Source: Mercenaria mercenaria
Taxonomy: Eukaryota
Assembly (NCBI RefSeq): GCF_021730395.1
Contig: NC_069369.1
Coordinates: 15,411,210 to 15,475,209, forward strand
Reading direction: 5' to 3'
Length of the DNA: 64,000 bases
Shown in pieces: positions 1 to 64,000 of the stretch (the stretch's first letter is position 1; every line of letters begins with the position of its first letter). The notes beneath the pieces were generated by a model. It saw only the letters and a list, made by a program, of their open reading frames with translations. It was not told the origin of the DNA and searched no databases. The position numbers were made by a program, and so were the translations under genes.

Positions 1-3000
1 AAAGATGGAACTTCTTTAAAATCCCCTTCCGGGAAAAATTTTTTTCCCCCAATTGGGTGGGGCTAGGTTACCAGCAAAAAACGTTCAAATGAAATGTAAA
101 GAAACCCGGAAAAAGCCAAACCCCCCCAAAGTCCGACATTTTTTGAATTGGCAGCCTTAAAGGGGGAGGCCCCTCGGGGGGAAAACCAAAAAAAAAAACC
201 CTAAATTTTGTAAAATAAAAGGGTTTTTGTTTTCTTTCAGTATTAAAAATTATTCTAAAAAGTAATCAAAAAAAAGGGCTTATTAAATATTCATCTACTC
301 GGAAAAAAAGTAAAAAAAAATTGGTTAAAAAGCCATTATTCTCTTTAGTTTTTTAAACAATTTAAAAAATTCGACATTTTTCTCTGAGTTTTTTTTTGCG
401 TTTAATGGCAAATTCTTTAAATTGGGGCTATTTAAAAATGGGGGAAAAATTTTACTTTTTTAGGTCAAGTAAAATTTAAAAAAAAAAATATACCCTGGCC
501 CTAAAACGAAAAATCCCAAAATACCCAAATCCATTTATTTTTAAAAAAACTTTTTTAACGTGAATTTCCCTTAAAATTTCTTTGTTTTAAACCCCCACTT
601 TTCAAAAATTTTTTGGGCTTGGGGTTTTTTCCCGGGGGGGGCCCCGCGTCATATTGGAAAAATCTCATAAATTAAATTTTTTTTTTTTTTTTAAAAATTT
701 CAAAATCCCAAAAAATCAATTCCCCCTTTTCCCAAAGGGAGAAAATTTTATTCCCCCCCCCTTTTTTTAAAAGTAAATTTTTCCCGTTAGGAAAAAGGGG
801 GAAAAAGGAAAAAAAAAAATTTTACCCTTTTTATTTTTTAAAATTTTTAATAAAAATTTTTGCAAAAAAGGGAAAATTTCTAAAATTGCTATTGACCGAT
901 TTTCCCAAAAAAAACCAAACCAAAGGATTCTTATGCTTCCCAAAAATTTTAAAATTTTGCAAAAAGTAAAACCCAATTTTTTTTAAAAATATCAACTGAA
1001 AAAAAAATTTTTTAATCCCAAAATTGTATTTTTTATTTCAAAAACCCTATTTACATGATATAATGAAAGAAAAATTTACGTTTTTTTCTTGTCCCCAAAA
1101 CCTTAAAACTTCCCAAAATCCCCTTTAAAAAAAAAATTAAACCTTTTTTTATTTATTTAAATTTTTGAAATTTTTTCCAAGGAAAAGAAAAAAATTCAAA
1201 ACTTTTTTTGATAAATTATATTAGTTTTCATACGACTTTTTTAACCAAAAATTTTTAAAAAATTTATTTAAAGGGGTTTAAAAAATTATTTAAAAAGGGG
1301 TTTGATTTTTGTTAAAAAAAATTTCATTTCCCAAATTTAAAATTTTTTTTAAAAAATTTTTTCAAAGAAAACACCAATTTAGGTTTTTGGGGTTTTAAAA
1401 TTTTTTAACCTTTTGATTTTTTACATTTTTAAAATTGGTCACTTTTTAAAAAATTACAGGGAAAATTTTTAAAACTACAAAAAATTTTTTTATAAAAAAA
1501 AAACAAAAAAAAAAAATTAAAAAAATTTTAAAAATATCATTTTTTTTCGGGGTTTCCCGTTACCGGTAAATTTTTTTTTTTTCAAAATTTCCCTTGAGTA
1601 AAAAATTTTAAAATTTTTTATAAAAATAAAACTTCCAATTTTTTTTTTTCTTTTCCTTTGGATTTTCCACCCAATTGTTTTCGTACTAATTCCCCATGGT
1701 ACAAGCCTGCATTTTCCCAAAAAGATAACCCCAAAAATTTTTTTTAAAAAATTAATTTTAATTTTTTCCGATTTTTTAGTAAAATATAAAAATTTTTTTC
1801 TAAAAATTTTTTTAAAAAAATTTTGTTTTTGGTTAAAAATCTTGGAATTCTTTTCCAAAAAAGAAAAGTTTCACCCTTTTGAAAAAAAAAAAAATAACTT
1901 ATTAATTTTGGTGAAATAAAAATTTTTTTTAAAAATGCTTTTTTTTGGGATTTTAAAAATCAAAATTTTTAAACTTTTTGTAAAAATGCAATGATTTTCG
2001 GCATTTTGGGGGTCCCAAAGTTTTCAAACCCTTGGCAAAAAAGGGGTTTTTTAGGGGTAAAAAAACCCCAAAAGGGTTCAGGAAATTTCTTTTGGGGGGG
2101 TATACCTGTTTAAAAAATTTTAAAAAAAAGCAAAAAAAAAAAAAAATTTTTTTTTTTTTAAAAATGGCGACACCAAAAAATAGGCCTTTTTTATGGGGTT
2201 TAAATATTTTAGAAAGCGTTCCCTTTTTTGGGGTTAAAAAAAATAATATCTGAAAATTTTTTTGGGTTTTTACAAACCTTTTTCTGGCCTTAATCAAAAA
2301 CTAAAAAAAAAAATTTAAAATTTAACCTTTCCAAAATTTTCAACCCCCCCCCAAAAATTTCAAATTTTCAATGGAATTTTTTAAAAATAATTTAAATTTT
2401 ATTAAATTGCAAAAAAATTAAAAATTTTTTTTAAAAGAATTTTTTCAATTAAAGGTTTTTTTTAAAAAAAAAGAATTTTTTAAAAGGGAATATTTGTTTA
2501 AAAAAAAACCATTTAAAAAAAATTTTTTTCCCGATTAAGATTTCTGAAGGGGAAAATTTCAAAAGATTTTAAAAAAACCCCAAATTTAAAAGTATAAAAA
2601 TTTTTTTTCCCCTTTTAATAAAACCCCCTTTCCAAAATTTAAAGCAAAAAGCTTTTTTAAACCCAAAATTCCCTTTTTACCCTAAAATTAAAAAATGTTT
2701 TTTTTTGGATATCTTTGGTTGGTTAAAGGGAGTTCCCTATTTTTTTGAAAAAAAAAGTTTTAAAAGATAAAATGTTTTTTTTTAAAATTTAAAAAAAATT
2801 TTGTAAATGAATTTTTTTTTTTTTTTTTTTTTTAAAAAAAATTTTTTTAAAAATACAAGGAAAAAAGGTATACCGTGGTGGCTGTTTTTTTTCCTAATTC
2901 CCTTTGGTAATTGTTTGGCGAGCATTTAAATGTTTTTTTTCCATTTTTTTTTTTTCCCCTTTTTTTTTAAATTTTTCAGGGGGTTTCCGTGAAAAGAGGA

Positions 3001-4810
3001 AAAACCCAATACTCAAAAATTTTCATTTTATTAAAGCAATTAACAACAAAGTAAAAAGGGGGTTTTAGGAAAAAAATTCTTTTTCCCCCTTAAAATTTCC
3101 CCCAACAAAAAAGAAAAAAAAGGGGGAAAACCCCCCCCCCCCCATTCTAATTATTTTAAAAAAATTTTATTAATAAATTTTTTTTAAAAAATTTCATTTT
3201 TCCTCGAGACTTAAAATTTTGTTGGTAAGGGGGTTTTAAACGGGCCCTTTTTTTTTTTAGTTAAGGTTCCTTTTTTTTAAACAGACGATTGCATGAGCGA
3301 GCCAGAACCAGCCAGTTGTTCGATAAAAAAAAAAGGGCTTTTTAAATTTTCTTTCAAAAACCCTTTAATTTTTAAAAAAAAATTTTTTTACATGTCTTCA
3401 TAAAGATAAAATTTAAAAATTTTTAAAGAAAATCCCCAAAGGGTTGCCCAAACGAAAGGGGGAAAAAAAAGGGGGAAAAAGGAAATTTGAGAAAATTAAA
3501 ACCCCTTATTTAAAAGGGAAAAAAAAAAGGCCCAAGGGGGTTCGGAATCAGTATCCACTGACCCCGGAAACCGAACCAATTTTAAAATAAAAAGGAAAAA
3601 ACAAAAGTTCAAGAAAGTTGGGGGGATTAATAATAATTATTTTTTAAAAATTTTGATTTGGGGTTTAAAACTTGTATGTTGATAAATTTCAGGATTTTGG
3701 GGTGTAAATATATCTTTTCTGGGCTTTGTATGTTTTTTTATTTAAAAAAATTTTTGGGTTTTTAAAAAAAATAATTTTTTTTTTGTTTTATTTTCCAAAT
3801 TTTTCTTTCCCCCCTTTTAAAAAATTTTCGGGCGAATTTTAATTTTGGATTATTCCTTAAAGGGGGCATTTTGAAAAATTTTTTTAAAGGGGGGAAAATT
3901 TTTTCGTCTTAGTTTAAAAAAAAAACCGGGGTTTTTTTTGGGGTTTTCGTAAGCGCATTATTTTGCGGGATTTAAAATATAAAAGTTAAAACTTTTTCAA
4001 AATTTTTTCAGGGGGTTCTGGTGGGCATTTCATTTCGGGGATCCCCTTTGGGCTTAAAAAATAAAAAACCCCTTTGGGAAAAAAAAGGGGGAATTGGGGA
4101 GTTACAACCCGCATGAATTCTTCTTATTACAAATTTTTTAAAAAGACTTTTCTCCCTTCGGAGTGTTGAGTCAATAAATTTGTGGGAATTTCCCCAAATT
4201 TCGGATAATTCAAGTGAAAATTTAAATTTTGGGGGCAAAATTGGGGTTTGGGGGGTGAAGCCCCAAGTTTTTCTCAGCCAAAAAAAAAAAAAAATATCTT
4301 GTTCTTCATTCCCCAAAAAAGACAAACCCAAATAAAACTGTTAAACTTAGGAAATTAGGGCGGGCTTTCACAAAAGCAAAGCTTCCCTAGTGTTTGTCTT
4401 TTTGTCCAAAACCCGGGTGACCGAAAATTTTTTTTATAAAAAAATTTTTTTTTTCATTTCAAAATTTTTGGGTTTGTACCACAAAATCCTTTTTTTTTTT
4501 TCCCCCGGTTTTACAGATTTGCATGAAAGTTGTAACAATTTTGTAACTTTTTGGGGGCAAAATTGGGAAAAAAAAAGGTTTTGGTTTTTTAAATTTTAAA
4601 AAAATAACTGTTTTTGTTTGGGGTTTTTTTTAAAATTTTGGTTTTTTTTAATTAAAGTGTTTCTGCTTGCCTTCTTGTGAAAGAGGAGAAAATTTTTAAC
4701 AAACTTTAAACTCAATTTAAAAAAAACCATTAATTTATTTTTTTATATTGAAAGATTTTTTTTTCCGGGAAAAAAAAAAAAAATTATAGGGTTTTATTTT
4801 AAAAATTTTT
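1..4810. other. Homopolymer-stuttered low-complexity tract, probably low-quality or unpolished assembly sequence
   Basis: Nearly every base is in a run of 2 to 15 identical bases (for example aaagatggaacttctttaaaatccccttccgggaaaaattttttt). There is no codon structure and no repeats shared with the rest of the window. Normal-complexity sequence begins abruptly at about 4,810. Confidence 0.6.
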
Positions 4811-4829
4811 TTTCAAATGAAAACTTGCG

Positions 4830-5470
4830 TTGTCGTCTGTCAGTTATGGACACGGTCCGCTCAGTTTGGTGAAGCTATGTTTGCCTTTATCGGGCCTATC
4901 ACAAGGGCATTATTGTCTTAAACAGTGCACCAAAGGTTTTTCATTGCAAAAGATGCACCTTGCTATTTAAGGTTGGTTGACCTGAAGTTGCTTCGGGTCA
5001 CTAGGATTTCGTCCTTATAGTACTGGCGAGTCCTAGATTGCATTGCGTTGCGTTGCGTTGCTTGCTTGTGAAGTGGTTGTAGTGCACCACTATAGGTTCT
5101 GGTGATGCCTAGGTTGCTTTGCTTTTTTGCGTAGTGAAGCTTCTATAGTGAATAATTACAGTATTGGCGAAACCTAGGTTGTGTCTGTAATGTATCACTA
5201 TGGTACTGGTGAGGCCCAAGTTGCATTCCGTTGTCCGTAGTGCTTCACTATAGTGTTGGTAATGCCTATGTTGCGTTGTTTCTTGCGATATGAAGTGTCT
5301 GTAATGCATCACAATGGTACTGGTGAGGCCCTGGTTGCATTCCGTTGTCTGTAATGCTTCACTATAATGTTGTGTGGTGCCTATGTTGCGTTGCTTCTTG
5401 CAAGGTGAAGTGTGTCTGGGGTGCATCAGTTGGTGTTTTGTGTGGTAGGCCCGGTCAGTCCGTATTTTAG
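4830..5470. repeat. GC-richer tandem satellite with a unit of about 60/120 bp (gcattgcgttg... tagtgcttcactatagtgttggtaatgcctatgttgcgttg...)
   Basis: Repeated units are visible by eye from about 5,040 to 5,420. The 130-aa minus-strand ORF at 5109..5501 lies wholly inside the repeat and is spurious. Confidence 0.6.
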
Positions 5471-5499
5471 TTTTACTAGCTGAAGAATTGGGCTGTCTC

Positions 5500-5800
5500 A
5501 TGAATATTTAACGCGTGCCGTTTTCGTGGACAATAATGCCAATATTGTCGTTCTTGTTTTAGCACAGACATATATCAGACAGCTTTCTAGCACTGAGTGT
5601 TTGGTAGCAGCTCTTGACTTGCTTCGTGGCATCGTTTTGGTGCGGAGCCGTGGTGAGCTGAGGTCTGCTGTCATACATTCGGGTGTGGTCCGTGTGCTGG
5701 GTGCCGTCTGCGGTTTTTAGGGGTCATCGCATCGCGTGTTGTCTCATGCTTGCGCCTGGTCTCCTCTCGCTTGAAGATAGAGCGGCCAAAAACATGCCAA
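5500..5800. promoter_or_regulatory. CpG-rich island-like segment
   Basis: CpG density is far above the window average (cgtgg, gtcgtt, gcggag, ccgtgg, atcgcatcgcgtg, gcgcct, tcgctt, gcggcc). It lies between the satellite and the 3' end of the large gene. Its function is unknown. Confidence 0.3.
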
Positions 5801-6320
5801 CTTAACTTTTCAATGTTTTTCTCAGATCTATTGATGCATTTACCTTAGCAGATGTAGAATATATTAATTTAGAAATCAAGTATTTTAAGTCATTTGTTCG
5901 TCATAATGTGTTATATGATCTTAAAACATTTAACAGTATAACAATGAGATAAATAAAAGACAAAGAATGGTACATGTTCTTATTTTATGTCGAGTAATAT
6001 GGAATAAAAAGTAACATATTTTAAATAATTTCAGTTCAAAGTATCGTAATTTTCTGTTTTCAATTAACTAAATCAAAGTAAGATTTTGTTCAACCTGGTT
6101 AGATAAAGCAGGAAGGATTCAGTACACCATTTCAAAATTTTCAAAGATATAGTAAATGATGAAACTCTTCATATTATTCATAATGCCATAATTATATCAT
6201 CAGAGTGTGAATGTACCATACCTTTTCCCTAAGGAAAAGATAAGGTAATCTACTTTCAGAATATCCTTATCTGTCAAGCTATGTAGGCAAGAAAATGTTG
6301 TCTTTGCAACAGAAAATTCC

Positions 6321-6573
6321 TTACTTGGCCTGATCAGCATCATTAATATTGACTGGTCCGACAATTTTCTCATGGAATGTATATCCATTTGTCAGGTTTA
6401 GCTCTAGACACACTTCCAAGGCACGATTATGCACTAGAAACTTGAGTGAATCATTCTGCAGCAGATCACGAGACAGAAGATCTTCAAATGCAAGGATGGG
6501 CAACGTGAGATGATTATACCCAATATCTCTCAACTGTGTCACCATAGACTCAAGATAATGCAATGTCAACATC
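6321..6573 (-). CDS. Terminal coding exon of the large minus-strand gene (…MLTLHYLESMVTQLRDIGYNHLTLPILAFEDLLSRDLLQNDSLKFLVHNRALEVCLELNLTNGYTFHEKIVGPVNINDADQAK*)
   Basis: The acceptor ttacatatttcag precedes ATGTTGACA. The exon is an open frame ending at a TAA stop (plus-strand tta at 6321-6323). Its phase 0 start matches the upstream exon. Confidence 0.7.
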
Positions 6574-7053
6574 TGAAATATGTAACACAAAATGACAGAA
6601 AATGTAATGGCAATATTTGGAATATAACATATAGAGCTAAAAATAACATTGTTACCAACTGGAATACAAAACAGACAGACAGAAAATCAAATGTCAACAA
6701 TGGAAAACAGTGAGGCAGTAAGCAGGCAGGACTATACTGCCAGCAATCTGGTTGTGACTGATAGTGTTCTGTGCTGGGTGTTTTCTCCCACTTGGACCTG
6801 TTTTTACACTGTATTAGCATCAGCCTAGACTCAATGCTAGGAAAGTAAATATGACACCAGCTGTGGGCTTGGCTGGAAATAAGTGATTCTACCTAAGATG
6901 GAGAATTGTGTCGGATACCAATGTTAAATGAGATACCTTATAGCCTAACACATCTGGAAACGAACAAACAGACTGACAGATATAATAATGTCAACATTTG
7001 AAATTTTTGAATAAATGCACAAAGAAGAATGTAGTAGAGAAAAATTTACTTAC

Positions 7054-7122
7054 AGGTTTAACAATTGTGTGTTTATTAATGCCAGTTTCTTCCATCATCT
7101 CATGCTTGAATGCCTCAATTAC
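7054..7122 (-). CDS. Exon (VIEAFKHEMMEETGINKHTIVKP)
   Basis: Acceptor ttacag and donor gtaagt. The exon is 69 nt with phase 0 at both ends. Confidence 0.55.
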
Positions 7123-7308
7123 CTGTAAATTAAACAATATTTTTAATGTGTCAGTTATATAGTTATAGCACAGTGAAATATGAGGACAATAATCACTGAA
7201 CAATTGTTTTCCTCTCAATTTTACAATATAAAAACATAAAACATTGTTATGTAATGCACTATTATATTTAGATACTTGAAATGAACATTGTAATACAATC
7301 AAACATAC

Positions 7309-7515
7309 CTCGTCAGGAACATCATATACTGCCCACTCTTCCAGCGTGTTTGGTATCACGTCTAATGGTCCTTTACGTTTTGGTTTCTCCTTCACTGGAG
7401 CTTTTTCTGCCCCCTTATCCTTCTTCTTTGCTGACCCCTTGGGATCTTTTTCAATGGCTTGTGGAGGGTTCTTCAGGATCTCTTTCATTGTGGGGCCTGA
7501 TACTTTCACTGTCAC
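7309..7515 (-). CDS. Exon (VTVKVSGPTMKEILKNPPQAIEKDPKGSAKKKDKGAEKAPVKEKPKRKGPLDVIPNTLEEWAVYDVPDE)
   Basis: Donor GAG|gtatgt; the acceptor is probably atgcag|GTGACA. The exon is 207 nt in phase 0 and is Lys-rich low complexity. Confidence 0.6.
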
Positions 7516-7841
7516 CTGCATTATGTTATATTTTTTTAGGTCTCACACAACCTTTGACTTCTACGCAAATTTTTAATACACAGTACATGCTATTCCATCT
7601 GATTTTCCCTTTTTATTTGCCTAATATGATTTCACATGTAATTTTGTGTAATATTTGATCTGTCATATTTTTTTTATATTTTTTTTGAGATTCAAAAACA
7701 TTCAATTTCTTTGGTTTATGTACCTTTAAATCAATATCAGGTCTATAGACTCATTTTTTGAATTTTTTTTCCCCTACAGTTTGTTCTTGTGTTTTGATTT
7801 CATGATTAACTTCTGAATAGTGAAATTAAAAGTGTACATAC

Positions 7842-8011
7842 CTGCCAGAGTTTCATGAGATAAGCATGTGCCATGAGTAGGTAGTCAGCATACTGGGGTA
7901 ATCCTCGACCTACAATCTCAGCAAGAAGCACGTGCGCACGTATCAGACCATCAAGCACCTTAATATCTGTGATCTCCTGAATCTTCAGTGAGGGATTCGT
8001 TGGTAAAACAC
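7842..8011 (-). CDS. Exon (VLPTNPSLKIQEITDIKVLDGLIRAHVLLAEIVGRGLPQYADYLLMAHAYLMKLWQ)
   Basis: Acceptor cacag and donor CAG|gtatgt. The exon starts with 2 nt of a split codon and ends in phase 0. Two of its three reading frames contain stops. Confidence 0.6.
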
Positions 8012-8650
8012 CTGTGAAATTAAGTGTGATACATTCATTTTCCAGTAGTATTAATAAACTATTATACTTCCAAATTAAGGTCTTGGCTATGAATTCATAT
8101 CACTGCAGTTTTATCAAATAAAACCATATCTATTTTATCATACTGTATATAATCAAGACTTATTAAAAATCAGTTTACTTGCAATTTTTACAGTTTATAC
8201 AAGATTTACTTCAATCCCACCTCCAAGGTAATATCATCTCATCACATGACAAAGTGTCTGTGACAATGAATTTCTCTGAGCTTTTTTTTTAAACTGAATT
8301 GAATGAATTTTAAGAAATACATAAGCTTACTAAATTTCTAAATTCAATAAATATTTTTCAAACAATCTTTTCAGCATTTTATTTACTGAATAAAAACATT
8401 TTAACTTGGACTGAATATTACAAATTTCATGCATTTGCCATTATCCTTTACTCACTGCTTGGATTTTCCTAAATCCATGAAAAACAAGACTGCTAAACTG
8501 ACACAACATTCACCTATCATGCTGTTGGACTCATAAGCAAAATTATTTAAATATCAACAACTATTCCATAAACAAAGTGAAGTAATTCTCACATGTATCT
8601 ATTAATATTAATATGTTTCATTTTTACCATAACAAACATATAAACCCTAC

Positions 8651-8830
8651 CTATAACAGCCTCCCTGGCCTGAGGAACAATATCCTCTGCATTTATGTCA
8701 CTTCCTGTTCCATCACCTTTATCTTTGCCTTCTTTCTCCTTGATGCTGTCTTTAACCTGTGTTCTCTCCTTCTTGGCAGATGGTACTTTAGGTTTAGGAG
8801 GTGGTGCACCCTTCTTGTCTTTCTTTCCTC
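8651..8830 (-). CDS. Exon (GKKDKKGAPPPKPKVPSAKKERTQVKDSIKEKEGKDKGDGTGSDINAEDIVPQAREAVI)
   Basis: Acceptor tttctag and donor ATAG|gtaggg. The phase is consistent with both neighbouring exons. Confidence 0.6.
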
Positions 8831-9133
8831 CTAGAAAGGTACACCTCATTTAATATTTTTAGCAAGATACATATCTCTGGCATCCTTTAACAAGTTTTTC
8901 TCATTCATCCGAGTGAAAGCATTTATAAGTAAGATGGTGTCATTCCTAACAAAGATACTGTGGTTTCTTAAGAAAGTTCTCCAGAAGTAGTCTGCCCTAA
9001 TCTTTAACAAAATATACATTCACAAAATAGTGTAACAACAAAAAATGCCAGTGAACACCCAGTATAAAAACATGACCAGCAAAAGAGAACAAATAGGAGA
9101 TATGAATAGACAGAGGATGTAAATGTTTAGAAA

Positions 9134-10870
9134 AACAAGAGGGTCATGATGACCCTGGATCGCTCACCAGAGTAATATGAGCTACATTTTTCAAATGTCA
9201 AACTGATGATTTTTAGAAATTTTTTGTAAGATTTTCCGATGTACAATCAAGTAACCCCTGGGGCAGAGCCAATTTTACCCCGGGGGTCATCATCATCAGA
9301 TTTGAACAAAGTTTGTAGAAGTGTACTAGGCAATGTTACATATCAAATATCTAAGACCTAGGCCTTCTGGTTTATTTTTAGCAAATTTATGAAGATTTCC
9401 CAATGTACAATCAAGTAACCCCTGGGGCTGGGTCAATTTGACCCTGGGAGTCAAGATTTTAACAACTTTTGTAGAGGTCCAGTAGGCAATGCAACATGTC
9501 AAATATCTAAGCTCTAGGCCTTCTGGTTTATTTTTAGAAAATTTTGAAGATTTTTCTATGTACAATCAAGTAACCCCATGGGGCGGGGTCAATTTTGACC
9601 CCGGGGGTCATGATTTGAACAAATTTTGTAGAAGTCCACTAGGCAATGCCACATGTCAAATATCTAAGATCTAGGCCTTCTGGTTTATTTTTAGAAAAAT
9701 TTTGAAGATTTTCCTATGTAAAATCAAGTGACCCCTGGGGCGGGGTCAATTTTGACCCTGGGGGTCATGATTTGAACAAATTTTGTAGAGGTCCACTAGG
9801 CAATGCTACATGTGAAATATCTAAGCTCTAGGCCTTCTGGTTTATTTTTAGAAAAATTTTGAAGATTTTCCTATGTAAAATAAAGTGACCTCTGAGGCGG
9901 GGTGAATTTTGACCCCGGGGGGTCATGATTTGAACAAATTTTGTAGAGGTCCACTAGGCAATGCTACATGTGAAATATCTAAGCTCTAGGCCTTCTGGTT
10001 TATTTTTAGAAAATTTTGAAGATTTTTCTATGTACAATCAAGTAACCCCATGGGGCGGGGTCAATTTGACCCCGGGGGTCATGATTTGAATAAATTTTGT
10101 AGAAGTCCAGTAGGCAATGCTACATGTGAAATATCTAAGCTCTAGGCCTTCTGGTTTATTTTTAGAAAATTTTTGAAGATTTTCCTATGTAAAATCAAGT
10201 GACCCCTGGGGCGGGGTCAATTTTGACCCCGGGGGTCATGATTTGAACAAATTTTGTAGAGGTCCACTAGGCAATGCTACATGTAAAATATCTAAGCTCT
10301 AGGCCTTCTGGTTTATTTTAAGAAAAATTTTGAAGATTTTCCTATGTAAAATCAAGTGACCCCTGGGGCGGGGTCAATTTTGACCCCATGGTCATGATTT
10401 GAACAACTTTAGTAGAGGTCCACTAGGCAATGCTACATGTCAAATATCTTAGCTCTAGGGCTTCTGGTTTTTGAGAAGAAGATTTTTTAAGATTTTCCTA
10501 TGTAAAATCAAGTGACCCCTGGGGCGGGGTCAATTTTGATCCCGGGTTCATGATTTGAACAAACTTGGTAGAGGTCCACTAGGCAATGCCTCACACCAAA
10601 TATCTAAGCTCTAGGGCTTCTGGTTTTTGAGAAGAAGATTTTTAAAGTTTTTCCTTTCAGTTGCCATGGCAACCAGAATTCTGCATGGAATTCAATTCTT
10701 TGAATAACTTTGTAGAGCTTCACCCAAGGAACATTCCTGTGAAGTTTGGATGAAATTGTCCAAGCGGTTTATGAGGAGATGTCATTAAAAGTAAAAGTTT
10801 ACGGACGGACGCCAGACGGTGACTGATCCTAATAGCTCACCCTAAGCCTTTGGCTCTGGTGAGCTAAAAA
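9134..10870 (+). mobile_element. Non-autonomous tandem-repeat carrier element, Helentron/HINE-like
   Basis: 5' motif aacaagagggtcatgatgaccc. About 9 tandem units of about 158 bp (…ggggcggggtcaattttgaccccgggggtcatga…) run from about 9,290 to 10,650. A unique tail contains acggacggacgcc, followed by the 3' hairpin tagctcacc…ggtgagcta. Confidence 0.6.
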
Positions 10871-11458
10871 GAGGTAAATGAACAATATGAGCAATAATTA
10901 ACAGAATGAAGAAGTCAAAAGATAGAAAGAAGAATTCAATACCAAAATGAATACTGAATGAAGATGTCATCAGTAAACTGAAAATGATGAAGGACAAAAG
11001 GAAGATATTCCTAAGTTTAACAGACAGGCCAGTGAAAAGAATAAATTAAGAGGCTCCTGCACAGAACAGAGATCTTAACAAAATGAAGATGCTAAAGGTA
11101 AGAACAGTTTGTTTGTTCGTTTGTTTTGGGTTTAACGCCGTTTTTCAGCAGTATTTGTCATGTAACGGCGGGCAGTTAACCTAACCAGTGTTCCTAGATT
11201 CTGTACCAGTACAAACCTGTTCTCCGCATGTAACTGCCAACTTCCCGACATGAATTATCTGAGGAAAGGAAAGAACAGAACACAAATGAATAGACAAAAT
11301 GGCTAATGAGCAGAATGACCAGATAAATAAATAGACCAAATGACCAAAGATATTAAAAAGGTCTTTGAACTACCAAGAAGGGTCAGTTTTTGAAACATGA
11401 CAACCAGACTATGGAGAAAGAATTTGCGGAAACAATACAGTGAAGTGACAATACATAC

Positions 11459-11506
11459 CTTTAGTGGCTTTCTTGGCTTCAGCAGCCTCTGCAGCAGCTT
11501 TTGCTT
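11459..11506 (-). CDS. Small exon (EAKAAAEAAEAKKATK)
   Basis: Acceptor caacag and donor AAAG|gtatgt. The exon is 48 nt. Its phase links the exon at 14831 to the exon at 8830, and its Ala/Lys-rich content matches the flanking exons. Confidence 0.4.
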
Positions 11507-12050
11507 CTGTTGATGATACAACATTACACAATATAGTCACACATCATACAACATAATTACTAAACATGTGTAACATATTAACATTTAAAAATAAAAAATT
11601 AATTCTTGGACTTTATTCTTCAACATTCAAAGTCAAACATTAAACCTAGAACATCAAACATTTCCACCATTTATCTATATTTTTGCTTGCACATCGTTAG
11701 ACAGAATGGAAATTCTTAAAGTCTGGTAAGGGATTAAAAGTTTGTTTAAAAAAGTTGCTGATGACTTGACCAGAACTACACATTTTACATAAATCATTAC
11801 GTTTTATTAAATGTAATATGATGGACAAGTGTAATTATACACCAGGTCATAGGACTGAAAAGGATTCTTTATATCATTCTTTTTTTATATCTTGAGAACA
11901 TGCATTCTTTTGGAAAGTACTATCCATTTGATTTTTTATACCTTTCCTTTAAATTCAAAAAAAGAATATTTTACCAGTATTAACAAATTATAGCTATATC
12001 TAAATAAGAAGTTTCTTGTTTCAACTAAAAAAAACCCAAAGAAAGTATTT

Positions 12051-12495
12051 AACAAGAGCTGTCCGTAAGACAGCATGCTTGACTTTTCTCAGTGCTTGAC
12101 TCTGAATTAGAGCTTTGCCTGTAAAAGGGTCATAAATCTGTCAAAATTCTAATTAGAGTTATGGGGATTGTTTCTTATGGTGTAGCCTTTGATAGAAAAT
12201 AACTATTTTAAGTTTCAAGTCAATAGCTTTGATAGTAACAGAGATATTGGATGTTATATAAAACTTTAACCAAACAATTCTAAGTTAAAAAGGGGCATAA
12301 CTCTGTCAAAATTCAATCAGAGTTATAGGGATTGTTTCTCCTGGTGTAGACTTTGATAGTAAATAAATATTTTAAGTTTCAAATCAAAAGCTTTGATAGT
12401 AACAGAGATATTTGACTTTATCGAAAACTTTAACCACGACGCCGACACTGGGGCAAATGCAATAGCTCTACATTTTCTTGAAAAGTCGAGCAAAA
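12051..12495 (+). mobile_element. Tandem-repeat carrier element, same family as above
   Basis: 5' aacaagagctgtc, two units of about 190 bp, a (gacgcc)-type microsatellite, and the 3' hairpin tagctctac…gtcgagc. Confidence 0.55.
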
Positions 12496-13429
12496 AAGGA
12501 AAAAAGAATGGCACAAAAATTAAGGCCCTGTTTATCAACAGAAAAACTTACTGGACTCAGATAATCATTTTTTATTCCTTTTGATATAAAAAAATCAAAA
12601 TAAATATGGAACAATGTGGACACAATGAATATTTATGTGAATCTGCACGAATAAAATGTGCATTAAATATATACATGAATGCAAAAAGCAAGCTTGTTTG
12701 AACCAACACCTCTATAAACAATTGGACATTTATGATAACAAAGGAGTATATAATGGAGGGACAAACAGCATAGACATGGGTAAAACCAATCCCCTCATAC
12801 AGAGTTGTCTTTTCATTCTGCCCAAGCTTACATGCATTTAGATAGATCCCTTTCTGGTTTATATTACATTAAGCACCTGATTCTGTGATATCATTCTTGC
12901 CAGTATGTGCATAAGGGGAGGAGGGGGGGGGGGGGGTAAGTTTCATAGACTTTGGTCAAGTCAAATCAGAAAATTAGACCCCAATAAGCAAGTTAAAATC
13001 CCTAATTTTATATCCTCAAAACTAACTGCTTTAACTGATATTAAGTGATTTCACAGTACAGTTCTCTGATTTGCTCATCCATTGGTAACTGGTCATAACA
13101 AGGCAACCTGACCATAATAAAGCAGTAGAAATATTTCCAACCAAATGTATATTTTACACAACCTTGTATGTTTGTTTAATATTTTACTCGCTAATTATTA
13201 TGTATATGGCTTGTTCATGGATATATATCAAGGACTCAGTGTGCTTTACATTCTAATTCATTAAAGCTTGATACCTTTAGTATCAAGTTTTTTTGCTTGC
13301 ATTTTGTTTTCTTGAATACTACTTCTGGCTTTTTTCTTCATAAAAACCAAAGATCATCCAGAGGAATGTCATACTAGATAAGGATTGTGCAGCTCATCAT
13401 GGAGGTTTTGAATACTGTAAAATCATTTA

Positions 13430-13625
13430 ATTTTGTGGGCATGAAATTTCGCGGTTTTGGTCAAAACGGCAATTTCGTGGGGACATGAATTTGTGGATTT
13501 CAACTTTCAAACATTAAATGAATGCGAATTTTACTTGTTCGTTGGGGTTAAATTTTGTGGATTAAATAAACCACGAAATCCACGAAAATTAGTCCCCCAC
13601 GAATATTAATGATTTCACAGTATAG
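13430..13625. repeat. Short dispersed inverted-repeat element (ttcgtggggac … gtcccccacgaa); a related fragment lies at about 42,150-42,240
   Basis: It has internal inverted repeats (aaatttcgcggttttggtcaaaacggcaatttcgtgg…ccacgaaatccacgaaaattagtccccc) and is followed by tgatttcacagta, which also occurs at 13,040 and 42,420. Confidence 0.35.
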
Positions 13626-14830
13626 TTTTATGTTCTGTAGCTGTCCTTGCAACATATTTGTACCTCCTTGAATGAAAGCTAAGGGCAACAACTCTGTATG
13701 AAAGATTGCAGTAAGACAGATACAATAATAATAGGAATCAAAATATCTTTTAAAGCTTCACCTGTTAACTTAAAATCTGTCCTATAAATTCAACCCAAAA
13801 CAAAGGTAATAAATGTAGCCAAAAATCACAGTTTTTACTATCTTTTCTTTCTGTTTTCCCTTAATTGCTAGTCAGACTTTCAAAAATTCTTATAGTATAA
13901 CAGAGAATTTGTACTTAAGCATTTCCATAATATGCAATTTATAAAACAGATTCATGTAGTTTATAAAACAGATTATTCGTATATTTCAAGGTCATACTTC
14001 ATGCATCCCTAGACCAAGGTGTTCTTTTTTCATTTGTAACTCAGCATTACAATACATCCAAATATGATGATATAACATTGGTGTAATTTACTCATGTAAT
14101 TATTTTATTAAGACACTATGAAATTTCATTTCACCCTTTCACTTCAGTTTAGATAAAAGTCTATTTTTTCACGGAAAATCATATAACACTAGCAGTGGTA
14201 AGGAAAAATGTTCTTTTTGTAGTTTAGCTTTCAAAGCAGTGTTTGTCATACAAGTTTGTATGTAAAGGATATGCTGGGTTACAAAACTGTTCCTTTTCCT
14301 CCGATACTGCTGTAAATCTTACCTATAATTGCAGCTGAAAATTGTACTCAACAAAATAAATACCTTATACATACATCTATCAACAAAAACTTTACAACAC
14401 TTTCACAGAAAGCACATTTAAAAACTAAATACACTTGCAAAATCTGTAGTTTTTACAATTAGCCTTTTTACATAGCAAATGTATAGATTGTCAATGGTTA
14501 ATTTAACATAAGCCACAATTTGTGCAACTATTTGCTCTATCTGTTCTTTGAACATAAAATTATTGGCGCATCAGCCTGCAGAAAACAAGAAAACTGAAAT
14601 CTAATCTTTAAGACTTTAAATATTCACCCATCGGTAATTCAGAATAGCAAATATCCAACACTTGATTTTTCAGAATTGCAAATATTCATTTTTTGATCAT
14701 TCAGAATTGCAAATAGTCACCACTTGATTATTAAAAAATTGCCTCTAAATCATACAGAATTGCAAAATATACGTCAAACAAAATACATTTAAGTTTTTTC
14801 TTTTTAAAAGAAAAATCACTTGACAATTAC

Positions 14831-15019
14831 CTTCTTCTTTCCTAGCATCAATATCAGCCTGCATATTCTGCATCATGTCTATAGCCCACTCTACCTGGTC
14901 TGTGCAGTCCTCTAGTGGGAAATCCTTCACACATAGCCACTGGGCAAACTCTAACAACAGCTCTATCTTCAACCATTCATTGCTCTGACTCTGTATAGTT
15001 GAATAATTATGCATCTTCA
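14831..15019 (-). CDS. Exon (…HNYSTIQSQSNEWLKIELLLEFAQWLCVKDFPLEDCTDQVEWAIDMMQNMQADIDARKEE); the 5' boundary is uncertain (15014 or 15019)
   Basis: Donor GAAG|gtaatt. Candidate acceptors are tttaaag|TG or gtgaag|ATG. The sequence is open and protein-like in only one frame. Confidence 0.5.
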
Positions 15020-15508
15020 CTTTAAAGGAACTTGTGCCAAAATAAGTATTGACTAGTAACATTTCAGAATAAATCCCTAATAAATCTACATACAAGTGAT
15101 AAATATACTCATTTTCTTACGCTGAAAAGATTACATCTTAATTGGGTTCAGAAATGTCTGAGTAATATAAGCTACAGCTCAAAAAGAGTAAATGACCACT
15201 TCCACAATAGCAGGCAGTGGTCTATGAGTACAAAATATAGGACTGGTTCCACAATCATGTATCAGATGACTGGGGTCTATGAGCATAACATATAAAACTT
15301 GCTTCATGATCATGTACCAGTCACTGAAATGCAACCCTACCTTTGCAATTTTATGTTTAACACAATACCTAAATCTAGACTTATAGCTTGACTCTGAGTT
15401 GTGCATTAGTTTGTACTGCCTGTTGTTCAAAAAACTAGGAAACTATGCAACATTTTTGAGATAATTTAAGGATTAGGCTGTCTATCTTCAGCATTCAACT
15501 GTACTTAC

Positions 15509-15616
15509 ATTAAGTGCCTCAATAGCATTCTGGTAAGACAGTAGTTGTTCAGCAGTCTCCTTTGACATCAGTGCAACACGTCTCCACATATGTGCCACAT
15601 AGTCCTCACTCTCATC
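15509..15616 (-). CDS. Exon (DESEDYVAHMWRRVALMSKETAEQLLSYQNAIEALN)
   Basis: Acceptor ttttag and donor AAT|gtaagt. The exon is 108 nt in phase 0, and only one frame is open. Confidence 0.55.
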
Positions 15617-16829
15617 CTAAAACATATACAACTGAATAATAAATACACAAAGAATATACACAGGTAAATATTTTCCTTTCTTTTTAACAGATATTTTTTT
15701 TCTTTTCAATTGGCTGCGGCCATGTTAAAATTTAAGAATATTATATTGGATATTATAAATCAGAATCTTATAAATTGTTAATGTCAAGTAATATGGTAAA
15801 AGTGACCTATAAAACCAAGCCAGTCCACTTCAGACATAATATAATTTTTCAATAATTACACATATTAAATAACATTATGTATTATTGCAACATTTACTAA
15901 GCATTTTTCTGAAATAAAGATTTTTAAAAGTTGTTCTTCTACCTGTCAGTTTATCAACTGATTCACACAATCATTTCCAGATATATATAGTGAACTGTGA
16001 CTATTAATTTCTGGTATCTGTGAGAAATCTAGATTTGTGTCTCTGGTGCCCCAACTTACTGTCACTGCATGGTCATACCAGCAAGACTAAGTAAAATTTC
16101 ATATTACCTTATTAATGTGTGTATGTATTGGAGCGAGAGGAATTTGTAAGGATAGTACAAAACATTAGCAAAAACATAAATCAAAAGAAACTGAAAGAGT
16201 ACAAAAAAACTTTTTTCTAAAAACAAAGTTCCTATAATGTTTCATAACTCAAAGTCAGATACTTTTTGAGATACGCAAAACACAAATTTGGACAAATTGA
16301 CAATCAAATGGATGGATATGCAGTTAGATAGGCATACAGACAAAAGCAAATCTAAGTACCCCCCAAAAATGTTGGGGTACATAAAAAATATGTCTAAGTG
16401 AAACTGAATTATAAAATAAAGAAAAATGTAATGCACACTGACAGTAAAAAGAGTCCCTGTGTACAAAGTAAATGTGATGAAAATACAATCTTTTTTTTTA
16501 ACTCTCTTTTACTCATTTTTTTTTGCATACAAGTACAAACTTTAAAAACAACAGTCATCTGTTTCTTTTTTAACAAGAAAGTCTGAAGTATCAAACTTTA
16601 ACCATTTTTTTATTAAAGATAACTCTGTCTTAAAATTTCTTAAGCAGGTGCATAAAAATAAAAATATATTAATAAAACAGACTTTAAGCATTCATCCCAG
16701 AAAAAAGTAAGGAACATTTAAGCAAAATAGAGAATTATGAACCCAAATTCATACTTTTAAGCAAATGCAAGTTGGCTAAAATGATTCCAAATGAAATCCG
16801 TACCACTGCCAAAATATTCTAAATATAAA

Positions 16830-18185
16830 AACAAGATCGCTCACCTGACCTATTGACCTAAAGATCAGATCATCAAGATTAACATTCTGACCAAGTTTCA
16901 TTAAGATATGGTCATAAATGTGGCCTCTAGAGAGTTAACTAGCTTTTCCTTTGATTTGACCTAGTGACCTAGTTTTTGACCCCACATGACCCAGATTCGA
17001 ACTTTTATCCTCCTTAAGATCATAAAGATAAACATTCTGACCAAGTTTCATGAAGATACAATCATAAATGTGGACTCTAGATTATCAACAATTTTTACCT
17101 TTGATTTGACCTGGTGACCTAGTTTTTGACCCCAATTGACCCAGATTGGAACTTGACCTTTAGATCATTCAGATTAACATTCTGACCAAGTTTCATTAAG
17201 ATATGGTCATAAATGTGCCTCTAGAGAGTTAACTAGCTTTTCCTTTAATTTGACCTGGTGACCTAGTTTTGACCCCACATGACCCAAATTCAAACTTGAC
17301 CTAAAGATTATCAAGGTTAATATTCTGACCAAGATTCATGAAGATACAGTCATAAATGTGACCTCTAGAGTGTTAACAAGTTTTTCCTTTGATTTTTTGA
17401 CCTGGTGACCTAGTTTTTGTTCCCACATAATCCAGATTCGAACTTGACCTAGAGGTCATCAAGACAAACATTCTGATTAAGTTTCATAGAGATATTGCCA
17501 TAAATGTGGCCTCTAGAGTGTTAATAAGCTTTTCCTTTGATTTGACCTGGTGACCTAGTTTTTGATCCCATCCCGCCTGACCCAGAGTTGAACTTGGCCT
17601 ATAGATGATCAAGATTAACATTCTGACCAAGTTTCATTAAGATATGGCCATAAATGTGCCTCTAGGGTGTTAACTAGCTTTTCCTTTGATTTAACCTGGT
17701 GACCTGGTTTTTGAGGCTATAGGACCCAGATTCAAACTGGACCTAAAGATCATCAACATTTACATTCTGACCAAGTTTGATGAAGATACAGTCATAAATG
17801 TGGCCTCTAGAGTGTTAACAAGTTTTTCCTTTGATTTGACCTGGTGACCTAGTTTTTAACCCCAGATGACCCAATATCAAACTTGTCCAAGATTTTATTG
17901 AGGGTAACATTCTGACCATGTTTCATTAAGATTGGGCCAAAATTGTAACCTCTAGTGTGTCAATAAGCTTTTCCTTTGATTTGACCTGGTGACCTAGTTT
18001 TTGACCCCAGATGATCCAATATCAAGCTTGTCCAAGATTTTATTGAGGGTAACATTCTGACAAATTTCATTAAGATTGGGCCAAAATTGTGACCTCTAGA
18101 GTGTTAACAGTCAAATTGTTGACGACGGATGGATGAACGACTGACGACGACGGACACAGGGCGATCACAAAAGCTATAATTAAGG
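16830..18185 (+). mobile_element. Tandem-repeat carrier element
   Basis: 5' aacaagatcgctcacc, about 10 tandem units of about 120 bp (…aacattctgaccaagtttcattaagatatggtcataaatgtggcctctagag…), and a 3' (gacgacgg)-rich tail. Confidence 0.55.
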
Positions 18186-18958
18186 AATAAAATGAGACTG
18201 AAAAGACCTGCCAATCTATGACACTTCAACAGTGACAAAAAGAGAGACATTATGCAGCCTGAAACCAGCAAAGAAACTGAATTTAGAGACCAGTCTCACA
18301 GAAGTAGCATCTGACTGGCTATTTATAGAACACTTTTGAAACTGACAAATGGCAAGGCTGCATTCCGAGACTGGTCTCCAAATTCAATTTTATATTGTAA
18401 AACAAAGGTGATCAAAGAAACCTACCAAAATATTTTGTGACTAGATAAGTCAAATATATAAATATTTTACAACAAACACACCCTTATCATATACTTCAAA
18501 CATTCATATTCATCATAAAATATTATTATAACAGTTTTTGCTCCTTCCATAAAGTAGTGATTTCACCCTGTTAATCTACTGACCACTGTTAATCAACCTG
18601 TACAGTTCAATGGCTGTAGGTATAAGTTTTCTCAAATTTAAGATTAGATATACTGAGCCCAAAAAGTATAAAGGGTTAGCTCAGTAACTGACCAAAGAAT
18701 ATCATTGGTAGTCTTATGTCAAGCATTCTCCAGTTATTGATTGTAAACCAACTGTTGGCTCATGGATAGACCTTGACTGTTGACCTATACTGGCCGTACC
18801 ATCATTACGCCCTTTAACCTCAAAATTATCTTGGTTATCTACCAACTGGAGTAAACATCCTATGATGTCAGACTGAAGTGTGCCAATGCAAACCCTAGTT
18901 ATTGACTGGAAATGATTTAGAACCTCAAGATCACTGGAACCTTGTCATTTTATCTGTC

Positions 18959-20225
18959 AACAAGAGCTGTCGGATGACAGCGCGCTCGACTATTCGAAGA
19001 ATTGATTGAAGAATGGGGTCAAAATATTTCCATAGATTTTCAGACAAAAGAAAAATATGGATTAAACAAAAAATGTTCCTGTATTTTTGGATTTCGATTA
19101 GTCTTGCACTAAATGGCAATGTGCAAGACCATGATGGCAAATATGTTAAGTTATATGTTAGGCAAAATATGGACTTGTATGAAAAATCTAACTAAATTCC
19201 AAGTCCAAAAAGGGTCATAATTCAGTCAAAATAGCTGACAGAGTTATGTACACTTGCCTACAGATGGAAATCATGTTGATATACTAGTGTTAAAAGTTTC
19301 AAAGCCACAGTTCAAATAGTTTTGACAAAAAATTCAAGTCCAAAAAGGGCCATAATTCAGCCAAAATAGTTGTCAGAGTTATGTACTCTTGCCTACAAAT
19401 GGAAATCATAATGATAAACAAGTGTTCAAAGTTTAAAAGCCATATGTCAAATAGTCTTGACAAAACATGGACATATACGAAAACAGAACCAATTTCCAAG
19501 TTCAAAAAGGGCCATAATTCAGCCAAAAAAGATGACAGAGTTATGTACTCTTGCCTTTTGATACAGACTATAATACTGAACAAGATATAAAAGTTTCAAA
19601 GCCATAAGTCAAACATTTTACACAAAATATAAACTGGTACGAAAAACTTAACCAAGATTTCTAAGTCAGAAGGGGCCATAATTCAGCCAAAATGCTTGAT
19701 GGAGTTATGTACTCTTGCCTACAACTGGACATGGTGATGGTAAACAAGTGTTGAAAGTTTCAAAGCTTTATCTCTAAAGACTTTGTCAAAATGTGGACTG
19801 GTACGAAAAACTTAACCAAGATTTCTAAGTCAAAAAGGGGCAATAATTCAACCAAAATGCTTGATGGAGTTATGTACTCTTGCCTACAACTGGACATGGT
19901 GACGGTAAACAAGTGTTGAAAGTTTCAAAGCTTTATCTCAAAAGACTTTGTCAAAATATGAACTGGTACGAAAAACTTAACCAAGATTTCTAAGTCAAAA
20001 GGGGCCATAATTCAGTCAAAATGCTTGACAGAGGTATGTACTCTTGCCTATAACTGGACATGGTGATGGTAAACAAGTGTTGAAAGTTTCAAAGCTTTAT
20101 CTCAAAAGACTTTGTCAAAATGTGGACTGGTACGAAAAACTTAACCAGGGTGTGACGCCGACGCCGACACCGACGCCGTGGTGAGTAGGATAGCTCTACT
20201 TATTCTTTGATTAGTCGAGCTAAAA
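18959..20225 (+). mobile_element. Tandem-repeat carrier element
   Basis: 5' aacaagagctgtcggatgacag, about 6 units of about 160 bp (…aaagggtcataattcagtcaaaat…gttatgtac…), a (gacgcc)n microsatellite, and the hairpin tagctctac…gtcgagcta. Confidence 0.6.
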
Positions 20226-22439
20226 ATGATAGATGTTTGCTAGTCACAGGAAATCATCATGCAAAGTGCATACTCCAGTTAAAAAACATATGGTTGACTG
20301 GCAAACAAAGAAATAGAGCGATGGACATAATGGTGAACATGAGCAAAAGAATACTGCAATGTCTCCCCCTCCCCACAAATGAATTGTCTTTATTTTATGA
20401 ATGCTTGAAGTATATATCTACACTATATCTATAAACTAACCAAATGACTTTCAACAGTTTCTAAACTGACCTCCAATTCTGTCTGCAGTCAGAAAATAAT
20501 CAATAATATCAAATTTAATCAGATCTTTTTTGTTTTGGTCTTAATTGCAACCCTCTCATCTAGTTATATTACAATGCAATAATATAGCTGTCTGCTACCT
20601 AAGTATCTACACAAATATGACATGGTAAACCCTGAAATCTGAAAGCCAATATTAAAAAATTGTCAGACTATAGTGAAACCTGTCTTAAGAGACCACTTAA
20701 GTGAGAGCAAAAATGTGGTCTTATAAGACAGGTGGTCTTTTAATACAGGTTCAATCTATATGAAATGTACTATAGAGGGACCTAAAATAAATGGTCTTAT
20801 AACACAGGTTTTGCCTAATATAGGTGGTCTCTTAAGCAGGTTTCCTTTCAAAATCACTGTTAATAGTGGAACTGAGAGATACAGTAGCTATAGAAACAAA
20901 CAATTTTTAGGAAGAAATACTTCCACCTAGCAGCTCTACTTCTAACAGACACTGTTATATTTGCTGCTCTCATCATCTGCTTAGACAGATGGACATTCCT
21001 GCATTTTTTTCAAGAGGAATGACTCCAGATGGTTAAAACAATAAAAATATTCATTTTTTTAAATTAGCTAGCAGTGTTTATTACATCTCTAAATAAACTC
21101 GTATCCATTGGTCAAAACTTCTACATTTCACACTGAATAAGTATCATTTTCAGTTTCAAGGATATTCCAAGCGGTATATAAGGTATAACGTATTGTACCT
21201 TCCGTATTGTATGCTGCCGGACTACTTTCATTAATATGCATGACCTGACAAAATTCTATAAATAGCACACATAAAACTTCACATAGTTCCATACACTGAA
21301 GATTTCGTTCAATAACAAAACAAGAAACAAAAGTTTACTCGAACCAAATACAGCATTCCGGATCGAGCTACTGTTATAATAATCCTTTTATACTAAGCTT
21401 TCAAAAAGTGTATTTCATATGTAAGAAAAAAAAGTAACAATATTAAGTTAAATGACATAAACAGGACGTTATACATTTTTGCATACTATTCCTATTCTGT
21501 CAAACTAATAAATGCTAATAAATCCATTGATGCTGGTTCCTACTTTTTGGTCTGAAAATGCTGCTTTATATAACAATACAATTGTTAACTCTTAAGCCAT
21601 CAGATATGATGTGATATTCAACAAAAGGCAGTAATAATGAACTCAGTTATTGTCTCGGTCATTACAGCCTTCTTCTGGTGACTATAACATCATATCTAAT
21701 GCCTTAATGGTATAAAATTAAGATATTAAAAATTATTTATCAATATTATTCAGTATGATATTTCATATAAAGTACAAGATAAAGAACATCTCAAATCCTT
21801 CTAATTCACTTGACTTTTCTACATTATTAATGTGACAGCACTAAGTGATCTAATATATTATCACAATGGATCACTTTGATTTTACTTTATTTTACACTTA
21901 CTACTGCATCATATCTTATACATTCTAATCCTGACCCTTTAACCAAATCATTCTTACAATGATTTACTACCTACTAGTATTTTTTTTCTAAACTGGCGTC
22001 TGTAAAATTAAGCCTTATTCTTACAATAAGCATAGAATCATTGTCAATTTCAAAAAGTTCTGCCTGCCTTGAAACACAACATAGTTTTCCATTGACTCTA
22101 GACTTAGCAAACACTTACCAAAGTTTGTTCCATCCATACATATTAAACATTTAAACAATGTAACATCTAAACATCAAAACACTTAAGTTACAACTAGCAA
22201 GGCTCTATCAGTTGTTGATCTATCCATTTTTCTTTTACAGTTACACATTTTTACACTAAGAAATAGCTTTGAAACTCAGTCATTTGAATTCTTTAAGTCA
22301 AATACGTTTAAAAGTATACATCTTAATGTCATATTTAAACTCAGAAAGTTTAACTCAAATGTATGAAATACTTGGACAGACTTCAAATTCTCGAGTTTCA
22401 ATAGTAATGCTACTAAGCTGACAACAGCAGACTAGATAC

Positions 22440-23135
22440 ACACAGGTTCCATTCATACACATTGGGTCCATTCATACACATTGGGTCCATTCATACACAC
22501 AGGTTCTATTCATACACTCTGTGACCCATTCATACATACTGGAACCACTCATACATACTGGGTCCCATTCATACACACTGGGTCCATTCATACACACAGG
22601 TTCCATTCATGCCCTCTGGAACCATTTACACACTCTGAGACCCATTCATACATACTGGGTCCCATTCATACACACTGGGTCCATTTATACATACTGTGTC
22701 CCATTCATATGCACTGGGACCATTCAAATACACTGGGTCCATTAAAACACACTGTGTCAATTCATACACACTGGGACCATTCATACACACTGGGTCCATT
22801 CAAACACACTGGGCCCATTCATACATACTGGGTCCATTCATACACATTGGGTCCATTCATACACATTGGGACCATTCATACACATTGGGTCCATTCATAC
22901 ACATTGGGACCATTTATACACACTGGGACCATTCATACACATTGAGTTCATTCATACACACTGTGCCCATTTACACACATTGGGACCATTCATACACTCT
23001 GGAACCATTCATTCAAATTGGGTCCATTCAAACACATTGGGTACATTCATACACAATGGGTCCATTCATACAAATTGGGAACATTCATACACATTGGGAC
23101 CACTCATACACACTGGCTCCATTCATACACTTTTC
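22440..23135. repeat. Minisatellite with a 19-bp unit (cattcatacacactgggtc), about 35 copies
   Basis: The period is visible by eye. Plus-strand track ORFs at 22481..23307 are all artefacts of the repeat. Confidence 0.8.
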
Positions 23136-24539
23136 ATTACCTCTCATTAAGACTTCAAACCAAGTATGCTATTATTTCTGCAACAGGGTATTCATATATA
23201 CTGGGACCATCCATACAGACTTGATATATTCTTACATACTAGCACCAATCATACAGGATATTCATTTATACAAGGAACATTCAAACAGTAATATTCATAT
23301 TGACTAGCAACATTCATACAGACTTAGGCACATACATTTTGACAAAAAGATGCTGGCAGGGAACACTCATGCTGCCTTGAACTATTCAGTACCACCTATG
23401 TCACTATATCTTGCCATATCTTGCTGATATGCTAAATTCCTAAAACTTACCAACTCATCCTAAGCACAAATATACAAAAACTAATATTATAAAACAAAAA
23501 TAAAATGTTATCTTCTTGGTTGTTTACGTACCACTTTTTTCAAGGTAAAAGGCTATTTGAAAACTATTTTTGCTCAATGTTTCTATTCTGAAGTTAAACT
23601 TAATTATGCAATATTCTAGAATACATTTACACAATTGTCAAGTAAGTTACACATTTAACCAACAACATATATCTTGTATATGGCTAAAATGGCAATTCTG
23701 TAGATCAGTCCAAAAGAACAAAATACAGGTGCTTAATTTTGCGTTTAAACCAATTATTTTTCATAACAAATGTCTAAAATGCATACTGCAAATTGTAGTA
23801 TTTCTGTGAAATAAATTTTTGTTACTTCCCATATTCATTCAGCATGACTGACTGTCCTGTATCTAATATTTTTTTAACTGTTTCTGGTTATTTAATCAAT
23901 AAAAGTCACCCTTTTAACATTACTCACTTGGCAAGTAACTACCAACTTCTTTACCTGTGATCAAAATGAGTTGGTATTCAAAATCACTTTGAAACCAAAC
24001 TTTATCTACAATAATATATTAAACATAGAATTTCTTACATGCAAATCTACCTTCTTTTACAGTATAAAGTACATCATAATAAATGGACTATTTCCCATAA
24101 CCAAACACACATGCATCTTTTAATTGAGCAGAGTGAGTAGGGTGGTTTGCACTTCTAGTTCAAATGGGTGTAAACCTTGCTATCTGGAACATTTGGAACA
24201 AATATGAAGACTAAAAATTTGATTTTAGAACAATCTTAATGATTTTAAGGCCTTAGAAGTTGCTTCTGGAAGTAAACCTGAAGAGCTTTAAACTGGCACA
24301 GAAAATATTTGGATACAATCTATATGATTCAATATTACAGACACTGATTTGGCACAATTTTAAAACTACTACTTCTGGGAATATATAAATTATAAAGGAT
24401 AAAAGATTGTGCTGAAAACATTTGATATAATTGCTCTTTTGAATAATTCAAATTATTATTGGTGCTTACATATAAAATAATACTGAAGGATATGAGGCTT
24501 GAAATAACTGATTTAATTCTAAAGTGATGGTGCTGAGAA

Positions 24540-25200
24540 TATTTCAAATTATTCTGAAAGATTTGCTGCTGATATTGTTAGGAATATTTCTGTGGGATCA
24601 AGATTTATTGCTGGGCATATATGGAATATTTCTGACAGTTGCGATTTTGTTTGAGAATATCTGAAATATTTCAGATGGACTGAGATTTGCTGCTTGGAAT
24701 GTCTGGAATATTTATGATGGATTGAGATTTGCTGCTGGGAATATATGGAATATTCCTTAGGGATTGAGATTTGCTGCTGGGATTGTCTGGAACATTTCTG
24801 AGGGATTGAGATTTGCTGCTGGGAATGTCTGGAACATTTCTGAGGGATTGAGATTTGCTGCTGGGAATGTCTGGAACATTTCTGAGGGATTGAGATTTGC
24901 TGCTGGGAATGTCTGGAACATTTCTGAGGGACTGAGATTTGCTGCTGGGAATGTCTGGAACATTTCTGAGGGATTGAGATTTGCTGCTGGGAATGTCTGG
25001 AACATTTCTGAGGGACTGAGATTTGCTGCTGGGAATGTCTGGAACATTTCTGAGGGACTGAGATTTGCTGCTGGGAATGTCTGGAAGAATTCTGAGGGAT
25101 TGAGATTTGCTGCTGGAAATGTCTGTAAGAATTCTGAGAGATTGAGATTTGATGCTGGAAATGTCTGGAACATTTCTAAAAGACTGGAGAATATGTTATC
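24540..25200. repeat. Minisatellite with a unit of about 41 bp (gattgagatttgctgctgggaatgtctggaacatttctgaggg), about 15 copies
   Basis: The tandem period is visible by eye. The 165-aa minus-strand and 147-aa plus-strand track ORFs are internally repetitive artefacts of it. Confidence 0.8.
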
Positions 25201-26039
25201 AATATGAAATTTGTTGTGTGTAAATACAGGTCCTTTATTCAAACTTCCACTCAAGAAGACTGGAAGGATGAATATTCTTTAATGTAAAATGTCTATCAAA
25301 CTGCATTTATTAAAACTTTTACTGTAAAACTATACTCCTGAGGTTGAAATCATTGAAGATGTAATGATAAAATAGGAGAAGATGGATTAAGGGGGATTTC
25401 AAACAGTAAAATACTGGTATAGTCGAGCAGAAGAAATGAGTATTCACTATTGGTTTAAGGCAGAGTGGCCAGGATTTGTAGAAGTGCAAAAGGTTGGTAA
25501 AAAACTGCTACCATAGCATATACATATAAACACTAGAGACCAGTCACTTGTGAAACACACGGAATGACTATATAGCAGCCAAATATGACCTTCACACTGC
25601 AATATATAACCTTCACTATCTAATGCTGGGCTATAAGGCCCCACCTGATATCATTTTACATACAAGTTTTATATACCCAGCACGAAGCAGGTTTTGAGGG
25701 ATTTTGTTGCCATGACAACATAAAAAGCTGTGCAATAACAAACCTTTTTCTTCTTTGACCGACTTGAATTAAGGTAACGCATCTCGTTCTAACAAATTAC
25801 AGTTTAAAATAACAGAAAATATAAGTTTTATATCCAAAGTTATAATGTTTGAAAAATTAGTTAAGAGAACTTTTCTGAAATTTATAGTCTTGCAGATTTA
25901 TTTAGGTCCAATATATGAATTCAAAACAATACAGAACATACGACATACAATCATTAAAAGTATGTTACTTTACAAATACACATGAGAAGTTAAGAATGAA
26001 AAGGAGTAAAAAGTATACATGTAGCATAACTTTACTGAC

Positions 26040-26115
26040 CTTGAACTTTTGAATATCCATGGCAACACTTCTTCCTAATTTGGCTTTGGTTATAACACGA
26101 TGTTTGAAAATCAGC
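26040..26115 (-). CDS. Exon (LIFKHRVITKAKLGRSVAMDIQKFK)
   Basis: Acceptor tttttcag and donor AAG|gtcagt. Its 1-nt start complements the 2-nt leftover of the exon at 26571. Confidence 0.45.
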
Positions 26116-26182
26116 CTGAAAAAAGTTATGTTTTACAGATTTTTTAATGAACTCTATCGTTACCACTGTGCTATGGATTACT

Positions 26183-26397
26183 ATTAACTTTTAGCCTGCT
26201 GGCGGCGAATAGTTCTGCCTTTGCGACCAGTGCAGACCAAGATCAGCCTGCACATCCGTGCAGGCTGATCATGGTCTGCACTGTTCGCTATTCAGTCAGT
26301 AAATTTTCAACAAACACCCCTTCAAATAATAAATGGTATTGCCCAAATTGAATGATGGACCATTCCATTTTAGAAATGTAGCAGGCTAAGGGTTAAC
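26183..26397. mobile_element. Palindromic MITE, copy 1 (TIRs ttagcctgctgg … ccagcaggctaa); a second copy lies at about 58,930-59,128
   Basis: An element of about 210 bp with terminal inverted repeats and an internal inverted repeat gcagaccaagatcagcctgcacatccgtgcaggctgatcatggtctgc. It is flanked by ttaac on both sides. The copy at 58.9 kb is about 90% identical. Confidence 0.55.
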
Positions 26398-26570
26398 AGA
26401 GTAAGCATCATTCTTCTATAAAGCAAACTTTATTAAAGATTACATGATGCATTATTTACTAGTTCTGTTTATTTTCATTTTTTTGTATTTTTTTTATGCT
26501 AAATCATAGTAGACTTCAACTAAGGCACCTTCCATCATATCTGAAGTCAAAGAGGAAAAGAGAAACTTAC

Positions 26571-26641
26571 AGCCTGTGTTTTGTACGAGGCATGTCTGTG
26601 ATAGCTTGATCCATGGCCTGTAATCCAGCTTCCCATTCTCC
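26571..26641 (-). CDS. Exon (GEWEAGLQAMDQAITDMPRTKHR)
   Basis: Acceptor ttattacag and donor GCT|gtaagt. All three frames are open, so the frame was chosen for phase continuity with its neighbours. Confidence 0.4.
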
Positions 26642-27548
26642 CTGTAATAAAGACATGAAACAACGATTTCAATGATGGATGGATATCCATTATTTCTGAT
26701 TTCTATTAGTATAATTATGCAGCTACCAAAAGAGTCATGGATAAAAAATACTGTTGTTTTCCTTAACAAACACAAAATGCTAAATTTACAAGGTCATCAT
26801 TTAAACTGTGTAACAGATTGCTCAATGTAAGCAACAATTTCTGTACACCAGAATCCTGGAAACCTCTGTCTTGAGATCATATAAAAAGTACAGCTTTGAG
26901 GACTAGATGGAACTTATTCTGGACAAAGACAACTGCTAAATTTATAGAGATTTCCACTTTTCAGAGGTTCTTGTTCTGAAGTGTTCAACTGTACCTTCTA
27001 TTTCATTATTACAGTGTTACCTACCAACCATTTTGCTCAATGAGAAACCATAGGTAGGAAATATTCTTTTTAACACATGATAAACATGTCTATGGTCATT
27101 CATTTAATAATTCATTTTCAAATTTGTTAGTTATTTGCATACAAGTTAGTTCCGTACGAAATGAGGATTTGTTAACTGACTGTTCTATATAACTGAAACT
27201 GTGCAGGAAAAAAAGAGAAAACAGGAATGAAAAACTTGATAATTTATATTTTGAAGTCTAAAAGGAGGCATAGCTCCAGAAAATATAAATTGTCATGTAA
27301 GTCCTGATAATATATCTAGGTCCACTTTATGTTGATGATGTATACTATGTTTCATTTGATTTGGATGGAAAGTTGAGTACAAGTTGATTACACATTGTAG
27401 ATGAATTTTTATATTGCTGTCCAAAACAGGGTAAAACTCAATAAAAAAATAACTGGACATTGACAGACAGAATGATGGATGAACAGACAGTTTCAACACT
27501 ATATTACTCCAAGGTCTTTGACACTGGATCATAAATAGTGTTACCTAC

Positions 27549-27713
27549 CTTATCCGCAAAGGACTGGAAGAGGACACCATACAGGGCAGCTCTGAGTGTA
27601 AGATCATCTTCGACTGCTCCTATACCACCAACAGTCTTTTCTTCTTTCTCCTTTATTTCACCTACACCCTCTTCACTTAGCTCTTCATCTTTCTTCTCAT
27701 CATCAGTCTTTTC
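27549..27713 (-). CDS. Exon (EKTDDEKKDEELSEEGVGEIKEKEEKTVGGIGAVEDDLTLRAALYGVLFQSFADK)
   Basis: Acceptor cattttcaag and donor AAG|gtaggt. The exon is 165 nt in phase 0. Confidence 0.6.
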
Positions 27714-28708
27714 CTTGAAAATGAACAATAAAAAATAACAGATTTAACAAATTTAAGCCTCTTGTAGTTTTGCTAATCTGCTGAAGCGGAAGCATTTTAA
27801 AAGCACTGTCTTAAGCTCTTCTAAAAACATGGACTACAGAAATTCTGGGATTTGGGCAAAACTTCTCTTTGTCCCTTAATCAGCATAAAAATACATGTAT
27901 TACTGGTTTACCATGATTATGATATACTGACAAATAAGTTATGGCCAAATTTGGTTTAAACTACTTTCAGCTAATTTTGAATGTAACACCAATTAATGAT
28001 GAGGTTTTTAAATTCTGTATAAAAAATAATAATTTTACAAGTGCATCTGTAAACAAGAATGGAATTTCTGTCAACTGAAGGGACACACTAGACTAAGCAT
28101 ATTTTGTGTAATTGCTACAATGTCAGAATTCACTGAGGTTGAAAATTTTCAACAACAAAAACATCATATCCATAGTAATTTTTACTCCAATTATAGAAAT
28201 ATTTCTATTTACGTTATGCAGAAAGGATTTTCAGGTCTGTAAATCAAATTATATATTAGTTATGTATTGGCTACTCTGCAAGGGTTGAAGTAATATAAGG
28301 CAACTTTTGGTTATTTACATGAGAAATTATATCTCTCATTAAACATATTTTGTTTTTATTTCACTCAATGGTAACTGCTTGAAATGACTGTCCTCAATGT
28401 CAATGTAAAAAGACACTAAATTTGACATTAAGTCAAACAGATTTGAGATCTTTTGAACTTGACTGTGTTTTCCTCAGCCAAATAAAAATAATGATTTGCA
28501 ACAGAAGAGACAGTGACCAGAAACTGAAGAGTTTCCTGTTGTTGGCGGGAAAAGTACTTTACAATTCATATTTCAGAACTAAATCAGGTTCCAGTTTACC
28601 ATGTATTTTGACAAGTAATACAATACTTGCTGTGTATCTAGAAAAAGCCATAACTTTCTTTGTTTTATAAGAAAAGAACTGAGGGCAATTCCAACAGCTT
28701 TTACTCAC

Positions 28709-28880
28709 CTCCTTTTTCTTCTGTGAGTCAGCAGTTTCTGTAATACACTGCAGGATGATTCTGATTGGTTCCCTGAGCAGCTCTCGTTCTATTGGCTGAC
28801 TGACCAGCGGACAACATGTGTTCCAGTAATGTCTCGCTGCAGTCATCACCAGCTCATAGTTATCTGCCTTCATTGCAAAC
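28709..28880 (-). CDS. Exon (FAMKADNYELVMTAARHYWNTCCPLVSQPIERELLREPIRIILQCITETADSQKKKE)
   Basis: Acceptor ttttacag and donor GAG|gtgagt. Confidence 0.6.
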
Positions 28881-29276
28881 CTGTAAAACAACATGTATAA
28901 TATAACAGGAACTGTGTCTATGTAGTGGAAGTTTATCTTAAATTTTACTTTGAATGGGGTAGATTTAAATAATAAGCAAAATTTTAAAGCATTTCTCAAA
29001 ATCTTTCCTAACCACATTATTTTCTTTATCCAAAGCATTATAAAGAAAGTCACCTCTGCCCACTGAAAACAGTATGTTATAAAGCTAGCGAAAAAAACAA
29101 ATATAGGAAAATGTCTGTCAGATATGACACAACTAAAATTACAAATGTACTAACTTTCTGCTTCAAATTGCTTTTCTAAATTCCCCTGCTCCCACTTATA
29201 TAATAATTTATCCCTTTAAATTGAACCGGCTTAATTTCCTTAAAAGTGTAAATGTAACAATTTGACTATGAGTTAC

Positions 29277-29408
29277 CTTGCACTGTTGAGGAATGCTGAC
29301 AAAGATTCTCTACGTATGGCATTTTTGCCACCCATGTTGTCCACAAGACTTTGACCAAGGATACCACTGGAGTAACTCAACATTTCAAACTCTACCATCT
29401 GGCTGTGC
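29277..29408 (-). CDS. Exon (HSQMVEFEMLSYSSGILGQSLVDNMGGKNAIRRESLSAFLNSA)
   Basis: Acceptor ctgcag and donor AG|gtaact. The other two frames contain stops. Confidence 0.55.
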
Positions 29409-29762
29409 CTGCAGATTAAAAATCAATAATGTAATAATACAGCTATATCCCAGCAATTCAAGTCCCCTACTGAAAGAGGTATTTGTCACATTTACTGCTA
29501 TAGGAACCACATTTTATGATACCAACACAAAACTGAAGGATCTGCGTACTCTACACATAACCAATCATCAATAAATAAGGAAACAATATCTTTTAAAGTT
29601 AATGCAGGATCTATCACAGGCATTTCAAGCTCAATCAATATGAATATGTACGGGTTAGATCTCTCTTTTTGCAACTAAGTTGTATATAAGCTGAACACTG
29701 CAGCAAAGTTTCTTGACATTTAATCTGCATTTGTCCTATGGAATGACCGGGATAAAACCTAC

Positions 29763-29941
29763 CCATCTATTTTCTTGGTCTTTGGTTGTGTTCCTGTTGT
29801 AGCAAACCTCAAAGCCTTCTTGCTGCACCGCATAACCAAGCTGTGCATCTTTTGATCATACGCCAGAGATGTGAGATGGGACCATAGTTGGAGCTCCACA
29901 AACTTATCAGTCCATCTGCATTCCTCTACCATGTTAGCAAC
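29763..29941 (-). CDS. Exon (VANMVEECRWTDKFVELQLWSHLTSLAYDQKMHSLVMRCSKKALRFATTGTQPKTKKID)
   Basis: The acceptor is ...ttgaaag, with an in-frame stop just upstream, and the donor is GG|gtaggt. Confidence 0.55.
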
Positions 29942-30521
29942 CTTTCAAAATTACAATGAACATAATACTTTTGATATTGTCTCGTCTAGGCTGTACTTTG
30001 TTTGTATTTATTTGCATACTGTTATGTTTAAAGATCTTAGGGAAGCGCATAACTGATTTCTTTATCTTTTTCCCAATGTATTTCTAATTTCAAATCAAGG
30101 ACTAATACAAAATGTATGACAGGCAGAATAAATTTGCACACTTCATAACAGAATAAAGTCTGAGTGTAATATTTGTACTGTTTGTACTAGTTTGTGCGTC
30201 TGACTGACAGGTTTTTCAACAGCATTTCAGCTATGCAGAGGTCACAGCATAACCAGTGTTCTTAGATTCTGTACCAGTACAGACTTGGCCTCTGGTAAGT
30301 GACAAACAAAGGTCTTGTATCACTAGTTATAAACTGTTTTCAAAGAAATTTTCCCAGAGAACATACACTGTGTCCAGTATAGAACTCTCAACCTCTCCAT
30401 TCAGAGTTTACTCTACCACCTCAGCTATCCTGGCAATGCTTAATCTATAAGAATATCTAATATTGGAGCTGAACTGGTGAAATGCTGCTATAATTCAGCA
30501 ATGATCACTGTAAAATGTTAC

Positions 30522-30632
30522 CTCAGCTATGGGAGGCACTTCCTTAAACTCCATGATATTGTTCTTGTTGAGTTTCAACATCTCCACAGCAACAATAGAC
30601 CTTGACATTGCTCTCTGACCCTCTGTCCAAGG
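30522..30632 (-). CDS. Exon (PWTEGQRAMSRSIVAVEMLKLNKNNIMEFKEVPPIAE)
   Basis: Acceptor tatttatag and donor GAG|gtaaca. The exon is 111 nt in phase 0. Confidence 0.55.
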
Positions 30633-30689
30633 CTATAAATAGAATTCATGTCATTTCCAATACATCTTTCATGGCTATGTGTTTCTATT

Positions 30690-31060
30690 TGAAAGAGAAC
30701 TACACTACCTTTTAAGGACGTATGGTAGAATTTGGTGCGAAAATTTTCCCAATAACAGAATTTCTTCAAACTTTGGATATTGAAGGACAATCATCTAAGA
30801 AACAAAAAAATGCAATAAAAATCATAGGTCACCAGATTCAAAAAAGAGTTATCTGCCCTTGAAAACGGCATTTCCCCCAAAAATGACGTTTTCATGGGCA
30901 GATAACTCTTTTTCAAATCCGGTGACCTATGATTTTTATTGCATTTTTTTGTTTCTTAGATGACTGTCCTTCAATATCCAAAGTTTAAAGAAATTCTGTT
31001 ATTGGGAAAATTTTCGCCCATCTCATATACAGGGAATTCTAGCATACGCCTTTAAAGAAA
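30690..31060. mobile_element. Long foldback (hairpin) element, copy 1; copy 2 lies at about 46,590-46,910
   Basis: A near-perfect inverted repeat of about 370 bp (…ttcttcaaactttggatattgaaggacaatcatctaagaaac…gagttatctgccc…gggcagataactc…gtttcttagatgactgtccttcaatatccaaagtttaaagaa…). The second copy is about 85% identical. Confidence 0.55.
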
Positions 31061-31084
31061 ATCTACACATATATCTGATACATA

Positions 31085-31325
31085 CAAGCCATGCCATGGG
31101 AAAACCAACATAGTGGCTTTGTGACCAGCATGGATCCAGACCAGCCTGCGCATCCGCGCAGTCTGGTCAGGATCCATACTGTTCACTTTCGTTGTCTATT
31201 GGAATTAGAGAAATCGTTAGCGAACAGCATGGATCCTGATCAGACTACGCGGATGCGCAGGCTGGTCTGGATCCATGCTGGTCGCACACCCACTATGTTG
31301 GTTTTCTCATGGCGCAGCTCAATTA
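31085..31325. mobile_element. Palindromic MITE, family B, copy 1 (TIRs catgggaaaaccaacatagtgg … ccactatgttggttttctcatgg); copy 2 lies at about 44,225-44,415
   Basis: A nearly perfect inverted repeat of about 240 bp, centred on gatccagaccagcctgcgcatccgcgcag…. The second copy shares both TIRs. Confidence 0.55.
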
Positions 31326-31709
31326 CGAATGTCTAACGTGTATTTTTTTTTTGTTGGGTTTAACCTTGCACCAAAACAATTATAGGTCATATGGTGACTT
31401 TCCAGCTTTGATAGTGGAGGTGTCCCTCCATAATTATTTCAAAAAAGGGAACAACACCTGTAGAACACTGACTTCTGCAAGCTTCTGATGCAGTGAGTGT
31501 GAAATCTATTCCGACATTGTTCGACTCAGGACTTTTTGACCTGCGGTCAAGTGACGTTTTCAGCATTCCGTCGTCGCTGACTAAGTACACAAATTTTCAT
31601 GGTTTAAATGTAAAAATAGAAGAATTAATTTAGGAACGCTGAGCATTCAGATACTTCAACTTTATGGATTTAATATAAGAATATATATGTATGAAACGGA
31701 ATGTTTCAC

Positions 31710-31853
31710 CTGCAAGGCCTCATCGAATTTCTCCAGTTTGGGGGAAAAACCATACTTGTCTAAATTTGCAGTCTTTCTCTGCAACATGGTCATGATATTC
31801 TGATCTGCGTGATTGTTTGCAACATTACAGCTATTGTTCGAATAGAAACCAAA
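31710..31853 (-). CDS. Exon (FGFYSNNSCNVANNHADQNIMTMLQRKTANLDKYGFSPKLEKFDEALQ); the 5' boundary is uncertain
   Basis: Donor CAG|gtgaaa. The only upstream acceptor in phase 0 is tttaaag at about 31853. Confidence 0.4.
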
Positions 31854-33813
31854 CTTTAAACAATTATCACAATTTGGACAAATTGTTCAAGTTACAACTC
31901 GTCTGCCAACAAAAATTAAAGTAATAGTTCAAAACACAAGAGCTCGCTTGTACGAGTCGCGAATGTTTCACGTTTGTTTTTCTAGCAGTCAAAAAGTGCC
32001 ATGCATTACCAATGGTTCACTGCAGATGAGCAGTGCCTTAGGTTTCTGTTGAATGTCGACTGCCTCCGGTCGAACACACTAAGTGTCGAGCTTTTTTTGA
32101 AACCGCTACAGTACAGTTTACACTTTGTATTTCCTTTTGTTTTTGGTTTATTGTTGAAATCCAAAAGTAGTTTGATGCGGTCAAGTGATTTTCAGTTTCA
32201 TTTGTCCTCAGGAAAGTGTAAAGAAATACTGGGGATATCCACACCCCTGCTGGATGGCTTCCTGACTTGAAGAATTCAATGTCTTTAGTGAGGCTCGAAA
32301 TCACATTGGTGAGGGGCAAGTCATTTGAAGTCAGTCACCTTACCCACTCGGCCACAGAGGCTCCCTGTCTAATGTGTAAAGCTAATAATGAAATTTGTAT
32401 ATAACAATAACTAATCACTACCAAAAGGAAAGTCAGTTATTGTTGCTTTGAGGATCAATCTCAGAATATAACCTTTCTTTTCTAGTTCATGATAATGCTC
32501 ATGTATAACCAATCAATTGTTCGACCTGGATTACTACCTTTATAACATTTCAGTACAACTAAGGTTTGTTACATTCAATAGATGTTTATGTACAAATGCT
32601 AGATTTTTTTCAAAGTAAGGATCAGTAATCAGTAATTTGTGCTAAGAATATAAAGTATGTAATTAACGAAAGAGTGCGACCCCGAAGGTTATGATTGGCC
32701 AGCTCCACCAGTTTGAAGATCTGACAGTAAACAATTTATGACTCAATTAATAACACAACCAATAAGTATAAAAAGCTAAATTAAAATTATAACTCATGTT
32801 GCCAATAAAAATACAAATCAAGTTTACGGACATGTTACCACACATGCAGATGATCGATGATAAAAGATACATTTCTCAATGTTTCAAATCATTATTAGTT
32901 ATTATTAGTACTAATCCAAAAGCAAAGACTGCCAAAAAACTGTTACGATGAAAAAGGGCGTAATCTGGTCAAAAATACAGTTAGAGTTATGAGAATTGAA
33001 CCATTACAGCAGATAATATCCAATAGAATGTTTAAACTCCCCAAACAAGTCATTCATCATATTTAAGTACCAAATGAATATTCTATAAACAGCCAACGTT
33101 TCAAGGAAAAATTTAACTTACAAATTACTACAAGTATATCCAACATGGTACCTATTAACTTGGCTAAAATAGGCCAAGCCCCCGCAAGCATATCTTTGTT
33201 TTATGCTGGACAATGTTTATGTGAGTTACAGTTAAGATAAAGCAATAGGTAACAAAGATATGACAGCAAGAAAAAGTTTGCCAAACACCTTTAACCAAGA
33301 AAGCAAGATGCCGAGGGCGAGTAACTAGCATACCATTTTTCGAATAGTGGAGCTAAAATGTTTTACATCTGAAAAGTTTCTTGATAAGAAAAGAGTCTTA
33401 TACATATCACCTCAATCAGGTCAGGCCAAGTTATTTTATGATTTGATGTTTGTGCCATGCCTGGCTTGCAAACACCCATGTTTGTATTTATGGCATCCTA
33501 ACTAGATGGGACACCATCAAATCAGCAATGGGAATTGTAACCATTGATAGCACCTCATTACATATTCACAGACCTGTAATACACAAATACTTTAGTCACC
33601 CCCCGATTGTCATTCACATGTGGTTTGACAGGACACTCTTGTCCAATCAAAGACCACTATTATAATTTACTAGTGTCCACTTCACAACAATTGACTGTTA
33701 TTCATTTAAACAAGTAGGAGGAAATGACCAAAAAAAAAGAAAAAGAAAAAAAAAGATGATGTCTTGACAAAAATCAAGAATTTCTATTAAATCTCCAAGA
33801 TTCCAGATCATAC

Positions 33814-34030
33814 CTCAATGGCTTTCTTCAGGTCAGGCATGGCTTCGGATGCAATTGTTACCATGTTTGTAGTACTCTTCTTTGCTTTAGGATCAGCCTT
33901 TCCTTTCTTCCCAGAGTCTATTCTCCCGGGGGACTCTGGAGGTGTTGTCTCCTTGCTGGATACTGGTATCCAGGGCTTCATCAGGGCGTATGACAGAGCG
34001 TTACATACATTTACTAGCGAGGAAGTCTCG
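33814..34030 (-). CDS. Exon (…ETSSLVNVCNALSYALMKPWIPVSSKETTPPESPGRIDSGKKGKADPKAKKSTTNMVTIASEAMPDLKKAIE)
   Basis: Acceptor ttattacag and donor GAG|gtatga. The exon is 217 nt. Confidence 0.55.
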
Positions 34031-34387
34031 CTGTAATAGAAATAAACATCCTCACATTGTAATGTAAAAACAAAGAATATTCTATTCTTACAAAGAAACT
34101 GAATACTTCAATTACATTTTATTTTAATGTTCAGACATACAAACTTACAAAACCTTATGATTTTTAAAAATTACAATCTCGAACAATTTCATGATCATTA
34201 TGTTTTATAGAAGACACTGAATTATACAGAGATCTCATATAACTTGTATTGAAATTGCTCAGAACAACTTGATCACTATCAAAAGAGTCTGTTTTCCATA
34301 CCAGAAAAAGGAACAATGGACAGAAACACTTCAGCATTATTTATATGTAAAATCATTATATTCTTAAACATGATATTGTTAACTTAC

Positions 34388-34600
34388 TTTGCATGTCCAA
34401 CATTTTTCAGTCCATCAAATACAACAGTCAGAGTATCCATGATTTCTCTATGCCTCAGCTGTGTTAACACATGGTTATTGTAGTTCCACACATATGTTGT
34501 GGCACAGCAGACCAGCCAGGCTTCATTCAGCTCAACACCAAGTGCTAAACCTCGCAGGAAACTGCTTGTACCACATTCTGACAGTGATTTTATCCAGTCA
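34388..34600 (-). CDS. Exon (DWIKSLSECGTSSFLRGLALGVELNEAWLVCCATTYVWNYNNHVLTQLRHREIMDTLTVVFDGLKNVGHA)
   Basis: Acceptor ttaatttcag and donor AA|gtaagt. Confidence 0.6.
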
Positions 34601-35185
34601 CTGAAATTAACAACAATGTATCTGGTACTCATTAGTATATACCTATCTATACAAACAGTAACAGAATTGTATAGGACAGAATTGCAACCCAGCCAATAAA
34701 CAGAAGCGTGTGCTAAAACCAGTTACTGGAACACCACATGCAATTCCAGTAACTGGAGTTACATTTAGGAATATGAAATGACCTTTGGCACTTGTAAAAC
34801 TATATATTCCCCTGCACTAATATTGATCTTGTCATGCCAATAACCACTTACAGCTAACCTTTTTTGTTTTTAAAAAAAAGTGTATTATTCTCACTGTATC
34901 ATTCACAATTTCACATGAAATGTGCTAGCCTAGGCTACATAATTATACAGACACAAATAACAAAATAAGTATTCTGTAAAAGTGTATATGTCACATTTAG
35001 AATATTTAAAAAACAACACTTAATCTGACTTTAAAAACTATACGTGGGAGTTTTCTGATGTAAACAATTAAACCACTAAAGCTCTCTTATAAATTACTGG
35101 AACATAACAACAAGATGATGAACCCTAATAACATAATGAGGATGACCTAGTTACTGATAGACAATGACAACAACAACAGCAATAC

Positions 35186-35319
35186 CAGTATTCTATCCAA
35201 TCAGGATCCTCCTCTGGTTTTTTAGCAACATAACCTTTCGGATGTTTGCGTGTGTCAACTGGAGGTATAGGAGCGTCATTCAGTTGGACTCCTTCTGTAC
35301 GTAACAGGTGAACCATTGC
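35186..35319 (-). CDS. Exon (AMVHLLRTEGVQLNDAPIPPVDTRKHPKGYVAKKPEEDPDWIEY)
   Basis: Acceptor tatttacag and donor TG|gtattg. This donor was chosen because its 2-nt leftover matches the 1-nt start of the next exon. Confidence 0.5.
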
Positions 35320-35392
35320 CTGTAAATAAACATCATATGTCACAGTTTGTTTTAAAGAAAAGAAAAGAAACTAGAGATGCTTTGAGAAAAGC

Positions 35393-36600
35393 AATGTCTC
35401 CCACAACTGCCCTATGAAAATGTTGTTTCTCTAGATTTTATTAAAACGATGATACCAGATTAGAGTCTGGATGAGGCCATCAGTATTTCAAGGCCAAAAA
35501 TCAAAAGTCTGGATGTTTTTGGTAGTTATCCGAACTGTAATGTTTATGGCAAACACTTGTTGTCAAGTTTGGTGAAGATAGCGGATTGAATATGTTCGAC
35601 TAGAGTTGCGGTAAAAAGTATAACAGAGAATTTTTCATAATCCAAAGGGCCGTAATACAAAATGCTGGACCGATTTGCTAATTATCGACTTTGGCGAGGT
35701 CCTTATGTGGCAACACATTTTGGTTCAAGTTTGTGAAGTTAAGAGAGAAATGTTGACTAACTAATGCGACTAATAAAAAGGCCATATTTTCGTAATTCAA
35801 AAGGGGCCAGAAACTTCAAAATAGCCTGGACAATTTGGCTGTTATCGAACTGGGTCGAAGGTCTCATGGTGCAACATATTTTTTTAAAGTATTGGTGAAG
35901 ATACGGATGAGAAATGTTTGACCTTAGAGGCGACAAAAGTAAAAAGCTGATTTTTCGTAATCCAAGGGCCGTAACTACAAAAAGCCTGAACGATTTGGCT
36001 AATTATCGACTTGCGAGGTTCAGGTCATACCATTTGTCAGTTGGTGAAGACGAAGATCAATGTTTGCTAAGAGCGACATGAGTTTAAAAAGCATTTTTCG
36101 AAATTCAAGGGCCGTAACATCAAAATGCTTAACCAATTTGGCTATATATCGAACTTGGCTGGGTCAATGGTCAACACATTATGTAAGTGGTGAAGATTAA
36201 ATGAAAATATTCGAATTAGAGTGCGGACAAGATATAAAGACCTTTTTGGTAATTCAAAGGCCATAACTCTAGGACGCCTGGAACCGATTGCTAGTATCGA
36301 ACTGGTGAGGTCTCATGGCAAACATATTTGTGTAAGTTTGGTGAAGATTGATAGAACATATCAAATTAGAGTGCGGCAGAGTATAAAGCCAATTTTTGGT
36401 ATCAAGCATACTCCAAAATGCCGGACCGATTTGCTAGTATCGAACTTGGCCGAGTCTTCACGGGCAAACACTTGTTCAAGTTTGGTGAAAATGATGAAAT
36501 TCGACTAGAGTGCGGACAAGCTTTGTGCAGACACACACACACAGACTGGAGTAAATCAATATGTCTCCCACACCACTGTGTGGTGGGAGACATAATGACA
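35393..36600 (+). mobile_element. Tandem-repeat carrier element, (CA)n/hairpin subtype
   Basis: About 7 units of about 150 bp (…aagggccgtaa…gatttggct…atcgaact…) from 35,450 to 36,520, then cagacacacacacacagac, then the perfect hairpin atgtctcccacaccactgtgtggtgggagacat. The 5' end also contains atgtctcccaca. Confidence 0.55.
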
Positions 36601-36951
36601 AAATAACTGTTTCTTTACTGTCTAGATGATTGCTGATCACAGATATTCCAACTAACCATTGTTGTGTAAGGTTTTTAACACTGCTGCAAATATCTTTGAC
36701 AGAAATTTTAGTTACCTCTAATAAAAGGGGTTTGTCTCGAAAAAAGAATTAATTTGAAGTTTAGACAATAACTGTCAGAAGACAGCAATCCTCAAATATT
36801 CAAAAGTCACCAAACAAAATTAAATAAATGAATACCAAAAGTCAAGACAAAGGTACAAACCAACCTACAGGTTTAGATAGTAGCCTGGTCTTTCTACACT
36901 ACAGCATTCTGTCCAGGTGATTCAAATGTACATATAATAAATATAGCTTAC

Positions 36952-37144
36952 CTCTCCTTGAATGAAGTTAACCTCAGCAAACATCCTGAGAAGATCTTTG
37001 TCATACAGTGAAGATTGTGGTGTAGGGGAGTCTGACCTTCCTCCATCTTGCTGGGTAAGCTGTGTGCTGGACCGGTCCATGGCTGACTGGGTGCCGTCTG
37101 CAACATTTGAATCTGCTGTCTTAGACTTCTCTGGTGGCTTTGGA
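36952..37144 (-). CDS. Exon (KPPEKSKTADSNVADGTQSAMDRSSTQLTQQDGGRSDSPTPQSSLYDKDLLRMFAEVNFIQGE)
   Basis: Acceptor tatttttag and donor GAG|gtaagc. Confidence 0.6.
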
Positions 37145-37671
37145 CTAAAATAAAGTTGAAATAATGATTTAGTCTGCAATATACCAATAGCTGTTTTGTT
37201 TTTAATATTTTTCATATTCTTTTTTGCAGGAAATTTTGAGAATCTCTATTTCAAAAGCATAATTATTTACATTTTGTATCTGGGTTTTTAAAGCACTAAA
37301 TGAAATAATGACCCCAAGAACTCGAAATAATTGTAAAATTAGCAACTTTGGTTCACACACTATATAAACTGACTGATGCAAATGTATCATGATTTACCAT
37401 GTGGCAATGCTAATAGCCCAAGACATTTTCTGGGGAATCATCAACAAACAAGATGGTATCATATATAACAAATTCTACCTGTGTTTGAATTAAACATTTT
37501 CAGATCAACCAATTTGGGATCTATGACCACGTGATTCCTGGTGGGAATCCTTGATTCTAGAATAAAATCTTAGGACCCTTATTATTAATTAAATGTTTAG
37601 ATATCAAAATATTAGGAAGAATATAACTTTAATCAGATCTTTCATGTCTGAATAAAATATATATTACCAAC

Positions 37672-37803
37672 CTCTCATCTTTTTCTATGATAATATTTTT
37701 CCATCTTCCATCATCATAAAGCAAGCAGAATCTAGAGGCCACACGACAAACATCCCATACCTCCTGTTTGCGGGCAGTCTTAGCTAAGTCTCCCCAAAGT
37801 CTT
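37672..37803 (-). CDS. Exon (ARLWGDLAKTARKQEVWDVCRVASRFCLLYDDGRWKNIIIEKDE)
   Basis: Acceptor tttcagag and donor AG|gttggt. The sequence matches minus-strand track ORF 37629..37838. Confidence 0.55.
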
Positions 37804-38304
37804 GCTCTGAAATATAATGATTGTACACTCAGTAACAATGTTTTTGTTTAACTATCAATAACAAGCCCAAATATTTGTTTAAAATCAGAAATTTCAGACT
37901 GTGCTTTGTAGCATGAAGTATCTGTTGTAAAGACAAATTACAGGAGTCAAAGACAAGAATTTGCGGCCAATCTTGAGCTCTGTGTCAAAACCAAACTTAC
38001 AAGCATTCTGAAAACCTTCTATTTATTCTCATATTCAATTCAGTCAGAATACTAACACATTGGTATATTACTGAGCTATTGGCTTGATATAATTTACTGA
38101 ATCAGTAACAACAACGGCATCAATGCAAAGGCTTTATCTGTGATAAAATTCAGGTCACATTGCAACTCTCCAGCTTCAATGGTGAAGGACTCCTTTCTTT
38201 TTACTTTTTGTTTTACAGAATGAATGTCTTTAAGAAAGGTAACTTTTATAACACTTTAATTAATTCCACTGGCATACCATAACATATCCACTGTTCTGGC
38301 TTAC

Positions 38305-38381
38305 CAGTAGTTGTGAGATATTTATAAATCAAAGAAAATAGAGCCAGCGAAACACCACTGTCAAACGTAGATGTTGCTGGA
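38305..38381 (-). CDS. Exon (PATSTFDSGVSLALFSLIYKYLTTT)
   Basis: Strong signals: acceptor ttttag and donor G|gtaagc. Only one frame is open, and its phase links to the exon at 37803. Confidence 0.4.
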
Positions 38382-38939
38382 CTAAAAAAGTGATAAGTAT
38401 TGCCAATGATCATACATAAGTCCTCCTACTGGAAGACTTTGTTCTACTGCGTATAATATAATGAGATTTATGTTAATGAGTATAAACACTAGTGTCTATA
38501 ATATACAAGTATAATTATAAAGAAACACTTGATAAAATTTTGCATACATTAATAACTTATAGATGCTTTGCTTGGATTAAATTTTGACCATTTTGAAAAA
38601 GTTATTATGTAAGGTTATTCTACAGTACACAGAAAGGGTATAATATTGTTAATCCCTAAAAATAATATAACACAAAAAGAACAAAAACTATTAGACCAAA
38701 AATATGTGATAAAAGTCCACAATATTATCTTTACCAGGTTAGAATAGTCAAGACATCTTAAAATTCAAATGTACTGCATGTATGTTACCACAGAATAGTG
38801 GTCCTTATTTTTCCTAACAGCAGTAATTTAAAAAAGTACCAATATAAGTAATTTATAGTAACAACAAAGGTAGAATACGTAAAAAAGGGTGCTTCATGGC
38901 AATGAACATTTGTGCCCCAAATTACATTCAAAATCCGTC

Positions 38940-40205
38940 TGCATAGGAGAATAATATCTTTTGGAAAACAAAGTCAATCTTAACAATTAACCTTTGACCT
39001 CTATGAATAGACTTGACCTGTAAACTAAGTGACCTGTTCTTGCCATGACTAATCCGTCTCATATTTGGTGAACTTGTGCCATGTTTCACAATTTCCTCCA
39101 TCATGAAGAAGAAATGCTCACTAGAGAAAGTCATTTTTTGTATTGACCAACTTTGTCCTATATGTGACCTTGAACCTTTTGACTTAGGCCGGGTTATTGG
39201 CAGGCTTTCTGTCTCATCCAGAAAATGTTGTGCCATACCTGTATTTAAATCCTGCTTGCATTGACAAAGTTTATAGACCTGAAGGAAAAAAATCCTATGA
39301 ACCTTCTGATCACTAAGTGTGACCTTGACTTTCATCATGGTGAGACACATTTTGCGCCAAGAATATTTAAATCCCTTCATGAGGTCAGAGTTTTGACGGA
39401 CAGGAAAAAACCTGTTGACATTTGACCTCCAATGTGACCTTGACCTTTTGGTAGGGGATTAGAGTCTTGCGCTAGAACACTCTGTCTCCTCATGGGAATC
39501 ATTTATCCAATTGAATTATATGAGAATCCCTTAATGGAAGACAGAGTTAGGACCGGTTCACACGAAGAGAACCCTTTTAATGCCAAGTTAACATTTGACT
39601 GCAAGTGTGTGGACCTTTGACCTTTGACAGGTTTGAAATTGGCATGCACATGTTTTATTATGAGTTCATTTGTTGCCAAATTTATATAATACAAAATCCC
39701 TTCATAGGTAGCAGAGTTATGGACAGACAGGAGAAAACTAGTGACTTTTGACTCCAATTGTGACCTTGAACCTTTGAGCAGAGATCCTGGGATTTTATAT
39801 GAATAACATCATCTCTCTTGGGTAACATTTTGCAAGTTATATTAAATCTTAATGAAATGACAAGTTTATGGCCGACACGAGCAGACCCTTTCCATGCATG
39901 CTAACATTGACTGATAAGTGTGCCTACTCTTTGAGTAGGACGCAATTTGGGATACACTGTCTTATTATGAGGTTCATTGTGCAAGTAATTTAAATCCCTT
40001 CATGGATGGCAGAGTTATGACACAGTACAGGAGAAATACCTTTGACCTTTGACCACAATTTGGACTTGACCTTTGAGGTAGTGGTCCGGGTCTTTGAACA
40101 CATGTACAATGGGGTACATTTGGCAAGAATTTAAATTAAAATCTCTTTGATGACAAGTGTATGGGACTCGACATAAATTGTGGACGGACGGACGGAATGA
40201 CAGAA
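38940..40205 (+). mobile_element. Degenerate tandem-repeat carrier element (gaccttgacc…-type units)
   Basis: Diverged units of about 170 bp end in the gtggacggacggacggaatgac microsatellite. The 5' end is not clearly identified. Minus-strand track ORF 38928..39380 lies inside it and is probably spurious. Confidence 0.4.
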
Positions 40206-40431
40206 AAGACACTTCCTATAGTCCCAAGGGGAAAATGGTTTTCAACCGTAAGAAGACTAATAAAGTCTTATTTTGCCTAAATACTTTCATCACATGGTGA
40301 ATACTTTCTAGGAAAGAATGCATTTGTTCCCATGTGTTAATGTCCTTGCCAGCACTTGTATAAATTTTGAAGCAGAATACCTCAGCAATGTAGTAAGAGT
40401 ATTTCGAATATAAAGAATACATTGCACAAAC

Positions 40432-40562
40432 CTTTTCTCTATCATTTTCATTGCCCAGTCTCTGAAGATGGCCTTCTGCTTTCTTCACACATTTGTTGAA
40501 CTGTCTAGCTTTGTTAGCAAGCTTCTTGATTTGTGTAAGAGGAGCTTTTCCAACAGGTACAT
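40432..40562 (-). CDS. Exon (VPVGKAPLTQIKKLANKARQFNKCVKKAEGHLQRLGNENDREK…); the 3' boundary is uncertain
   Basis: The acceptor is ttctag. Candidate donors are AAG|gtttgt, or 9 nt further on AT|gtattc, which would fix the phase to the next exon found. One or more exons may be missing between 38381 and 40432. Confidence 0.4.
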
Positions 40563-41347
40563 CTAGAATTATGGTTTATAATATTATGTTAACTTTCCTC
40601 TTATCATTAAATATTAATTTGTATTTCACAAAAAACTAAAAACTTTTCAAAACTTTGCTGGACAAAACCCTGAAGATTGGATTTTATTCTTGTCATTTTA
40701 ATTCAATGACTTCATTGTCAAACAACTTACTTAAGGTAGTTCTGCACATTCAGTACAATTTTTTTTCTACAACGCAGAATTTTATTAAACTTCCAATTTT
40801 CAAAACTTCAGAATACACTTAGAAAATTCAGCAAATGAAAAAGATAGGTCGTGTGCCTGATTTTTTGGACTGACTGATTGGAAATTTGAACCTCACAGTT
40901 TTATAATGTGTCTCTATGGAAAATCAAGTAATTTTAATTACAATTTTTGGGCAATAGAAATTTTTCACATGTATCTTCACACAAAAATCCATTTACATTT
41001 ATAATTAAATTATAACCTAAATGGTATATAAATGTATCAGTTCCAGTGCTGGTTTTTGAAATACCTGCCCATGATTTGTGAGATCCGCACATTACTTGCT
41101 GATTTTTTAAGACATTATTCTGAATTATTTGATGGGTCAAAAACTATCATTTCATCTTTAAATGGATAGTAACATTGCTGTTTTAATAAATTTAATTACA
41201 AGTTGCCATTACTTTCTTTTCCGTATATCAAGCTCAGGCTTTATTCTACATTATCCAGATAAATGATGTTATGCCATTACTTCATGTTTATCAAACGTGC
41301 AGAACTACCTTAGGTTCAGCTAGTAAATATTTTGCAGAAACATTCTA

Positions 41348-42040
41348 AACAAGAGCTGTCACTAATGGTAACAAATGCCCCCGCAGCGCCATGACCTTTG
41401 ACCTGGTGACCTTGACCTTTGACCTTGTGACCCCAAAGTCAATAGGGGTCGTGTACTCAATAAGTACTATTAGCATGTGAAGTTTGAAAGTCCTGGGTGC
41501 AGTGGTTCGCAAGTAAAGTGCCTTCATGCAAAAAGTTAACATTGGCCCCTGTGACCTTGACCTTTGACCCCAAAGTCAGTAGGGGTCGTGTACTCAATAA
41601 GTACTATCAGCATGTGAAGTTTGAAGGTCCTGCGTGCAGTGGTTCGCGAGTAAAGTGCATTCATGCAAAAAGTTAACATTGGCCCCTGTGACCTTGACCT
41701 TTGACCTGGTGACCCCAATGCCAATAGGGGTCGTCTACTCAATAAGTACTATCAGCATGTGAAGTTTGAAGGTCCTGGGTACAGTGGTTCGCGAGTAAAG
41801 TGCCTTCATGCAAAAAGTTAACATAAGCCCCTGTGACCTTGACCTTTGACCTGGTGATCGCAAAGTCAGTAGGGGTCGTTTACTCAATAAGTACTATCAG
41901 CAAGTGAAGTTTGAAAGTCCTGGGTGCAGTGGTTCGGGGGTAAAGTGCCTTCATGCAAAAAGTTAAAGTTGTGACGAACGAATTAACGAACGGACGGATA
42001 GTTGAAAACTAATATGCCTCCCTTCGGGGGCATAAAAATA
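41348..42040 (+). mobile_element. Complete small tandem-repeat carrier element
   Basis: 5' aacaagagctgtcactaatgg, about 5 units of about 110 bp (gaccttgacctttgacc…cagtggttcgcgagtaaagtgccttcatgcaaaaagttaac), then gaacgaattaacgaacggacggat, then the hairpin atgcctcccttcgggggcat. Confidence 0.65.
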
Positions 42041-44224
42041 CAATTAATGCAGCAACTAAAACATGATGATGTAATACTGTGAGATCATTTAATTTTGTTG
42101 ACAAGAAGTCAAGGGGATAGGAATTACTGAATTTGAACTTTTGCAGATAAAATGAAAGGGTATTTTCATGTGTTTGTTGGGATTTAATTTTTGTGGACTG
42201 AAACAACCATGAAATCCACAACAATTAATCTCCTTTATATATTAACCATTACCTAATGAACTTGTCCATCTTCCAATTTGGACAGTACCATTAACTGTTA
42301 AAAGGGGTGTTTCCAAAAAGATATTGACTGAATGGTGAACTGCACGGATGTGCAAGCTGATCATGATCTACACTGGTCGCAAAGGCAGAATCAGTCATGT
42401 CCAGCATGGTAAGGGTCAATGATTTCACAGTTTCAGTAGTTACAGTACTTGCAAAGTATCCATGGACAATATAAAGTTGACATGATGTACAGTACTAACT
42501 GAACAATAGTAATGTGTACCAACAACATTGTAAGACTAATTAAAATATCTGAAGATGTATTTTGGGCAATGTTTCAATATTTGAATTTAGCAGTCATCTA
42601 CCAATATGAAGTGATTCAAAATTTTAAGTAAGAAAATTTTCAATATGTGTAAATTTATGAAAGAAAGACTTAAGTTTCTTCTGCCACAGCAACTTCCAGG
42701 CAATGACAACTATATGACTAAGAAATAAAACTTTTCCACTATTTTCATAGAGCATTTTATAATCACTTGTAAATAAAGGTGTCCTTCAAAATGTATATTT
42801 AATCAACAATGCTGTATTATGCTTAATATCTGGTTATGTTACCTTTTATTCTATTGATATTCACACAAGATTATTTGGTAACATGCACTTGCAAAGATTA
42901 CCTTTCCTACATGAGAAACATTACTGAAATGTTACAAAAAATGCTGCAAAGGGAATTTCAACTTTCACAAATCATTTTTTAATTTGAATATCAAACTGGG
43001 GCTTTAAGATGCTGACTGGCTAAGTACTACATCAACAGAATACAGAACAACTTGTCTGAACAGACCACAAAAGGGAAGAGCAAGAAGTTGTCTCTTAATG
43101 CAAGTACCGTAGATACCCATGTATAATGCGCACCCATGTATTATGTGCCCCCCCCCGATTTGCGCCCAAAATCCTGGGGAAAAATTTTTTGGTCCATTTT
43201 GAGGTAGATTGAAAACGAAAGTAGGATTTACATTGACACTGGTAATAAATTACCCCCGCGTCGGAGAGTAGAATCGGTCTCGCTGTTATTTTTAAAATTT
43301 GAATATTTTTTATGAATAAATAGAAAGCAATTGTTTTCAATATCTTAGAATGGCATCTTTCAAAATGTCAACAACTTCTCAATTCAAACCTATAAGGTGT
43401 GATCATCTTTTGTTACCATCTGTAAAACTTCATAGATCAAATGGCCATTTATTATTGGTAATTAGCGTGATGCCTCGTGTCAGTTTTGTTGTTCACAGTA
43501 GATAATAGTAGATCTTTTGTTAGTATTATAATACTTACGATTTTTGTTATTTAAAATACAATTAAATTTATATAAAATCAATTTTGTTTAAGGTAAAAAA
43601 ATAAAGTACTATTATCTAATACCTTATACCAGCAGTGGTCCTGTGTCGTATACAGATAATACAGAACGTAACGGCAATTTCAATTTTTAGCCTAGACAAT
43701 TAGCGCAGAGAGTAGTTTCCCTTTACCAAAATGGCAAAAATCGTGAACAAACTTGTTTTGAAGCTGGAAAATCGTCTATACCTCACAGTGTAACATGAAC
43801 ACCCACAATAAGGGAAGGTCCCGGGGGTAAAAAAAAACTGCATTATACACAGTATCTACGGTAGTCTCTTAGTAGATGTGGTGTCTTGAGAAAATCCAAC
43901 AGTAGGTAGAAAATACGAAAAGAATGTTCCTTCTTGGGTAATGAAGATTTTCAATGTCACAACAAGCAGCAAAGAGATACCACTTATGAACACTTTATTC
44001 ATCATTTAAATCTAACAATGCAAAAAGGTATTTTTACAACCTGCTATTTCAAGTATGTGTAAGGACTGGTCTATGGAACATATTTTCTACCAGTAAAAAT
44101 TATGAGCTTGGCCTAATACTGTTTATACTATGTTTATCTTTGCTGGTTGAGTCCATTAAGTTATGCTGTAAGCACATCTGTTTACCTACCTAAGTGTGAG
44201 GAAACTTTTCTCTGACTTAAAATT

Positions 44225-44415
44225 CTTCATATGAGCTGCGCCATGAGAAAAAATTAACATAGTGGCATCGCGCAGTTGGTAGATCATCTGTTCGCTAACA
44301 GATTTCTAATTGCAAAGGCTTTGAAAGCGACGCATGATCCTGACATACTGCTGATGCCAGGTGTCTGGATCCATGCTGGTCGCCTTCAAAGCCACTATGT
44401 TGGTTTTCTCATGGC
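44225..44415. mobile_element. Palindromic MITE, family B, copy 2
   Basis: gccatgagaaaaaattaacatagtgg … ggatccatgctggtcgcc…ccactatgttggttttctcatggc. Confidence 0.5.
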
Positions 44416-45414
44416 ACGGCTCATATCAAAATCTGTCAGAAAGTTCTAAAGATTCTTATATCTGAACTCTCAAGCACCTTTACAGAATCTTTACAGTCTT
44501 ACAACAGAACACCATAAATTTATAACCACTATACTTACTTTCTAGAAAGGCTAAGTGAGAGAGGAAAGAACAAGGAAACTATCTGAGGTAAATGCCTTTT
44601 AAGTCCATAGATCCTAAATATCTAAAAGATTTTATATAGTCCTCACACCTGTAATTAGTAAAATTAGTAAATGACTGACAAATGGAAAGAATTTAGTCAT
44701 AATATGTAAATGTGTTTTATTGCAAACTCTGCTTTTATCTGTAAACCACACAAGTTAGTAATTATTTTCCCTATTTCTGATATATATATATGTTCTTCTC
44801 TCTATCCACACTAGAATGGTAAATATCCATGCACCAAAAGCATGCTATATCATATACTGTACCGTTACTGTTCTTGCCAAGAGCAAGTTCAAGAGCTAAC
44901 ATACACAAATATCAAATATCAACACAAATAAACAAACATCAAAGATCAACAGAAATACACACACACAAACAGAAATATTGAAACATCAAATATCAACAGA
45001 AACATAACAAATCATTATCTGATGTGTAGTCAACAAATTTGAAAATGATAACGAAATTTAACGTCCAAAATGGGCTATCAATGATGGAAAATAATATCAT
45101 TCACATAACAATTTTCAAAACTTTGAAACAGTTATTATATTTTTTATCAATCCTTTTCACTCAAGGACTTCAAAAATGCCCCATATATGTATTTGAAAAA
45201 TTTGATATTAGAAGATTTTATAACACATATATTTATGAAACATACATAATAATGAATGAATTATGTTATTGAGGTGGTAATTCTTCTGTATAAAAGAAGG
45301 TTGACAGTTGCTCAATAAGCTCATATTCAGGGTAGTTTTATTCGGATATATATAGATTTGGTTAAAGCAACTGAAAAACAAGAGCAACACAATGCGGAGC
45401 AATATACGCCCTTA

Positions 45415-45650
45415 GGTATGACCTTTGACCCCTAAGTGTGACCTTGAACTTGAAGCGAGCCATCGAAAACATGCGCTCTACACATTGCCTCAATGCGGTC
45501 AACATTTGTGTCAAGTTTCTTTGAAATCCTTTAAGGGGTTCAAGAGTTACAGAGCTGACACGAAATTGCTAATGGACAGACGGTTGGACGGACACCTGCG
45601 TCATAACATAATAAATCCCTTCAGGCATATAATAATATTGAATATCCATT
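45415..45650 (+). mobile_element. Fragment of a tandem-repeat carrier element
   Basis: A single gaccttgacc-type unit followed by the ggacagacggttggacggac microsatellite. No 5' motif was found. Confidence 0.35.
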
Positions 45651-46589
45651 TAAGTCATCAAACCATTTAAAGATTAGTAAATTTACCAGTTTTTCCAATG
45701 ATAAAATTTATTTGTTTTTTTATGCTGCAAAATGCCAACATCTATAGGCGATGTTGACATAGTTTAAAGTTTTCACATTGTGGGGTAGAATGTAGAACCC
45801 TACAACCAAAGCCTGACATGTATAATTCCAGTGACTCTCCCATAAAAAACTGGATGGTGTTTGATAATGCTGCTTTACATCAATTCAATAAATGACTTTG
45901 AGAAACACATACTTTTAAGACGAATAAAAGTCAACACTTATTTTGACAGACATATGAAGTAATAAAAGTCACATAATTTTGAAAAAAAAAATGTTGCTCT
46001 TGAATTTGTAATCAACTTCAATATGTAACAATACATAATTTTATTTAAATGAGCTTTAGGTACAAGATACAAGAAAATTTATTGAATATCCAGTAACACA
46101 TAACATTAGCTTTAAACTATTGACTGACAAATTTGACAATGTGAGTTTTGTATGGTGTGAATTAAAGTACCAGTGAACAACTGACAACCATCATGACTCA
46201 AGCATCAAAATGAATCAGATTTAATTTGTATTAAAATATTTGTGAATATCAAAACATTTGAATACAAGTTGGAAGAATAAAATAATTGCCATGTGGCATT
46301 TTCAAAGTCCTTGTATTTATATTTCACATTTAAAATTCCCACTGACTGCAAGAGAATTTCAGGCATTTTTGTGTTCACCAGAAATAAGTACATGACTGTA
46401 TGCTATTCAATGAATTATTTTTTCTTTAAAGTATCTAAATTACCAAGACTTTGTATATGCAAATATAAGTAGTTCTATTAACAATGACAGCCCTAACAAT
46501 CTTCTTACCTAATGCTGCATCATCCTCTATCATAAATTGTATAAAAGGAAATTGTTTTAAGATTCAGAAGCAAGTAAAGGCATACACTA

Positions 46590-46910
46590 GCAGTCTCTGT
46601 ATATGAGAGGGGCAAATTTTTTCCAAATAATAGAATTTCTTCAAACTTTGGATATTGCAGGACAATCATCTAAGAAAGAAAGGTATGCAATAAAAGTCAA
46701 AGGTCACTGGTATTGAAAAAGAGTTATCTGCCCTTTTTGAGAAAATGACGTTTTTGAGGGCAGATAACTCTTTTTCAGTGCTGGTGAGCTGTGCTTTTTA
46801 TTACATATCTTTTTTCTTAGGTGATTGTTATTCACTATCCAAAGTTTGAAGAAATTCTATTATTTGGAAAAATTTTGCCTATCTCATATAGAGAGACTGC
46901 TAGCATATGC
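46590..46910. mobile_element. Long foldback element, copy 2
   Basis: The same arms (ttcttcaaactttggatattgcaggacaatcatctaagaaag … gagttatctgccctttt…agggcagataactctttttc … atccaaagtttgaagaaattct). Confidence 0.5.
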
Positions 46911-47018
46911 CTTTAAGTTGTAAAAGTCTTAAAAATCCCCAGACTGGACCAAACCTTGAAACATTAATATCAGCACTTAGAGATTTAGTTTGTAAAATAT
47001 TAAAAATCATGAGCAAAC

Positions 47019-47136
47019 CTTTTGTGCTGCTTTCACTGTCCAGGACAAGGTTAAATGCATCAGGAGCTAAAGCTTCACCAGCCTTCACTAACAATGATCT
47101 CTTCATTCTCATTGTGCCAGAGTTAGCTTTCCTTGC
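47019..47136 (-). CDS. Exon (ARKANSGTMRMKRSLLVKAGEALAPDAFNLVLDSESSTK)
   Basis: Acceptor tttcag and donor AAAG|gtttgc. The exon starts in phase 0 and ends with 1 nt that matches the 2-nt start of the exon at 40562. Confidence 0.5.
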
Positions 47137-47895
47137 CTGAAATACAACAAGAGTTATATTTCCTTGCTAGAATTAGCATTGTCCTGTCCTGGTGTCAGTA
47201 TTTTCAGTAAGCTTCCATTATCTCAGAAAAAGCCATTAGCCCTATAGCAAACACTGGAAGCATTACTTGCCCTAAAGAATATGTTGGTACAAAACAAAAC
47301 AGAGGTATGTGTTAAGTGTCTTAAATAGAACAAGAGACTATTCATTTCCTGAAAGACAAAGAGAGGTAATTTTCACTGAACAGTATGATTTCCGTGCCTG
47401 TGACAGAACCAGACACTTTCCAAATACACTAAAACCCTGATTGTATAAGGATGCAGGGGTGAGAGAAATGCTAGAGTTATCAAAGGTTTAAATATAAGTA
47501 AAATGGCCTTGCACTGCTCAAGCTGGCTGAGTGCTCGAGTTATTGAACATCAAGCGATCAATGTTAAACTGCACAGAAATTTATAAGTGTGTCTATATTC
47601 ATCTCATTTTCTACCAATTTGAGCTGACATCTGTAACAGATTCTGAAAAGGGGGGAAATCAGACATAAGAATGTTTCAGACATTCCTAAACATTTGTCTT
47701 TGTTTCTTCACCTTATATACTCATTAAAGGCATTATATCTTTCTCTATTATATAACGAAGGAACATAATGCAGAAGCAAACTTTCAGCCACTGCAATACT
47801 GCTACTGTAACATTATTTGCATAGTCAAAACAATCCTGATATCTGTTATTTAAAGTCCTTACTTGCTGTATAAATATTTTACTGTCTATCAATAC

Positions 47896-48027
47896 CTGCT
47901 CTATAATCATGCCAGCAATGTCTTCCACCCTCTCCGGCTGTTTGTAGAGTTCAGACCGAAGTTCAAGTCTGTGTAACATCACCTCAAGCCTCTCCTGATA
48001 GATCTTAGCATCATCTAGGGCAAGTGC
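47896..48027 (-). CDS. Exon (ALALDDAKIYQERLEVMLHRLELRSELYKQPERVEDIAGMIIEQ)
   Basis: Acceptor ...ttaacag and donor CAG|gtattg. The exon is 132 nt in phase 0. Confidence 0.55.
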
Positions 48028-49189
48028 CTGTTAAATACATTTATAAATGCTTGCTTTAGTACAGTCCAATGAATAAGAAAGCATGATGGACCTTATTTGA
48101 ATCTCTCTGTAGTGTAGCATCCTGCTGAAAAACAGCACTTGTTCAAACATTACAGAACACAGTTTGGCAACTAGTTTCAGAATGAAGCCTTCTCATTGGT
48201 CAATTTCAAATTTGTGCTCAGAAACAACCAATCAAATGCTCAAGTTTTGAAACTGGTGTCCAAACTTTGCTTTACGACCTTAGGCCCATGTGTATCACGA
48301 GATGTGATCACGTACAAAGCAAATTGGGAATCATCACCTCCAAACCCAGTGGTAAATACTGTATTCACTTTGTACATTTACAACCGGTGCTGGAGTTTAC
48401 TTATATTGCATGGTAAAGGGAAAATGTAACAATCCAGATGTAATGGATGAATATCCTTCTTCACATTGTTTCAGCCATGGGCAGGACCACCCACATTTGT
48501 ACAAATAATCTGGATTGCTCACTCACATGAACAGGGAACCTATTTGTTTCAGTGCAAAATAAAAACATCTTTCATGAAGTGAACACCAGACAATATTTGC
48601 ATGAGTGGCATAACCATGGACGAAGATGTAACATACGGTGTTCGTGAGTGACAGATATTTTGCTCTTATATGTAAAATTAAAATATTTCCTTTTTACTTC
48701 ATTTTTTAACTCACTTCATCCACTGAATAGTTTCATACCAATGAAAAATATATTTCACTTCAATACAGTAATAATGCACTGAAAATTAGGTGATTGGTGT
48801 GGCAACAAAGCTTCAGATCATAGTTACAAAATGTTTGCCAAAAATGTTTTGTTTCAATTTGATAAGAGACCCAATGCAATACAAAAACAGTTTGGTTTAC
48901 TTGTAGGAAGAAAAGTATGATTACAAACAGGGAAATGCATCAAGTAAAGGCCTTGCAAAAGAATTTAGATTTATATAACTAACCTCATGTGTACCCTTCT
49001 GATCTTACAGAAGTGGCTTTGGCAAAGACTTTCTGGTATCATACAAGTTAAATGAAGCATACTGATGGATTTTTTACTATTTGTTTGCTAAATATTTCTA
49101 TGCTATACATTTATTGAATGCCTTCAAATCTGTTTCTTATTTAATCTTTAAGTACTATATGAAGCAACTAATGTCTGTGGATGGCCAAC

Positions 49190-49286
49190 CTTTTTCAGAT
49201 TTGTCATGGCAACTTCTATCTGTTCCACATCTTCCTCACATTTAGCAAGTTCTGTATGTACCTGACATCTCAACTGTACCAGCAAA
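49190..49286 (-). CDS. Exon (LLVQLRCQVHTELAKCEEDVEQIEVAMTNLKK)
   Basis: Acceptor ttttag and donor AAG|gttggc. Confidence 0.5.
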
Positions 49287-49639
49287 CTAAAACATAAATA
49301 TTGTCAATTTCAGCAAACTTCTAAAGGGGTTTTGGAATTGTACATTGCCAGATTTACAAAATAAAGTGACCAGGAAATGTAATCTCCTATACCTGTGTGC
49401 AACAGTTCTGGCAACAAAACATTTATGCTATCTTTATCATAAATATTTCAATTTTTTTTCCCACTAATTTACACGTCAAGCATAAAATTTTAGCCAAAAT
49501 AAGATGGGTTTTTTAAACCTGTGAAATATATAAATACCATTTCCAATAATTTTGTTTCATTAAACACAAGATAAAACTTGATAAAAATTCTCAAGAAATA
49601 AAGGTGGCCAAGTGGTTTTCAGAACAACAGATTTTTATC

Positions 49640-50900
49640 AACAAGAGGGCCATGATGATCCTGTATCGCTTATCAGAGTTTCACAGATCAAACAGGTAAA
49701 ACAAGAAGCATTTCTGTCAAATAACATTGAAAACTGGCCAACAGATTCAGAGGAAGTTCCCATAGAGCCGTATTGGGAAAACTAGAACTACACCTGGCAG
49801 CCTTGTTTAATTCTGAATTCAAAATGTTTTAACAATTTCAGTTGGGGTTCAACCAAGGAACATGTTTGTGAAATAATTTCAAAAACAGGCCAGTTGTTCA
49901 GGAGGAGCTGTTACCTGAAGTTGTTTTTTTCCAACAGTATTTCACAAGAAGATTTTTGCAGTTATAACAATATACATATAGGGAAACTGGTGGGCACCTT
50001 TTTGACAAATCGTAATAATTTAAACAGTCTTGGTAGAGAATCACCAAAAATCATTCCTAAGAAAATATTCTGAAACTGGGCCAGCAGTTTCCACTTAATA
50101 CACAAAGAGAAAAGTAAGCATGCCCTCTTTTGACGAATCAAAATAAACTGAACAATCTTTTGAGAGGGTCACTTGAGTAACATTTCTGTAAAACAAAATT
50201 TTTGAATAATGTAAAAAAATTAATAAAGGATCACCATTGGAACATTTGTGTATGATTCTAAAATCAGGCCAGCATCTTCTGACAAGAAGATTTCTAAAGT
50301 TTCCAATATGGGAACTGCTCTTTGGGAGCAAATTTTTTAGATGAATAAGAAAAATTTAGAACATTCATGTTAGAGTCATCTAAGGCTTATTTGTGTGAAA
50401 TTATTTTAAATCAGGCCAGCAGTTTCCGAGAAGAATTTTGATTTTCACTGTTACATATATACAGGGAAAAGTGACCATGCCTTCTGACAGCCATGTTTTT
50501 TGACAAATCAGTATAATCTGAAAAACCTTGGTACAGTTTGACCAAAGGACTATTTTACTGAAACTGTTCTAAAATTAGGCAATCAGTTTCTGACATGGAT
50601 TCCAAAGTTTCTACTATGAATATAAAGGTAAAAGTGACCAAGCCCCCTGAAGGCTGTATTTTTGATGAATAGTAATAATTTGAACAATGTTGGAATATTG
50701 TCACCAAAGGAACATTTCTATGAAATAATTTTAAAATTGAAGCAGCATATTAGGGGTTGGGTCAGATGTTGTTTTAAAATGTTTCTTCTTTAGGTACTGG
50801 TGACCCTTATGCACAAATAAGAGGATCTATTTGAACAACTTTACAAGAACAAAGAATGGACAGACAGATCATGGACCACAATAGCTCTGGAAGCTAAATA
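49640..50900 (+). mobile_element. Tandem-repeat carrier element
   Basis: 5' aacaagagggccatgatgatcc, about 6 units of about 170 bp (…aaatcaggccagcagtttc…gggaaaagtgaccatgcc…) from about 49,700 to 50,850, then ggacagacagatc, then tagctctgg. Confidence 0.55.
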
Positions 50901-50992
50901 TGCAAAGTATATAATTATCATATGACTGAGATTCATAGCAATAATAACAGAATTACTCAGACACATTTATCTACCCACAGACTTTAACCCAC

Positions 50993-51183
50993 CTCTGTAT
51001 ATTTTCCAGGGCCTCAGCCACCAGTGTGAGGGGTTTGCGTACATGGTGTCTAAGGTTTGGTTGAAGCAGTGGCAAGCACAAGTTCCACTGGGTCACACAG
51101 CCGACCTGTATAACATTAGGGTTACCAAGACGTATGGCATTCATAATAACCTCCTCACATCTCTTTATAGCTTGCTGACGAAT
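50993..51183 (-). CDS. Exon (IRQQAIKRCEEVIMNAIRLGNPNVIQVGCVTQWNLCLPLLQPNLRHHVRKPLTLVAEALENIQ)
   Basis: Acceptor ...ttcag and donor AG|gtgggt. The exon is 191 nt. Confidence 0.55.
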
Positions 51184-51489
51184 CTGAAATATACATTGAC
51201 AATAAATTCATATTTCTTAAGTATTATCTTAAGACTTAATAATCTAATGACATAAAATACTCCAATTAGCTTAAACATATTTTTATTCCGAAATGCATGA
51301 AATATTTACAATACAACATTCCAGGATACTCCAATTGATATGAACATATGACATGTACTGGTATTAATATTAAAAAGCAAGAAAAGTGTGCAAAATAACA
51401 GTAATCATACTGACAATTTATCAAAATGAGGAAAAGTTAGATAAATGGTCTGCTACAACTGCTAAATACTGGTCTTCAATTTTTGATAA

Positions 51490-51965
51490 AATAGGTTACG
51501 ACTTAAAATACTGGAGTCTTCTATACTGGAGTCTTCTATCTTCAAATAGCTAGGTTATGAGTGTTAAATACTGAAATCTTCCATCTTCAATAAGATAGGT
51601 TATGACTTGAATACGGAAGTCTTCTATCTTCAAATAGCTAGGTTATGAGTGTTAAATACTGAAATCTTCCATCTTCAATAAGATAGGTTATGACTTGAAT
51701 ACAGAAGTCTTCTATCTTCAAATAGCTAGGTTATGAGTGTTAAATACTGAAATCTTCCATCTTCAATAAGATAGGTTATGACTTGAATACGGAAGTCTTC
51801 TATCTTCAAATAGCTAGGTTATGAGTGTTAACTACTGAAATCTTCCATCTTCAATAAGATAGGTTATGACTTGAATAAGTAAGTCTTTTATCTTCAAATA
51901 GCTAGGTTATGACTTAAACACAGAAGTCTTCTATCTTCAACTACCTAGGTTATGTCTTAAATAAA
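51490..51965. repeat. Tandem repeat with a unit of about 120 bp, made of two subunits of about 60 bp (…tcttctatcttcaaatagctaggttatgagtgttaaatactgaaatcttccatcttcaataagataggttatgacttgaa…), about 4 copies
   Basis: The tandem period is visible by eye. Confidence 0.7.
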
Positions 51966-52053
51966 TCAATCAAAACTGTATCAGCCCATGTCTTCAAGGA
52001 AAATTTTAAGAAAGACAAAAAAAGAAAAACAGCACATCTGTTCACAGTACTTA

Positions 52054-52153
52054 CATCAACAACATGTTTGTGTAGAGACTCTTGTTTCTCTGCTAGATGT
52101 TTTACCATGATATCACACTGTAGAAACTCAAGTTCCAGGTAGAATCCCTGATC
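52054..52153 (-). CDS. Exon (DQGFYLELEFLQCDIMVKHLAEKQESLHKHVVD)
   Basis: Acceptor ttggacag and donor GAT|gtaagt. The sequence matches part of minus-strand track ORF 51950..52171. Confidence 0.5.
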
Positions 52154-52627
52154 CTGTCCAATAAAAAACATGTTTCACAAACTGTACATAAAACTGCTTC
52201 AAGTTAAGTTTTATAAATACAACACTAATGTAAGAAAACTGTGCTTGTTTAGTGTGTTAGTTCTTAAGCCAAATTAACAACTGTCTTCTGGAGACTTTTC
52301 AAACTTAAAAACTATTTTTAAGAAACAGCGGGCAGCCTCGTAGAATCTCCAAACCTCCTGTAAACCATCTACAAATTTTCCACCCCTGAAGAGGTTTGAA
52401 CCCAGTGATGAAAGGCAAGTGATTCAAAATGAGAAAACTTACACACTCAGCCAATGATGTGTCTCACCAACAGTTTTGTAAGGTGTATTCTAATATTTTT
52501 CAGGGATAAACCAGTGGTTCTTTAAACCCTGTTGCATGTATTTACATGTGGTCTTCAAATCTTTGACACTACATTTTTTTTTACATACACAATATACAAC
52601 CGTAATATTACATCACAATAATCATAC

Positions 52628-52727
52628 CTTCACATTACATGTCTTCATGTGATCCGCACAATCCTGAGCAAGATCTGGAAAGTCCAGCTCCAAACATAAC
52701 CTCGCTAATTCTAACAACAGGTAAGGC
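52628..52727 (-). CDS. Exon (PYLLLELARLCLELDFPDLAQDCADHMKTCNVK)
   Basis: Acceptor aatttcag and donor AAG|gtatga. Confidence 0.5.
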
Positions 52728-54099
52728 CTGAAATTATGATAAAACTTTACAAACTCACCCCTATCACTAATTCAACGCTGTAATTACTCATTTCTATCTC
52801 TAAATGCTTTACAGTATCTTCATAGACAATTAATATTTGAAAGCATAAGGCCAAACATAAATTTCCTATGCAGAAATTCTATAACATATCACAACTGATT
52901 CTGAATTTCAATTAAATATAAAGATATCTTTATTCTTCAAAATGCAAGACACTAAATACAATGTAAAGAAAATAATTCAACATAAATAATAATCACATAG
53001 GACCTAAACTGAAATTAAGTGTGTTTGCCCTTTACCTTCCAACCCAAGACCTGAATCTGCCAGGTACTTTCACATTAAATGGAGACTTGTGATTCTTTTT
53101 AATTTAGAGGTGTACAGTATTATAGTGATCACACCATTTCCTATGATGAAGTAATGAATTACCACACTTAATTATATCTAAGAAATCAAAATATCAGAAT
53201 TGTCAAGTTGGTTTTAATGATAATTGCTTTCTTACTGTTGAACTGTGATGACTATAATACAGTTTGTCAAAATATGCATAACATTTGGAAAAAGGCAACT
53301 GCACATGCACTGGACCAAGGGGAAGGCTTGGAATTGTTAAGGAAAGGCATACATGTAGTTTGTCCTTGACCATTCTTTAACACAATTTATCTAAACTTAG
53401 TTGTTTTATAGCAAAACTGTCTCTTGTAAATGAAATAGGCAAATTATTGAGAATACACATTAATGGTGCAGACAGACAAGGCCATACAGCCTGACATCTG
53501 CTTTGTCTCGTTAAGAAAACACGGGAGCCCTTGTAGGCATTTTTGAGTACGCAATAGAGTAGAACCTCAAATATTTCTCAAACAAACTGTCTCTGTCTGT
53601 CTCTCTCTCTCTCTATATATATAGTCTTATATTAAATAAATCATGAAATGAAAAGAAATAAGAACATTTATTTATGCTAACTGAATAATTTGAGAGGGTA
53701 AAATAATTACCTACCTACATACCTACCAAATGTTAAAAAAGATAAGCAGGTAAAGGGTAAACACACTTATAATTTTAATTTCTACCTAACCAATAATATC
53801 TACTAATCTAAAACAATGCAGAAATTGCATGGTTTTGTGTGAAAGCATTGTCATATATAAATATATAAAGTGAAGACTACAATCCTTATCTACTGTAAGC
53901 TTAGTGACTTCTAAGCTATGACTATACAAACCTGACCAGTAATAATGTACATCACTCCACGTCTATAGGACACATAAATATAGTGAATATTTTGTTTATC
54001 AGGTAAGTTTTGTCAGACTTTAGAAAAAGATATTTTAAAAACAATCTGAACTGAACAGGTGTTGTCCTGATGCAAAGGATTCTGGAACAGTAAGGCATC

Positions 54100-54655
54100 T
54101 GCCAAGTCTCTGACCTATGTTTGACAGTAAGGCATCTGCCAAGTCTCTGACCTATGTTTGACAGTAAGGCATCTGCCAAGTCTCTGACAAGTCTCTGACC
54201 TATGTGTGACAGTAAGGCATCTGCCAACACTCTGACCTATGTTCGACAGTAAGGTATTTGCCAAGTCTCTGACCTATGTTTAACAGTAAGGCATCTGCCA
54301 AGTCTCTGACCTATGTTTAACAGTAAGCCATTTTCCAAGTCTCTTACTTATGTTCGACAGTAAGGCATCTACTAAGTCTCTGACCTATGTTAGACAGTAA
54401 GGCATCTGCCAAGTCTCTGACCTATGTTTAACAGTAAGGCATCTGCCAAGTCTCTGACATATGTTTAACAGTAAGGCATCTGCCAAGTCTCTGACATATG
54501 TTTGACAGTAAGGCATCTGCCAACTCTCTGACATATGTTTGACAGTATTAAAGGCATCTGCCAAGTCTATGACCTCTGTTTGACAGTAAGGTATCTGTCA
54601 ACTCTCTGACCTATGTTTGACAGAAAGGCATCTGCCAAGTCTCTGACCTATGTTT
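54100..54655. repeat. Minisatellite with a unit of about 42 bp (tgtttgacagtaaggcatctgccaagtctctgacctatg), about 13 copies
   Basis: The tandem period is visible by eye. The 92-aa minus-strand track ORF 53952..54230 is an artefact of it. Confidence 0.75.
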
Positions 54656-54705
54656 GAGGTGATATCTTCTTTACAGGAGAGTTTATTTCACTACTATTTA
54701 CTTAC

Positions 54706-54786
54706 TTTTCCTGACTCTCTGCAGAGATTTTCTTGGTTGATGTTGGTGTTGGTGTACGTCTGCCAGTACCTTTTGTTGGACTTTTC
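54706..54786 (-). CDS. Exon (KSPTKGTGRRTPTPTSTKKISAESQE), Ser/Thr/Pro/Lys-rich
   Basis: Acceptor ...ttactag and donor AA|gtaagt. The phase links exon 60779-60832 to exon 52628-52727. Confidence 0.45.
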
Positions 54787-56269
54787 CTAGTAAGCAGTTA
54801 TATAAGTTGTAAATAGTATTTATGGTGTTTGTGATTGAAAAATATAAATTCTTATATTATGTAGCTATTTCTAGTTGTGAGAACTACAGTGTGAAGTATA
54901 TATCCATGTCAAATACCATGTTCAAAGGCATATTGCATTTTAGTACAAAATTGCAAATAATGCTAATTGTATTTCAGTCAATTTTTTATTCTATTTAGCT
55001 GATAAAATTTGCTTTTGTTGAATGGTGTCATCTTTAAACAAGACTTACATGACTAGGGAGTTTGAACATGTATTCAACTGGGATTAAATGCTAAATTTGT
55101 ATTAACATTTTGTTTTGCTCAAAATTTCTTTACATACTTGCCAGATGTCCAGCCTTTATACTTTCTCGTTTTGCTTCAATTAAAATATATTAAATATCTA
55201 ATTATCAAACAAACTTTTAACACAGTTAACAAGCTATAGCCACATGAAAAATAGTTCTATAATAGTCTGACAAAACAGACTAGACAGTAGAAAGTGAAAA
55301 CAGCAAAAAATATTCCAACACCAGTTCAAAGATTTTATAACAAAGTTTTTAGAAAATATGAAGTGAGAAGAGACATGGTGGAAATAATACTGGTGTTACT
55401 CAATCAATAAATACTGACAATCTTGAGTCTAAACAGTTGTAATTTTCTAGGCCATTGAAACATATATTTACAATAATATGATAACAAACTAACTGTAGAT
55501 ATATAATTACAATCAGTGACAATAAGTGGTTTCTATGGAAACCTAAAAAAACTTATACATACAAGACCAGAGAGCTTTCAGGCTTTAACTGATGTAAAAA
55601 AAATACATTATAAAAATAATATATCATGGATTGCATTTATTTCTTTTTATATAGGTCTGATCAATTTGCATAATACTATAATATGAGTATGAAAAACAGT
55701 TTCAACAGAAAAGTTTCATGAAATATGATACTGCAATCTAGCATTTTAGAAAAAGCTAACAGAGACAATTTCAGAAAACATTTTTAAAGCAAATGTTATG
55801 GAAGAGGTAAAACAAACTGATCTGTGAAGTAACAGCTAGGACATCATTTGACTAGAGAGCTTACAGCAAGAGATAGTTGTAGCTACACCCTTGGTTTTTA
55901 TTACATACAAGAATAGGCTTTGCACATTGTGTCATTGTGGGGAATATTTGCACAAAATATTTCAAAATTTCTAGGTACATCTAGATTAAACATCCTTAAC
56001 GTTAATTTTCTGACTTGCGCTCTTTTTAAATGATCTTTAGAGACTGATAACATAACAAGTTAGCTTCATAATGACTCAGATTGGTGTATTTTCGATACAA
56101 TATCATTTTATTGTATTAAACATTTTAGAATATTCAACACATGAGGGAAAGCAGCAACCTTGGCCTTGAACAGACATTGATAAAAGTTTCATCCTAAATT
56201 TGTGTCTCTACAATGGAAAATATTGTTGCTAAATTAATTACAAGGGTGCCATAGTCACAAAATTCTCCA

Positions 56270-56668
56270 GTCGAGAGCTTGCTAAGTTGTCATTCTTGCA
56301 TCTGACCTTTGACCTCTTAGTCTGACCTTGACCTTCAACCTAGGGACCTGGTTCTTGCGCATGACACTCTGTCTCATGATGGTGAATAGTTGTGCCAAGT
56401 CACATCGAAATCCTTCCATTCACGAAGAACAAATACTCTGGACAAAGTCATTCTTGAATGTGACCTTTGACCTCTAAGTGTGACCTTAACCTTAGACATA
56501 GGGACCTGGTTCATGTGCATGACAGGGATGGTGAACATTTGTGCCAAGTTACATTTAAATCCCTTCATGCATGAAGAAGAAATGCTAGGAAAAAAGTTTG
56601 TTTGATGCTGCCCTCCCGCCTGCCCGCCAAGGGCATTTCCAGAATACCACTGTCTTTCGGACGGGCAC
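56270..56668 (+). mobile_element. Small tandem-repeat carrier element (gaccttgacc-type units)
   Basis: About 2 units, then ctgccctcccgcctgcccgcc, then a 3' end …cggacgggcacataaaaag whose terminus matches other copies. Confidence 0.45.
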
Positions 56669-56789
56669 ATAAAAAGTTTTTTCTGTGGGCAAAAAGACTA
56701 AGAGCAAATTTTGTGATTGACAGACAGAAAGCCAGTTAAGATAAGACTTTCCTACAGTCAGGAGAATGTTTTAGCTGTCAATAAACATG

Positions 56790-57668
56790 AAACTAGATGT
56801 GTCCATAGGACACAGGTGCCCCCACTCCTGCCACTGTAACAAGGTTTAATGACTCAGGTTAAACAATTTTTAAGATACAACATTCCTGTAGTTTTGTGAC
56901 TCTACATCAAATACTTTTGGAGCTATGCACGACAAAACATTAAAATGACAATATTTTCCTAGGTCAGGGGCCATAACTCCTACAATACTGAATGAATCCG
57001 GACACGAAACCCCAGGTGCACAACTGCACATGTGACCAACATTCCTGTAAACTTTGGTGACTCTAGGTTAAATACTTTCGGAGCTATGTGCGATACAACA
57101 TTAAAACGACCAATTTTTAACTAAGTCAGGGGCCATAACTCCTACACGACAGAACGAATCCGGACGCAAAACCCCAGGTGCACAACTGCACGTGCTGACC
57201 AACATTCCTGTAAACTTTGGTGACTCTAGGTCAAATACTTTTGGAGCTACACGCGATACAACATTGAAATGACCAATTTTAAACTAAGTCAGGGGCCATA
57301 ACTCCTACATGACTGAATGAATCGGATGCGAAACCCCAGGTGCACAACTACACATGCTGACCAACATTCCAGTAAAGTTTTGTGACTCTAGGTCAAATAC
57401 TTTTGGAGCTACGAGCAACACAACACTAAAATGACCAATTTTTACAAAGTTAAGGGCCATAACTCCTACACAACTAAATGAATCTGGACGCGAAACCCCG
57501 GGTGCACAACTACACATGCTGACCAACATTCCTGTAAAGTTTTGTGACTCTATTTCAAATACTTTTGGAGCTAGGCCCGACACAACATTCTTGGAAGGAC
57601 GGACAGACGGACGGACACACAAGAGCAAATCTATATGCCCCCACCACTCATGGGGGGGCACAAAAAGA
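56790..57668 (+). mobile_element. Tandem-repeat carrier element
   Basis: About 4.5 units of about 178 bp (…gtcaggggccataactcctaca…gaatccggacgcgaaaccccaggtgcacaactgcac…), then ggacggacagacggacggac, then the hairpin tgcccccaccactcatgggggggca. Confidence 0.6.
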
Positions 57669-58929
57669 TTGCCTAATACCTCATGTCCAGGTATATATTT
57701 AACATAAAGGTTTCTGGCAAATATTTTAATGCTCTAGTTTCCAAGAAAAGCAAGTCAAAATAAAAAACAACAACAGAAATATGAAAGTAAAATCTCATCT
57801 ACAAGATAATTTTATCAACATTGGTTTTGGACAGAAAATACAGATAAGACAGCAGAACATAAGTGAGTCAAGCCCCATTCATCTTCTTTCTGCTATCATT
57901 CCACTTGACCATAGTGAAGAAACTAAATAAACTATGTATACAGATTCACTAGAAGCCAGAGAGAATTTGCCATTTCTATTAGAAAGGTGGTACAAGTTAC
58001 ATTTGCTACAAATTATAGATATAAAAGCAAATGTACCGATCTGACTCCCTGTGGGTTTTCTGTTTCCTTTAAAGGAAATAATATAACAGATTAATGTAAC
58101 GTATTCTTTTAATTGCATTAGAATTACATGAATTTATTTTAAAAAACAAATGAATTTTAAGTAAAATACACAAAAATACCTCAGATATAGTCAGGTAAAA
58201 AGATTGAATACAAACTTTTCTTACAAAGGCATGAGGCTAATCAAAAATACTACTTAATGTTTTCATAAAACCATCAGAATATTTCACTAAAAATATACAT
58301 AAACATTGTCTGCGAGTTACTGAAATACTGGTGCACTGAAATCATTTCCTCCATGAGTTCTCCTTATCTAATATTTTTTCCGAAGACTCATAAATATATG
58401 AGCCAAATTGATTTTAATCTATGATAGGTTTACAGTATTTATAAAATAGTACAAAACACTACAATGCAGTATAATTATATTCATAGAAAGAAAAACATCA
58501 TTATTTAAAAAATCATTATTTCATCTACAACTTTAATATTCCTTAAATAACTTATTGTTCTTCAGCATCTTAAAATAATGTCAAGCTAGTTTGAACATGA
58601 ATCAATTAAAACTCACAAGCATAAAAGCAATTCAGCAATTCATTCATTCATTTGAAAAACATACACAAACAGAATCAACGCAGTTGAAATGTATTTCTAT
58701 TTCAAATATAACGTTTACCATTAAACTTAAAGTAATGGACCCATAATAAGAACTGGCAATTTATCCTCTGTATGAGACTTCAGCATTCTCCAAATGTAAT
58801 AAAGAATGATTTTGTTATAGCCGGATGATGCCTAAATCGCAAATAGAGAATAGGTAATCACACGGAATTTGCAGATTGTCATTACGGATCCGCTACCTTT
58901 AGATAGAATAAAATCTCTCAATGTGTTTA

Positions 58930-59128
58930 GTTAACCTTTAGCCTGCTGGCAGCAAGTGATCAGTGCAGACCAAGATCAGCCTGCACATCTGTGCAGGCTA
59001 ATCATGGTCTGCACTGTTTGCTATTCAGTCTGTAAATTTTCAGTGAACACCCCTTCATATGATAAATGGTACTGTCCAAATTGAATGCTAGACCAGTCCA
59101 TTTTAGAAATTCAGCAGGCTAAACATCA
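58930..59128. mobile_element. Palindromic MITE, copy 2, same family as 26,183-26,397
   Basis: ttaacctttagcctgctggcagcaagtgatcagtgcagaccaagatcagcctgcacatctgtgcaggctaatcatggtctgcactg…cagcaggctaaac. Confidence 0.55.
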
Positions 59129-59619
59129 AGTAAAATGAGTAAGAATAAGACTAGCTGAATAGTGAAAATTAATATATATTAATATAAAGGTACACTTAAC
59201 ATTGTTAAGACTAAACAGACAAGATATATTCAAACTGCTTCAGATGTTTGCTCTCCAAAGCTGTGTTGTTCTAAAAGCATGTGCTCATTGTGTTTATGTC
59301 TATATATTCAGTTTAAGAGCTTAACTTCAATTCTTTATCCATTTTGCATAAATCCAAAACCATATTAAGTTTCCCAGCATTTCCCATAAAAGAAGAGTTA
59401 ACCATCCCCTTTATGTTAATGTAAAATAAAGTGTATGTTCTAACTTTTCATGAGAGAAATCTGCACCAATTATTGTATCCTGTATAGATCTATTGTATGG
59501 CTTTTGGAGCATCCATGCCCAATCTAAATCCTATAGCAATCTTTTCCATTTATGCAGTACTGGATAAGTCCCATTGCCATACAACAATGCATAGTTCTAG
59601 AAGCATACCTCAAAACATC

Positions 59620-60155
59620 ATTTTAGAAGCACAACTGTCAAGAAGCATGAATTTGTCAAGAAGTATGCCTCGATGTATCACTTTAGAATTTACATTTGTC
59701 AAGAAGCATGCATCAATGTATCACTTTAGCATTTACATTTGTCAAGAAGCATGCATCAATGCATCACTTTAGATTTGACATTTGTCAAGAAGCATGCATC
59801 AATGCATCACTTTAGAATTGACATTTGTCAAGAAGCATGCATCAATGCATCACTTTAGAATTTACATTTGTCAAGAAGCATGCATCAATGCATCACTTTA
59901 GAAATTTTTATTTGTCAAGATGCATGCCTCAATGTATCACTTTAGCATCATTTTAGCATTTACATTTGTCAAGAAGCATGCCTCAATGCATCCCTTTAGA
60001 ATTTATATTTGTCAAGAAGCATGCCTTGATGTATCACTTCAGCATTTACATTTGTCAAGAAGCATGCCTAAATGCATTCAGAATTTACATTTGTCAAGAA
60101 GCATGCCTCAATGTATCACTTGTCAAGAAGCATGCCTCAATGCATCATTCTAGGA
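59620..60155. repeat. Minisatellite with a unit of about 43 bp (acatttgtcaagaagcatgcatcaatgcatcactttagaattt), about 12 copies
   Basis: The tandem period is visible by eye. Plus-strand track ORFs at 59497..60181 are artefacts of it. Confidence 0.75.
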
Positions 60156-60778
60156 ACATAACTACCCAGAATTTTACTTAATCATATGCTTACAGCCTTT
60201 AATGCATTAATAAAGAAAACTTTCCAATTCTACCCCAAAATGCATGGTTCTTTCCCAATATATAGCACTGAGAGAACCACCCCTGATCTTTACTCCTCAA
60301 ATAGCAAAGTCGCTGGAATCAAAATAATTCATCAATTCAACAGTATATATATCACCATCACCTTAGGCTTTCAGGAGAAACTGGGAAAATTGAAGGAAGG
60401 AAAAGGTAGGTAAAACAAACTCAGTTATCTGTGATCAGTCTACATTTCTGCATTTTCAGTGCCTGAATTCAATGATTAAACAATTTACTTTTTGTATATA
60501 TTATATACAACTTACGACAAGTATTCTGAGTACTGGTACTCAGTAGCTTCAATAATTACTGCAAATGGAACTTCTCAAATGTAAAAAAGAAGCCAAAATA
60601 GCATTATCTGGCAACACACAGGAAATATAATTTTAAAATTTCAACAATGTCAAAACAAGCGTAACAGCAAATAACAAAATTTCAGGCTGTAAAAATGTGG
60701 TTAGATGCAGTTTAACCTATGTTAGTATGATAAGGTATATATGATAAATAGCCCCTAACTGCGCAACAAGACTTTTAC

Positions 60779-60832
60779 CTAGATGCAGGTCTCCTATCTG
60801 GGCTTGACGATTTTACAGATTCTGCCCTTGCA
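60779..60832 (-). CDS. Small exon (ARAESVKSSSPDRRPAS)
   Basis: Acceptor cattag and donor AG|gtaaaa. The phase is consistent with its neighbours. Confidence 0.35.
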
Positions 60833-61123
60833 CTAATGTGAAACACAAACAAAAGAACCGTAACACCCAAATAACATCATTACTAATTATATAGAATAAT
60901 CTAAAGGCCAGTCCATGTGCTACAAAGTAGTTCTGTATGAGATTTCCAAACCCAAATATATAAAGTACTACAATAGATTTAGACATATTCTTAAATTTGA
61001 GATTGTGTAAAAAGTCAGAAAAAAGGTTTTCTAGCTGAACAATCTACAGGACAAAAACTCTAGCCAAAAAGCCTGTGATTCCTTTACCCAAAACATTTGT
61101 TTCCAATTTGTGCATACACTTAC

Positions 61124-61306
61124 ACTGTAGACCCCTCCCGGGAGGTCCTCACTGCAGGAGACCTCGACCTTGACTTGAGACTCTCATTTGTCTTTTCAGA
61201 CAGTAGAGCCTTTCTCAAGTCCCCATTTTTCAATTTGGGTGCAGGGGACTTTCCCTTCAGAGAATCAGGCAGAGATAATTCACTCACTTCACGTGACATT
61301 AAATCA
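61124..61306 (-). CDS. Exon (DLMSREVSELSLPDSLKGKSPAPKLKNGDLRKALLSEKTNESLKSRSRSPAVRTSREGST)
   Basis: Acceptor ttacag and donor GT|gtaagt. Confidence 0.45.
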
Positions 61307-62379
61307 CTGTAATCAAATTTATTTATTATGTTACTTATACTTTCTAAACCAGTCTAAATCTAGCTGAAATAACATAAAAACCAGCAAAGAATACAACTGA
61401 TTTAGTGATTTAACACAGAATATGAATTTACTAAGTACATTTAAAAAATTATAAATTATCTGTGTCGGCTCCACTTGTGATGTATACGAACTCATTTAAT
61501 AACCATTTTCTTATTGTTGTTGTGTTTTACCCATATTTAAACATTTCTTTGAAATAAAGTTAAGTTTTGTTTTACATTGTATAATTTTCTATCTATCTTC
61601 TCTTCAAAAGAAATTCACGTTTATTAGCTAAAAAGTTGACTAATGACCCAAAGCAAAAGCAGTTGGTCCTTTCAAAAACAACATAGATATCAGCTAACTG
61701 CTAGAAACAAAAAACATACTATGCAAAAACTGCAGTGACACACACTAATGTAGGTCTGATCAACAACATTTTGCTGGCAGGACCTGGTGTATTTAGACTT
61801 TTTACTATATGTTTTACTTTTCTCCCTTTTCCTTGGACCAATACTGTTAATTTTTCATTTAATAAACTGAGAAACCAGCAATTTCCTAAGCCCTGCTTAT
61901 TACTGTATGAAACTAAGACAATTACATACTTTAACAAACTGTAAGTCACTGTGTATGCGACATATTAAGGAATTCAAGAAACACAGGGCTTCTGTTAATC
62001 TACATTTAAAGTTGGAAATTCAGGGTTACTTAATTTTATTAACACATGTTTTGAAGCATTTGTTCCTTGTAAATCAAAGACTGCATGGTTAAATTCTGTA
62101 TAAGCTAGAACAACTTTACACCCAGATTCACACAAAGTCTCCGCAGACTTTGAGGGTGCCAAGCAATGTTACTTTTGGGTGAAACTATTTCCTGCTTAGA
62201 ATGGTGATCAACAGAGTCCCCTGTGTCGTTCTATATGGGAAAAAACACTGCTGAGGTAAACGTCACTAGAGACAGTTATCTCATTGTAAAGATCTTATGA
62301 TAAGGATTCTGTTGCAAATCAAAACTAGGGTTTTCAGTCTCAGGTTAGGTTTTTATATATAAAAAAAAGTGGGTTTACG

Positions 62380-62545
62380 GTAAAACTGTCAAATTTAAGC
62401 AGTTGGTTACTAGTCTAGACTGTGGCTGACAAATTTAATCAGTTCATTTCCAGTCTCAACTGTGCCTGTTAAATTTAATCAGTGGGTTTTAAGTCTTGGG
62501 AAGGGCAGTTAAATTTAATCAAATGGTTTTCAAGTCTTGTGAAGG
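62380..62545. repeat. Short tandem repeat with a unit of about 40 bp (…ttaaatttaatcag…ggtt…agtct…), about 4 copies
   Basis: The tandem period is visible by eye. Confidence 0.5.
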
Positions 62546-62563
62546 GATTTTCAACTGCCTTAC

Positions 62564-62656
62564 TCCTTAGTCATGAGAGAGTTACGTCGCCCTCGGAAAC
62601 TGGCTTCTGGCGGAGGATCAGCCCCAGCTGAACTACGGTCAAGAGAACTTCCAGAT
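62564..62656 (-). CDS. Exon (SGSSLDRSSAGADPPPEASFRGRRNSLMTK); the 5' end may extend upstream
   Basis: Donor GA|gtaagg. The acceptor AG is at about 62657, but the frame stays open a little further upstream. The gene probably continues beyond the window. Confidence 0.4.
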
Positions 62657-62954
62657 CTTCTTTGTATAAATATAACATATCATTCATTGTGTAAATACAT
62701 TCTGGTGCCAAATTTAAAATTCCTAAAATGACTACATGCAATTCCAATTTTCATAACACAATGTTATAAAACTGCAACATTATCTTTTAAAATCTAAAGA
62801 CTCTAAACTGTTATTAAGTGCTATAAAATTACACAAACCTAAACTATTTGCACAGAACTGTTTTCAGCTTACAAACACTAAAATACTGTGATATTTTTTT
62901 CTTTAGTTTATCACTCACATCAATGGAATGTCTCAAATTTCAAAATGCATTTGT

Positions 62955-63300
62955 TTATTGTAGACATACAAAAATAAAATGTTTGCAATCCAGTTCAAGT
63001 ATAACTGAGTGTTTCGAGATGAAAATTTACCAGCTTTTATCAAATTAGATATTCAGCTAGAGCTATCACTAAAGGTAAATAATACCCTTAGTCACCATTT
63101 TGATACTGGTAAGGTAAAATCTGGTGATCATGACAAAATAAAATGTTTGTAATCCAGTTCAAGTAAAACTGAGTGTTTCGAGATGAAAATTTACCAGCTT
63201 TCATTAAATTAGATATTCAGCTAGAGCTATCACTAAAAGTAAATAATACCCTTTGACACCATTTCGATACTGGTAAGGTAAAATCTGGTGATCATGACCT
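62955..63300. repeat. Tandem duplication of a unit of about 170 bp, 2 copies
   Basis: aaaataaaatgtttg(c/t)aatccagttcaagta(t/a)aactgagtgtttcgagatgaaaatttaccagctt…ggtaaggtaaaatctggtgatcatgac occurs twice, head to tail. Confidence 0.6.
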
Positions 63301-64000
63301 TGACTTTGTACCAAGTGATCAGGTTTGTACACTTTGCATGTCTTCTTGATGAGGTCAACATTTGATAGCCATATGATCTTTGACCTTCATGTCTCACATT
63401 GACTTTTATCATAGCAAACTTTTTCACAGTTAAATGAAAATCAATTAACCAGTCCAAAATAAAGCTATCTTGAACTTTGACCTTCCAGTGTGACCTTTAT
63501 CATAGTGACTTGAGTTGTGCCCTCAGACATCAATGATGAGGCACACAACTAGTGCTAGTCTTGTGAAAATCCTTTCAGCGATTTATAAGATACGAAACAG
63601 GCATAAAGTTAAATTAATTAAACCTCCAAGTCTGACCTTGACCTTGGACCCAGTAACCTGAGTAATATGTGATTTTCATGGTATTATCATGGTAAATAAT
63701 TACATGAAAATATCTGAAAGTCCATCAAACTGTTTCATAGATATGCCTTCGGAAAGGAGATATGGATACACAGACTGTCGACAATGCACAACTCCAGTAA
63801 AAGCCCCATATACTATGTATATAGGGGTATAATAATTCTGAAAATACAGACATTGCAGCAGTGTCTATATCTTACTTTTCTCCCTTTTCCTTGGACCAAT
63901 ACTGTTAATTTTTCATTTAATAAACTGAGAAACCAGCAATTTCCTAAGCCCTGCTTATTACTGTATGAAACTAAGACAATTACATACTTTAACAAACTGT

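Follow-up and report, generated by a model that had tools for sequence, protein, structure and literature searches.

A minus-strand locus of the hard clam Mercenaria mercenaria that very probably encodes the central part of CFAP46

CFAP46 is a subunit of the C1d projection, forms a heterotrimer with CFAP54 and CFAP74, and is a primary ciliary dyskinesia gene; FAP46 of Chlamydomonas reinhardtii, the family's founding member, is a C1d subunit too (PMC11651342). The C1d localisation and the association with CFAP54, CFAP74 and CFAP221 are known in Chlamydomonas, human and mouse (PMC11651342, PMC12297659). In situ, CFAP46 contacts SPAG6, LRRC43 and CFAP74; PDB 9IJJ represents the mouse in-situ sperm central apparatus, and mammalian CFAP46 is structurally different from the algal protein (PMC12297659).

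Comparison with described CFAP46 proteins

As a whole, positions 6325-61306 on the minus strand of the analysed window of 64,000 nucleotides are best explained, with high confidence from sequence comparison, as the central 57% of the M. mercenaria orthologue of CFAP46 (FAP46/TTC40). The hard-clam gene is an ordinary one that was annotated before. The best database match is the NCBI entry 'cilia- and flagella-associated protein 46-like [Mercenaria mercenaria]' (P0021, 2455 aa), with over 100 CFAP46 orthologues below it that range from molluscs to mammals and include a sponge. Nearly all named entries among the 136 matches with E<=1e-5 are CFAP46, TTC40 or C10orf93, with no competing family, and a search of the PDB with the concatenated exons returned CFAP46 and FAP46 only. 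A Pfam search of the pieces encoded in the window gave no family match; PF25439 (TPR_CFAP46_N, N-terminal TPR repeats) is found in full-length P0021 at residues 4-149 (87 bits, cut-off 27), and the part of the gene encoding it falls outside the window.

Mouse CFAP46 (PDB 9IJJ chain A) is colinear with the clam protein over residues 286-1587 (E=3.6e-228, ~37-40% identity), with residues 134-1186 of the clam draft aligning to 286-1277 in one alignment that extends to 1587. Both share helical blocks, e.g. QWN(L/I)CLPLLQ-NLRHH-RKPLT, and the mouse protein has Lys/Glu-rich low-complexity linkers at the same two positions as the Lys/Ala/Pro-rich ones of the clam. The Ser/Arg/Lys-rich linker before residue 286 is longer in the clam, whose model lacks the equivalent of mouse residues ~830-880. 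Chlamydomonas FAP46 (PDB 7N6G chain 1N, 7SQC) is also colinear (E=4.8e-29; draft 1019-1419 to FAP46 1141-1524) but very divergent, and only blocks align. Much closer are the proteins of Mactra antiquata (P0022), Mytilus coruscus (P0023) and Mya arenaria (P0025), with 78%, 60% and 59% identity, respectively, over 94-95% of the draft.

Exon structure within the window

The gene consists of many small exons and runs off both window ends. The 32 exons within the window have canonical GT-AG sites, one junction excepted in the fit to P0021, and join into 1408 codons without a stop once one A is removed at 40433-40436. The resulting translation is identical to P0021 residues 303-1710 at 1408 of 1408 positions, an agreement that is not independent evidence if the P0021 model was predicted from the same assembly. 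An independent spliced Logan transcript from a related species (SRR6473827, L001) agrees with the boundaries of eight consecutive exons, and the codon-usage score is +0.39 for the exons versus -0.16 for chance intronic open reading frames. The exons, all on the minus strand, are as follows.

Exon 1: 61124-61306 (-), 183 nt, aa 302-363, Ser/Lys/Arg-rich linker; 100% tblastn identity and GT-AG fit to P0021
Exon 2: 58037-58066 (-), 30 nt, micro-exon KQKTHRESD; exact peptide match, GT-AG sites; 8/9 residues the same at this place in Mya arenaria
Exon 3: 54706-54786 (-), 81 nt, aa 373-400; fits P0021
Exon 4: 52628-52727 (-), 100 nt, aa 400-433, PYLLLELARLCLELDF; fits P0021 and transcript L001; first exon aligning to mouse CFAP46, from residue 286
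Exon 5: 52055-52153 (-), 99 nt, aa 434-466; fits P0021
Exon 6: 50993-51183 (-), 191 nt, aa 467-530; fits P0021 and the relative's transcript
Exon 7: 49190-49286 (-), 97 nt, aa 530-562; fits P0021 and the transcript
Exon 8: 47896-48027 (-), 132 nt, aa 563-606; fits P0021 and the transcript
Exon 9: 47019-47136 (-), 118 nt, aa 607-646; fits P0021 and the transcript
Exon 10: 44863-44895 (-), 33 nt, in-frame cassette micro-exon ALELALGKNSN; in the NCBI model only
Exon 11: 40432-40562 (-), aa 657-700; 131 nt as written, 130 nt according to the protein
Exon 12: 37672-37806 (-), 135 nt, aa 700-745; fits P0021 and the transcript
Exon 13: 36952-37144 (-), 193 nt, aa 745-809; fits P0021
Exon 14: 35186-35319 (-), 134 nt, aa 810-854; fits P0021
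Exon 15: 34388-34600 (-), 213 nt, aa 854-925; fits P0021
Exon 16: 33814-34030 (-), 217 nt, aa 925-997, 3' end ...DLKKAIE; fits P0021
Exon 17: 30522-30632 (-), 111 nt, aa 998-1034; fits P0021
Exon 18: 29763-29941 (-), 179 nt, aa 1035-1094; fits P0021
Exon 19: 29277-29408 (-), 132 nt, aa 1094-1138; fits P0021
Exon 20: 28709-28880 (-), 172 nt, aa 1138-1195; fits P0021
Exon 21: 27549-27713 (-), 165 nt, aa 1196-1250; fits P0021
Exon 22: 26571-26641 (-), 71 nt, aa 1251-1274; fits P0021
Exon 23: 26040-26115 (-), 76 nt, aa 1274-1299, 3' end ...DIQKFK; fits P0021
Exon 24: 25744-25788 (-), 45 nt, in-frame cassette micro-exon NEMRYLNSSRSKKKK; in the NCBI model only
Exon 25: 15509-15616 (-), 108 nt, aa 1315-1350; preceded by a 10.1-kb intron
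Exon 26: 14831-14990 (-), 160 nt, aa 1351-1404; fits P0021
Exon 27: 11459-11506 (-), 48 nt, aa 1404-1420, Ala/Lys-rich linker
Exon 28: 8651-8830 (-), 180 nt, aa 1420-1480, Lys/Pro-rich linker
Exon 29: 7842-8011 (-), 170 nt, aa 1480-1536; fits P0021
Exon 30: 7309-7515 (-), 207 nt, aa 1537-1605, with the second Lys-rich linker
Exon 31: 7054-7122 (-), 69 nt, aa 1606-1628; fits P0021
Exon 32: 6325-6572 (-), 248 nt, aa 1629-1711; 100% identical to P0021, aligns to mouse CFAP46 until residue 1587; last exon recognisable in the window

In agreement with the initial annotation, which proposed a single multi-exon gene on the minus strand for a large structural, possibly ciliary or axonemal protein, the exons show homology to one protein, and CFAP46 serves as a scaffold in the central apparatus (C1d projection) of motile cilia. 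An AG acceptor precedes 31 of the 33 exon starts listed there; 26 starts coincide exactly with P0021, three are off by 1-29 nt (37803 for 37806, 15019 for 14990 and 6573 for 6572), and four are absent from P0021 and all orthologues. At exon 26, only an acceptor at 14990 combines GT-AG sites with a perfect match to ALN|SQSNEWLK, in accordance with the mouse alignment. Both peptides quoted were found (exons 51183-50993 and 52727-52628), while the micro-exons 58066-58037, 44895-44863 and 25788-25744 had been overlooked. The agreement of codon phases, considered unlikely by chance, is weak evidence alone. The introns hold 106 chance candidates (AG, an open reading frame of at least 90 nt, GT); the chain is made certain by homology.

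The P0021 model differs from other bivalve orthologues in carrying the two cassettes 44895-44863 and 25788-25744. As 44895-44863 is absent from the Mactra, Mytilus, Mya and Plakobranchus proteins and from the relative's transcript, it is probably alternative. The second is absent from all other bivalves and vertebrates compared, where QKFK|DESEDY is read directly.

Neither of the two gaps suspected of missing exons holds a missing conserved exon. Other bivalve CFAP46s read straight across the joins 47136->40562 and 26115->15616. The region 26040-15616, contiguous in all orthologues, is one long intron with at most a 45-nt cassette inside, and the phase conflict between 40432 and 38381 arises from a false exon and a 1-nt discrepancy of the window. 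The four exons without a counterpart are:

38305-38381 (-): rejected as a chance intronic open reading frame; no homologue, codon score -0.19 (non-coding), skipped by the relative's transcript
31710-31853 (-): 144 nt, unsupported; not homologous to the conserved segment that belongs at this place (rank 247 of 1523 against its profile, E=130) and looks like a chance in-frame open reading frame
62564-62656 (-): 93 nt, in-frame, within the intron preceding exon 1; weak purine-rich acceptor, codon score +0.42; possibly a cassette exon or a chance open reading frame
60779-60832 (-): 54 nt, in-frame; good splice sites, codon score +0.28; possibly a cassette exon

The latter two are missing from P0021 and every orthologue compared.

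Gene ends and reading-frame discrepancies

As had been supposed, the gene continues 5' of the window. No sequence coding for P0021 residues 1-301 is found anywhere in it, and the exon upstream of 61306-61124 lies past 64000. A 3' end within the window, with a stop at 6321 and a Lys/Ala/Pro/Ser-rich C-terminal tail, did not hold. An in-frame TAA does follow ...DADQAK directly, and no downstream exon was found at 1-6324, but the triplet lies within a strong splice donor.

6319-6324 (-): splice donor GTAAGG (AA|GTAAGG), containing TAA 6323-6321

P0021 proceeds in register past exon 32 (...DADQA|KEKELAKL...) for 744 residues, encoded beyond the 3' side of the window (residues 1712-2455), and mouse CFAP46, whose alignment reaches the exon's final residue at mouse position 1587 of 2641, continues as well. 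The low-complexity stretches are internal (P0021 residues 1396-1480 and 1548-1585 of 2455), and lie ~130-300 residues before the supposed stop, with well-conserved helical sequence after them. Such stretches occur at matching positions in mouse CFAP46 and Chlamydomonas FAP46. A complete 3' end is thus effectively refuted. The Ser/Lys/Arg-rich and Lys/Ala/Pro-rich exons code for linkers inside the protein, presumably disordered, which separate blocks of helices.

Positions 1-4815 are homopolymer-stretched over 4.8 kb, with a mean run length of 2.2-2.8 versus 1.3-1.5 elsewhere in the window, probably an artefact of an unpolished or stuttered long-read consensus. The block occupies the expected place of the next CFAP46 intron and exons; no CFAP46 signal was detected in it, even when run lengths were allowed to vary freely.

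Two further features bear on the integrity of the gene.

40433-40436 (-): A-run GAAAAG, one A longer than fits the annotated protein and the mRNA of the relative; frame broken at the 40432->37806 junction
33411-33573 (-): decayed relic, VCEYV...VRMP*IQTWV...IIK*LGL, of an exon of ~150 nt conserved in orthologues; skipped in the NCBI model

As written, the window has no uninterrupted CFAP46 reading frame, as canonical 40432->37806 splicing shifts the frame and leads to a stop eight codons on. The extra A is missing from P0021, and the 4 nt of the window correspond to 3 nt in the relative's transcript. Most likely, the assembly contains an error of 1 nt in this homopolymer. Alternatively, splicing from a donor at 40428 (GTTT|GTGCAA) to 37804, where cagAG offers a second AG, could rescue the frame; these are GT-AG sites, and the draft of 1456 codons that they produce is open, reading ...REKVSRLWG.... 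We consider this very unlikely: it relies on a weak donor, RE-R-ARLWG, one residue fewer, stands in both P0021 and the relative's mRNA, and every other bivalve protein is colinear with that reading.

The relic at 33573-33411 shares its intron with the chance open reading frame 31853-31710. Its splice sites are intact, while its body contains frame slips and 2-3 stops. It is recognised with Mactra as query (tblastn E=2.7e-6) and by the orthologue profile, which scores 23.3 bits here (E=2.2e-6) and no more than 6.3 bits across 1137 intronic windows used as a null. Of 140 orthologue sequences, 99 have the segment, but P0021 lacks it; other bivalves keep this VCEY...LGLDEE exon, which is degenerate in the clam window. 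Together with the surplus A in the last bases of exon 40562-40432, the dead exon might indicate a decaying or pseudogenised CFAP46 copy in which both lesions are real. That the 32 exons remain without a stop after removal of one A, with every splice site intact, coding-like codon usage in every exon and whole-length identities of 78% to Mactra and 60% to Mytilus, renders such decay highly improbable. Moreover, the dead exon (~150 nt) keeps the frame when skipped, and the lone indel sits in a homopolymer of a window with 4.8 kb of gross homopolymer artefact, in an assembly built from noisy PacBio CLR reads with wtdbg2 (PMC8905726).

Implications for the C1d scaffold

By orthology, the product of the clam gene would be a large scaffold of alpha-helical repeats in the C1d projection, which sits on the C1 microtubule of the central pair in cilia and flagella. 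Normal ciliary beating would depend on the subcomplex that it would form there with CFAP54 and CFAP74. The relic would represent a conserved exon that Mercenaria no longer uses. We give slightly less than an even chance to a true loss in Mercenaria of this 50-aa CFAP46 exon, conserved across animals as distant as vertebrates, amphioxus and other bivalves, or to the relic being a regulated 'poison' exon. If the loss is real, the C1d scaffold of the clam would function without about two helices.

Identity and extent of the gene

A concatenate of six exons matched residues 292-535 of mouse CFAP46 (PDB 9IJJ chain A, 2641 aa) with E=3.6e-66, and the Chlamydomonas orthologue FAP46 was also matched. 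A 32-exon draft (1456 codons without stops) was colinear with mouse residues 286-1587 (E=3.6e-228). In a database search its best match was P0021, the NCBI protein 'cilia- and flagella-associated protein 46-like [Mercenaria mercenaria]' (2455 aa), followed by more than 100 CFAP46 orthologues. By tblastn, P0021 aligned to the window exon by exon with ~100% identity, and a junction-by-junction fit yielded zero-mismatch canonical GT-AG solutions everywhere except at one junction. Judged by its sequence, the gene is hard clam CFAP46: once one A is taken out, the translation of the final 32-exon model matches P0021 residues 303-1710 at every position (1408/1408). The fit and the orthologue matches bear out the initial annotation in its structural intuition of one large multi-exon gene on the minus strand. 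Within the window, 4,228 exonic nt are distributed across 54,982 bp, with introns of 871 nt (median) and at most 10,127 nt.

The gene had been proposed to end at a stop at 6321, after a low-complexity C-terminal tail. The last exon in the window, exon 32 (6572-6325; exons are counted from 61306 downwards), ends with ...GAT CAG GCC AA|GTAAGG, and the supposed stop is the TAA at 6323-6321 within this donor. Mouse CFAP46 could be aligned to the last residue of exon 32, which corresponds to mouse position 1587 of 2641, and P0021 continues (...DADQA|KEKELAKLADIPEEDE...) for 744 further residues. As neither these residues nor residues 1-301 of P0021 have coding sequence inside the window, the CFAP46 gene extends past both window ends. 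The Lys/Ala/Pro-rich stretches are internal linkers (P0021 residues 1396-1480 and 1548-1585) and not a tail; at their positions mouse CFAP46 has Lys/Glu-rich linkers and FAP46 has low-complexity regions. PF25439, the only Pfam domain of the CFAP46 family, covers P0021 residues 4-149 and lies outside the window; the pieces encoded in the window gave no Pfam match. A search of 54.8-64 kb and 5.3-6.3 kb against PDB sequences (5,000 residues of six-frame pseudo-protein) found no CFAP46-like exon, hence residues below 286 and above 1587 of the mouse protein are not recognisably encoded there.

Exon chain, micro-exons and a conserved exon

Most of the exon chain drawn by eye was retained. An AG directly precedes 31 of its 33 starts on the minus strand; for 37803 and 6573 an AG lies 3 nt and 1 nt away, respectively. 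At most of the starts just one long frame is open, and both peptides quoted with the chain are found in the window. Compared with P0021 and the orthologues, 26 starts are exact, four are unsupported and three are misplaced:

Misplaced exon starts, corrected by the P0021 junction fit
37806, minus strand: exon start previously placed at 37803
14990, minus strand: exon start previously placed at 15019
6572, minus strand: exon start previously placed at 6573

The phase agreement of consecutive exons had been taken as unlikely by chance. A loose donor/phase dynamic program over the same starts proved too permissive, accepting 'exons' of 7-26 nt and chaining nearly anything, so phase agreement alone was dropped as evidence. 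Chance candidates (an AG, an ORF of at least 90 nt and a decent GT) number 106 in the window introns.

The unsupported exons, at 38381, 31853, 62656 and 60832, were found neither in P0021 nor in any of 140 orthologue sequences, of which 29 were matched by a control exon of similar size. For reference, real exons have a codon score of +0.39±0.20 and chance ORFs of -0.16±0.22. Exon 38381 was rejected with a non-coding score of -0.19, and it is skipped in the spliced CFAP46 mRNA of a related species (Logan SRR6473827). Exon 31853 scored +0.06; its origin as a diverged duplicate of a lost conserved exon was discarded, as it ranked 247 of 1523 against the orthologue profile (E=130). Exons 62656 (93 nt) and 60832 (54 nt) are both in frame, share the Ser/Arg/Pro-rich composition of the adjacent exons and scored +0.42 and +0.28, respectively; they may be alternative cassettes or else chance ORFs. 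As a calibration, by-eye chaining found 29 of 32 real exons; two to four of its other exons, its stop and its 'tail' were false.

Micro-exons absent from the by-eye chain, from the P0021 fit
58066-58037, minus strand: micro-exon
44895-44863, minus strand: micro-exon
25788-25744, minus strand: micro-exon

Micro-exon 58066-58037 has a counterpart in Mya arenaria. The other two, of 33 and 45 nt and both in-frame, occur in the Mercenaria model only, with no counterpart in Mactra, Mytilus, Mya, Plakobranchus or vertebrates; the proteins of these four genera and the relative's transcript skip them, matching the joins drawn by eye. They could be alternative cassettes peculiar to this species or else artefacts of the annotation.

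A segment of ~50 residues (VCEYVIEVTNG...QTWVAAKQMAQQQI...LGLDEE) between DLKKAIE and PWTEGQ is present in 99 of the 140 orthologue sequences and missing from P0021. A relic is found in the window:

33573-33411, minus strand: relic of the conserved CFAP46 exon, with good acceptor and donor, frame slips and 2-3 stops; skipped in the clam model

Against the orthologue profile the relic reached 23.3 bits (E=2.2e-6), and 1137 intronic controls reached at most 6.3 bits. Its identity is 40%, versus ~80-100% in the flanking exons. As this divergence arose mainly by substitutions, real decay of the exon appears the better reading than sequencing noise.

Phase conflict at exon 11 and probable homopolymer artefacts

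Two gaps in the chain had been attributed to missing exons. Across 26040->15616 the protein reads DIQKFK|DESEDYVAHMW, which is contiguous in mouse (EIQKFKDEKESYLASMW) and in every bivalve compared, so this gap is a single long intron with a 45-nt cassette at most. The phase conflict between 40432 and 38381 needs no missing exon, since 38381 is false and 40432->37806 is out of frame. Exon 11 (40562-40432) ends with GAAAAG in the window (40433-40436, minus strand) instead of the GAAAG needed by the protein, which puts the junction out of frame; uncorrected splicing reaches a stop eight codons on.

From the window DNA, P0021 can be reproduced only via a non-canonical AG...CA intron or a one-base deletion. 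The frame at 40432/37806 could also be restored by a different GT-AG pair, 40428/37804, though a weak one. The relative's mRNA has 3 nt at the site where the window has 4. For the published clam assembly, noisy PacBio CLR reads were assembled with wtdbg2 and polished with short reads (PMC8905726). Given this and the gross homopolymer artefacts in the window, a 1-nt homopolymer error in the assembly is the likeliest origin of the surplus A.

In window 1-4815 the mean homopolymer run is 2.2-2.8, compared with 1.3-1.5 elsewhere, and runs of at least 4 make up 40-60% of the bases; small islands of ordinary sequence lie in between. The idea that the block repeats another part of the window in stuttered form was rejected, homopolymer-compressed blastn giving short chance matches only. 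When run lengths were left free in a purpose-built protein-to-DNA alignment (positive control 180, its null at most 25), no CFAP46 exon was recovered from this block, which scored 23 against a null of 20-27. The block is probably unpolished (or stuttered) long-read consensus.

Introns and the role of CFAP46

The window is AT-rich (GC 33.8%) with strong CpG depletion (observed/expected 0.33), and its introns are crowded with repeats, among them tandem arrays built of 145-164-nt units (80-95% matches, no array above 9 copies) and shorter minisatellites:

Intronic repeats
9209-10655: tandem array
16867-18109: tandem array
19336-20147: tandem array
41406-41966: tandem array
56878-57589: tandem array
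62971-63298: tandem array
22436-23130: minisatellite, 19 nt x 36
24559-25177: minisatellite, 42 nt x 15
51523-51963: minisatellite
54087-54657: minisatellite
59651-60121: minisatellite

The intron below exon 32 is GC-richer (40-45%) at 4840-5800, where at least two repeat units of ~115 nt (…caacgcaacataggca…tatagtgaagca…gacaacggaatgcaac…gggcctcaccagtacca…) are seen by eye, unreported by Tandem Repeats Finder at a score of at least 80. Nested genes or RNAs were not detected in the window (zero tRNA or Rfam matches), and long intronic ORFs were dismissed as read-throughs of tandem repeats without a Pfam domain. Bases 1-300 of the relative's transcript (1400 nt) have an Illumina adapter-like start (…CTACACGACGCTCTTCCGATCT). 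The sequence after it resembles the 3' end of the intron that precedes the counterpart of exon 52727, and so points to a retained intron or a piece of pre-mRNA.

The clam gene is real, ordinary and annotated already, and CFAP46 is a well-described central-apparatus protein; hence, the importance lies mostly in annotation quality. Likely problems for users of the assembly and annotation are the 1-nt frameshift in a constitutive exon and the 4.8-kb homopolymer-stretched block within the gene, and for the gene model the skipping of a conserved, now degenerate exon and the inclusion of two cassette micro-exons found in no other bivalve.

Motile cilia and flagella are essential to bivalve gills and sperm. 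In its subcomplex CFAP46 is partnered by CFAP54 and CFAP74, with CFAP221 more distal. Without CFAP46, Chlamydomonas shows impaired flagellar motility, and in humans its loss leads to primary ciliary dyskinesia (PMC11651342). The in-situ structure of mouse sperm places it on the C1 microtubule, touching SPAG6, LRRC43 and CFAP74 (PMC12297659). By orthology, the clam protein may act in the same way, and its sequence gives no sign of another role.

Follow-up and report, generated by a model that had tools for sequence, protein, structure and literature searches.

Probable non-autonomous Helentron-type transposons with tandem arrays as cargo in the introns of Mercenaria mercenaria CFAP46

The closest described systems are DINE-1 of flies and pearl, DTC84 and Cg_HINE of bivalves. 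In the DINE-1/HINE elements of Drosophila, mite and mosquito (Thomas et al., 2014, PMC4067079), 12–15-bp subTIRs, the 5' one few nt from the end, are combined with an IR 3–22 nt downstream, a short stem-loop 8–35 nt from the 3' end, a microsatellite, optional central repeats and copy-variable boundary strings of 2–5 T, and the target is TT without target-site modification. Pearl (Crassostrea virginica, Gaffney et al., 2003) and DTC84 (Donax trunculus, PMC3879986) are drawn in the orientation of the + strand used here, with a left flank, 1–5 core repeats of ~160 bp, an (ACGG)n-type microsatellite and a right flank (PMC3879986), as well as an ~11-bp inverted motif whose left copy is subterminal and whose right copy is terminal, and AA at the ends. 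All of these features recur at the locus described here. The 64,000-nt window analyzed (the whole stretch, contig NC_069369.1) contains 13 elements that are very probably non-autonomous Helentron-type rolling-circle transposons (HINEs) in CFAP46 introns, carrying their arrays as cargo. They are of the same kind as DINE-1, pearl, DTC84 and Cg_HINE, a known kind and an ordinary one for bivalves.

Six of the 13 copies are intact and seven are degenerate or truncated, and together they fall into at least four terminal families, A–D (Table 1). The initial annotation had described at least 11 tandem-repeat elements with modules in fixed order; the order is real, but the copies at ~32930–33358 and 63219–63835 had been overlooked. 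Its description of four parts in each element holds for the intact copies at 9134, 12051, 18959, 35366, 41348 and 56790, the only ones with all modules, and is overstated for others. In the 16830 copy the palindrome is gone and the hairpin mostly gone, the hairpins of the 49640 and 45377 copies are collapsed or degenerate, the 38940 copy has a decayed hairpin and a left terminus that is not demonstrable (left-end similarity to E7 does not exceed that of shuffles), and the 56270 copy retains both termini as weak relics only and has no typical microsatellite. At least one terminus is weakly recognizable or not recognizable in E6, E10 and E13. The motif AACAAGAGS, given as the start of five copies, occurs six times, always on the + strand (1.4 expected; at least six in 0 of 100 shuffles), the sixth at 45377 being the true start of a copy formerly placed at 45415. 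Two further starts are displaced, from 35393 to 35366–35369, with the terminus and palindrome of E5 both left of the former position, and possibly from 38940 to ~38884. The arrays comprise 1–9 units, mostly of 145–190 bp, the 45377 copy having ~1 and not two or more. The shared unit core GGGYCATAAYTC is confirmed, with 16 occurrences at ≤1 mismatch versus 0.7 expected; 13 lie in units of the copies at 12051, 18959, 35393 and 56790, which leaves three stray hits elsewhere, each with one mismatch. The microsatellites and the five hairpins quoted earlier are present where they had been placed, with hairpin folding energies between −5.0 and −12.8 kcal/mol (z between −2.5 and −5.8).

The initial annotation uses 5' and 3' labels opposite to those of the published Helentron convention: AACAAGAG, its 5' end, corresponds in reverse complement to CTCTTGTT, the 3' terminus. 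For the same reason, what it termed the 3' terminal palindrome is the hairpin of the 5' subTIR and IR. Two modules were absent from it, namely a palindrome with a 5–7 bp stem adjoining AACAAGAG and a 9–19 bp inverted match between the ends, which in the + strand view connects the left end with the right hairpin's outer arm. On the − strand, the modules follow one another as T-run (4–6 T), subTIR/IR hairpin, (GTCY)n-type microsatellite, tandem array, 3' subTIR, palindrome and terminus. The subTIRs measure ~9–19 nt, the 5' one pairing with the nearby IR to form the hairpin, and the 3' palindrome precedes a stretch of ~8 nt with TT as its last two bases, either CTCTTGTT or TCTAGTT. Families A–C end in CTCTTGTT and family D in CTAG then T.

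Table 1. Copies assigned to HINEs and their modules, in window coordinates; TRF, array found by Tandem Repeats Finder; nh, degenerate array found by nhmmer with single units.
Copy	State, family	Span	Strand	3' terminus	Palindrome	3' subTIR	Interior	Microsatellite	IR or hairpin	5' subTIR	T-run	Basis or remark
E1	intact, A	9134..10870	−	9134-9141 (rc CTCTTGTT)	9141-9155 (GGGTCATGATGACCC)	9160-9172	9209-10655 (157 bp × 9.2, TRF); unique spacer 10656-10800	10801-10819	IR 10833-10841	10854-10866	10866-10870	repeat finder, folding, subTIR match
E2	intact, B	12051..12497	−	12051-12058	12058-12074 (GCTGTC-CGTAA-GACAGC)	12076-12088	12123-12436 (164-bp units × 2; TRF × 1.9)	12435-12448	IR 12462-12471	12480-12492	12492-12497	
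E3	A flanks	16830..18176	−		precisely deleted, AACAAGA/TCGCTCACC (16830-16848)		16867-18109 (unrelated, 145 bp × 8.5, TRF)	18121-18157	remains of mostly lost 5' hairpin 18159-18176			alignment with E1, E9
E4	intact, B	18959..20226	−	18959-18966	18966-18981	18984-19002	unique leader 19003-19193; 19194-20147 (135/164 bp × ~7, TRF)	(GACGCC)n 20154-20178	IR 20190-20199	20202-20220	20221-20226	
E5	intact, D	35366..36596	−	35369-35376 (AACTAGAG)	35379-35392 (GCTTTGAGAAAAGC)	35393-35404	35492-36513 (~7 units of 130-170 bp, nh)	(CA)n-type 36528-36546	IR 36561-36576	36580-36595		
E6	old copy	38884 (tentative)..40236	−				38968-40148 (TGACCTTGACC-type units, nh)	(GGAC)n 40182-40203	decayed, ATAGTCCCAAGGGGAAAAT 40218-40236			units related to E8, E10, E12
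E7	intact, C	41348..42038	−	41348-41355	41357-41373 (weak)	41375-41383 (ATGCCCCCG)	41406-41966 (145 bp × 3.9, TRF)	41973-41998	IR 42014-42022	42025-42033	42034-42038	
E8	short relative, C	45377..45635	−	45377-45384 (AACAAGAG)			45410-45549 (~1 unit, nh)	45574-45595	decayed 45614-45635			
E9	old copy, A	49640..50900	−	relic with palindrome 49640-49661		relic 49666-49678	~150-190-bp units to ~50750 (50001-50747, nh)	(GGACAGAC)-type 50858-50876	collapsed 50881-50900			
E10		56270..56675	−	diverged, GTCGAGAGCTTGC 56270-56282			56289-56600 (two TGACCTTTGACC-type units, nh)		decayed 5' end TTTCGGACGGGCACATAAAAA 56655-56675			
E11	intact, D	56790..57668	−	56791-56798 (AACTAGAT)	56799-56813 (GTGTCCATAGGACAC)	56816-56825	56878-57589 (162 bp × 4.4, TRF)	57597-57620	IR 57636-57645	57652-57661	57662-57666	
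E12	C	63219..63835	−	63219-63242 (AGCTAGAGCTATCAC)			units 63290-63670		63804-63827 (CCCCATATACTATGTATATAGGGG)			outside initial range
E13	degenerate relic, B	~32930 (tentative)..33358	−				unit with AAAAAGGGCGTAATC box 32951-32975		decayed 5' hairpin/T-run 33318-33358			absent from initial annotation

All six intact copies have the inverted match between the ends, with scores of 8–13, and it always links the outer hairpin arm with a position 20–45 nt in from the left end. The individual matches are short, and two of the six fall short of significance singly (p 0.06 and 0.14; range 0.005–0.14), while Fisher's method over the six, calculated by hand, gives ∼2e-5. The longest support comes from E4 (19 nt, score 13, p 0.005), and E1 scores 11 (p 0.018). 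Five of the six intact copies have 3' palindromes with folding energies between −4.3 and −6.0 kcal/mol, including −5.9 in E1 and −5.8 (z −3.5) in E11, whereas that of E7 is weak (z −0.95). Hairpin energies are −11.7 (z −5.8), −12.8 (z −5.1), −6.5 (z −3.3) and −10.7 kcal/mol (z −4.4) for E1, E5, E7 and E11, respectively. The ends of several other copies resemble those of intact ones: E9 is 87.5% identical to the left end of E1 over 40 nt, the left ends of E12 and E10 score 47 and 34 against E7 (shuffle maxima 28 and 30), and the right end of E13 scores 43 against E4 (shuffle maximum 32; nhmmer E 1.4e-4). The right end of E10 shows no significant similarity. The terminus and left flank of E12 are tandemly duplicated (62971–63134 = 63135–63298), with a second terminus copy at 63055–63078.

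Independent copies of family B were recovered from metagenomes. A scan with the pattern AACAAGAGCTGTCN{4,5}GACAG returned 76 loci, of which ∼22 are low-GC eukaryotic contigs where the match runs on into the family-B subTIR; family-B end profiles, which detect the two ends of E2 at E 1.7e-15 and 2.9e-14, identified 23 left and 18 right ends in such contigs. This yields ∼20 independent copies with both termini conserved, one of which (L058) is 92% identical to E4 over 163 bp. Eleven complete copies, together with E2 and E4, have TTTT(T)AGCTCGACTATTCGAAGAATATGnAGAGCTA as one terminus and GAATAGTCGAGCnnGCTGTC-loop-GACAGCTCTTGTT as the other; their flanks diverge directly outside the termini, insertion is into an oligo-T run, and no target-site duplication is found among these 13. 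Arrays of 162–174 bp with a GGGGCATAATTC box are present in four of six metagenome copies examined and a (GACGCC)n microsatellite in most, and one copy is only 104 bp long and array-less. When the flanks of either of two copies are joined, the alignment to a HINE unit continues through the junction, at the CCAAAAA/GGGG run of that unit. The empty site so defined is a paralogous one, found on metagenome contigs rather than in this genome. Within the same 13 family-B copies, 88.5% of cells of the 5'–3' subTIR are paired, three pairs are altered on both sides, and covariation is 0.139 versus 0.087 in shuffles (reached by 4 of 500). For the 3' palindrome 98.7% of cells are paired, though most metagenome copies were retrieved with a pattern that preset this stem. 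The hairpins are conserved without covariation.

All 13 window copies lie in introns of a single mollusc cilia gene, CFAP46, a splice acceptor of which is ∼45 bp from the 3' end of E5. The window contains no ORF longer than 222 aa and no Rep/helicase gene. Six long ORFs gave no Pfam hit above threshold and thus no Rep, helicase or endonuclease domain.

The assignment to HINEs is supported, as every testable structural feature in the definitions (PMC4067079; applied to oyster in PMC7492417) is found: subTIRs, the IR–5' subTIR hairpin, the (GTCY)n microsatellite, central tandem repeats that keep one orientation, a short palindrome set a few bases in from the 3' end, terminal T-runs, absence of a TSD and of coding capacity, and termini conserved in many independent copies. 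The anatomy matches the descriptions in PMC4067079, PMC7492417 and PMC3879986, and these structural features and the family-B metagenome copies bear out the Helentron/Helitron-like resemblance proposed initially. The outcomes named there as speaking against it do not hold: the copies have conserved termini, and these are not of the TIR-plus-TSD type. Because no autonomous partner is seen, the choice of Helentron over another Helitron lineage is decided on structure.

The reading under which pearl and DTC84 were first described, cut-and-paste MITEs, that is, TIR elements with a 2-bp AA/TT TSD, is very unlikely here. Inverted repeats of 9–19 nt do link the ends, and in the + strand view the elements begin with AA and close in A-runs, the AA that older papers took as a conserved duplication (PMC3879986). 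However, the inverted repeats are asymmetric, one directly after the T-run and the other ∼27–45 nt inside the opposite end behind the palindrome, and the extreme ends are unlike (T4–6AGCTC... versus ...CTCTTGTT). The terminal T count varies from 2 to 6 between copies with no other duplication seen, and the paralogous empty sites fit plain insertion into an A/T run that was already there. A classification as non-autonomous canonical Helitrons, which run 5'-TC...CTRR-3' and insert between A and T, is very unlikely: Repbase does list equivalent oyster elements as "Helitron-N", the palindrome lies few nt before the 3' end, and family D ends ...CTAG/TT, readable as a CTRR terminus, yet families A–C end in CTCTTGTT, the 5' ends are T-runs rather than TC, and subTIRs, the 5' IR and (GTCY)n are Helentron/Helitron2 features missing in canonical Helitrons (PMC4067079). 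Ordinary short satellite or segmental arrays with chance flank likeness, or SINE-like retroposons with A-rich tails, are suggested by the degenerate, ill-defined arrays of E6, E10 and E13 and by the short A-run closing each element on the + strand, but deserve practically no credence, being already contradicted by the family-B end profiles and the termini of complete copies: the two termini occur as a pair in independent copies, between unrelated flanks, both in the window and on metagenome contigs; searches for tRNA and Rfam matches and for TSDs are negative; and the A-run is fixed, at 4–6 nt, and directly abuts the hairpin.

If the elements are HINEs, established Helitron/Helentron biology suggests how they would move. 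A Rep(HUH)-helicase-endonuclease recognizing the subTIR and hairpin structures would be supplied by an autonomous Helentron at another site in the genome; this protein would nick within T-runs, peel off or copy one strand as a single-stranded (circular) intermediate, with the 3' palindrome serving as stop signal, and join it into another T-run. The arrays, as cargo, would grow and shrink through slippage or unequal exchange. Arrays of different sequence come to be combined with the same termini, E1, E3 and E9 having common flanks and unrelated units, and in this way satellite-like repeats would be scattered through the genome.

Compared with DINE-1/HINE, the likeness is structural, with no sequence similarity expected or claimed; the 3' subTIR lies ∼27–45 nt from the end here versus 38–60 in mite (PMC4067079), and an autonomous partner is known there. 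Pearl and DTC84 differ in having been classed as MITE-like with an AA duplication, and the conserved unit-end palindrome TTGTCCGGACAA of DTC84 is not seen here, where GGGYCATAAYTC is the shared box. Agreement with oyster Cg_HINE (PMC7492417), compared here by anatomy, extends to the 5' subTIR, IR, microsatellite of 3–8-nt motif (GTCY/GTCC/GTCK), satellite-like ∼140–180-bp array of fixed orientation, 3' subTIR and palindrome, to T-rich insertion sites without TSD, and to a conserved box common to otherwise differing units. In both species several families coexist, 11 of them in oyster, some with common flanks and unrelated arrays (oyster "group 2"; E1, E3 and E9 here), and copies lie in and near genes. 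The 157- and 145-bp unit lengths are not among the oyster clusters, and HINE density is ∼21% of this locus versus 0.85% of the oyster genome for 13 array clusters (PMC7492417). Finally, all 13 copies are co-oriented, sense to CFAP46, despite belonging to at least four terminal families, whereas in oyster both orientations occur genome-wide, local orientation being outside the scope of that paper (PMC7492417).

The tandem-repeat-carrying elements of the window are HINEs, non-autonomous Helentron-type rolling-circle transposons, and their structure, copy behaviour and insertion footprint are observed directly. As published, a HINE consists from 5' to 3' of a subterminal inverted repeat (subTIR) a few nucleotides from the end, a complementary inverted repeat (IR), a (GTCY)n microsatellite, central tandem repeats, a second subTIR, and a palindrome 8-35 nt from the 3' end, with T-runs at both boundaries (PMC4067079, PMC7492417). 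The criteria for membership are a subTIR pair of 11-15 nt, placed a few nt inside the 5' end and tens of nt inside the 3' end, a 5' hairpin in which the 5' subTIR either pairs with a short IR or is itself palindromic, a 3' palindrome of 5-10 bp, central repeats of fixed orientation behind a (GTCY)n-type microsatellite, T-runs of variable length at the ends, a T-rich or TT target without duplication, non-coding and multi-copy character, and an autonomous partner having the same termini and encoding a Rep-helicase and an APE endonuclease (PMC4067079, PMC7492417). Read on the minus strand, the window elements have the published module order, so that the end labels of the initial annotation are inverted: what it called the 5' end is the actual 3' end, and the palindrome that it placed at the 3' terminus is the hairpin of 5' subTIR and IR. 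Its proposal of a Helentron-like architecture stands, since each HINE feature open to structural testing was found. Copy E4, for example, reads on the minus strand TTTTT-AGCTCGACTAATCAAAGAAT..GTAGAGCTA-(CGGCGT)n-array-ATTCTTCGAATAGTCGAGC-GC-GCTGTCATCCGACAGC-TCTTGTT. The corrected orientation is a prerequisite for finding autonomous partners.

Two further modules, a short palindrome and a stretch of end-to-end complementarity, had escaped the initial annotation. The palindrome, with a stem of 5-7 bp, lies immediately after AACAAGAG (AACTAGA in E5 and E11) and occurs as GGGTCATGATGACCC, GCTGTC-loop-GACAGC, GCTTTGAGAAAAGC, or GTGTCCATAGGACAC. Beyond it, at the same position in each of the six intact copies, 9-19 nt match the outer hairpin arm of the opposite end in reverse complement; set against 60-mers paired at random from the window, the matches have empirical p values of 0.005-0.14 per copy, which combine to ∼2e-5 in a hand-computed Fisher test. 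This subTIR pair is kept in the six intact copies and has disappeared or decayed in the remaining seven. Folded as single-stranded DNA, the 5' hairpins of the intact copies reach −5.0 to −12.8 kcal/mol (z −2.5 to −5.8), and the small 3' palindromes −4.3 to −6.0 kcal/mol in five of six. The 3' stems of 5-7 bp end 6-10 nt short of the terminal TT in E1, E2, E4, E5, and E11 (z −2.3 to −5.7); E7 has a weak palindrome (z −0.95). The order hairpin-microsatellite-array is invariable, the microsatellites being reverse complements of the ACGG, GACGCC, and GGACAGAC types except in E5, where a (CA)n-like tract takes their place. Array units have a fixed orientation, every unit match found with nhmmer being on one strand.

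Positions of HINE copies and neighbouring repeats within the window
Feature	Position	Remarks
E1	9134-10870	all modules intact
E2	12051-12497	all modules intact
E4	18959-20226	all modules intact
E5	35366-36596	all modules intact
E7	41348-42038	all modules intact
E11	56790-57668	all modules intact
E12	63219-63835	overlooked in the initial annotation
E13	∼32930-33358	overlooked in the initial annotation
Tandem duplication at E12	62971-63298	164 bp, 95% identical
Minisatellite	22436-23130	19-bp units
Minisatellite	24559-25177	42-bp units
Minisatellite	51523-51963	43/88-bp units
Minisatellite	54087-54657	37-bp units
Minisatellite	59651-60121	43-bp units
Direct repeat	61808-61942 and 63866-64000	at least 135 bp, 98.5% identity, 2058 bp apart; second copy cut by the window end
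Foldback element	30744-31035 and 46619-46896	∼290 bp, internally palindromic; each copy matches the other on both strands
Long inverted repeat	∼31080-31320	second such repeat
SINE-like dispersed repeats	11100-11260 and 30180-30300	common core ...CCAGTGTTC(C/T)TAGATTCTGTACCAGTACA...

The elements are real and not a product of chance, as the arrays, the element-start motif, and the unit box (a conserved string within array units of E2, E4, E5, and E11) indicate. At the places initially annotated, Tandem Repeats Finder recovers six clear arrays whose units measure 135-164 bp, and nhmmer searches with single units retrieve five degenerate ones. The start motif AACAAGAGS occurs six times, always on the plus strand, against 1.4 expected, and the unit-box core GGGYCATAAYTC occurs 16 times with at most one mismatch against 0.7 expected, 13 of the 16 being within units of the four elements. 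All of the microsatellites and hairpins quoted initially were recovered. The count of at least 11 copies was borne out but omitted E12 and E13, and the claim that every element has four parts applies to the six copies with all modules intact but not to the others, which are degenerate. In E3 a precise deletion of 19 nt has removed the palindrome, and most of the hairpin is gone as well; the hairpins of E8 and E9 have collapsed; the termini of E10 survive only as weak relics; and the hairpin of E6 has decayed, its left terminus not being demonstrable (a search by similarity to E7 gave a score not above that of shuffles). Of the left boundaries initially assigned, those of E5 and E8 lie in reality 24-38 bp further left, and E6 may start ∼56 bp to the left. 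The range of 2 to 10 units per array does not extend to E8, which holds about one unit.

Alignment of the element ends distinguishes four main terminal families. Family A (E1, E3, and E9) has the hairpin TAGCTCACC...GGTGAGCTA, family B (E2, E4, and E13) has TAGCTCTAC...GTCGAGCTA, and family C (E7, E8, and E12, probably with E6 and E10) has ATGCC(T/C)CCC...GGGGGCAT. Family D (E5 and E11) has the 3' end TCTAGTT in place of CTCTTGTT; as its two members share only this terminus and differ in hairpins and subTIRs, they could be counted as separate families. The eight unrelated unit types in the window are independent of the flanks: E1, E3, and E9 have the same flanks around unrelated units of 157 bp, 145 bp, and about 170 bp, whereas TGACCTTGACC-type units are common to E6, E8, E10, and E12, and a 164-bp unit is common to E2 and E4. 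Module shuffling is thus seen directly, as unrelated arrays on the same termini. For annotation, the exact terminal signatures of at least four families are now available: T-run+AGCTCACC..., T-run+AGCTCGAC..., T-run+ATGCCCCC..., and the CTAGTT-ending type. The spacer between array and microsatellite in E1 (10656-10800) resembles by eye the degenerate units of E9 (49700-50750; ...CAACCAAGGAACAT...GTGAA...), a visual resemblance that would suggest a remnant of a second, older array type. A tandem duplication takes in the 3' terminus of E12 with the adjoining flank, so that this terminus is present twice, at 63055 and 63219.

Family B recurs in metagenomes, where scanning with the pattern AACAAGAGCTGTCN{4,5}GACAG (18 fixed bases) returned 76 loci. 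Most are chance matches in bacterial genes, as expected from a pattern with this number of fixed bases, given the size of the collection; ∼22 are on low-GC contigs in which the match runs on into the family-B subTIR, ...GACAGC(A/G)(C/T)GCTCGACTATTC. Profiles of the family-B ends identify 23 left and 18 right ends on these contigs. Eleven complete copies of 104-2134 bp have both termini in common with E2 and E4. The flanks of the copies are unrelated, divergence starting right outside the T-run and the final TT, and no target-site duplication was seen in 17 complete copies, whose flanks diverge directly beyond T2-6 and TT. Arrays of 162-174 bp with the GGGGCATAATTC box are present in four of six metagenome copies examined and the (GACGCC)n microsatellite in most; one copy, of 104 bp, is array-less. 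The nearest copy matches E4 at 92% identity across 163 bp, and family-A relatives and other unit types are found in the same contigs. In two cases the joined flanks of a copy align unbroken to a HINE unit, with the junction between CCAAAAA and GGGG within the run; these are paralogous empty sites, and insertion is into an oligo-A/T run. Family-B copies at two metagenome loci (L045, 1810-2458; L057, 4720-6853) occupy the same A5 run before the GGGGCATAA box of another HINE's unit, reflecting either a preferred target run or a nested composite that was itself copied.

Across 13 family-B copies the 3' palindrome is paired in 98.7% of cells, its stem being set by the search pattern for most copies, and the 5' hairpin in 84.6-87.5%, with no covariation. 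The 5' and 3' subTIRs pair in 88.5% of cells; at three pairs both partners have changed, and the covariation score of 0.139, a value attained by 4 of 500 shuffles, compares with 0.087 for shuffled data. By analogy with Helitrons and Helentrons, the subTIR and hairpin ends would be recognised by the Rep(HUH)-helicase(-endonuclease) of an autonomous element, nicking in T-runs would mobilise one strand to be joined into another T-run, and the 3' palindrome would serve as terminator.

Other classes of element account less well for these features. Canonical Helitrons begin 5'-TC, end CTRR-3', insert between A and T, and have no inverted repeats. A non-autonomous Helitron of this type fails on the termini, since the elements end in T-run/AGCTC... 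on one side and ...CTCTTGTT on the other and possess subTIRs; family D, which ends in CTAG+TT, is ambiguous, but at the 3' end only. A cut-and-paste TIR MITE with AA duplication is contradicted by inverted repeats that are asymmetrically subterminal instead of at both extreme ends, by termini that are unlike each other, and by the lack of any fixed-length target-site duplication. SINEs have a Pol III promoter in a tRNA, 5S or 7SL head, a tail that is A-rich or a simple repeat, and a target-site duplication; a SINE is likewise contradicted here, there being no tRNA or RNA-gene head (ARAGORN, Rfam) and no target-site duplication. A plain satellite with accidental flanks is contradicted by the recurrence of both termini together in independent copies.

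The HINEs make up about 21% of a 57-kb gene region in an AT-rich window (∼34% G+C). Stop-to-stop ORFs delineate a large gene with exons on the minus strand from about 7 kb to 61 kb. It is CFAP46 (cilia- and flagella-associated protein 46): a protein search with the exon concatenate gave, as the best match with a species name, 63% identity to the gastropod Gigantopelta aegis (E 1e-80), and 77% identity to another transcript, and tblastn with the protein matches maps 14 exon blocks at ∼29.8-52.7 kb, all on the minus strand. The matches, among which no protein is near-identical, mark the host as a mollusc. At 35322-35376, the 3' end of E5 precedes a CFAP46 splice acceptor on the minus strand, where TTTATTTACAG meets GC, by only ∼45 bp, and the pyrimidine-rich region in front of this acceptor is made up in part of the element's T-rich end and target run. 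The longest ORFs in the window are of at most 222 aa. The search for an autonomous partner suggested initially was carried out within the window only, where six long ORFs gave no Pfam match above threshold and no Rep, helicase, or endonuclease domain; ORFs inside the elements have no Pfam domain, and ARAGORN and Rfam found no tRNA or other RNA genes in the window. Positions 1-4800, with 24-26% G+C, runs of aaaa, tttt, gggg, and cccc throughout, and many overlapping nonsense ORFs, look like unpolished or low-quality assembly and not biological sequence.

The surroundings contain further repeats. Five minisatellite arrays of 10-36 copies are located in CFAP46 introns. Two of these (with 43/88-bp and 37-bp units) were considered as opposite-strand HINEs and rejected, their flanks having no HINE termini; an occurrence of CTCTTGTT at 52079 falls within an exon. 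The direct repeats enclosing E12 could be terminal repeats, bounding a small LTR/TRIM-like element, or could stem from local duplication. The foldback element is likely to be a MITE without relation to the HINEs, and a second long inverted repeat is located nearby. The SINE-like dispersed repeats have no RNA match in ARAGORN or Rfam.

All 13 copies are oriented alike, in the sense direction of CFAP46. Since at least four terminal families are represented among them, with eight unrelated unit types, they are separate insertions, for which such co-orientation has a hand-computed two-sided binomial p of ∼2e-4. The single orientation is further supported by the unit matches, all on the plus strand, and by the ACGG-type microsatellites, found on the plus strand only; a structural detector combining T-run, hairpin, and GTCY repeats was too strict and recovered only three window copies, all on the same strand. 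Strand asymmetry of oligo-T targets is ruled out as the cause, because A- and T-runs are about equally available (179 A-runs against 156 T-runs of at least 5 on the plus strand outside the elements). Every metagenome contig with several family-B ends is also co-oriented (eight ends on L053 and fewer on L057, L072, and L016), other families in those contigs have the same orientation, and one contig, L030, has one orientation switch. Part of this metagenome co-orientation is forced, since a copy inserted into the A-run of a second HINE unit necessarily takes the orientation of that unit. L045 is also among the metagenome loci with co-oriented copies, and one metagenome copy is downstream of a kinase ORF and sense to it.

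Selection on orientation receives a weak hint from the small numbers of 5' splice-site-like hexamers, 2 in the observed orientation against 10 in the opposite one; poly(A) signals do not differ (15 vs 17). Base skew on the metagenome contigs, used as a proxy for the direction of transcription or replication, is inconsistent between contigs. A tentative and rather unlikely explanation is that the co-orientation arises neither by selection nor by chance, and instead through strand-specific integration of a single-stranded Helentron intermediate. Integration would then be tied to the direction of transcription, through the exposed non-template strand, or to the movement of the replication fork. 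Bacterial HUH transposons of the IS200/IS605 family show strand-specific integration tied to such direction. Copy orientation is not examined in the HINE literature that we found. Co-orientation is the sole aspect of these elements of possible reach beyond annotation and, if genome-wide, would bear on the choice of target strand by eukaryotic rolling-circle transposons.

That non-autonomous Helentrons seed bivalve and other mollusc genomes with short satellite-like arrays is known biology, confirmed here at a locus that is a dense example. Searching literature text for six terminal and unit-box strings returned only an irrelevant primer match and generic matches. The kind is already well described, as pearl, DTC84, MgE, Cg_HINE, and DINE-1, and only the particular families may be new. 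In oyster elements the flanks are alike and the arrays are not (PMC7492417), the same pattern as here, and pearl and DTC84 (PMC3879986) are drawn in the orientation of the window plus strand, as L flank, core repeats, (ACGG)n, and R flank.

Follow-up and report, generated by a model that had tools for sequence, protein, structure and literature searches.

CFAP46 and the elements within it

The window, by which we mean the whole 64,000-nucleotide stretch analysed, carries on its minus strand a CFAP46/TTC40 homologue mapped over 6366-54791. In tblastn comparisons with 51 CFAP46 homologues every match fell on the minus strand, and a Logan transcript contig was colinear with the window from 52153 down to 6366, so that the minus-strand host gene of the original prediction was confirmed. 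The following are examples among the mapped exons.

54687-54791, 52628-52732 (upstream), 52034-52153, 50995-51204, 49187-49282, 47893-48030, 47020-47166, 40429-40551; minus strand; CFAP46 exons
37575-37808, ~36949-37014, 35185-35322, 34393-34602, 33790-34029, 30501-30620, 29762-29944, 29279-29407; minus strand; CFAP46 exons
28700-28879, 27534-27722, 26040-26123, 15506-15622, 14826-14987, 7836-8012, 7237-7527, 7051-7125, 6366-6596; minus strand; CFAP46 exons

Composite "carrier" elements are interspersed with these exons. Judged by their sequence, they are HINEs, non-autonomous derivatives of Helentrons (rolling-circle transposons) whose tandem repeats resemble satellites. The class is known from bivalves as Cg_HINE (PMC7492417) and is otherwise named DINE-1, pearl or DTC84. 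Twelve copies lie in 9134-57668 and a thirteenth at ~62971-63835; strands below are those of the element top strand.

9134-10870; minus strand; E1, complete HINE reading TTTTT-AGCTCACCAGAG (subTIR), GGTGAGCT (IR), (CCGT)n, 9 x 157-bp repeats, CTCTGGTGAGC (3' subTIR), palindrome GGGTCAT-C-ATGACCC and TCTTGTT on the minus strand
12051-12497; minus strand; E2, short complete HINE with 1.9 x 164-bp repeats, palindrome GCTGTC..GACAGC and a GCTCGAC-type subTIR
16150-16390 (start approximate); minus strand; E3, truncated copy with the canonical 5' part only, hairpin end at 16390
16825-18175; minus strand; E4, HINE with 8.5 x 145-bp repeats, microsatellite at the opposite end
18959-20228; minus strand; E5, complete HINE with 135/164-bp repeats, 12-nt GCTCGACTAATC subTIR and palindrome GCTGTC-ATCC-GACAGC
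35369-36597; minus strand; E6, complete HINE with 14-nt subTIR ATGTCTCCCACCAC
38883-40245 (start approximate); minus strand; E7, decayed HINE with degenerate ~150-bp GACCTTTGACC units, (ACGG)3 microsatellite at 40184 and eroded termini
41348-42030; minus strand; E8, HINE with 3.9 x 145-bp repeats, GCCCCC-type subTIR plus hairpin, and ACGG microsatellite at 41990
45377-45633; minus strand; E9, short HINE of one monomer with exact AACAAGAGC terminus and GGACAGACGGTTGGACGGAC microsatellite, hairpin end decayed
49640-50897; minus strand; E10, E1-type HINE, head 87.5% identical to the E1 head, internal repeats degenerate, deletion in the hairpin end
56240-56678; minus strand; E12, extra decayed copy with two ~158-bp GACCTTTGACC units like those of E7, ending in GGGCACATAAAAAG
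56791-57668; minus strand; E11, complete HINE with 4.4 x 162-bp repeats, palindrome TGTGTCC-TAT-GGACACA, GTGCCCCC subTIR and ACGG microsatellite at 57607
62971-63835 (start uncertain); minus strand; E13, probable copy beyond the range originally described, with 164-bp repeats and GACCTTGACC units

The original prediction had counted 11 copies, all intronic. The family and its uniform polarity were recovered in that range with a count of 12, plus the copy at ~62971-63835; E12 was apparently missed earlier. Ten of the 13 copies lie between mapped CFAP46 exons, while no exon could be mapped inside the window upstream of 56240-56678, 56791-57668 or ~62971-63835, so that the intronic placement holds for the former and these three copies are presumably intronic. 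E6 occupies ~75% of its intron (36948 to 35323), and 47 nt separate its canonical 3' end from the acceptor downstream.

Exact matches to the AACAAGAG end numbered eight on the plus strand and one on the minus strand, with 3.4 expected by chance. Six plus-strand matches start elements (9134, 12051, 18959, 41348, 45377 and 49640); those at 47146 (plus) and 52079 (minus) fall within CFAP46 exons, and the match at 47329 has no element features. Variant termini were found at 16825 (AACAAGA-T), 35369 (AACTAGAG), 56791 (AACTAGAT), 56240 (TACAAGGG) and 38883 (AAAAAGGG).

Read on the top strand, the elements open with a T-run and a subTIR with its hairpin-forming IR, continue with a (GTCY)n microsatellite and tandem repeats of 135-165 bp, and close with a 3' subTIR, a palindrome and the CTCTTGTT terminus, in agreement with Cg_HINE and DINE-1 point for point (PMC7492417, PMC4067079). 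With at most one mismatch each, the subTIRs measured 13 nt in E1, 13 in E2, 12 in E5, 14 in E6, 10 in E11 and 9 in E8, the 3' subTIR copy lying 25-30 nt from the terminus, and matches in the decayed copies E3, E7, E12 and E13 were short only. Pairing of the IR with the 5' subTIR gives a hairpin beside the 5' terminus (AGCTCACC..GGTGAGCT in E1, GTACCCC..GGGGTAC in E3, TGCCCCC..GGGGGCA in E11, GTCTCCCAC..GTGGGAGAC in E6). The left-flank microsatellite, ACGGACGG on the plus strand and thus CCGTCCGT on the element top strand, occurs at 10801, 40184, 41990 and 57607, with degenerate versions in E4, E5, E9 and E10. The central arrays have a fixed orientation (periods of 157, 164, 145, 135/164, 145 and 162 bp), and the polarity of the GACCTTTGACC units relative to the termini is constant. 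Palindrome stems of 6-8 bp immediately precede CTCTTGTT/CTCTAGTT in E1, E2, E5, E6 and E11, and a 3' palindrome or stem-loop was also present in ~20 metagenome copies. All intact copies begin with a run of 5-6 T and end in TT.

Among the less complete copies, E3 keeps its T-run, hairpin, a decayed microsatellite and a last monomer resembling that of E11; E4 has lost the palindrome at its canonical 3' end (AACAAGA/TCGCTCACC); and E13 has a decayed microsatellite and a hairpin CCCCATATAC..TATATAGGGG ahead of an A-rich tail. The E5 head is 96% identical to a metagenome locus (L030). No flanking direct repeats indicative of target-site duplication were seen at the presumed junctions of the copies, and the elements have no recognisable coding capacity, their sole ORFs being repeat-derived and spanning the arrays on both strands. 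Neither the window nor the fetched metagenome loci contained an autonomous Helentron copy (Rep/helicase/AP-endonuclease). A canonical Helitron (Helitron1-type; 5'-TC...CTRR-3', A/T insertion) was rejected, since the T-run/subTIR and CTCTTGTT termini with their subTIRs fit the Helentron type, and a MITE of a cut-and-paste DNA transposon was rejected because the inverted repeats are subterminal, the ends are asymmetric and no TSDs were seen.

Orientation of the copies relative to the gene

All 13 copies have the same polarity, their top strand being the window minus strand and hence the CFAP46 coding strand. By the Helentron/HINE convention, a T-run, subTIR, IR and microsatellite mark the 5' end, and a subTIR, palindrome and terminus the opposite one (PMC7492417, PMC4067079); in the Repbase Helitron-N_CGi consensus sequences, position 1 is likewise the microsatellite-bearing flank. 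Because this convention puts the top strand on the gene strand, the copies are sense, not antisense, to CFAP46. The original prediction had labelled them antisense because it took the AACAAGAG end, which is the 3' end in accepted HINE/DINE-1 anatomy, as the 5' end, and its suggestion that sense copies are purged for interfering with splicing, termination or polyadenylation fails in that the surviving copies are the sense ones.

Its claim of uniform polarity across 9134-57668 was upheld, as four symmetric scans (for the motif, the motif plus palindrome, a G+C hairpin plus A-run, and the ACGG microsatellite) found no reversed copy in 5-64 kb. Its two-sided chance of about 1 in 1,000 for 11 of 11 copies was also arithmetically correct (2 x 2^-11, ~0.001); the corresponding values are 0.00024 for 13 copies and 0.004 for the nine structurally secure ones, all optimistic in that the window was chosen post hoc. 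In the other four (E3, E7, E12 and E13), which are decayed, polarity was read from partial features. A second repeat family within CFAP46 is present in both orientations. The 13 copies belong to several subfamilies with different repeats and are separated by unique sequence and exons, which makes them independent insertions.

Origin of the shared polarity

A metagenome scan by terminus pattern yielded ~21 genuine HINE contigs of related bivalves. In contigs with at least two copies, 14 adjacent pairs had the same orientation and two had opposite orientations, with co-oriented neighbours abutting in L012, L027 and L036, where they are possibly composite or tandem products rather than independent insertions. 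Mixed orientations are present in L016 and L042. Of 24 tiles of 1.5 kb from the CFAP46 introns, 22 had a positive sum of GC and TA skews on the sense strand. Computed after masking HINE-like and tandem sequence, the flanks of 12 of 13 contigs likewise had a G+T excess (GC plus TA skew) on the HINE top strand (pooled +0.060, z = 6.0), and the trend was also seen in flanks with weak skew. In both mixed contigs the change in flank skew matched the change in orientation; for the opposite pair in L042, the skew changed sign between the copies in the predicted direction. Thus, a G+T-rich flank of the coding-strand type is associated with the HINE top strand, the gene strand of each contig being deduced from a skew proxy that is calibrated on one gene (CFAP46) and does not separate transcription polarity from replication polarity.

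Considering that the polarity was noticed only after the window had been read, it could be chance or a local peculiarity, the product of a post hoc choice of window, regional duplication or composite elements rather than of any general rule, and the abutting contig neighbours and the mixed orientations in L016 and L042 fit such an account. We consider it highly improbable, as the copies are of different subfamilies, with different repeats and with exons in between, and the independent contigs gave 14:2 co-oriented neighbours, 12 of 13 concordant flank-skew signs and matching skew changes in both mixed contigs. A target asymmetry would require no coupling to transcription or replication: if the top strand always joined the strand bearing oligo-T or TT, intron sense strands, which are enriched in T and G, would simply offer more targets. 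HINEs are reported to favour T-rich or TT targets (PMC7492417, PMC4067079), the copies here start with a T-run and end in TT, and E6 sits in the pyrimidine-tract region of its intron. However, T-runs of at least 4-5 nt had a sense:antisense ratio of only 1.2:1, reversed for runs of at least 7 nt, so that oligo-T availability is insufficient for the bias; it predicts ~55% sense copies (~0.55^13 for the window) against the observed 13 of 13 and the 14:2 among contig neighbours, and most copies lie far from acceptor sites. This explanation too seems very unlikely.

Selection after insertion is also unlikely in our judgement, if less remote. Under this account, HINEs insert either way and copies whose bottom strand is transcribed are removed for disturbing pre-mRNA processing, whether by offering cryptic donors, by causing premature polyadenylation or by forming dsRNA with sense copies of the same intron. 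Intronic LINE/LTR orientation biases are classically explained by selection, and an antisense copy could pair in the pre-mRNA with several sense copies already in the gene. Strong donor-like hexamers in the 13 elements numbered 10 on the non-transcribed and three on the transcribed strand, leaving room for selection, whereas poly(A) hexamers (15 versus 20) and acceptor-like sites (2 versus 2) were nearly symmetric between element strands. In addition, a 13:0 distribution would demand very efficient purging within introns of up to 10 kb, and flanks with weak skew still follow the trend. Sense copies themselves bring a pyrimidine-rich 3' terminus (CTCTTGTT plus Ts) into the pre-mRNA, and E6 is tolerated 47 nt from a real acceptor. 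Splice and poly(A) motif content does not explain the bias, and the mirrored version, in which antisense copies are purged, has no strong motif support.

We read the co-orientation best as strand-specific integration that follows the polarity of transcription or replication, a reading to which we give about even credence. The original prediction had named such a strand preference as its other option, which is favoured by neighbour co-orientation and flank skew, short of proof. Rolling-circle HUH Rep nucleases cut and join ssDNA, transferring one defined transposon strand; if only transiently single-stranded DNA could serve as target, the top strand would be joined to the exposed strand alone. 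Such a target could be the non-template strand displaced during transcription of a gene; it could also be the lagging-strand template, and the two coincide when fork and polymerase are co-directional. All copies within a transcription unit would then share the orientation of the gene. Helraiser cleaves only ssDNA, its model involves single-stranded target cleavage, and its integrations increase with transcription level (Helraiser paper). We infer that the bias arose at the integration step and that its polarity cue was transcription, not replication. The strictest form, in which HINE integration is mechanically coupled to transcription and the top strand is ligated solely into the non-template strand that is displaced when a germline gene is transcribed, is a tentative proposal that we hold to be rather doubtful. 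If true, HINE polarity would be a near-absolute heritable record of the germline-transcribed strand, or of fork direction, and HINEs would be the first eukaryotic DNA transposons with a transcription-strand-specific rule of integration. The elements themselves are known, and their orientation rule seems not to have been reported before.

Comparison with known systems

The window copies share their architecture with Cg_HINE of Crassostrea gigas (Helitron-N_CGi in Repbase; Vojvoda Zeljko et al. 2020, PMC7492417), namely a 5' subTIR with IR, a short GTCY-type microsatellite, satDNA-like repeats of ~150-180 bp that keep a fixed orientation and, at the 3' end, a subTIR with a palindrome. Cg_HINEs insert at T-rich sites without target duplication, several subfamilies share the plan of the termini, and integration "in both orientations" is reported genome-wide by a paper that did not compare orientation with gene strand (PMC7492417), whereas the window copies are uniform within CFAP46. 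The E1 157-bp monomer is recognisably related to Cg170-type monomers (mean column identity 63%, 157 versus 166 bp), and the window termini and monomers are not identical to the oyster consensus sequences compared. Pearl (oysters), DTC84 (Donax trunculus) and MgE (Mytilus HSP70 introns) are likened to the window elements by description only. They are short repeat-carrying bivalve elements with ACGG-type microsatellites, and MgE is found in introns. The Cg_HINE paper treats all three as relatives (PMC7492417).

Family-defining features come from DINE-1/INE-1 of Drosophila and the HINEs of mites and mosquitoes (Thomas et al. 2014, PMC4067079), which have no sequence similarity to the window elements. 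Such elements combine subTIRs and an IR or palindromic subTIR with a microsatellite, central repeats and a 3' stem-loop; they insert at TT with terminal Ts that vary, lack coding capacity and are abundant in introns (PMC4067079). A paper that did not compare orientation with gene strand describes INE-1 in fly introns in either orientation, in contrast to the uniform polarity within CFAP46. Both this report and that for Cg_HINE count against the strand-specific integration reading.

In the bacterial IS200/IS605 family (IS608), an HUH nuclease reportedly acts on ssDNA and orientation is set by the single-stranded lagging-strand template, resulting in a genome-wide bias (Ton-Hoang et al. 2010). 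Its single-strand transposition is cited as a parallel in the Helraiser paper; the likeness drawn is one of mechanism. The Y1 transposase has no helicase, and the polarity cue is replication. Telomere-capping Helitrons of Paramecium, which carry satellites between their termini, are eukaryotic rolling-circle elements with one-strand insertion and an absolute orientation bias ascribed to strand-specific targets (PMC13085455). That target is the C-rich telomeric strand at chromosome ends, and gene polarity does not set the bias. Intronic LINE and LTR elements of mammals and flies have an antisense bias attributed to selection against RNA-processing signals. Their bias reaches a moderate level, roughly 55-70%, in retroelements that bring along promoters and poly(A) signals of their own, whereas the HINE bias described here is sense, near-complete locally and borne by non-coding DNA elements.

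Composition and anatomy of the elements

The window is eukaryotic DNA of about 34% G+C and is rich in tandem arrays. Across its whole length the terminal octamer AACAAGAG had eight exact plus-strand matches and one minus-strand match, against 3.4 expected. Six of the plus-strand matches were followed by a short palindrome or conserved block and, past it, by 135-165 bp tandem repeats, an ACGG-type microsatellite, a G+C-rich hairpin and an A-run. Further copies, whose termini are variant or eroded, came from reading the rest of the window. Matches at 47146-47153 and 52079-52086 lay within coding exons of the host gene, unrelated to any element, and the match at 47329 lacked element features; such exonic matches warn against censuses by motif alone. 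A scan pairing the motif with any 10-nt inverted match up to 5 kb away proved too noisy and was dropped.

HINE copies in the window (top strand, the strand that starts with the T-run and hairpin, is the minus strand)
E1: 9134-10870, minus, HINE
E2: 12051-12497, minus, HINE
E3: ~16150-16390, minus, truncated, decayed HINE
E4: 16825-18175, minus, HINE
E5: 18959-20228, minus, HINE
E6: 35369-36597, minus, HINE
E7: ~38883-40245, minus, decayed HINE
E8: 41348-42030, minus, HINE
E9: 45377-45633, minus, HINE
E10: 49640-50897, minus, HINE
E12: 56240-56678, minus, decayed HINE
E11: 56791-57668, minus, HINE
E13: ~62971-63835, minus, probable further copy, decayed, beyond the range of the original prediction

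HINEs are Helentron-derived non-autonomous elements, including DINE-1 and the oyster Cg_HINEs, with T-rich target sites and without target duplication or coding capacity (PMC7492417, PMC4067079). Their 5' part comprises a flanking T, a 5' subTIR with a nearby complementary IR and a short microsatellite, followed by central satellite-like repeats, a 3' subTIR, a palindrome and the 3' terminus with its flanking T (PMC7492417, PMC4067079). The oyster microsatellite is GTCY/GTCC, and the Cg_HINE work places position 1 of the Repbase Helitron-N_CGi consensus sequences in the microsatellite-bearing flank (PMC7492417).

Read on the minus strand, the window copies matched this anatomy exactly. E1 begins TTTTT-AGCTCACCAGAG-(13 nt)-GGTGAGCT ... 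CCGTCTGGCGTCCGTCCGT ... repeats and ends CTCTGGTGAGC-GATCCA-GGGTCAT-C-ATGACCC-TCTTGTT, and its 157-bp monomer is, by sequence comparison, recognisable kin of the oyster Cg170-type monomers. SubTIRs lie 25-26 nt from the 3' end in E1, E2, E5 and E6 (12-14 nt, at most one mismatch) and in E11 (10 nt), and all five carry 3' palindromes. Termini are of the CTCTTGTT type; canonical Helitrons were rejected for want of TC...CTRR termini and MITEs for want of terminal repeats with duplications. Since the HINE anatomy fits and Helitron-type and MITE-type features are absent, the window elements are new additions to an element class already known from bivalves. Nine copies have a secure structure, and the polarity of the decayed E3, E7, E12 and E13 was read from partial features. 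Self-BLAST of the window did not link the copies to one another, because conservation is limited to the termini; blastn-short with heads and tails linked subfamily pairs only.

Other repeats share the window. A second interspersed family (26183-26389, 31082-31321, 42255-42420, 44265-44426 and 58955-59122) is partly palindromic, occurs in both orientations in the gene and translates into the motifs DQPAHPRSL and RMRRLVWIHAGR; its ORF has more than 100 matches to 'hypothetical proteins' on JGI and ENA metagenome contigs. A foldback-type repeat has two copies 15.5 kb apart (30737-31054 and 46575-46916) with long, nearly perfect inverted arms (137 nt, 95% complementarity, 7 nt apart). Five short-period tandem arrays without adjoining HINE termini lie at 22436-23130, 24559-25177, 51523-51963, 54087-54657 and 59651-60121, with periods of 19, 42, 43/88, 37 and 43 bp. 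A 135-nt direct repeat (61808-61942 and 63866-64000; 99% identity, 2058 nt apart) brackets the probable HINE E13, its second copy being cut by the window end.

Host gene and polarity of the copies

The host gene was identified by a protein search with a pseudo-protein assembled from minus-strand ORFs, which matched CFAP46/TTC40 proteins (best, Gigantopelta aegis, E = 1e-98). No bivalve protein was among these matches, and all were at most 816 aa long, so full-length proteins seem missing. In tblastn with 51 homologues every match fell on the minus strand. A protein search with the C-terminal exons found one Logan ORF, on contig L001 (run SRR23372228), a near full-length transcript that was used for exon mapping and behaves as a spliced CFAP46 transcript of a related species. 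Between positions 52153 and 6366 its ORFs run colinear with the minus strand.

This map placed E1-E10 between mapped exons. The exon mapped furthest upstream, 54687-54791, matches residue ~350 of an Elysia homologue, which means that exons still farther upstream must encode about 350 residues. No exon was mappable in 54.8-64 kb: searches upstream of 54791 gave weak matches only, and these candidates were discarded for inconsistent order. E11, E12 and E13 are therefore only presumed intronic. The original prediction that every copy is intronic held for E1-E10. E6 fills about 75% of a ~1.6-kb intron (35323-36948), with its pyrimidine-rich 3' terminus 47 nt upstream of a functional acceptor; it sits in or beside the branch-point/polypyrimidine region, and the exon is not destroyed. 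Window 1-4900 (24-26% G+C, with homopolymer runs of at least 4 covering 40-59% of bases versus ~10% elsewhere) has the appearance of sequence that is misassembled, of low quality or inflated by homopolymers. It is also the expected place of the remaining CFAP46 3' exons, because L001 runs ~4 kb past the last mapped exon (6366-6596).

Because the minus strand is both the HINE top strand and the gene strand, all window copies are sense to CFAP46. The earlier 'antisense' label arose from reading the AACAAGAG end as the 5' end and has to be reversed. The uniform polarity itself was confirmed: four strand-symmetric scans (exact motif; motif with at most 2 mismatches plus palindrome; G+C hairpin then A-run; ACGGACGG) found no reversed HINE copy in 5-64 kb. 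Two-sided P values for uniform polarity were 0.00024 for 13 copies and 0.004 for the 9 secure copies, both optimistic, as the window was picked out post hoc. Each copy represents an independent insertion: the copies fall into several subfamilies whose repeats are unrelated, show no self-BLAST link and are separated by unique sequence and exons. Segmental duplication was rejected on the differing subfamilies and unique flanks.

Independent contigs and strand asymmetry

A repeat-derived window ORF returned more than 100 JGI metagenome ORF matches in a protein search, and public metagenomes were thereby shown to hold DNA of related bivalves. The metagenome collection was scanned once with AACAAGAGCTGTC-N3-6-GACAGC, yielding 38 loci, ~21 of which continue into the GCTCGACTATTC subTIR and are genuine HINEs. 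The HINE head on one contig (L030 3019-3068, Ga0182091_1222719) is 96% identical over 50 nt to the E5 head (18959-19008), and sequence comparison suggests that JGI metagenome Ga0182091, also the source of L012, L033 and L036, contains DNA from this species or a sister species.

Searching the contigs symmetrically with heads and tails of the window copies revealed two co-oriented copies on each of L009, L011, L012, L018, L030 and L036, five on L027 and four on L029; orientation was mixed on L016 and on L042, the latter from a separate contig set. Adjacent HINE pairs had the same orientation in 14 cases and opposite orientation in 2 (one-sided P ~0.002), although some of these copies directly adjoin one another and their independence is uncertain. 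In five more random contigs, from JGI sample 3300049158, HINEs with this terminus type were few. On L027 (1-3398) and L029 (4150-6853), several HINEs of related subfamilies run head to tail at spacings of a few hundred bases, a layout suggestive of composite elements or of tandem or nested insertion. At L011 963-1003 the element terminus, present in both senses (CTCTTGTTAG...CTAACAAGAG), forms a perfect palindrome with a 10-bp stem, where two termini may be joined head to head.

Pfam searches of ORFs on the larger contigs gave nothing usable for gene strand (one sub-threshold P2RX7_C match). Because gene strand was thus not readable on these short contigs, we adopted the sum of GC skew and TA skew as a proxy, calibrated on the introns of CFAP46 after masking of elements, exons and arrays. 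On the sense strand the sum was positive in 22/24 1.5-kb tiles and in all 12 3-kb tiles, with a mean of ~0.11. After all HINE-like sequence and tandem repeats had been masked, 12 of the 13 contigs with at least 1 kb of flank had a positive sum on the HINE top strand of their flanks (pooled +0.060, z = 6.0). The HINEs' own composition is near neutral for this measure. On L042 the sign flips between two opposed copies in the predicted direction.

Origin and significance of the polarity

These results fit a rule in which the HINE top strand lands on the locally G+T-rich, coding-type strand. We give about an even chance to a strand preference at the insertion step. The Helraiser study reported that Helitron Rep cleaves only single-stranded DNA, put forward a model in which a single-stranded target is cleaved and passive replication follows, and found integrations commoner in highly transcribed genes; telomeric Helitrons of Paramecium show an absolute orientation bias (PMC13085455). 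If a Helentron top strand were joined to the non-template strand that is displaced when a gene is transcribed, the result would be exactly the sense polarity observed. Alternatively, ligation into the lagging-strand template would also yield sense polarity, this being the non-template strand when replication and transcription are co-directional. The cue may be transcription or replication.

Selection acting after insertion is improbable. RNA-processing motifs are nearly balanced between the transcribed and the other element strand (15 versus 20 poly(A) hexamers, 2 versus 2 acceptor-like sites, 3 versus 10 strong donors), and poly(A) or acceptor content was rejected as an obvious selective cause. 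Asymmetry of target sequence alone seems still less probable: the sense strand of masked intronic sequence carries only 1.2 times as many T-runs of at least 4-5 nt as the other strand, and fewer of at least 7 nt, so oligo-T availability was rejected as a sufficient cause. Chance or local effects we consider just as unlikely. General co-orientation of all repeats in the gene was rejected, since the second family runs both ways (26183-26389 and 58955-59122 versus 42255-42420).

The elements themselves are already known. The Cg_HINE paper noted only that both orientations occur genome-wide (PMC7492417), the 12-genomes DINE-1 paper counted intronic copies and left orientation out, and a fly paper noted both orientations in introns; we found no analysis in the literature of HINE, DINE-1 or Helitron polarity relative to gene strand. 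The polarity claim is provisional. For oysters, population data are reported to contain about 2,900 RC insertions.

Target choice and entry of Helitron-like elements in vivo are poorly known, and the single-stranded-target model rests mainly on in vitro Helraiser cleavage. If natural HINE insertions in their thousands showed a strong polarity linked to gene strand, this would amount to genomic evidence of strand-specific integration. HINEs seed satellite DNA in bivalves, and a polarity rule would therefore shape the spread of repeats through genes. Sense HINEs bring hairpins and repeats into pre-mRNAs, and their polarity could indicate transcription direction without annotation. Whereas intronic retroelements show a classical, moderate antisense bias, the window HINEs show a sense and locally complete bias of a non-coding DNA element, and such polarity would parallel the orientation bias of bacterial IS608, which is linked to replication.
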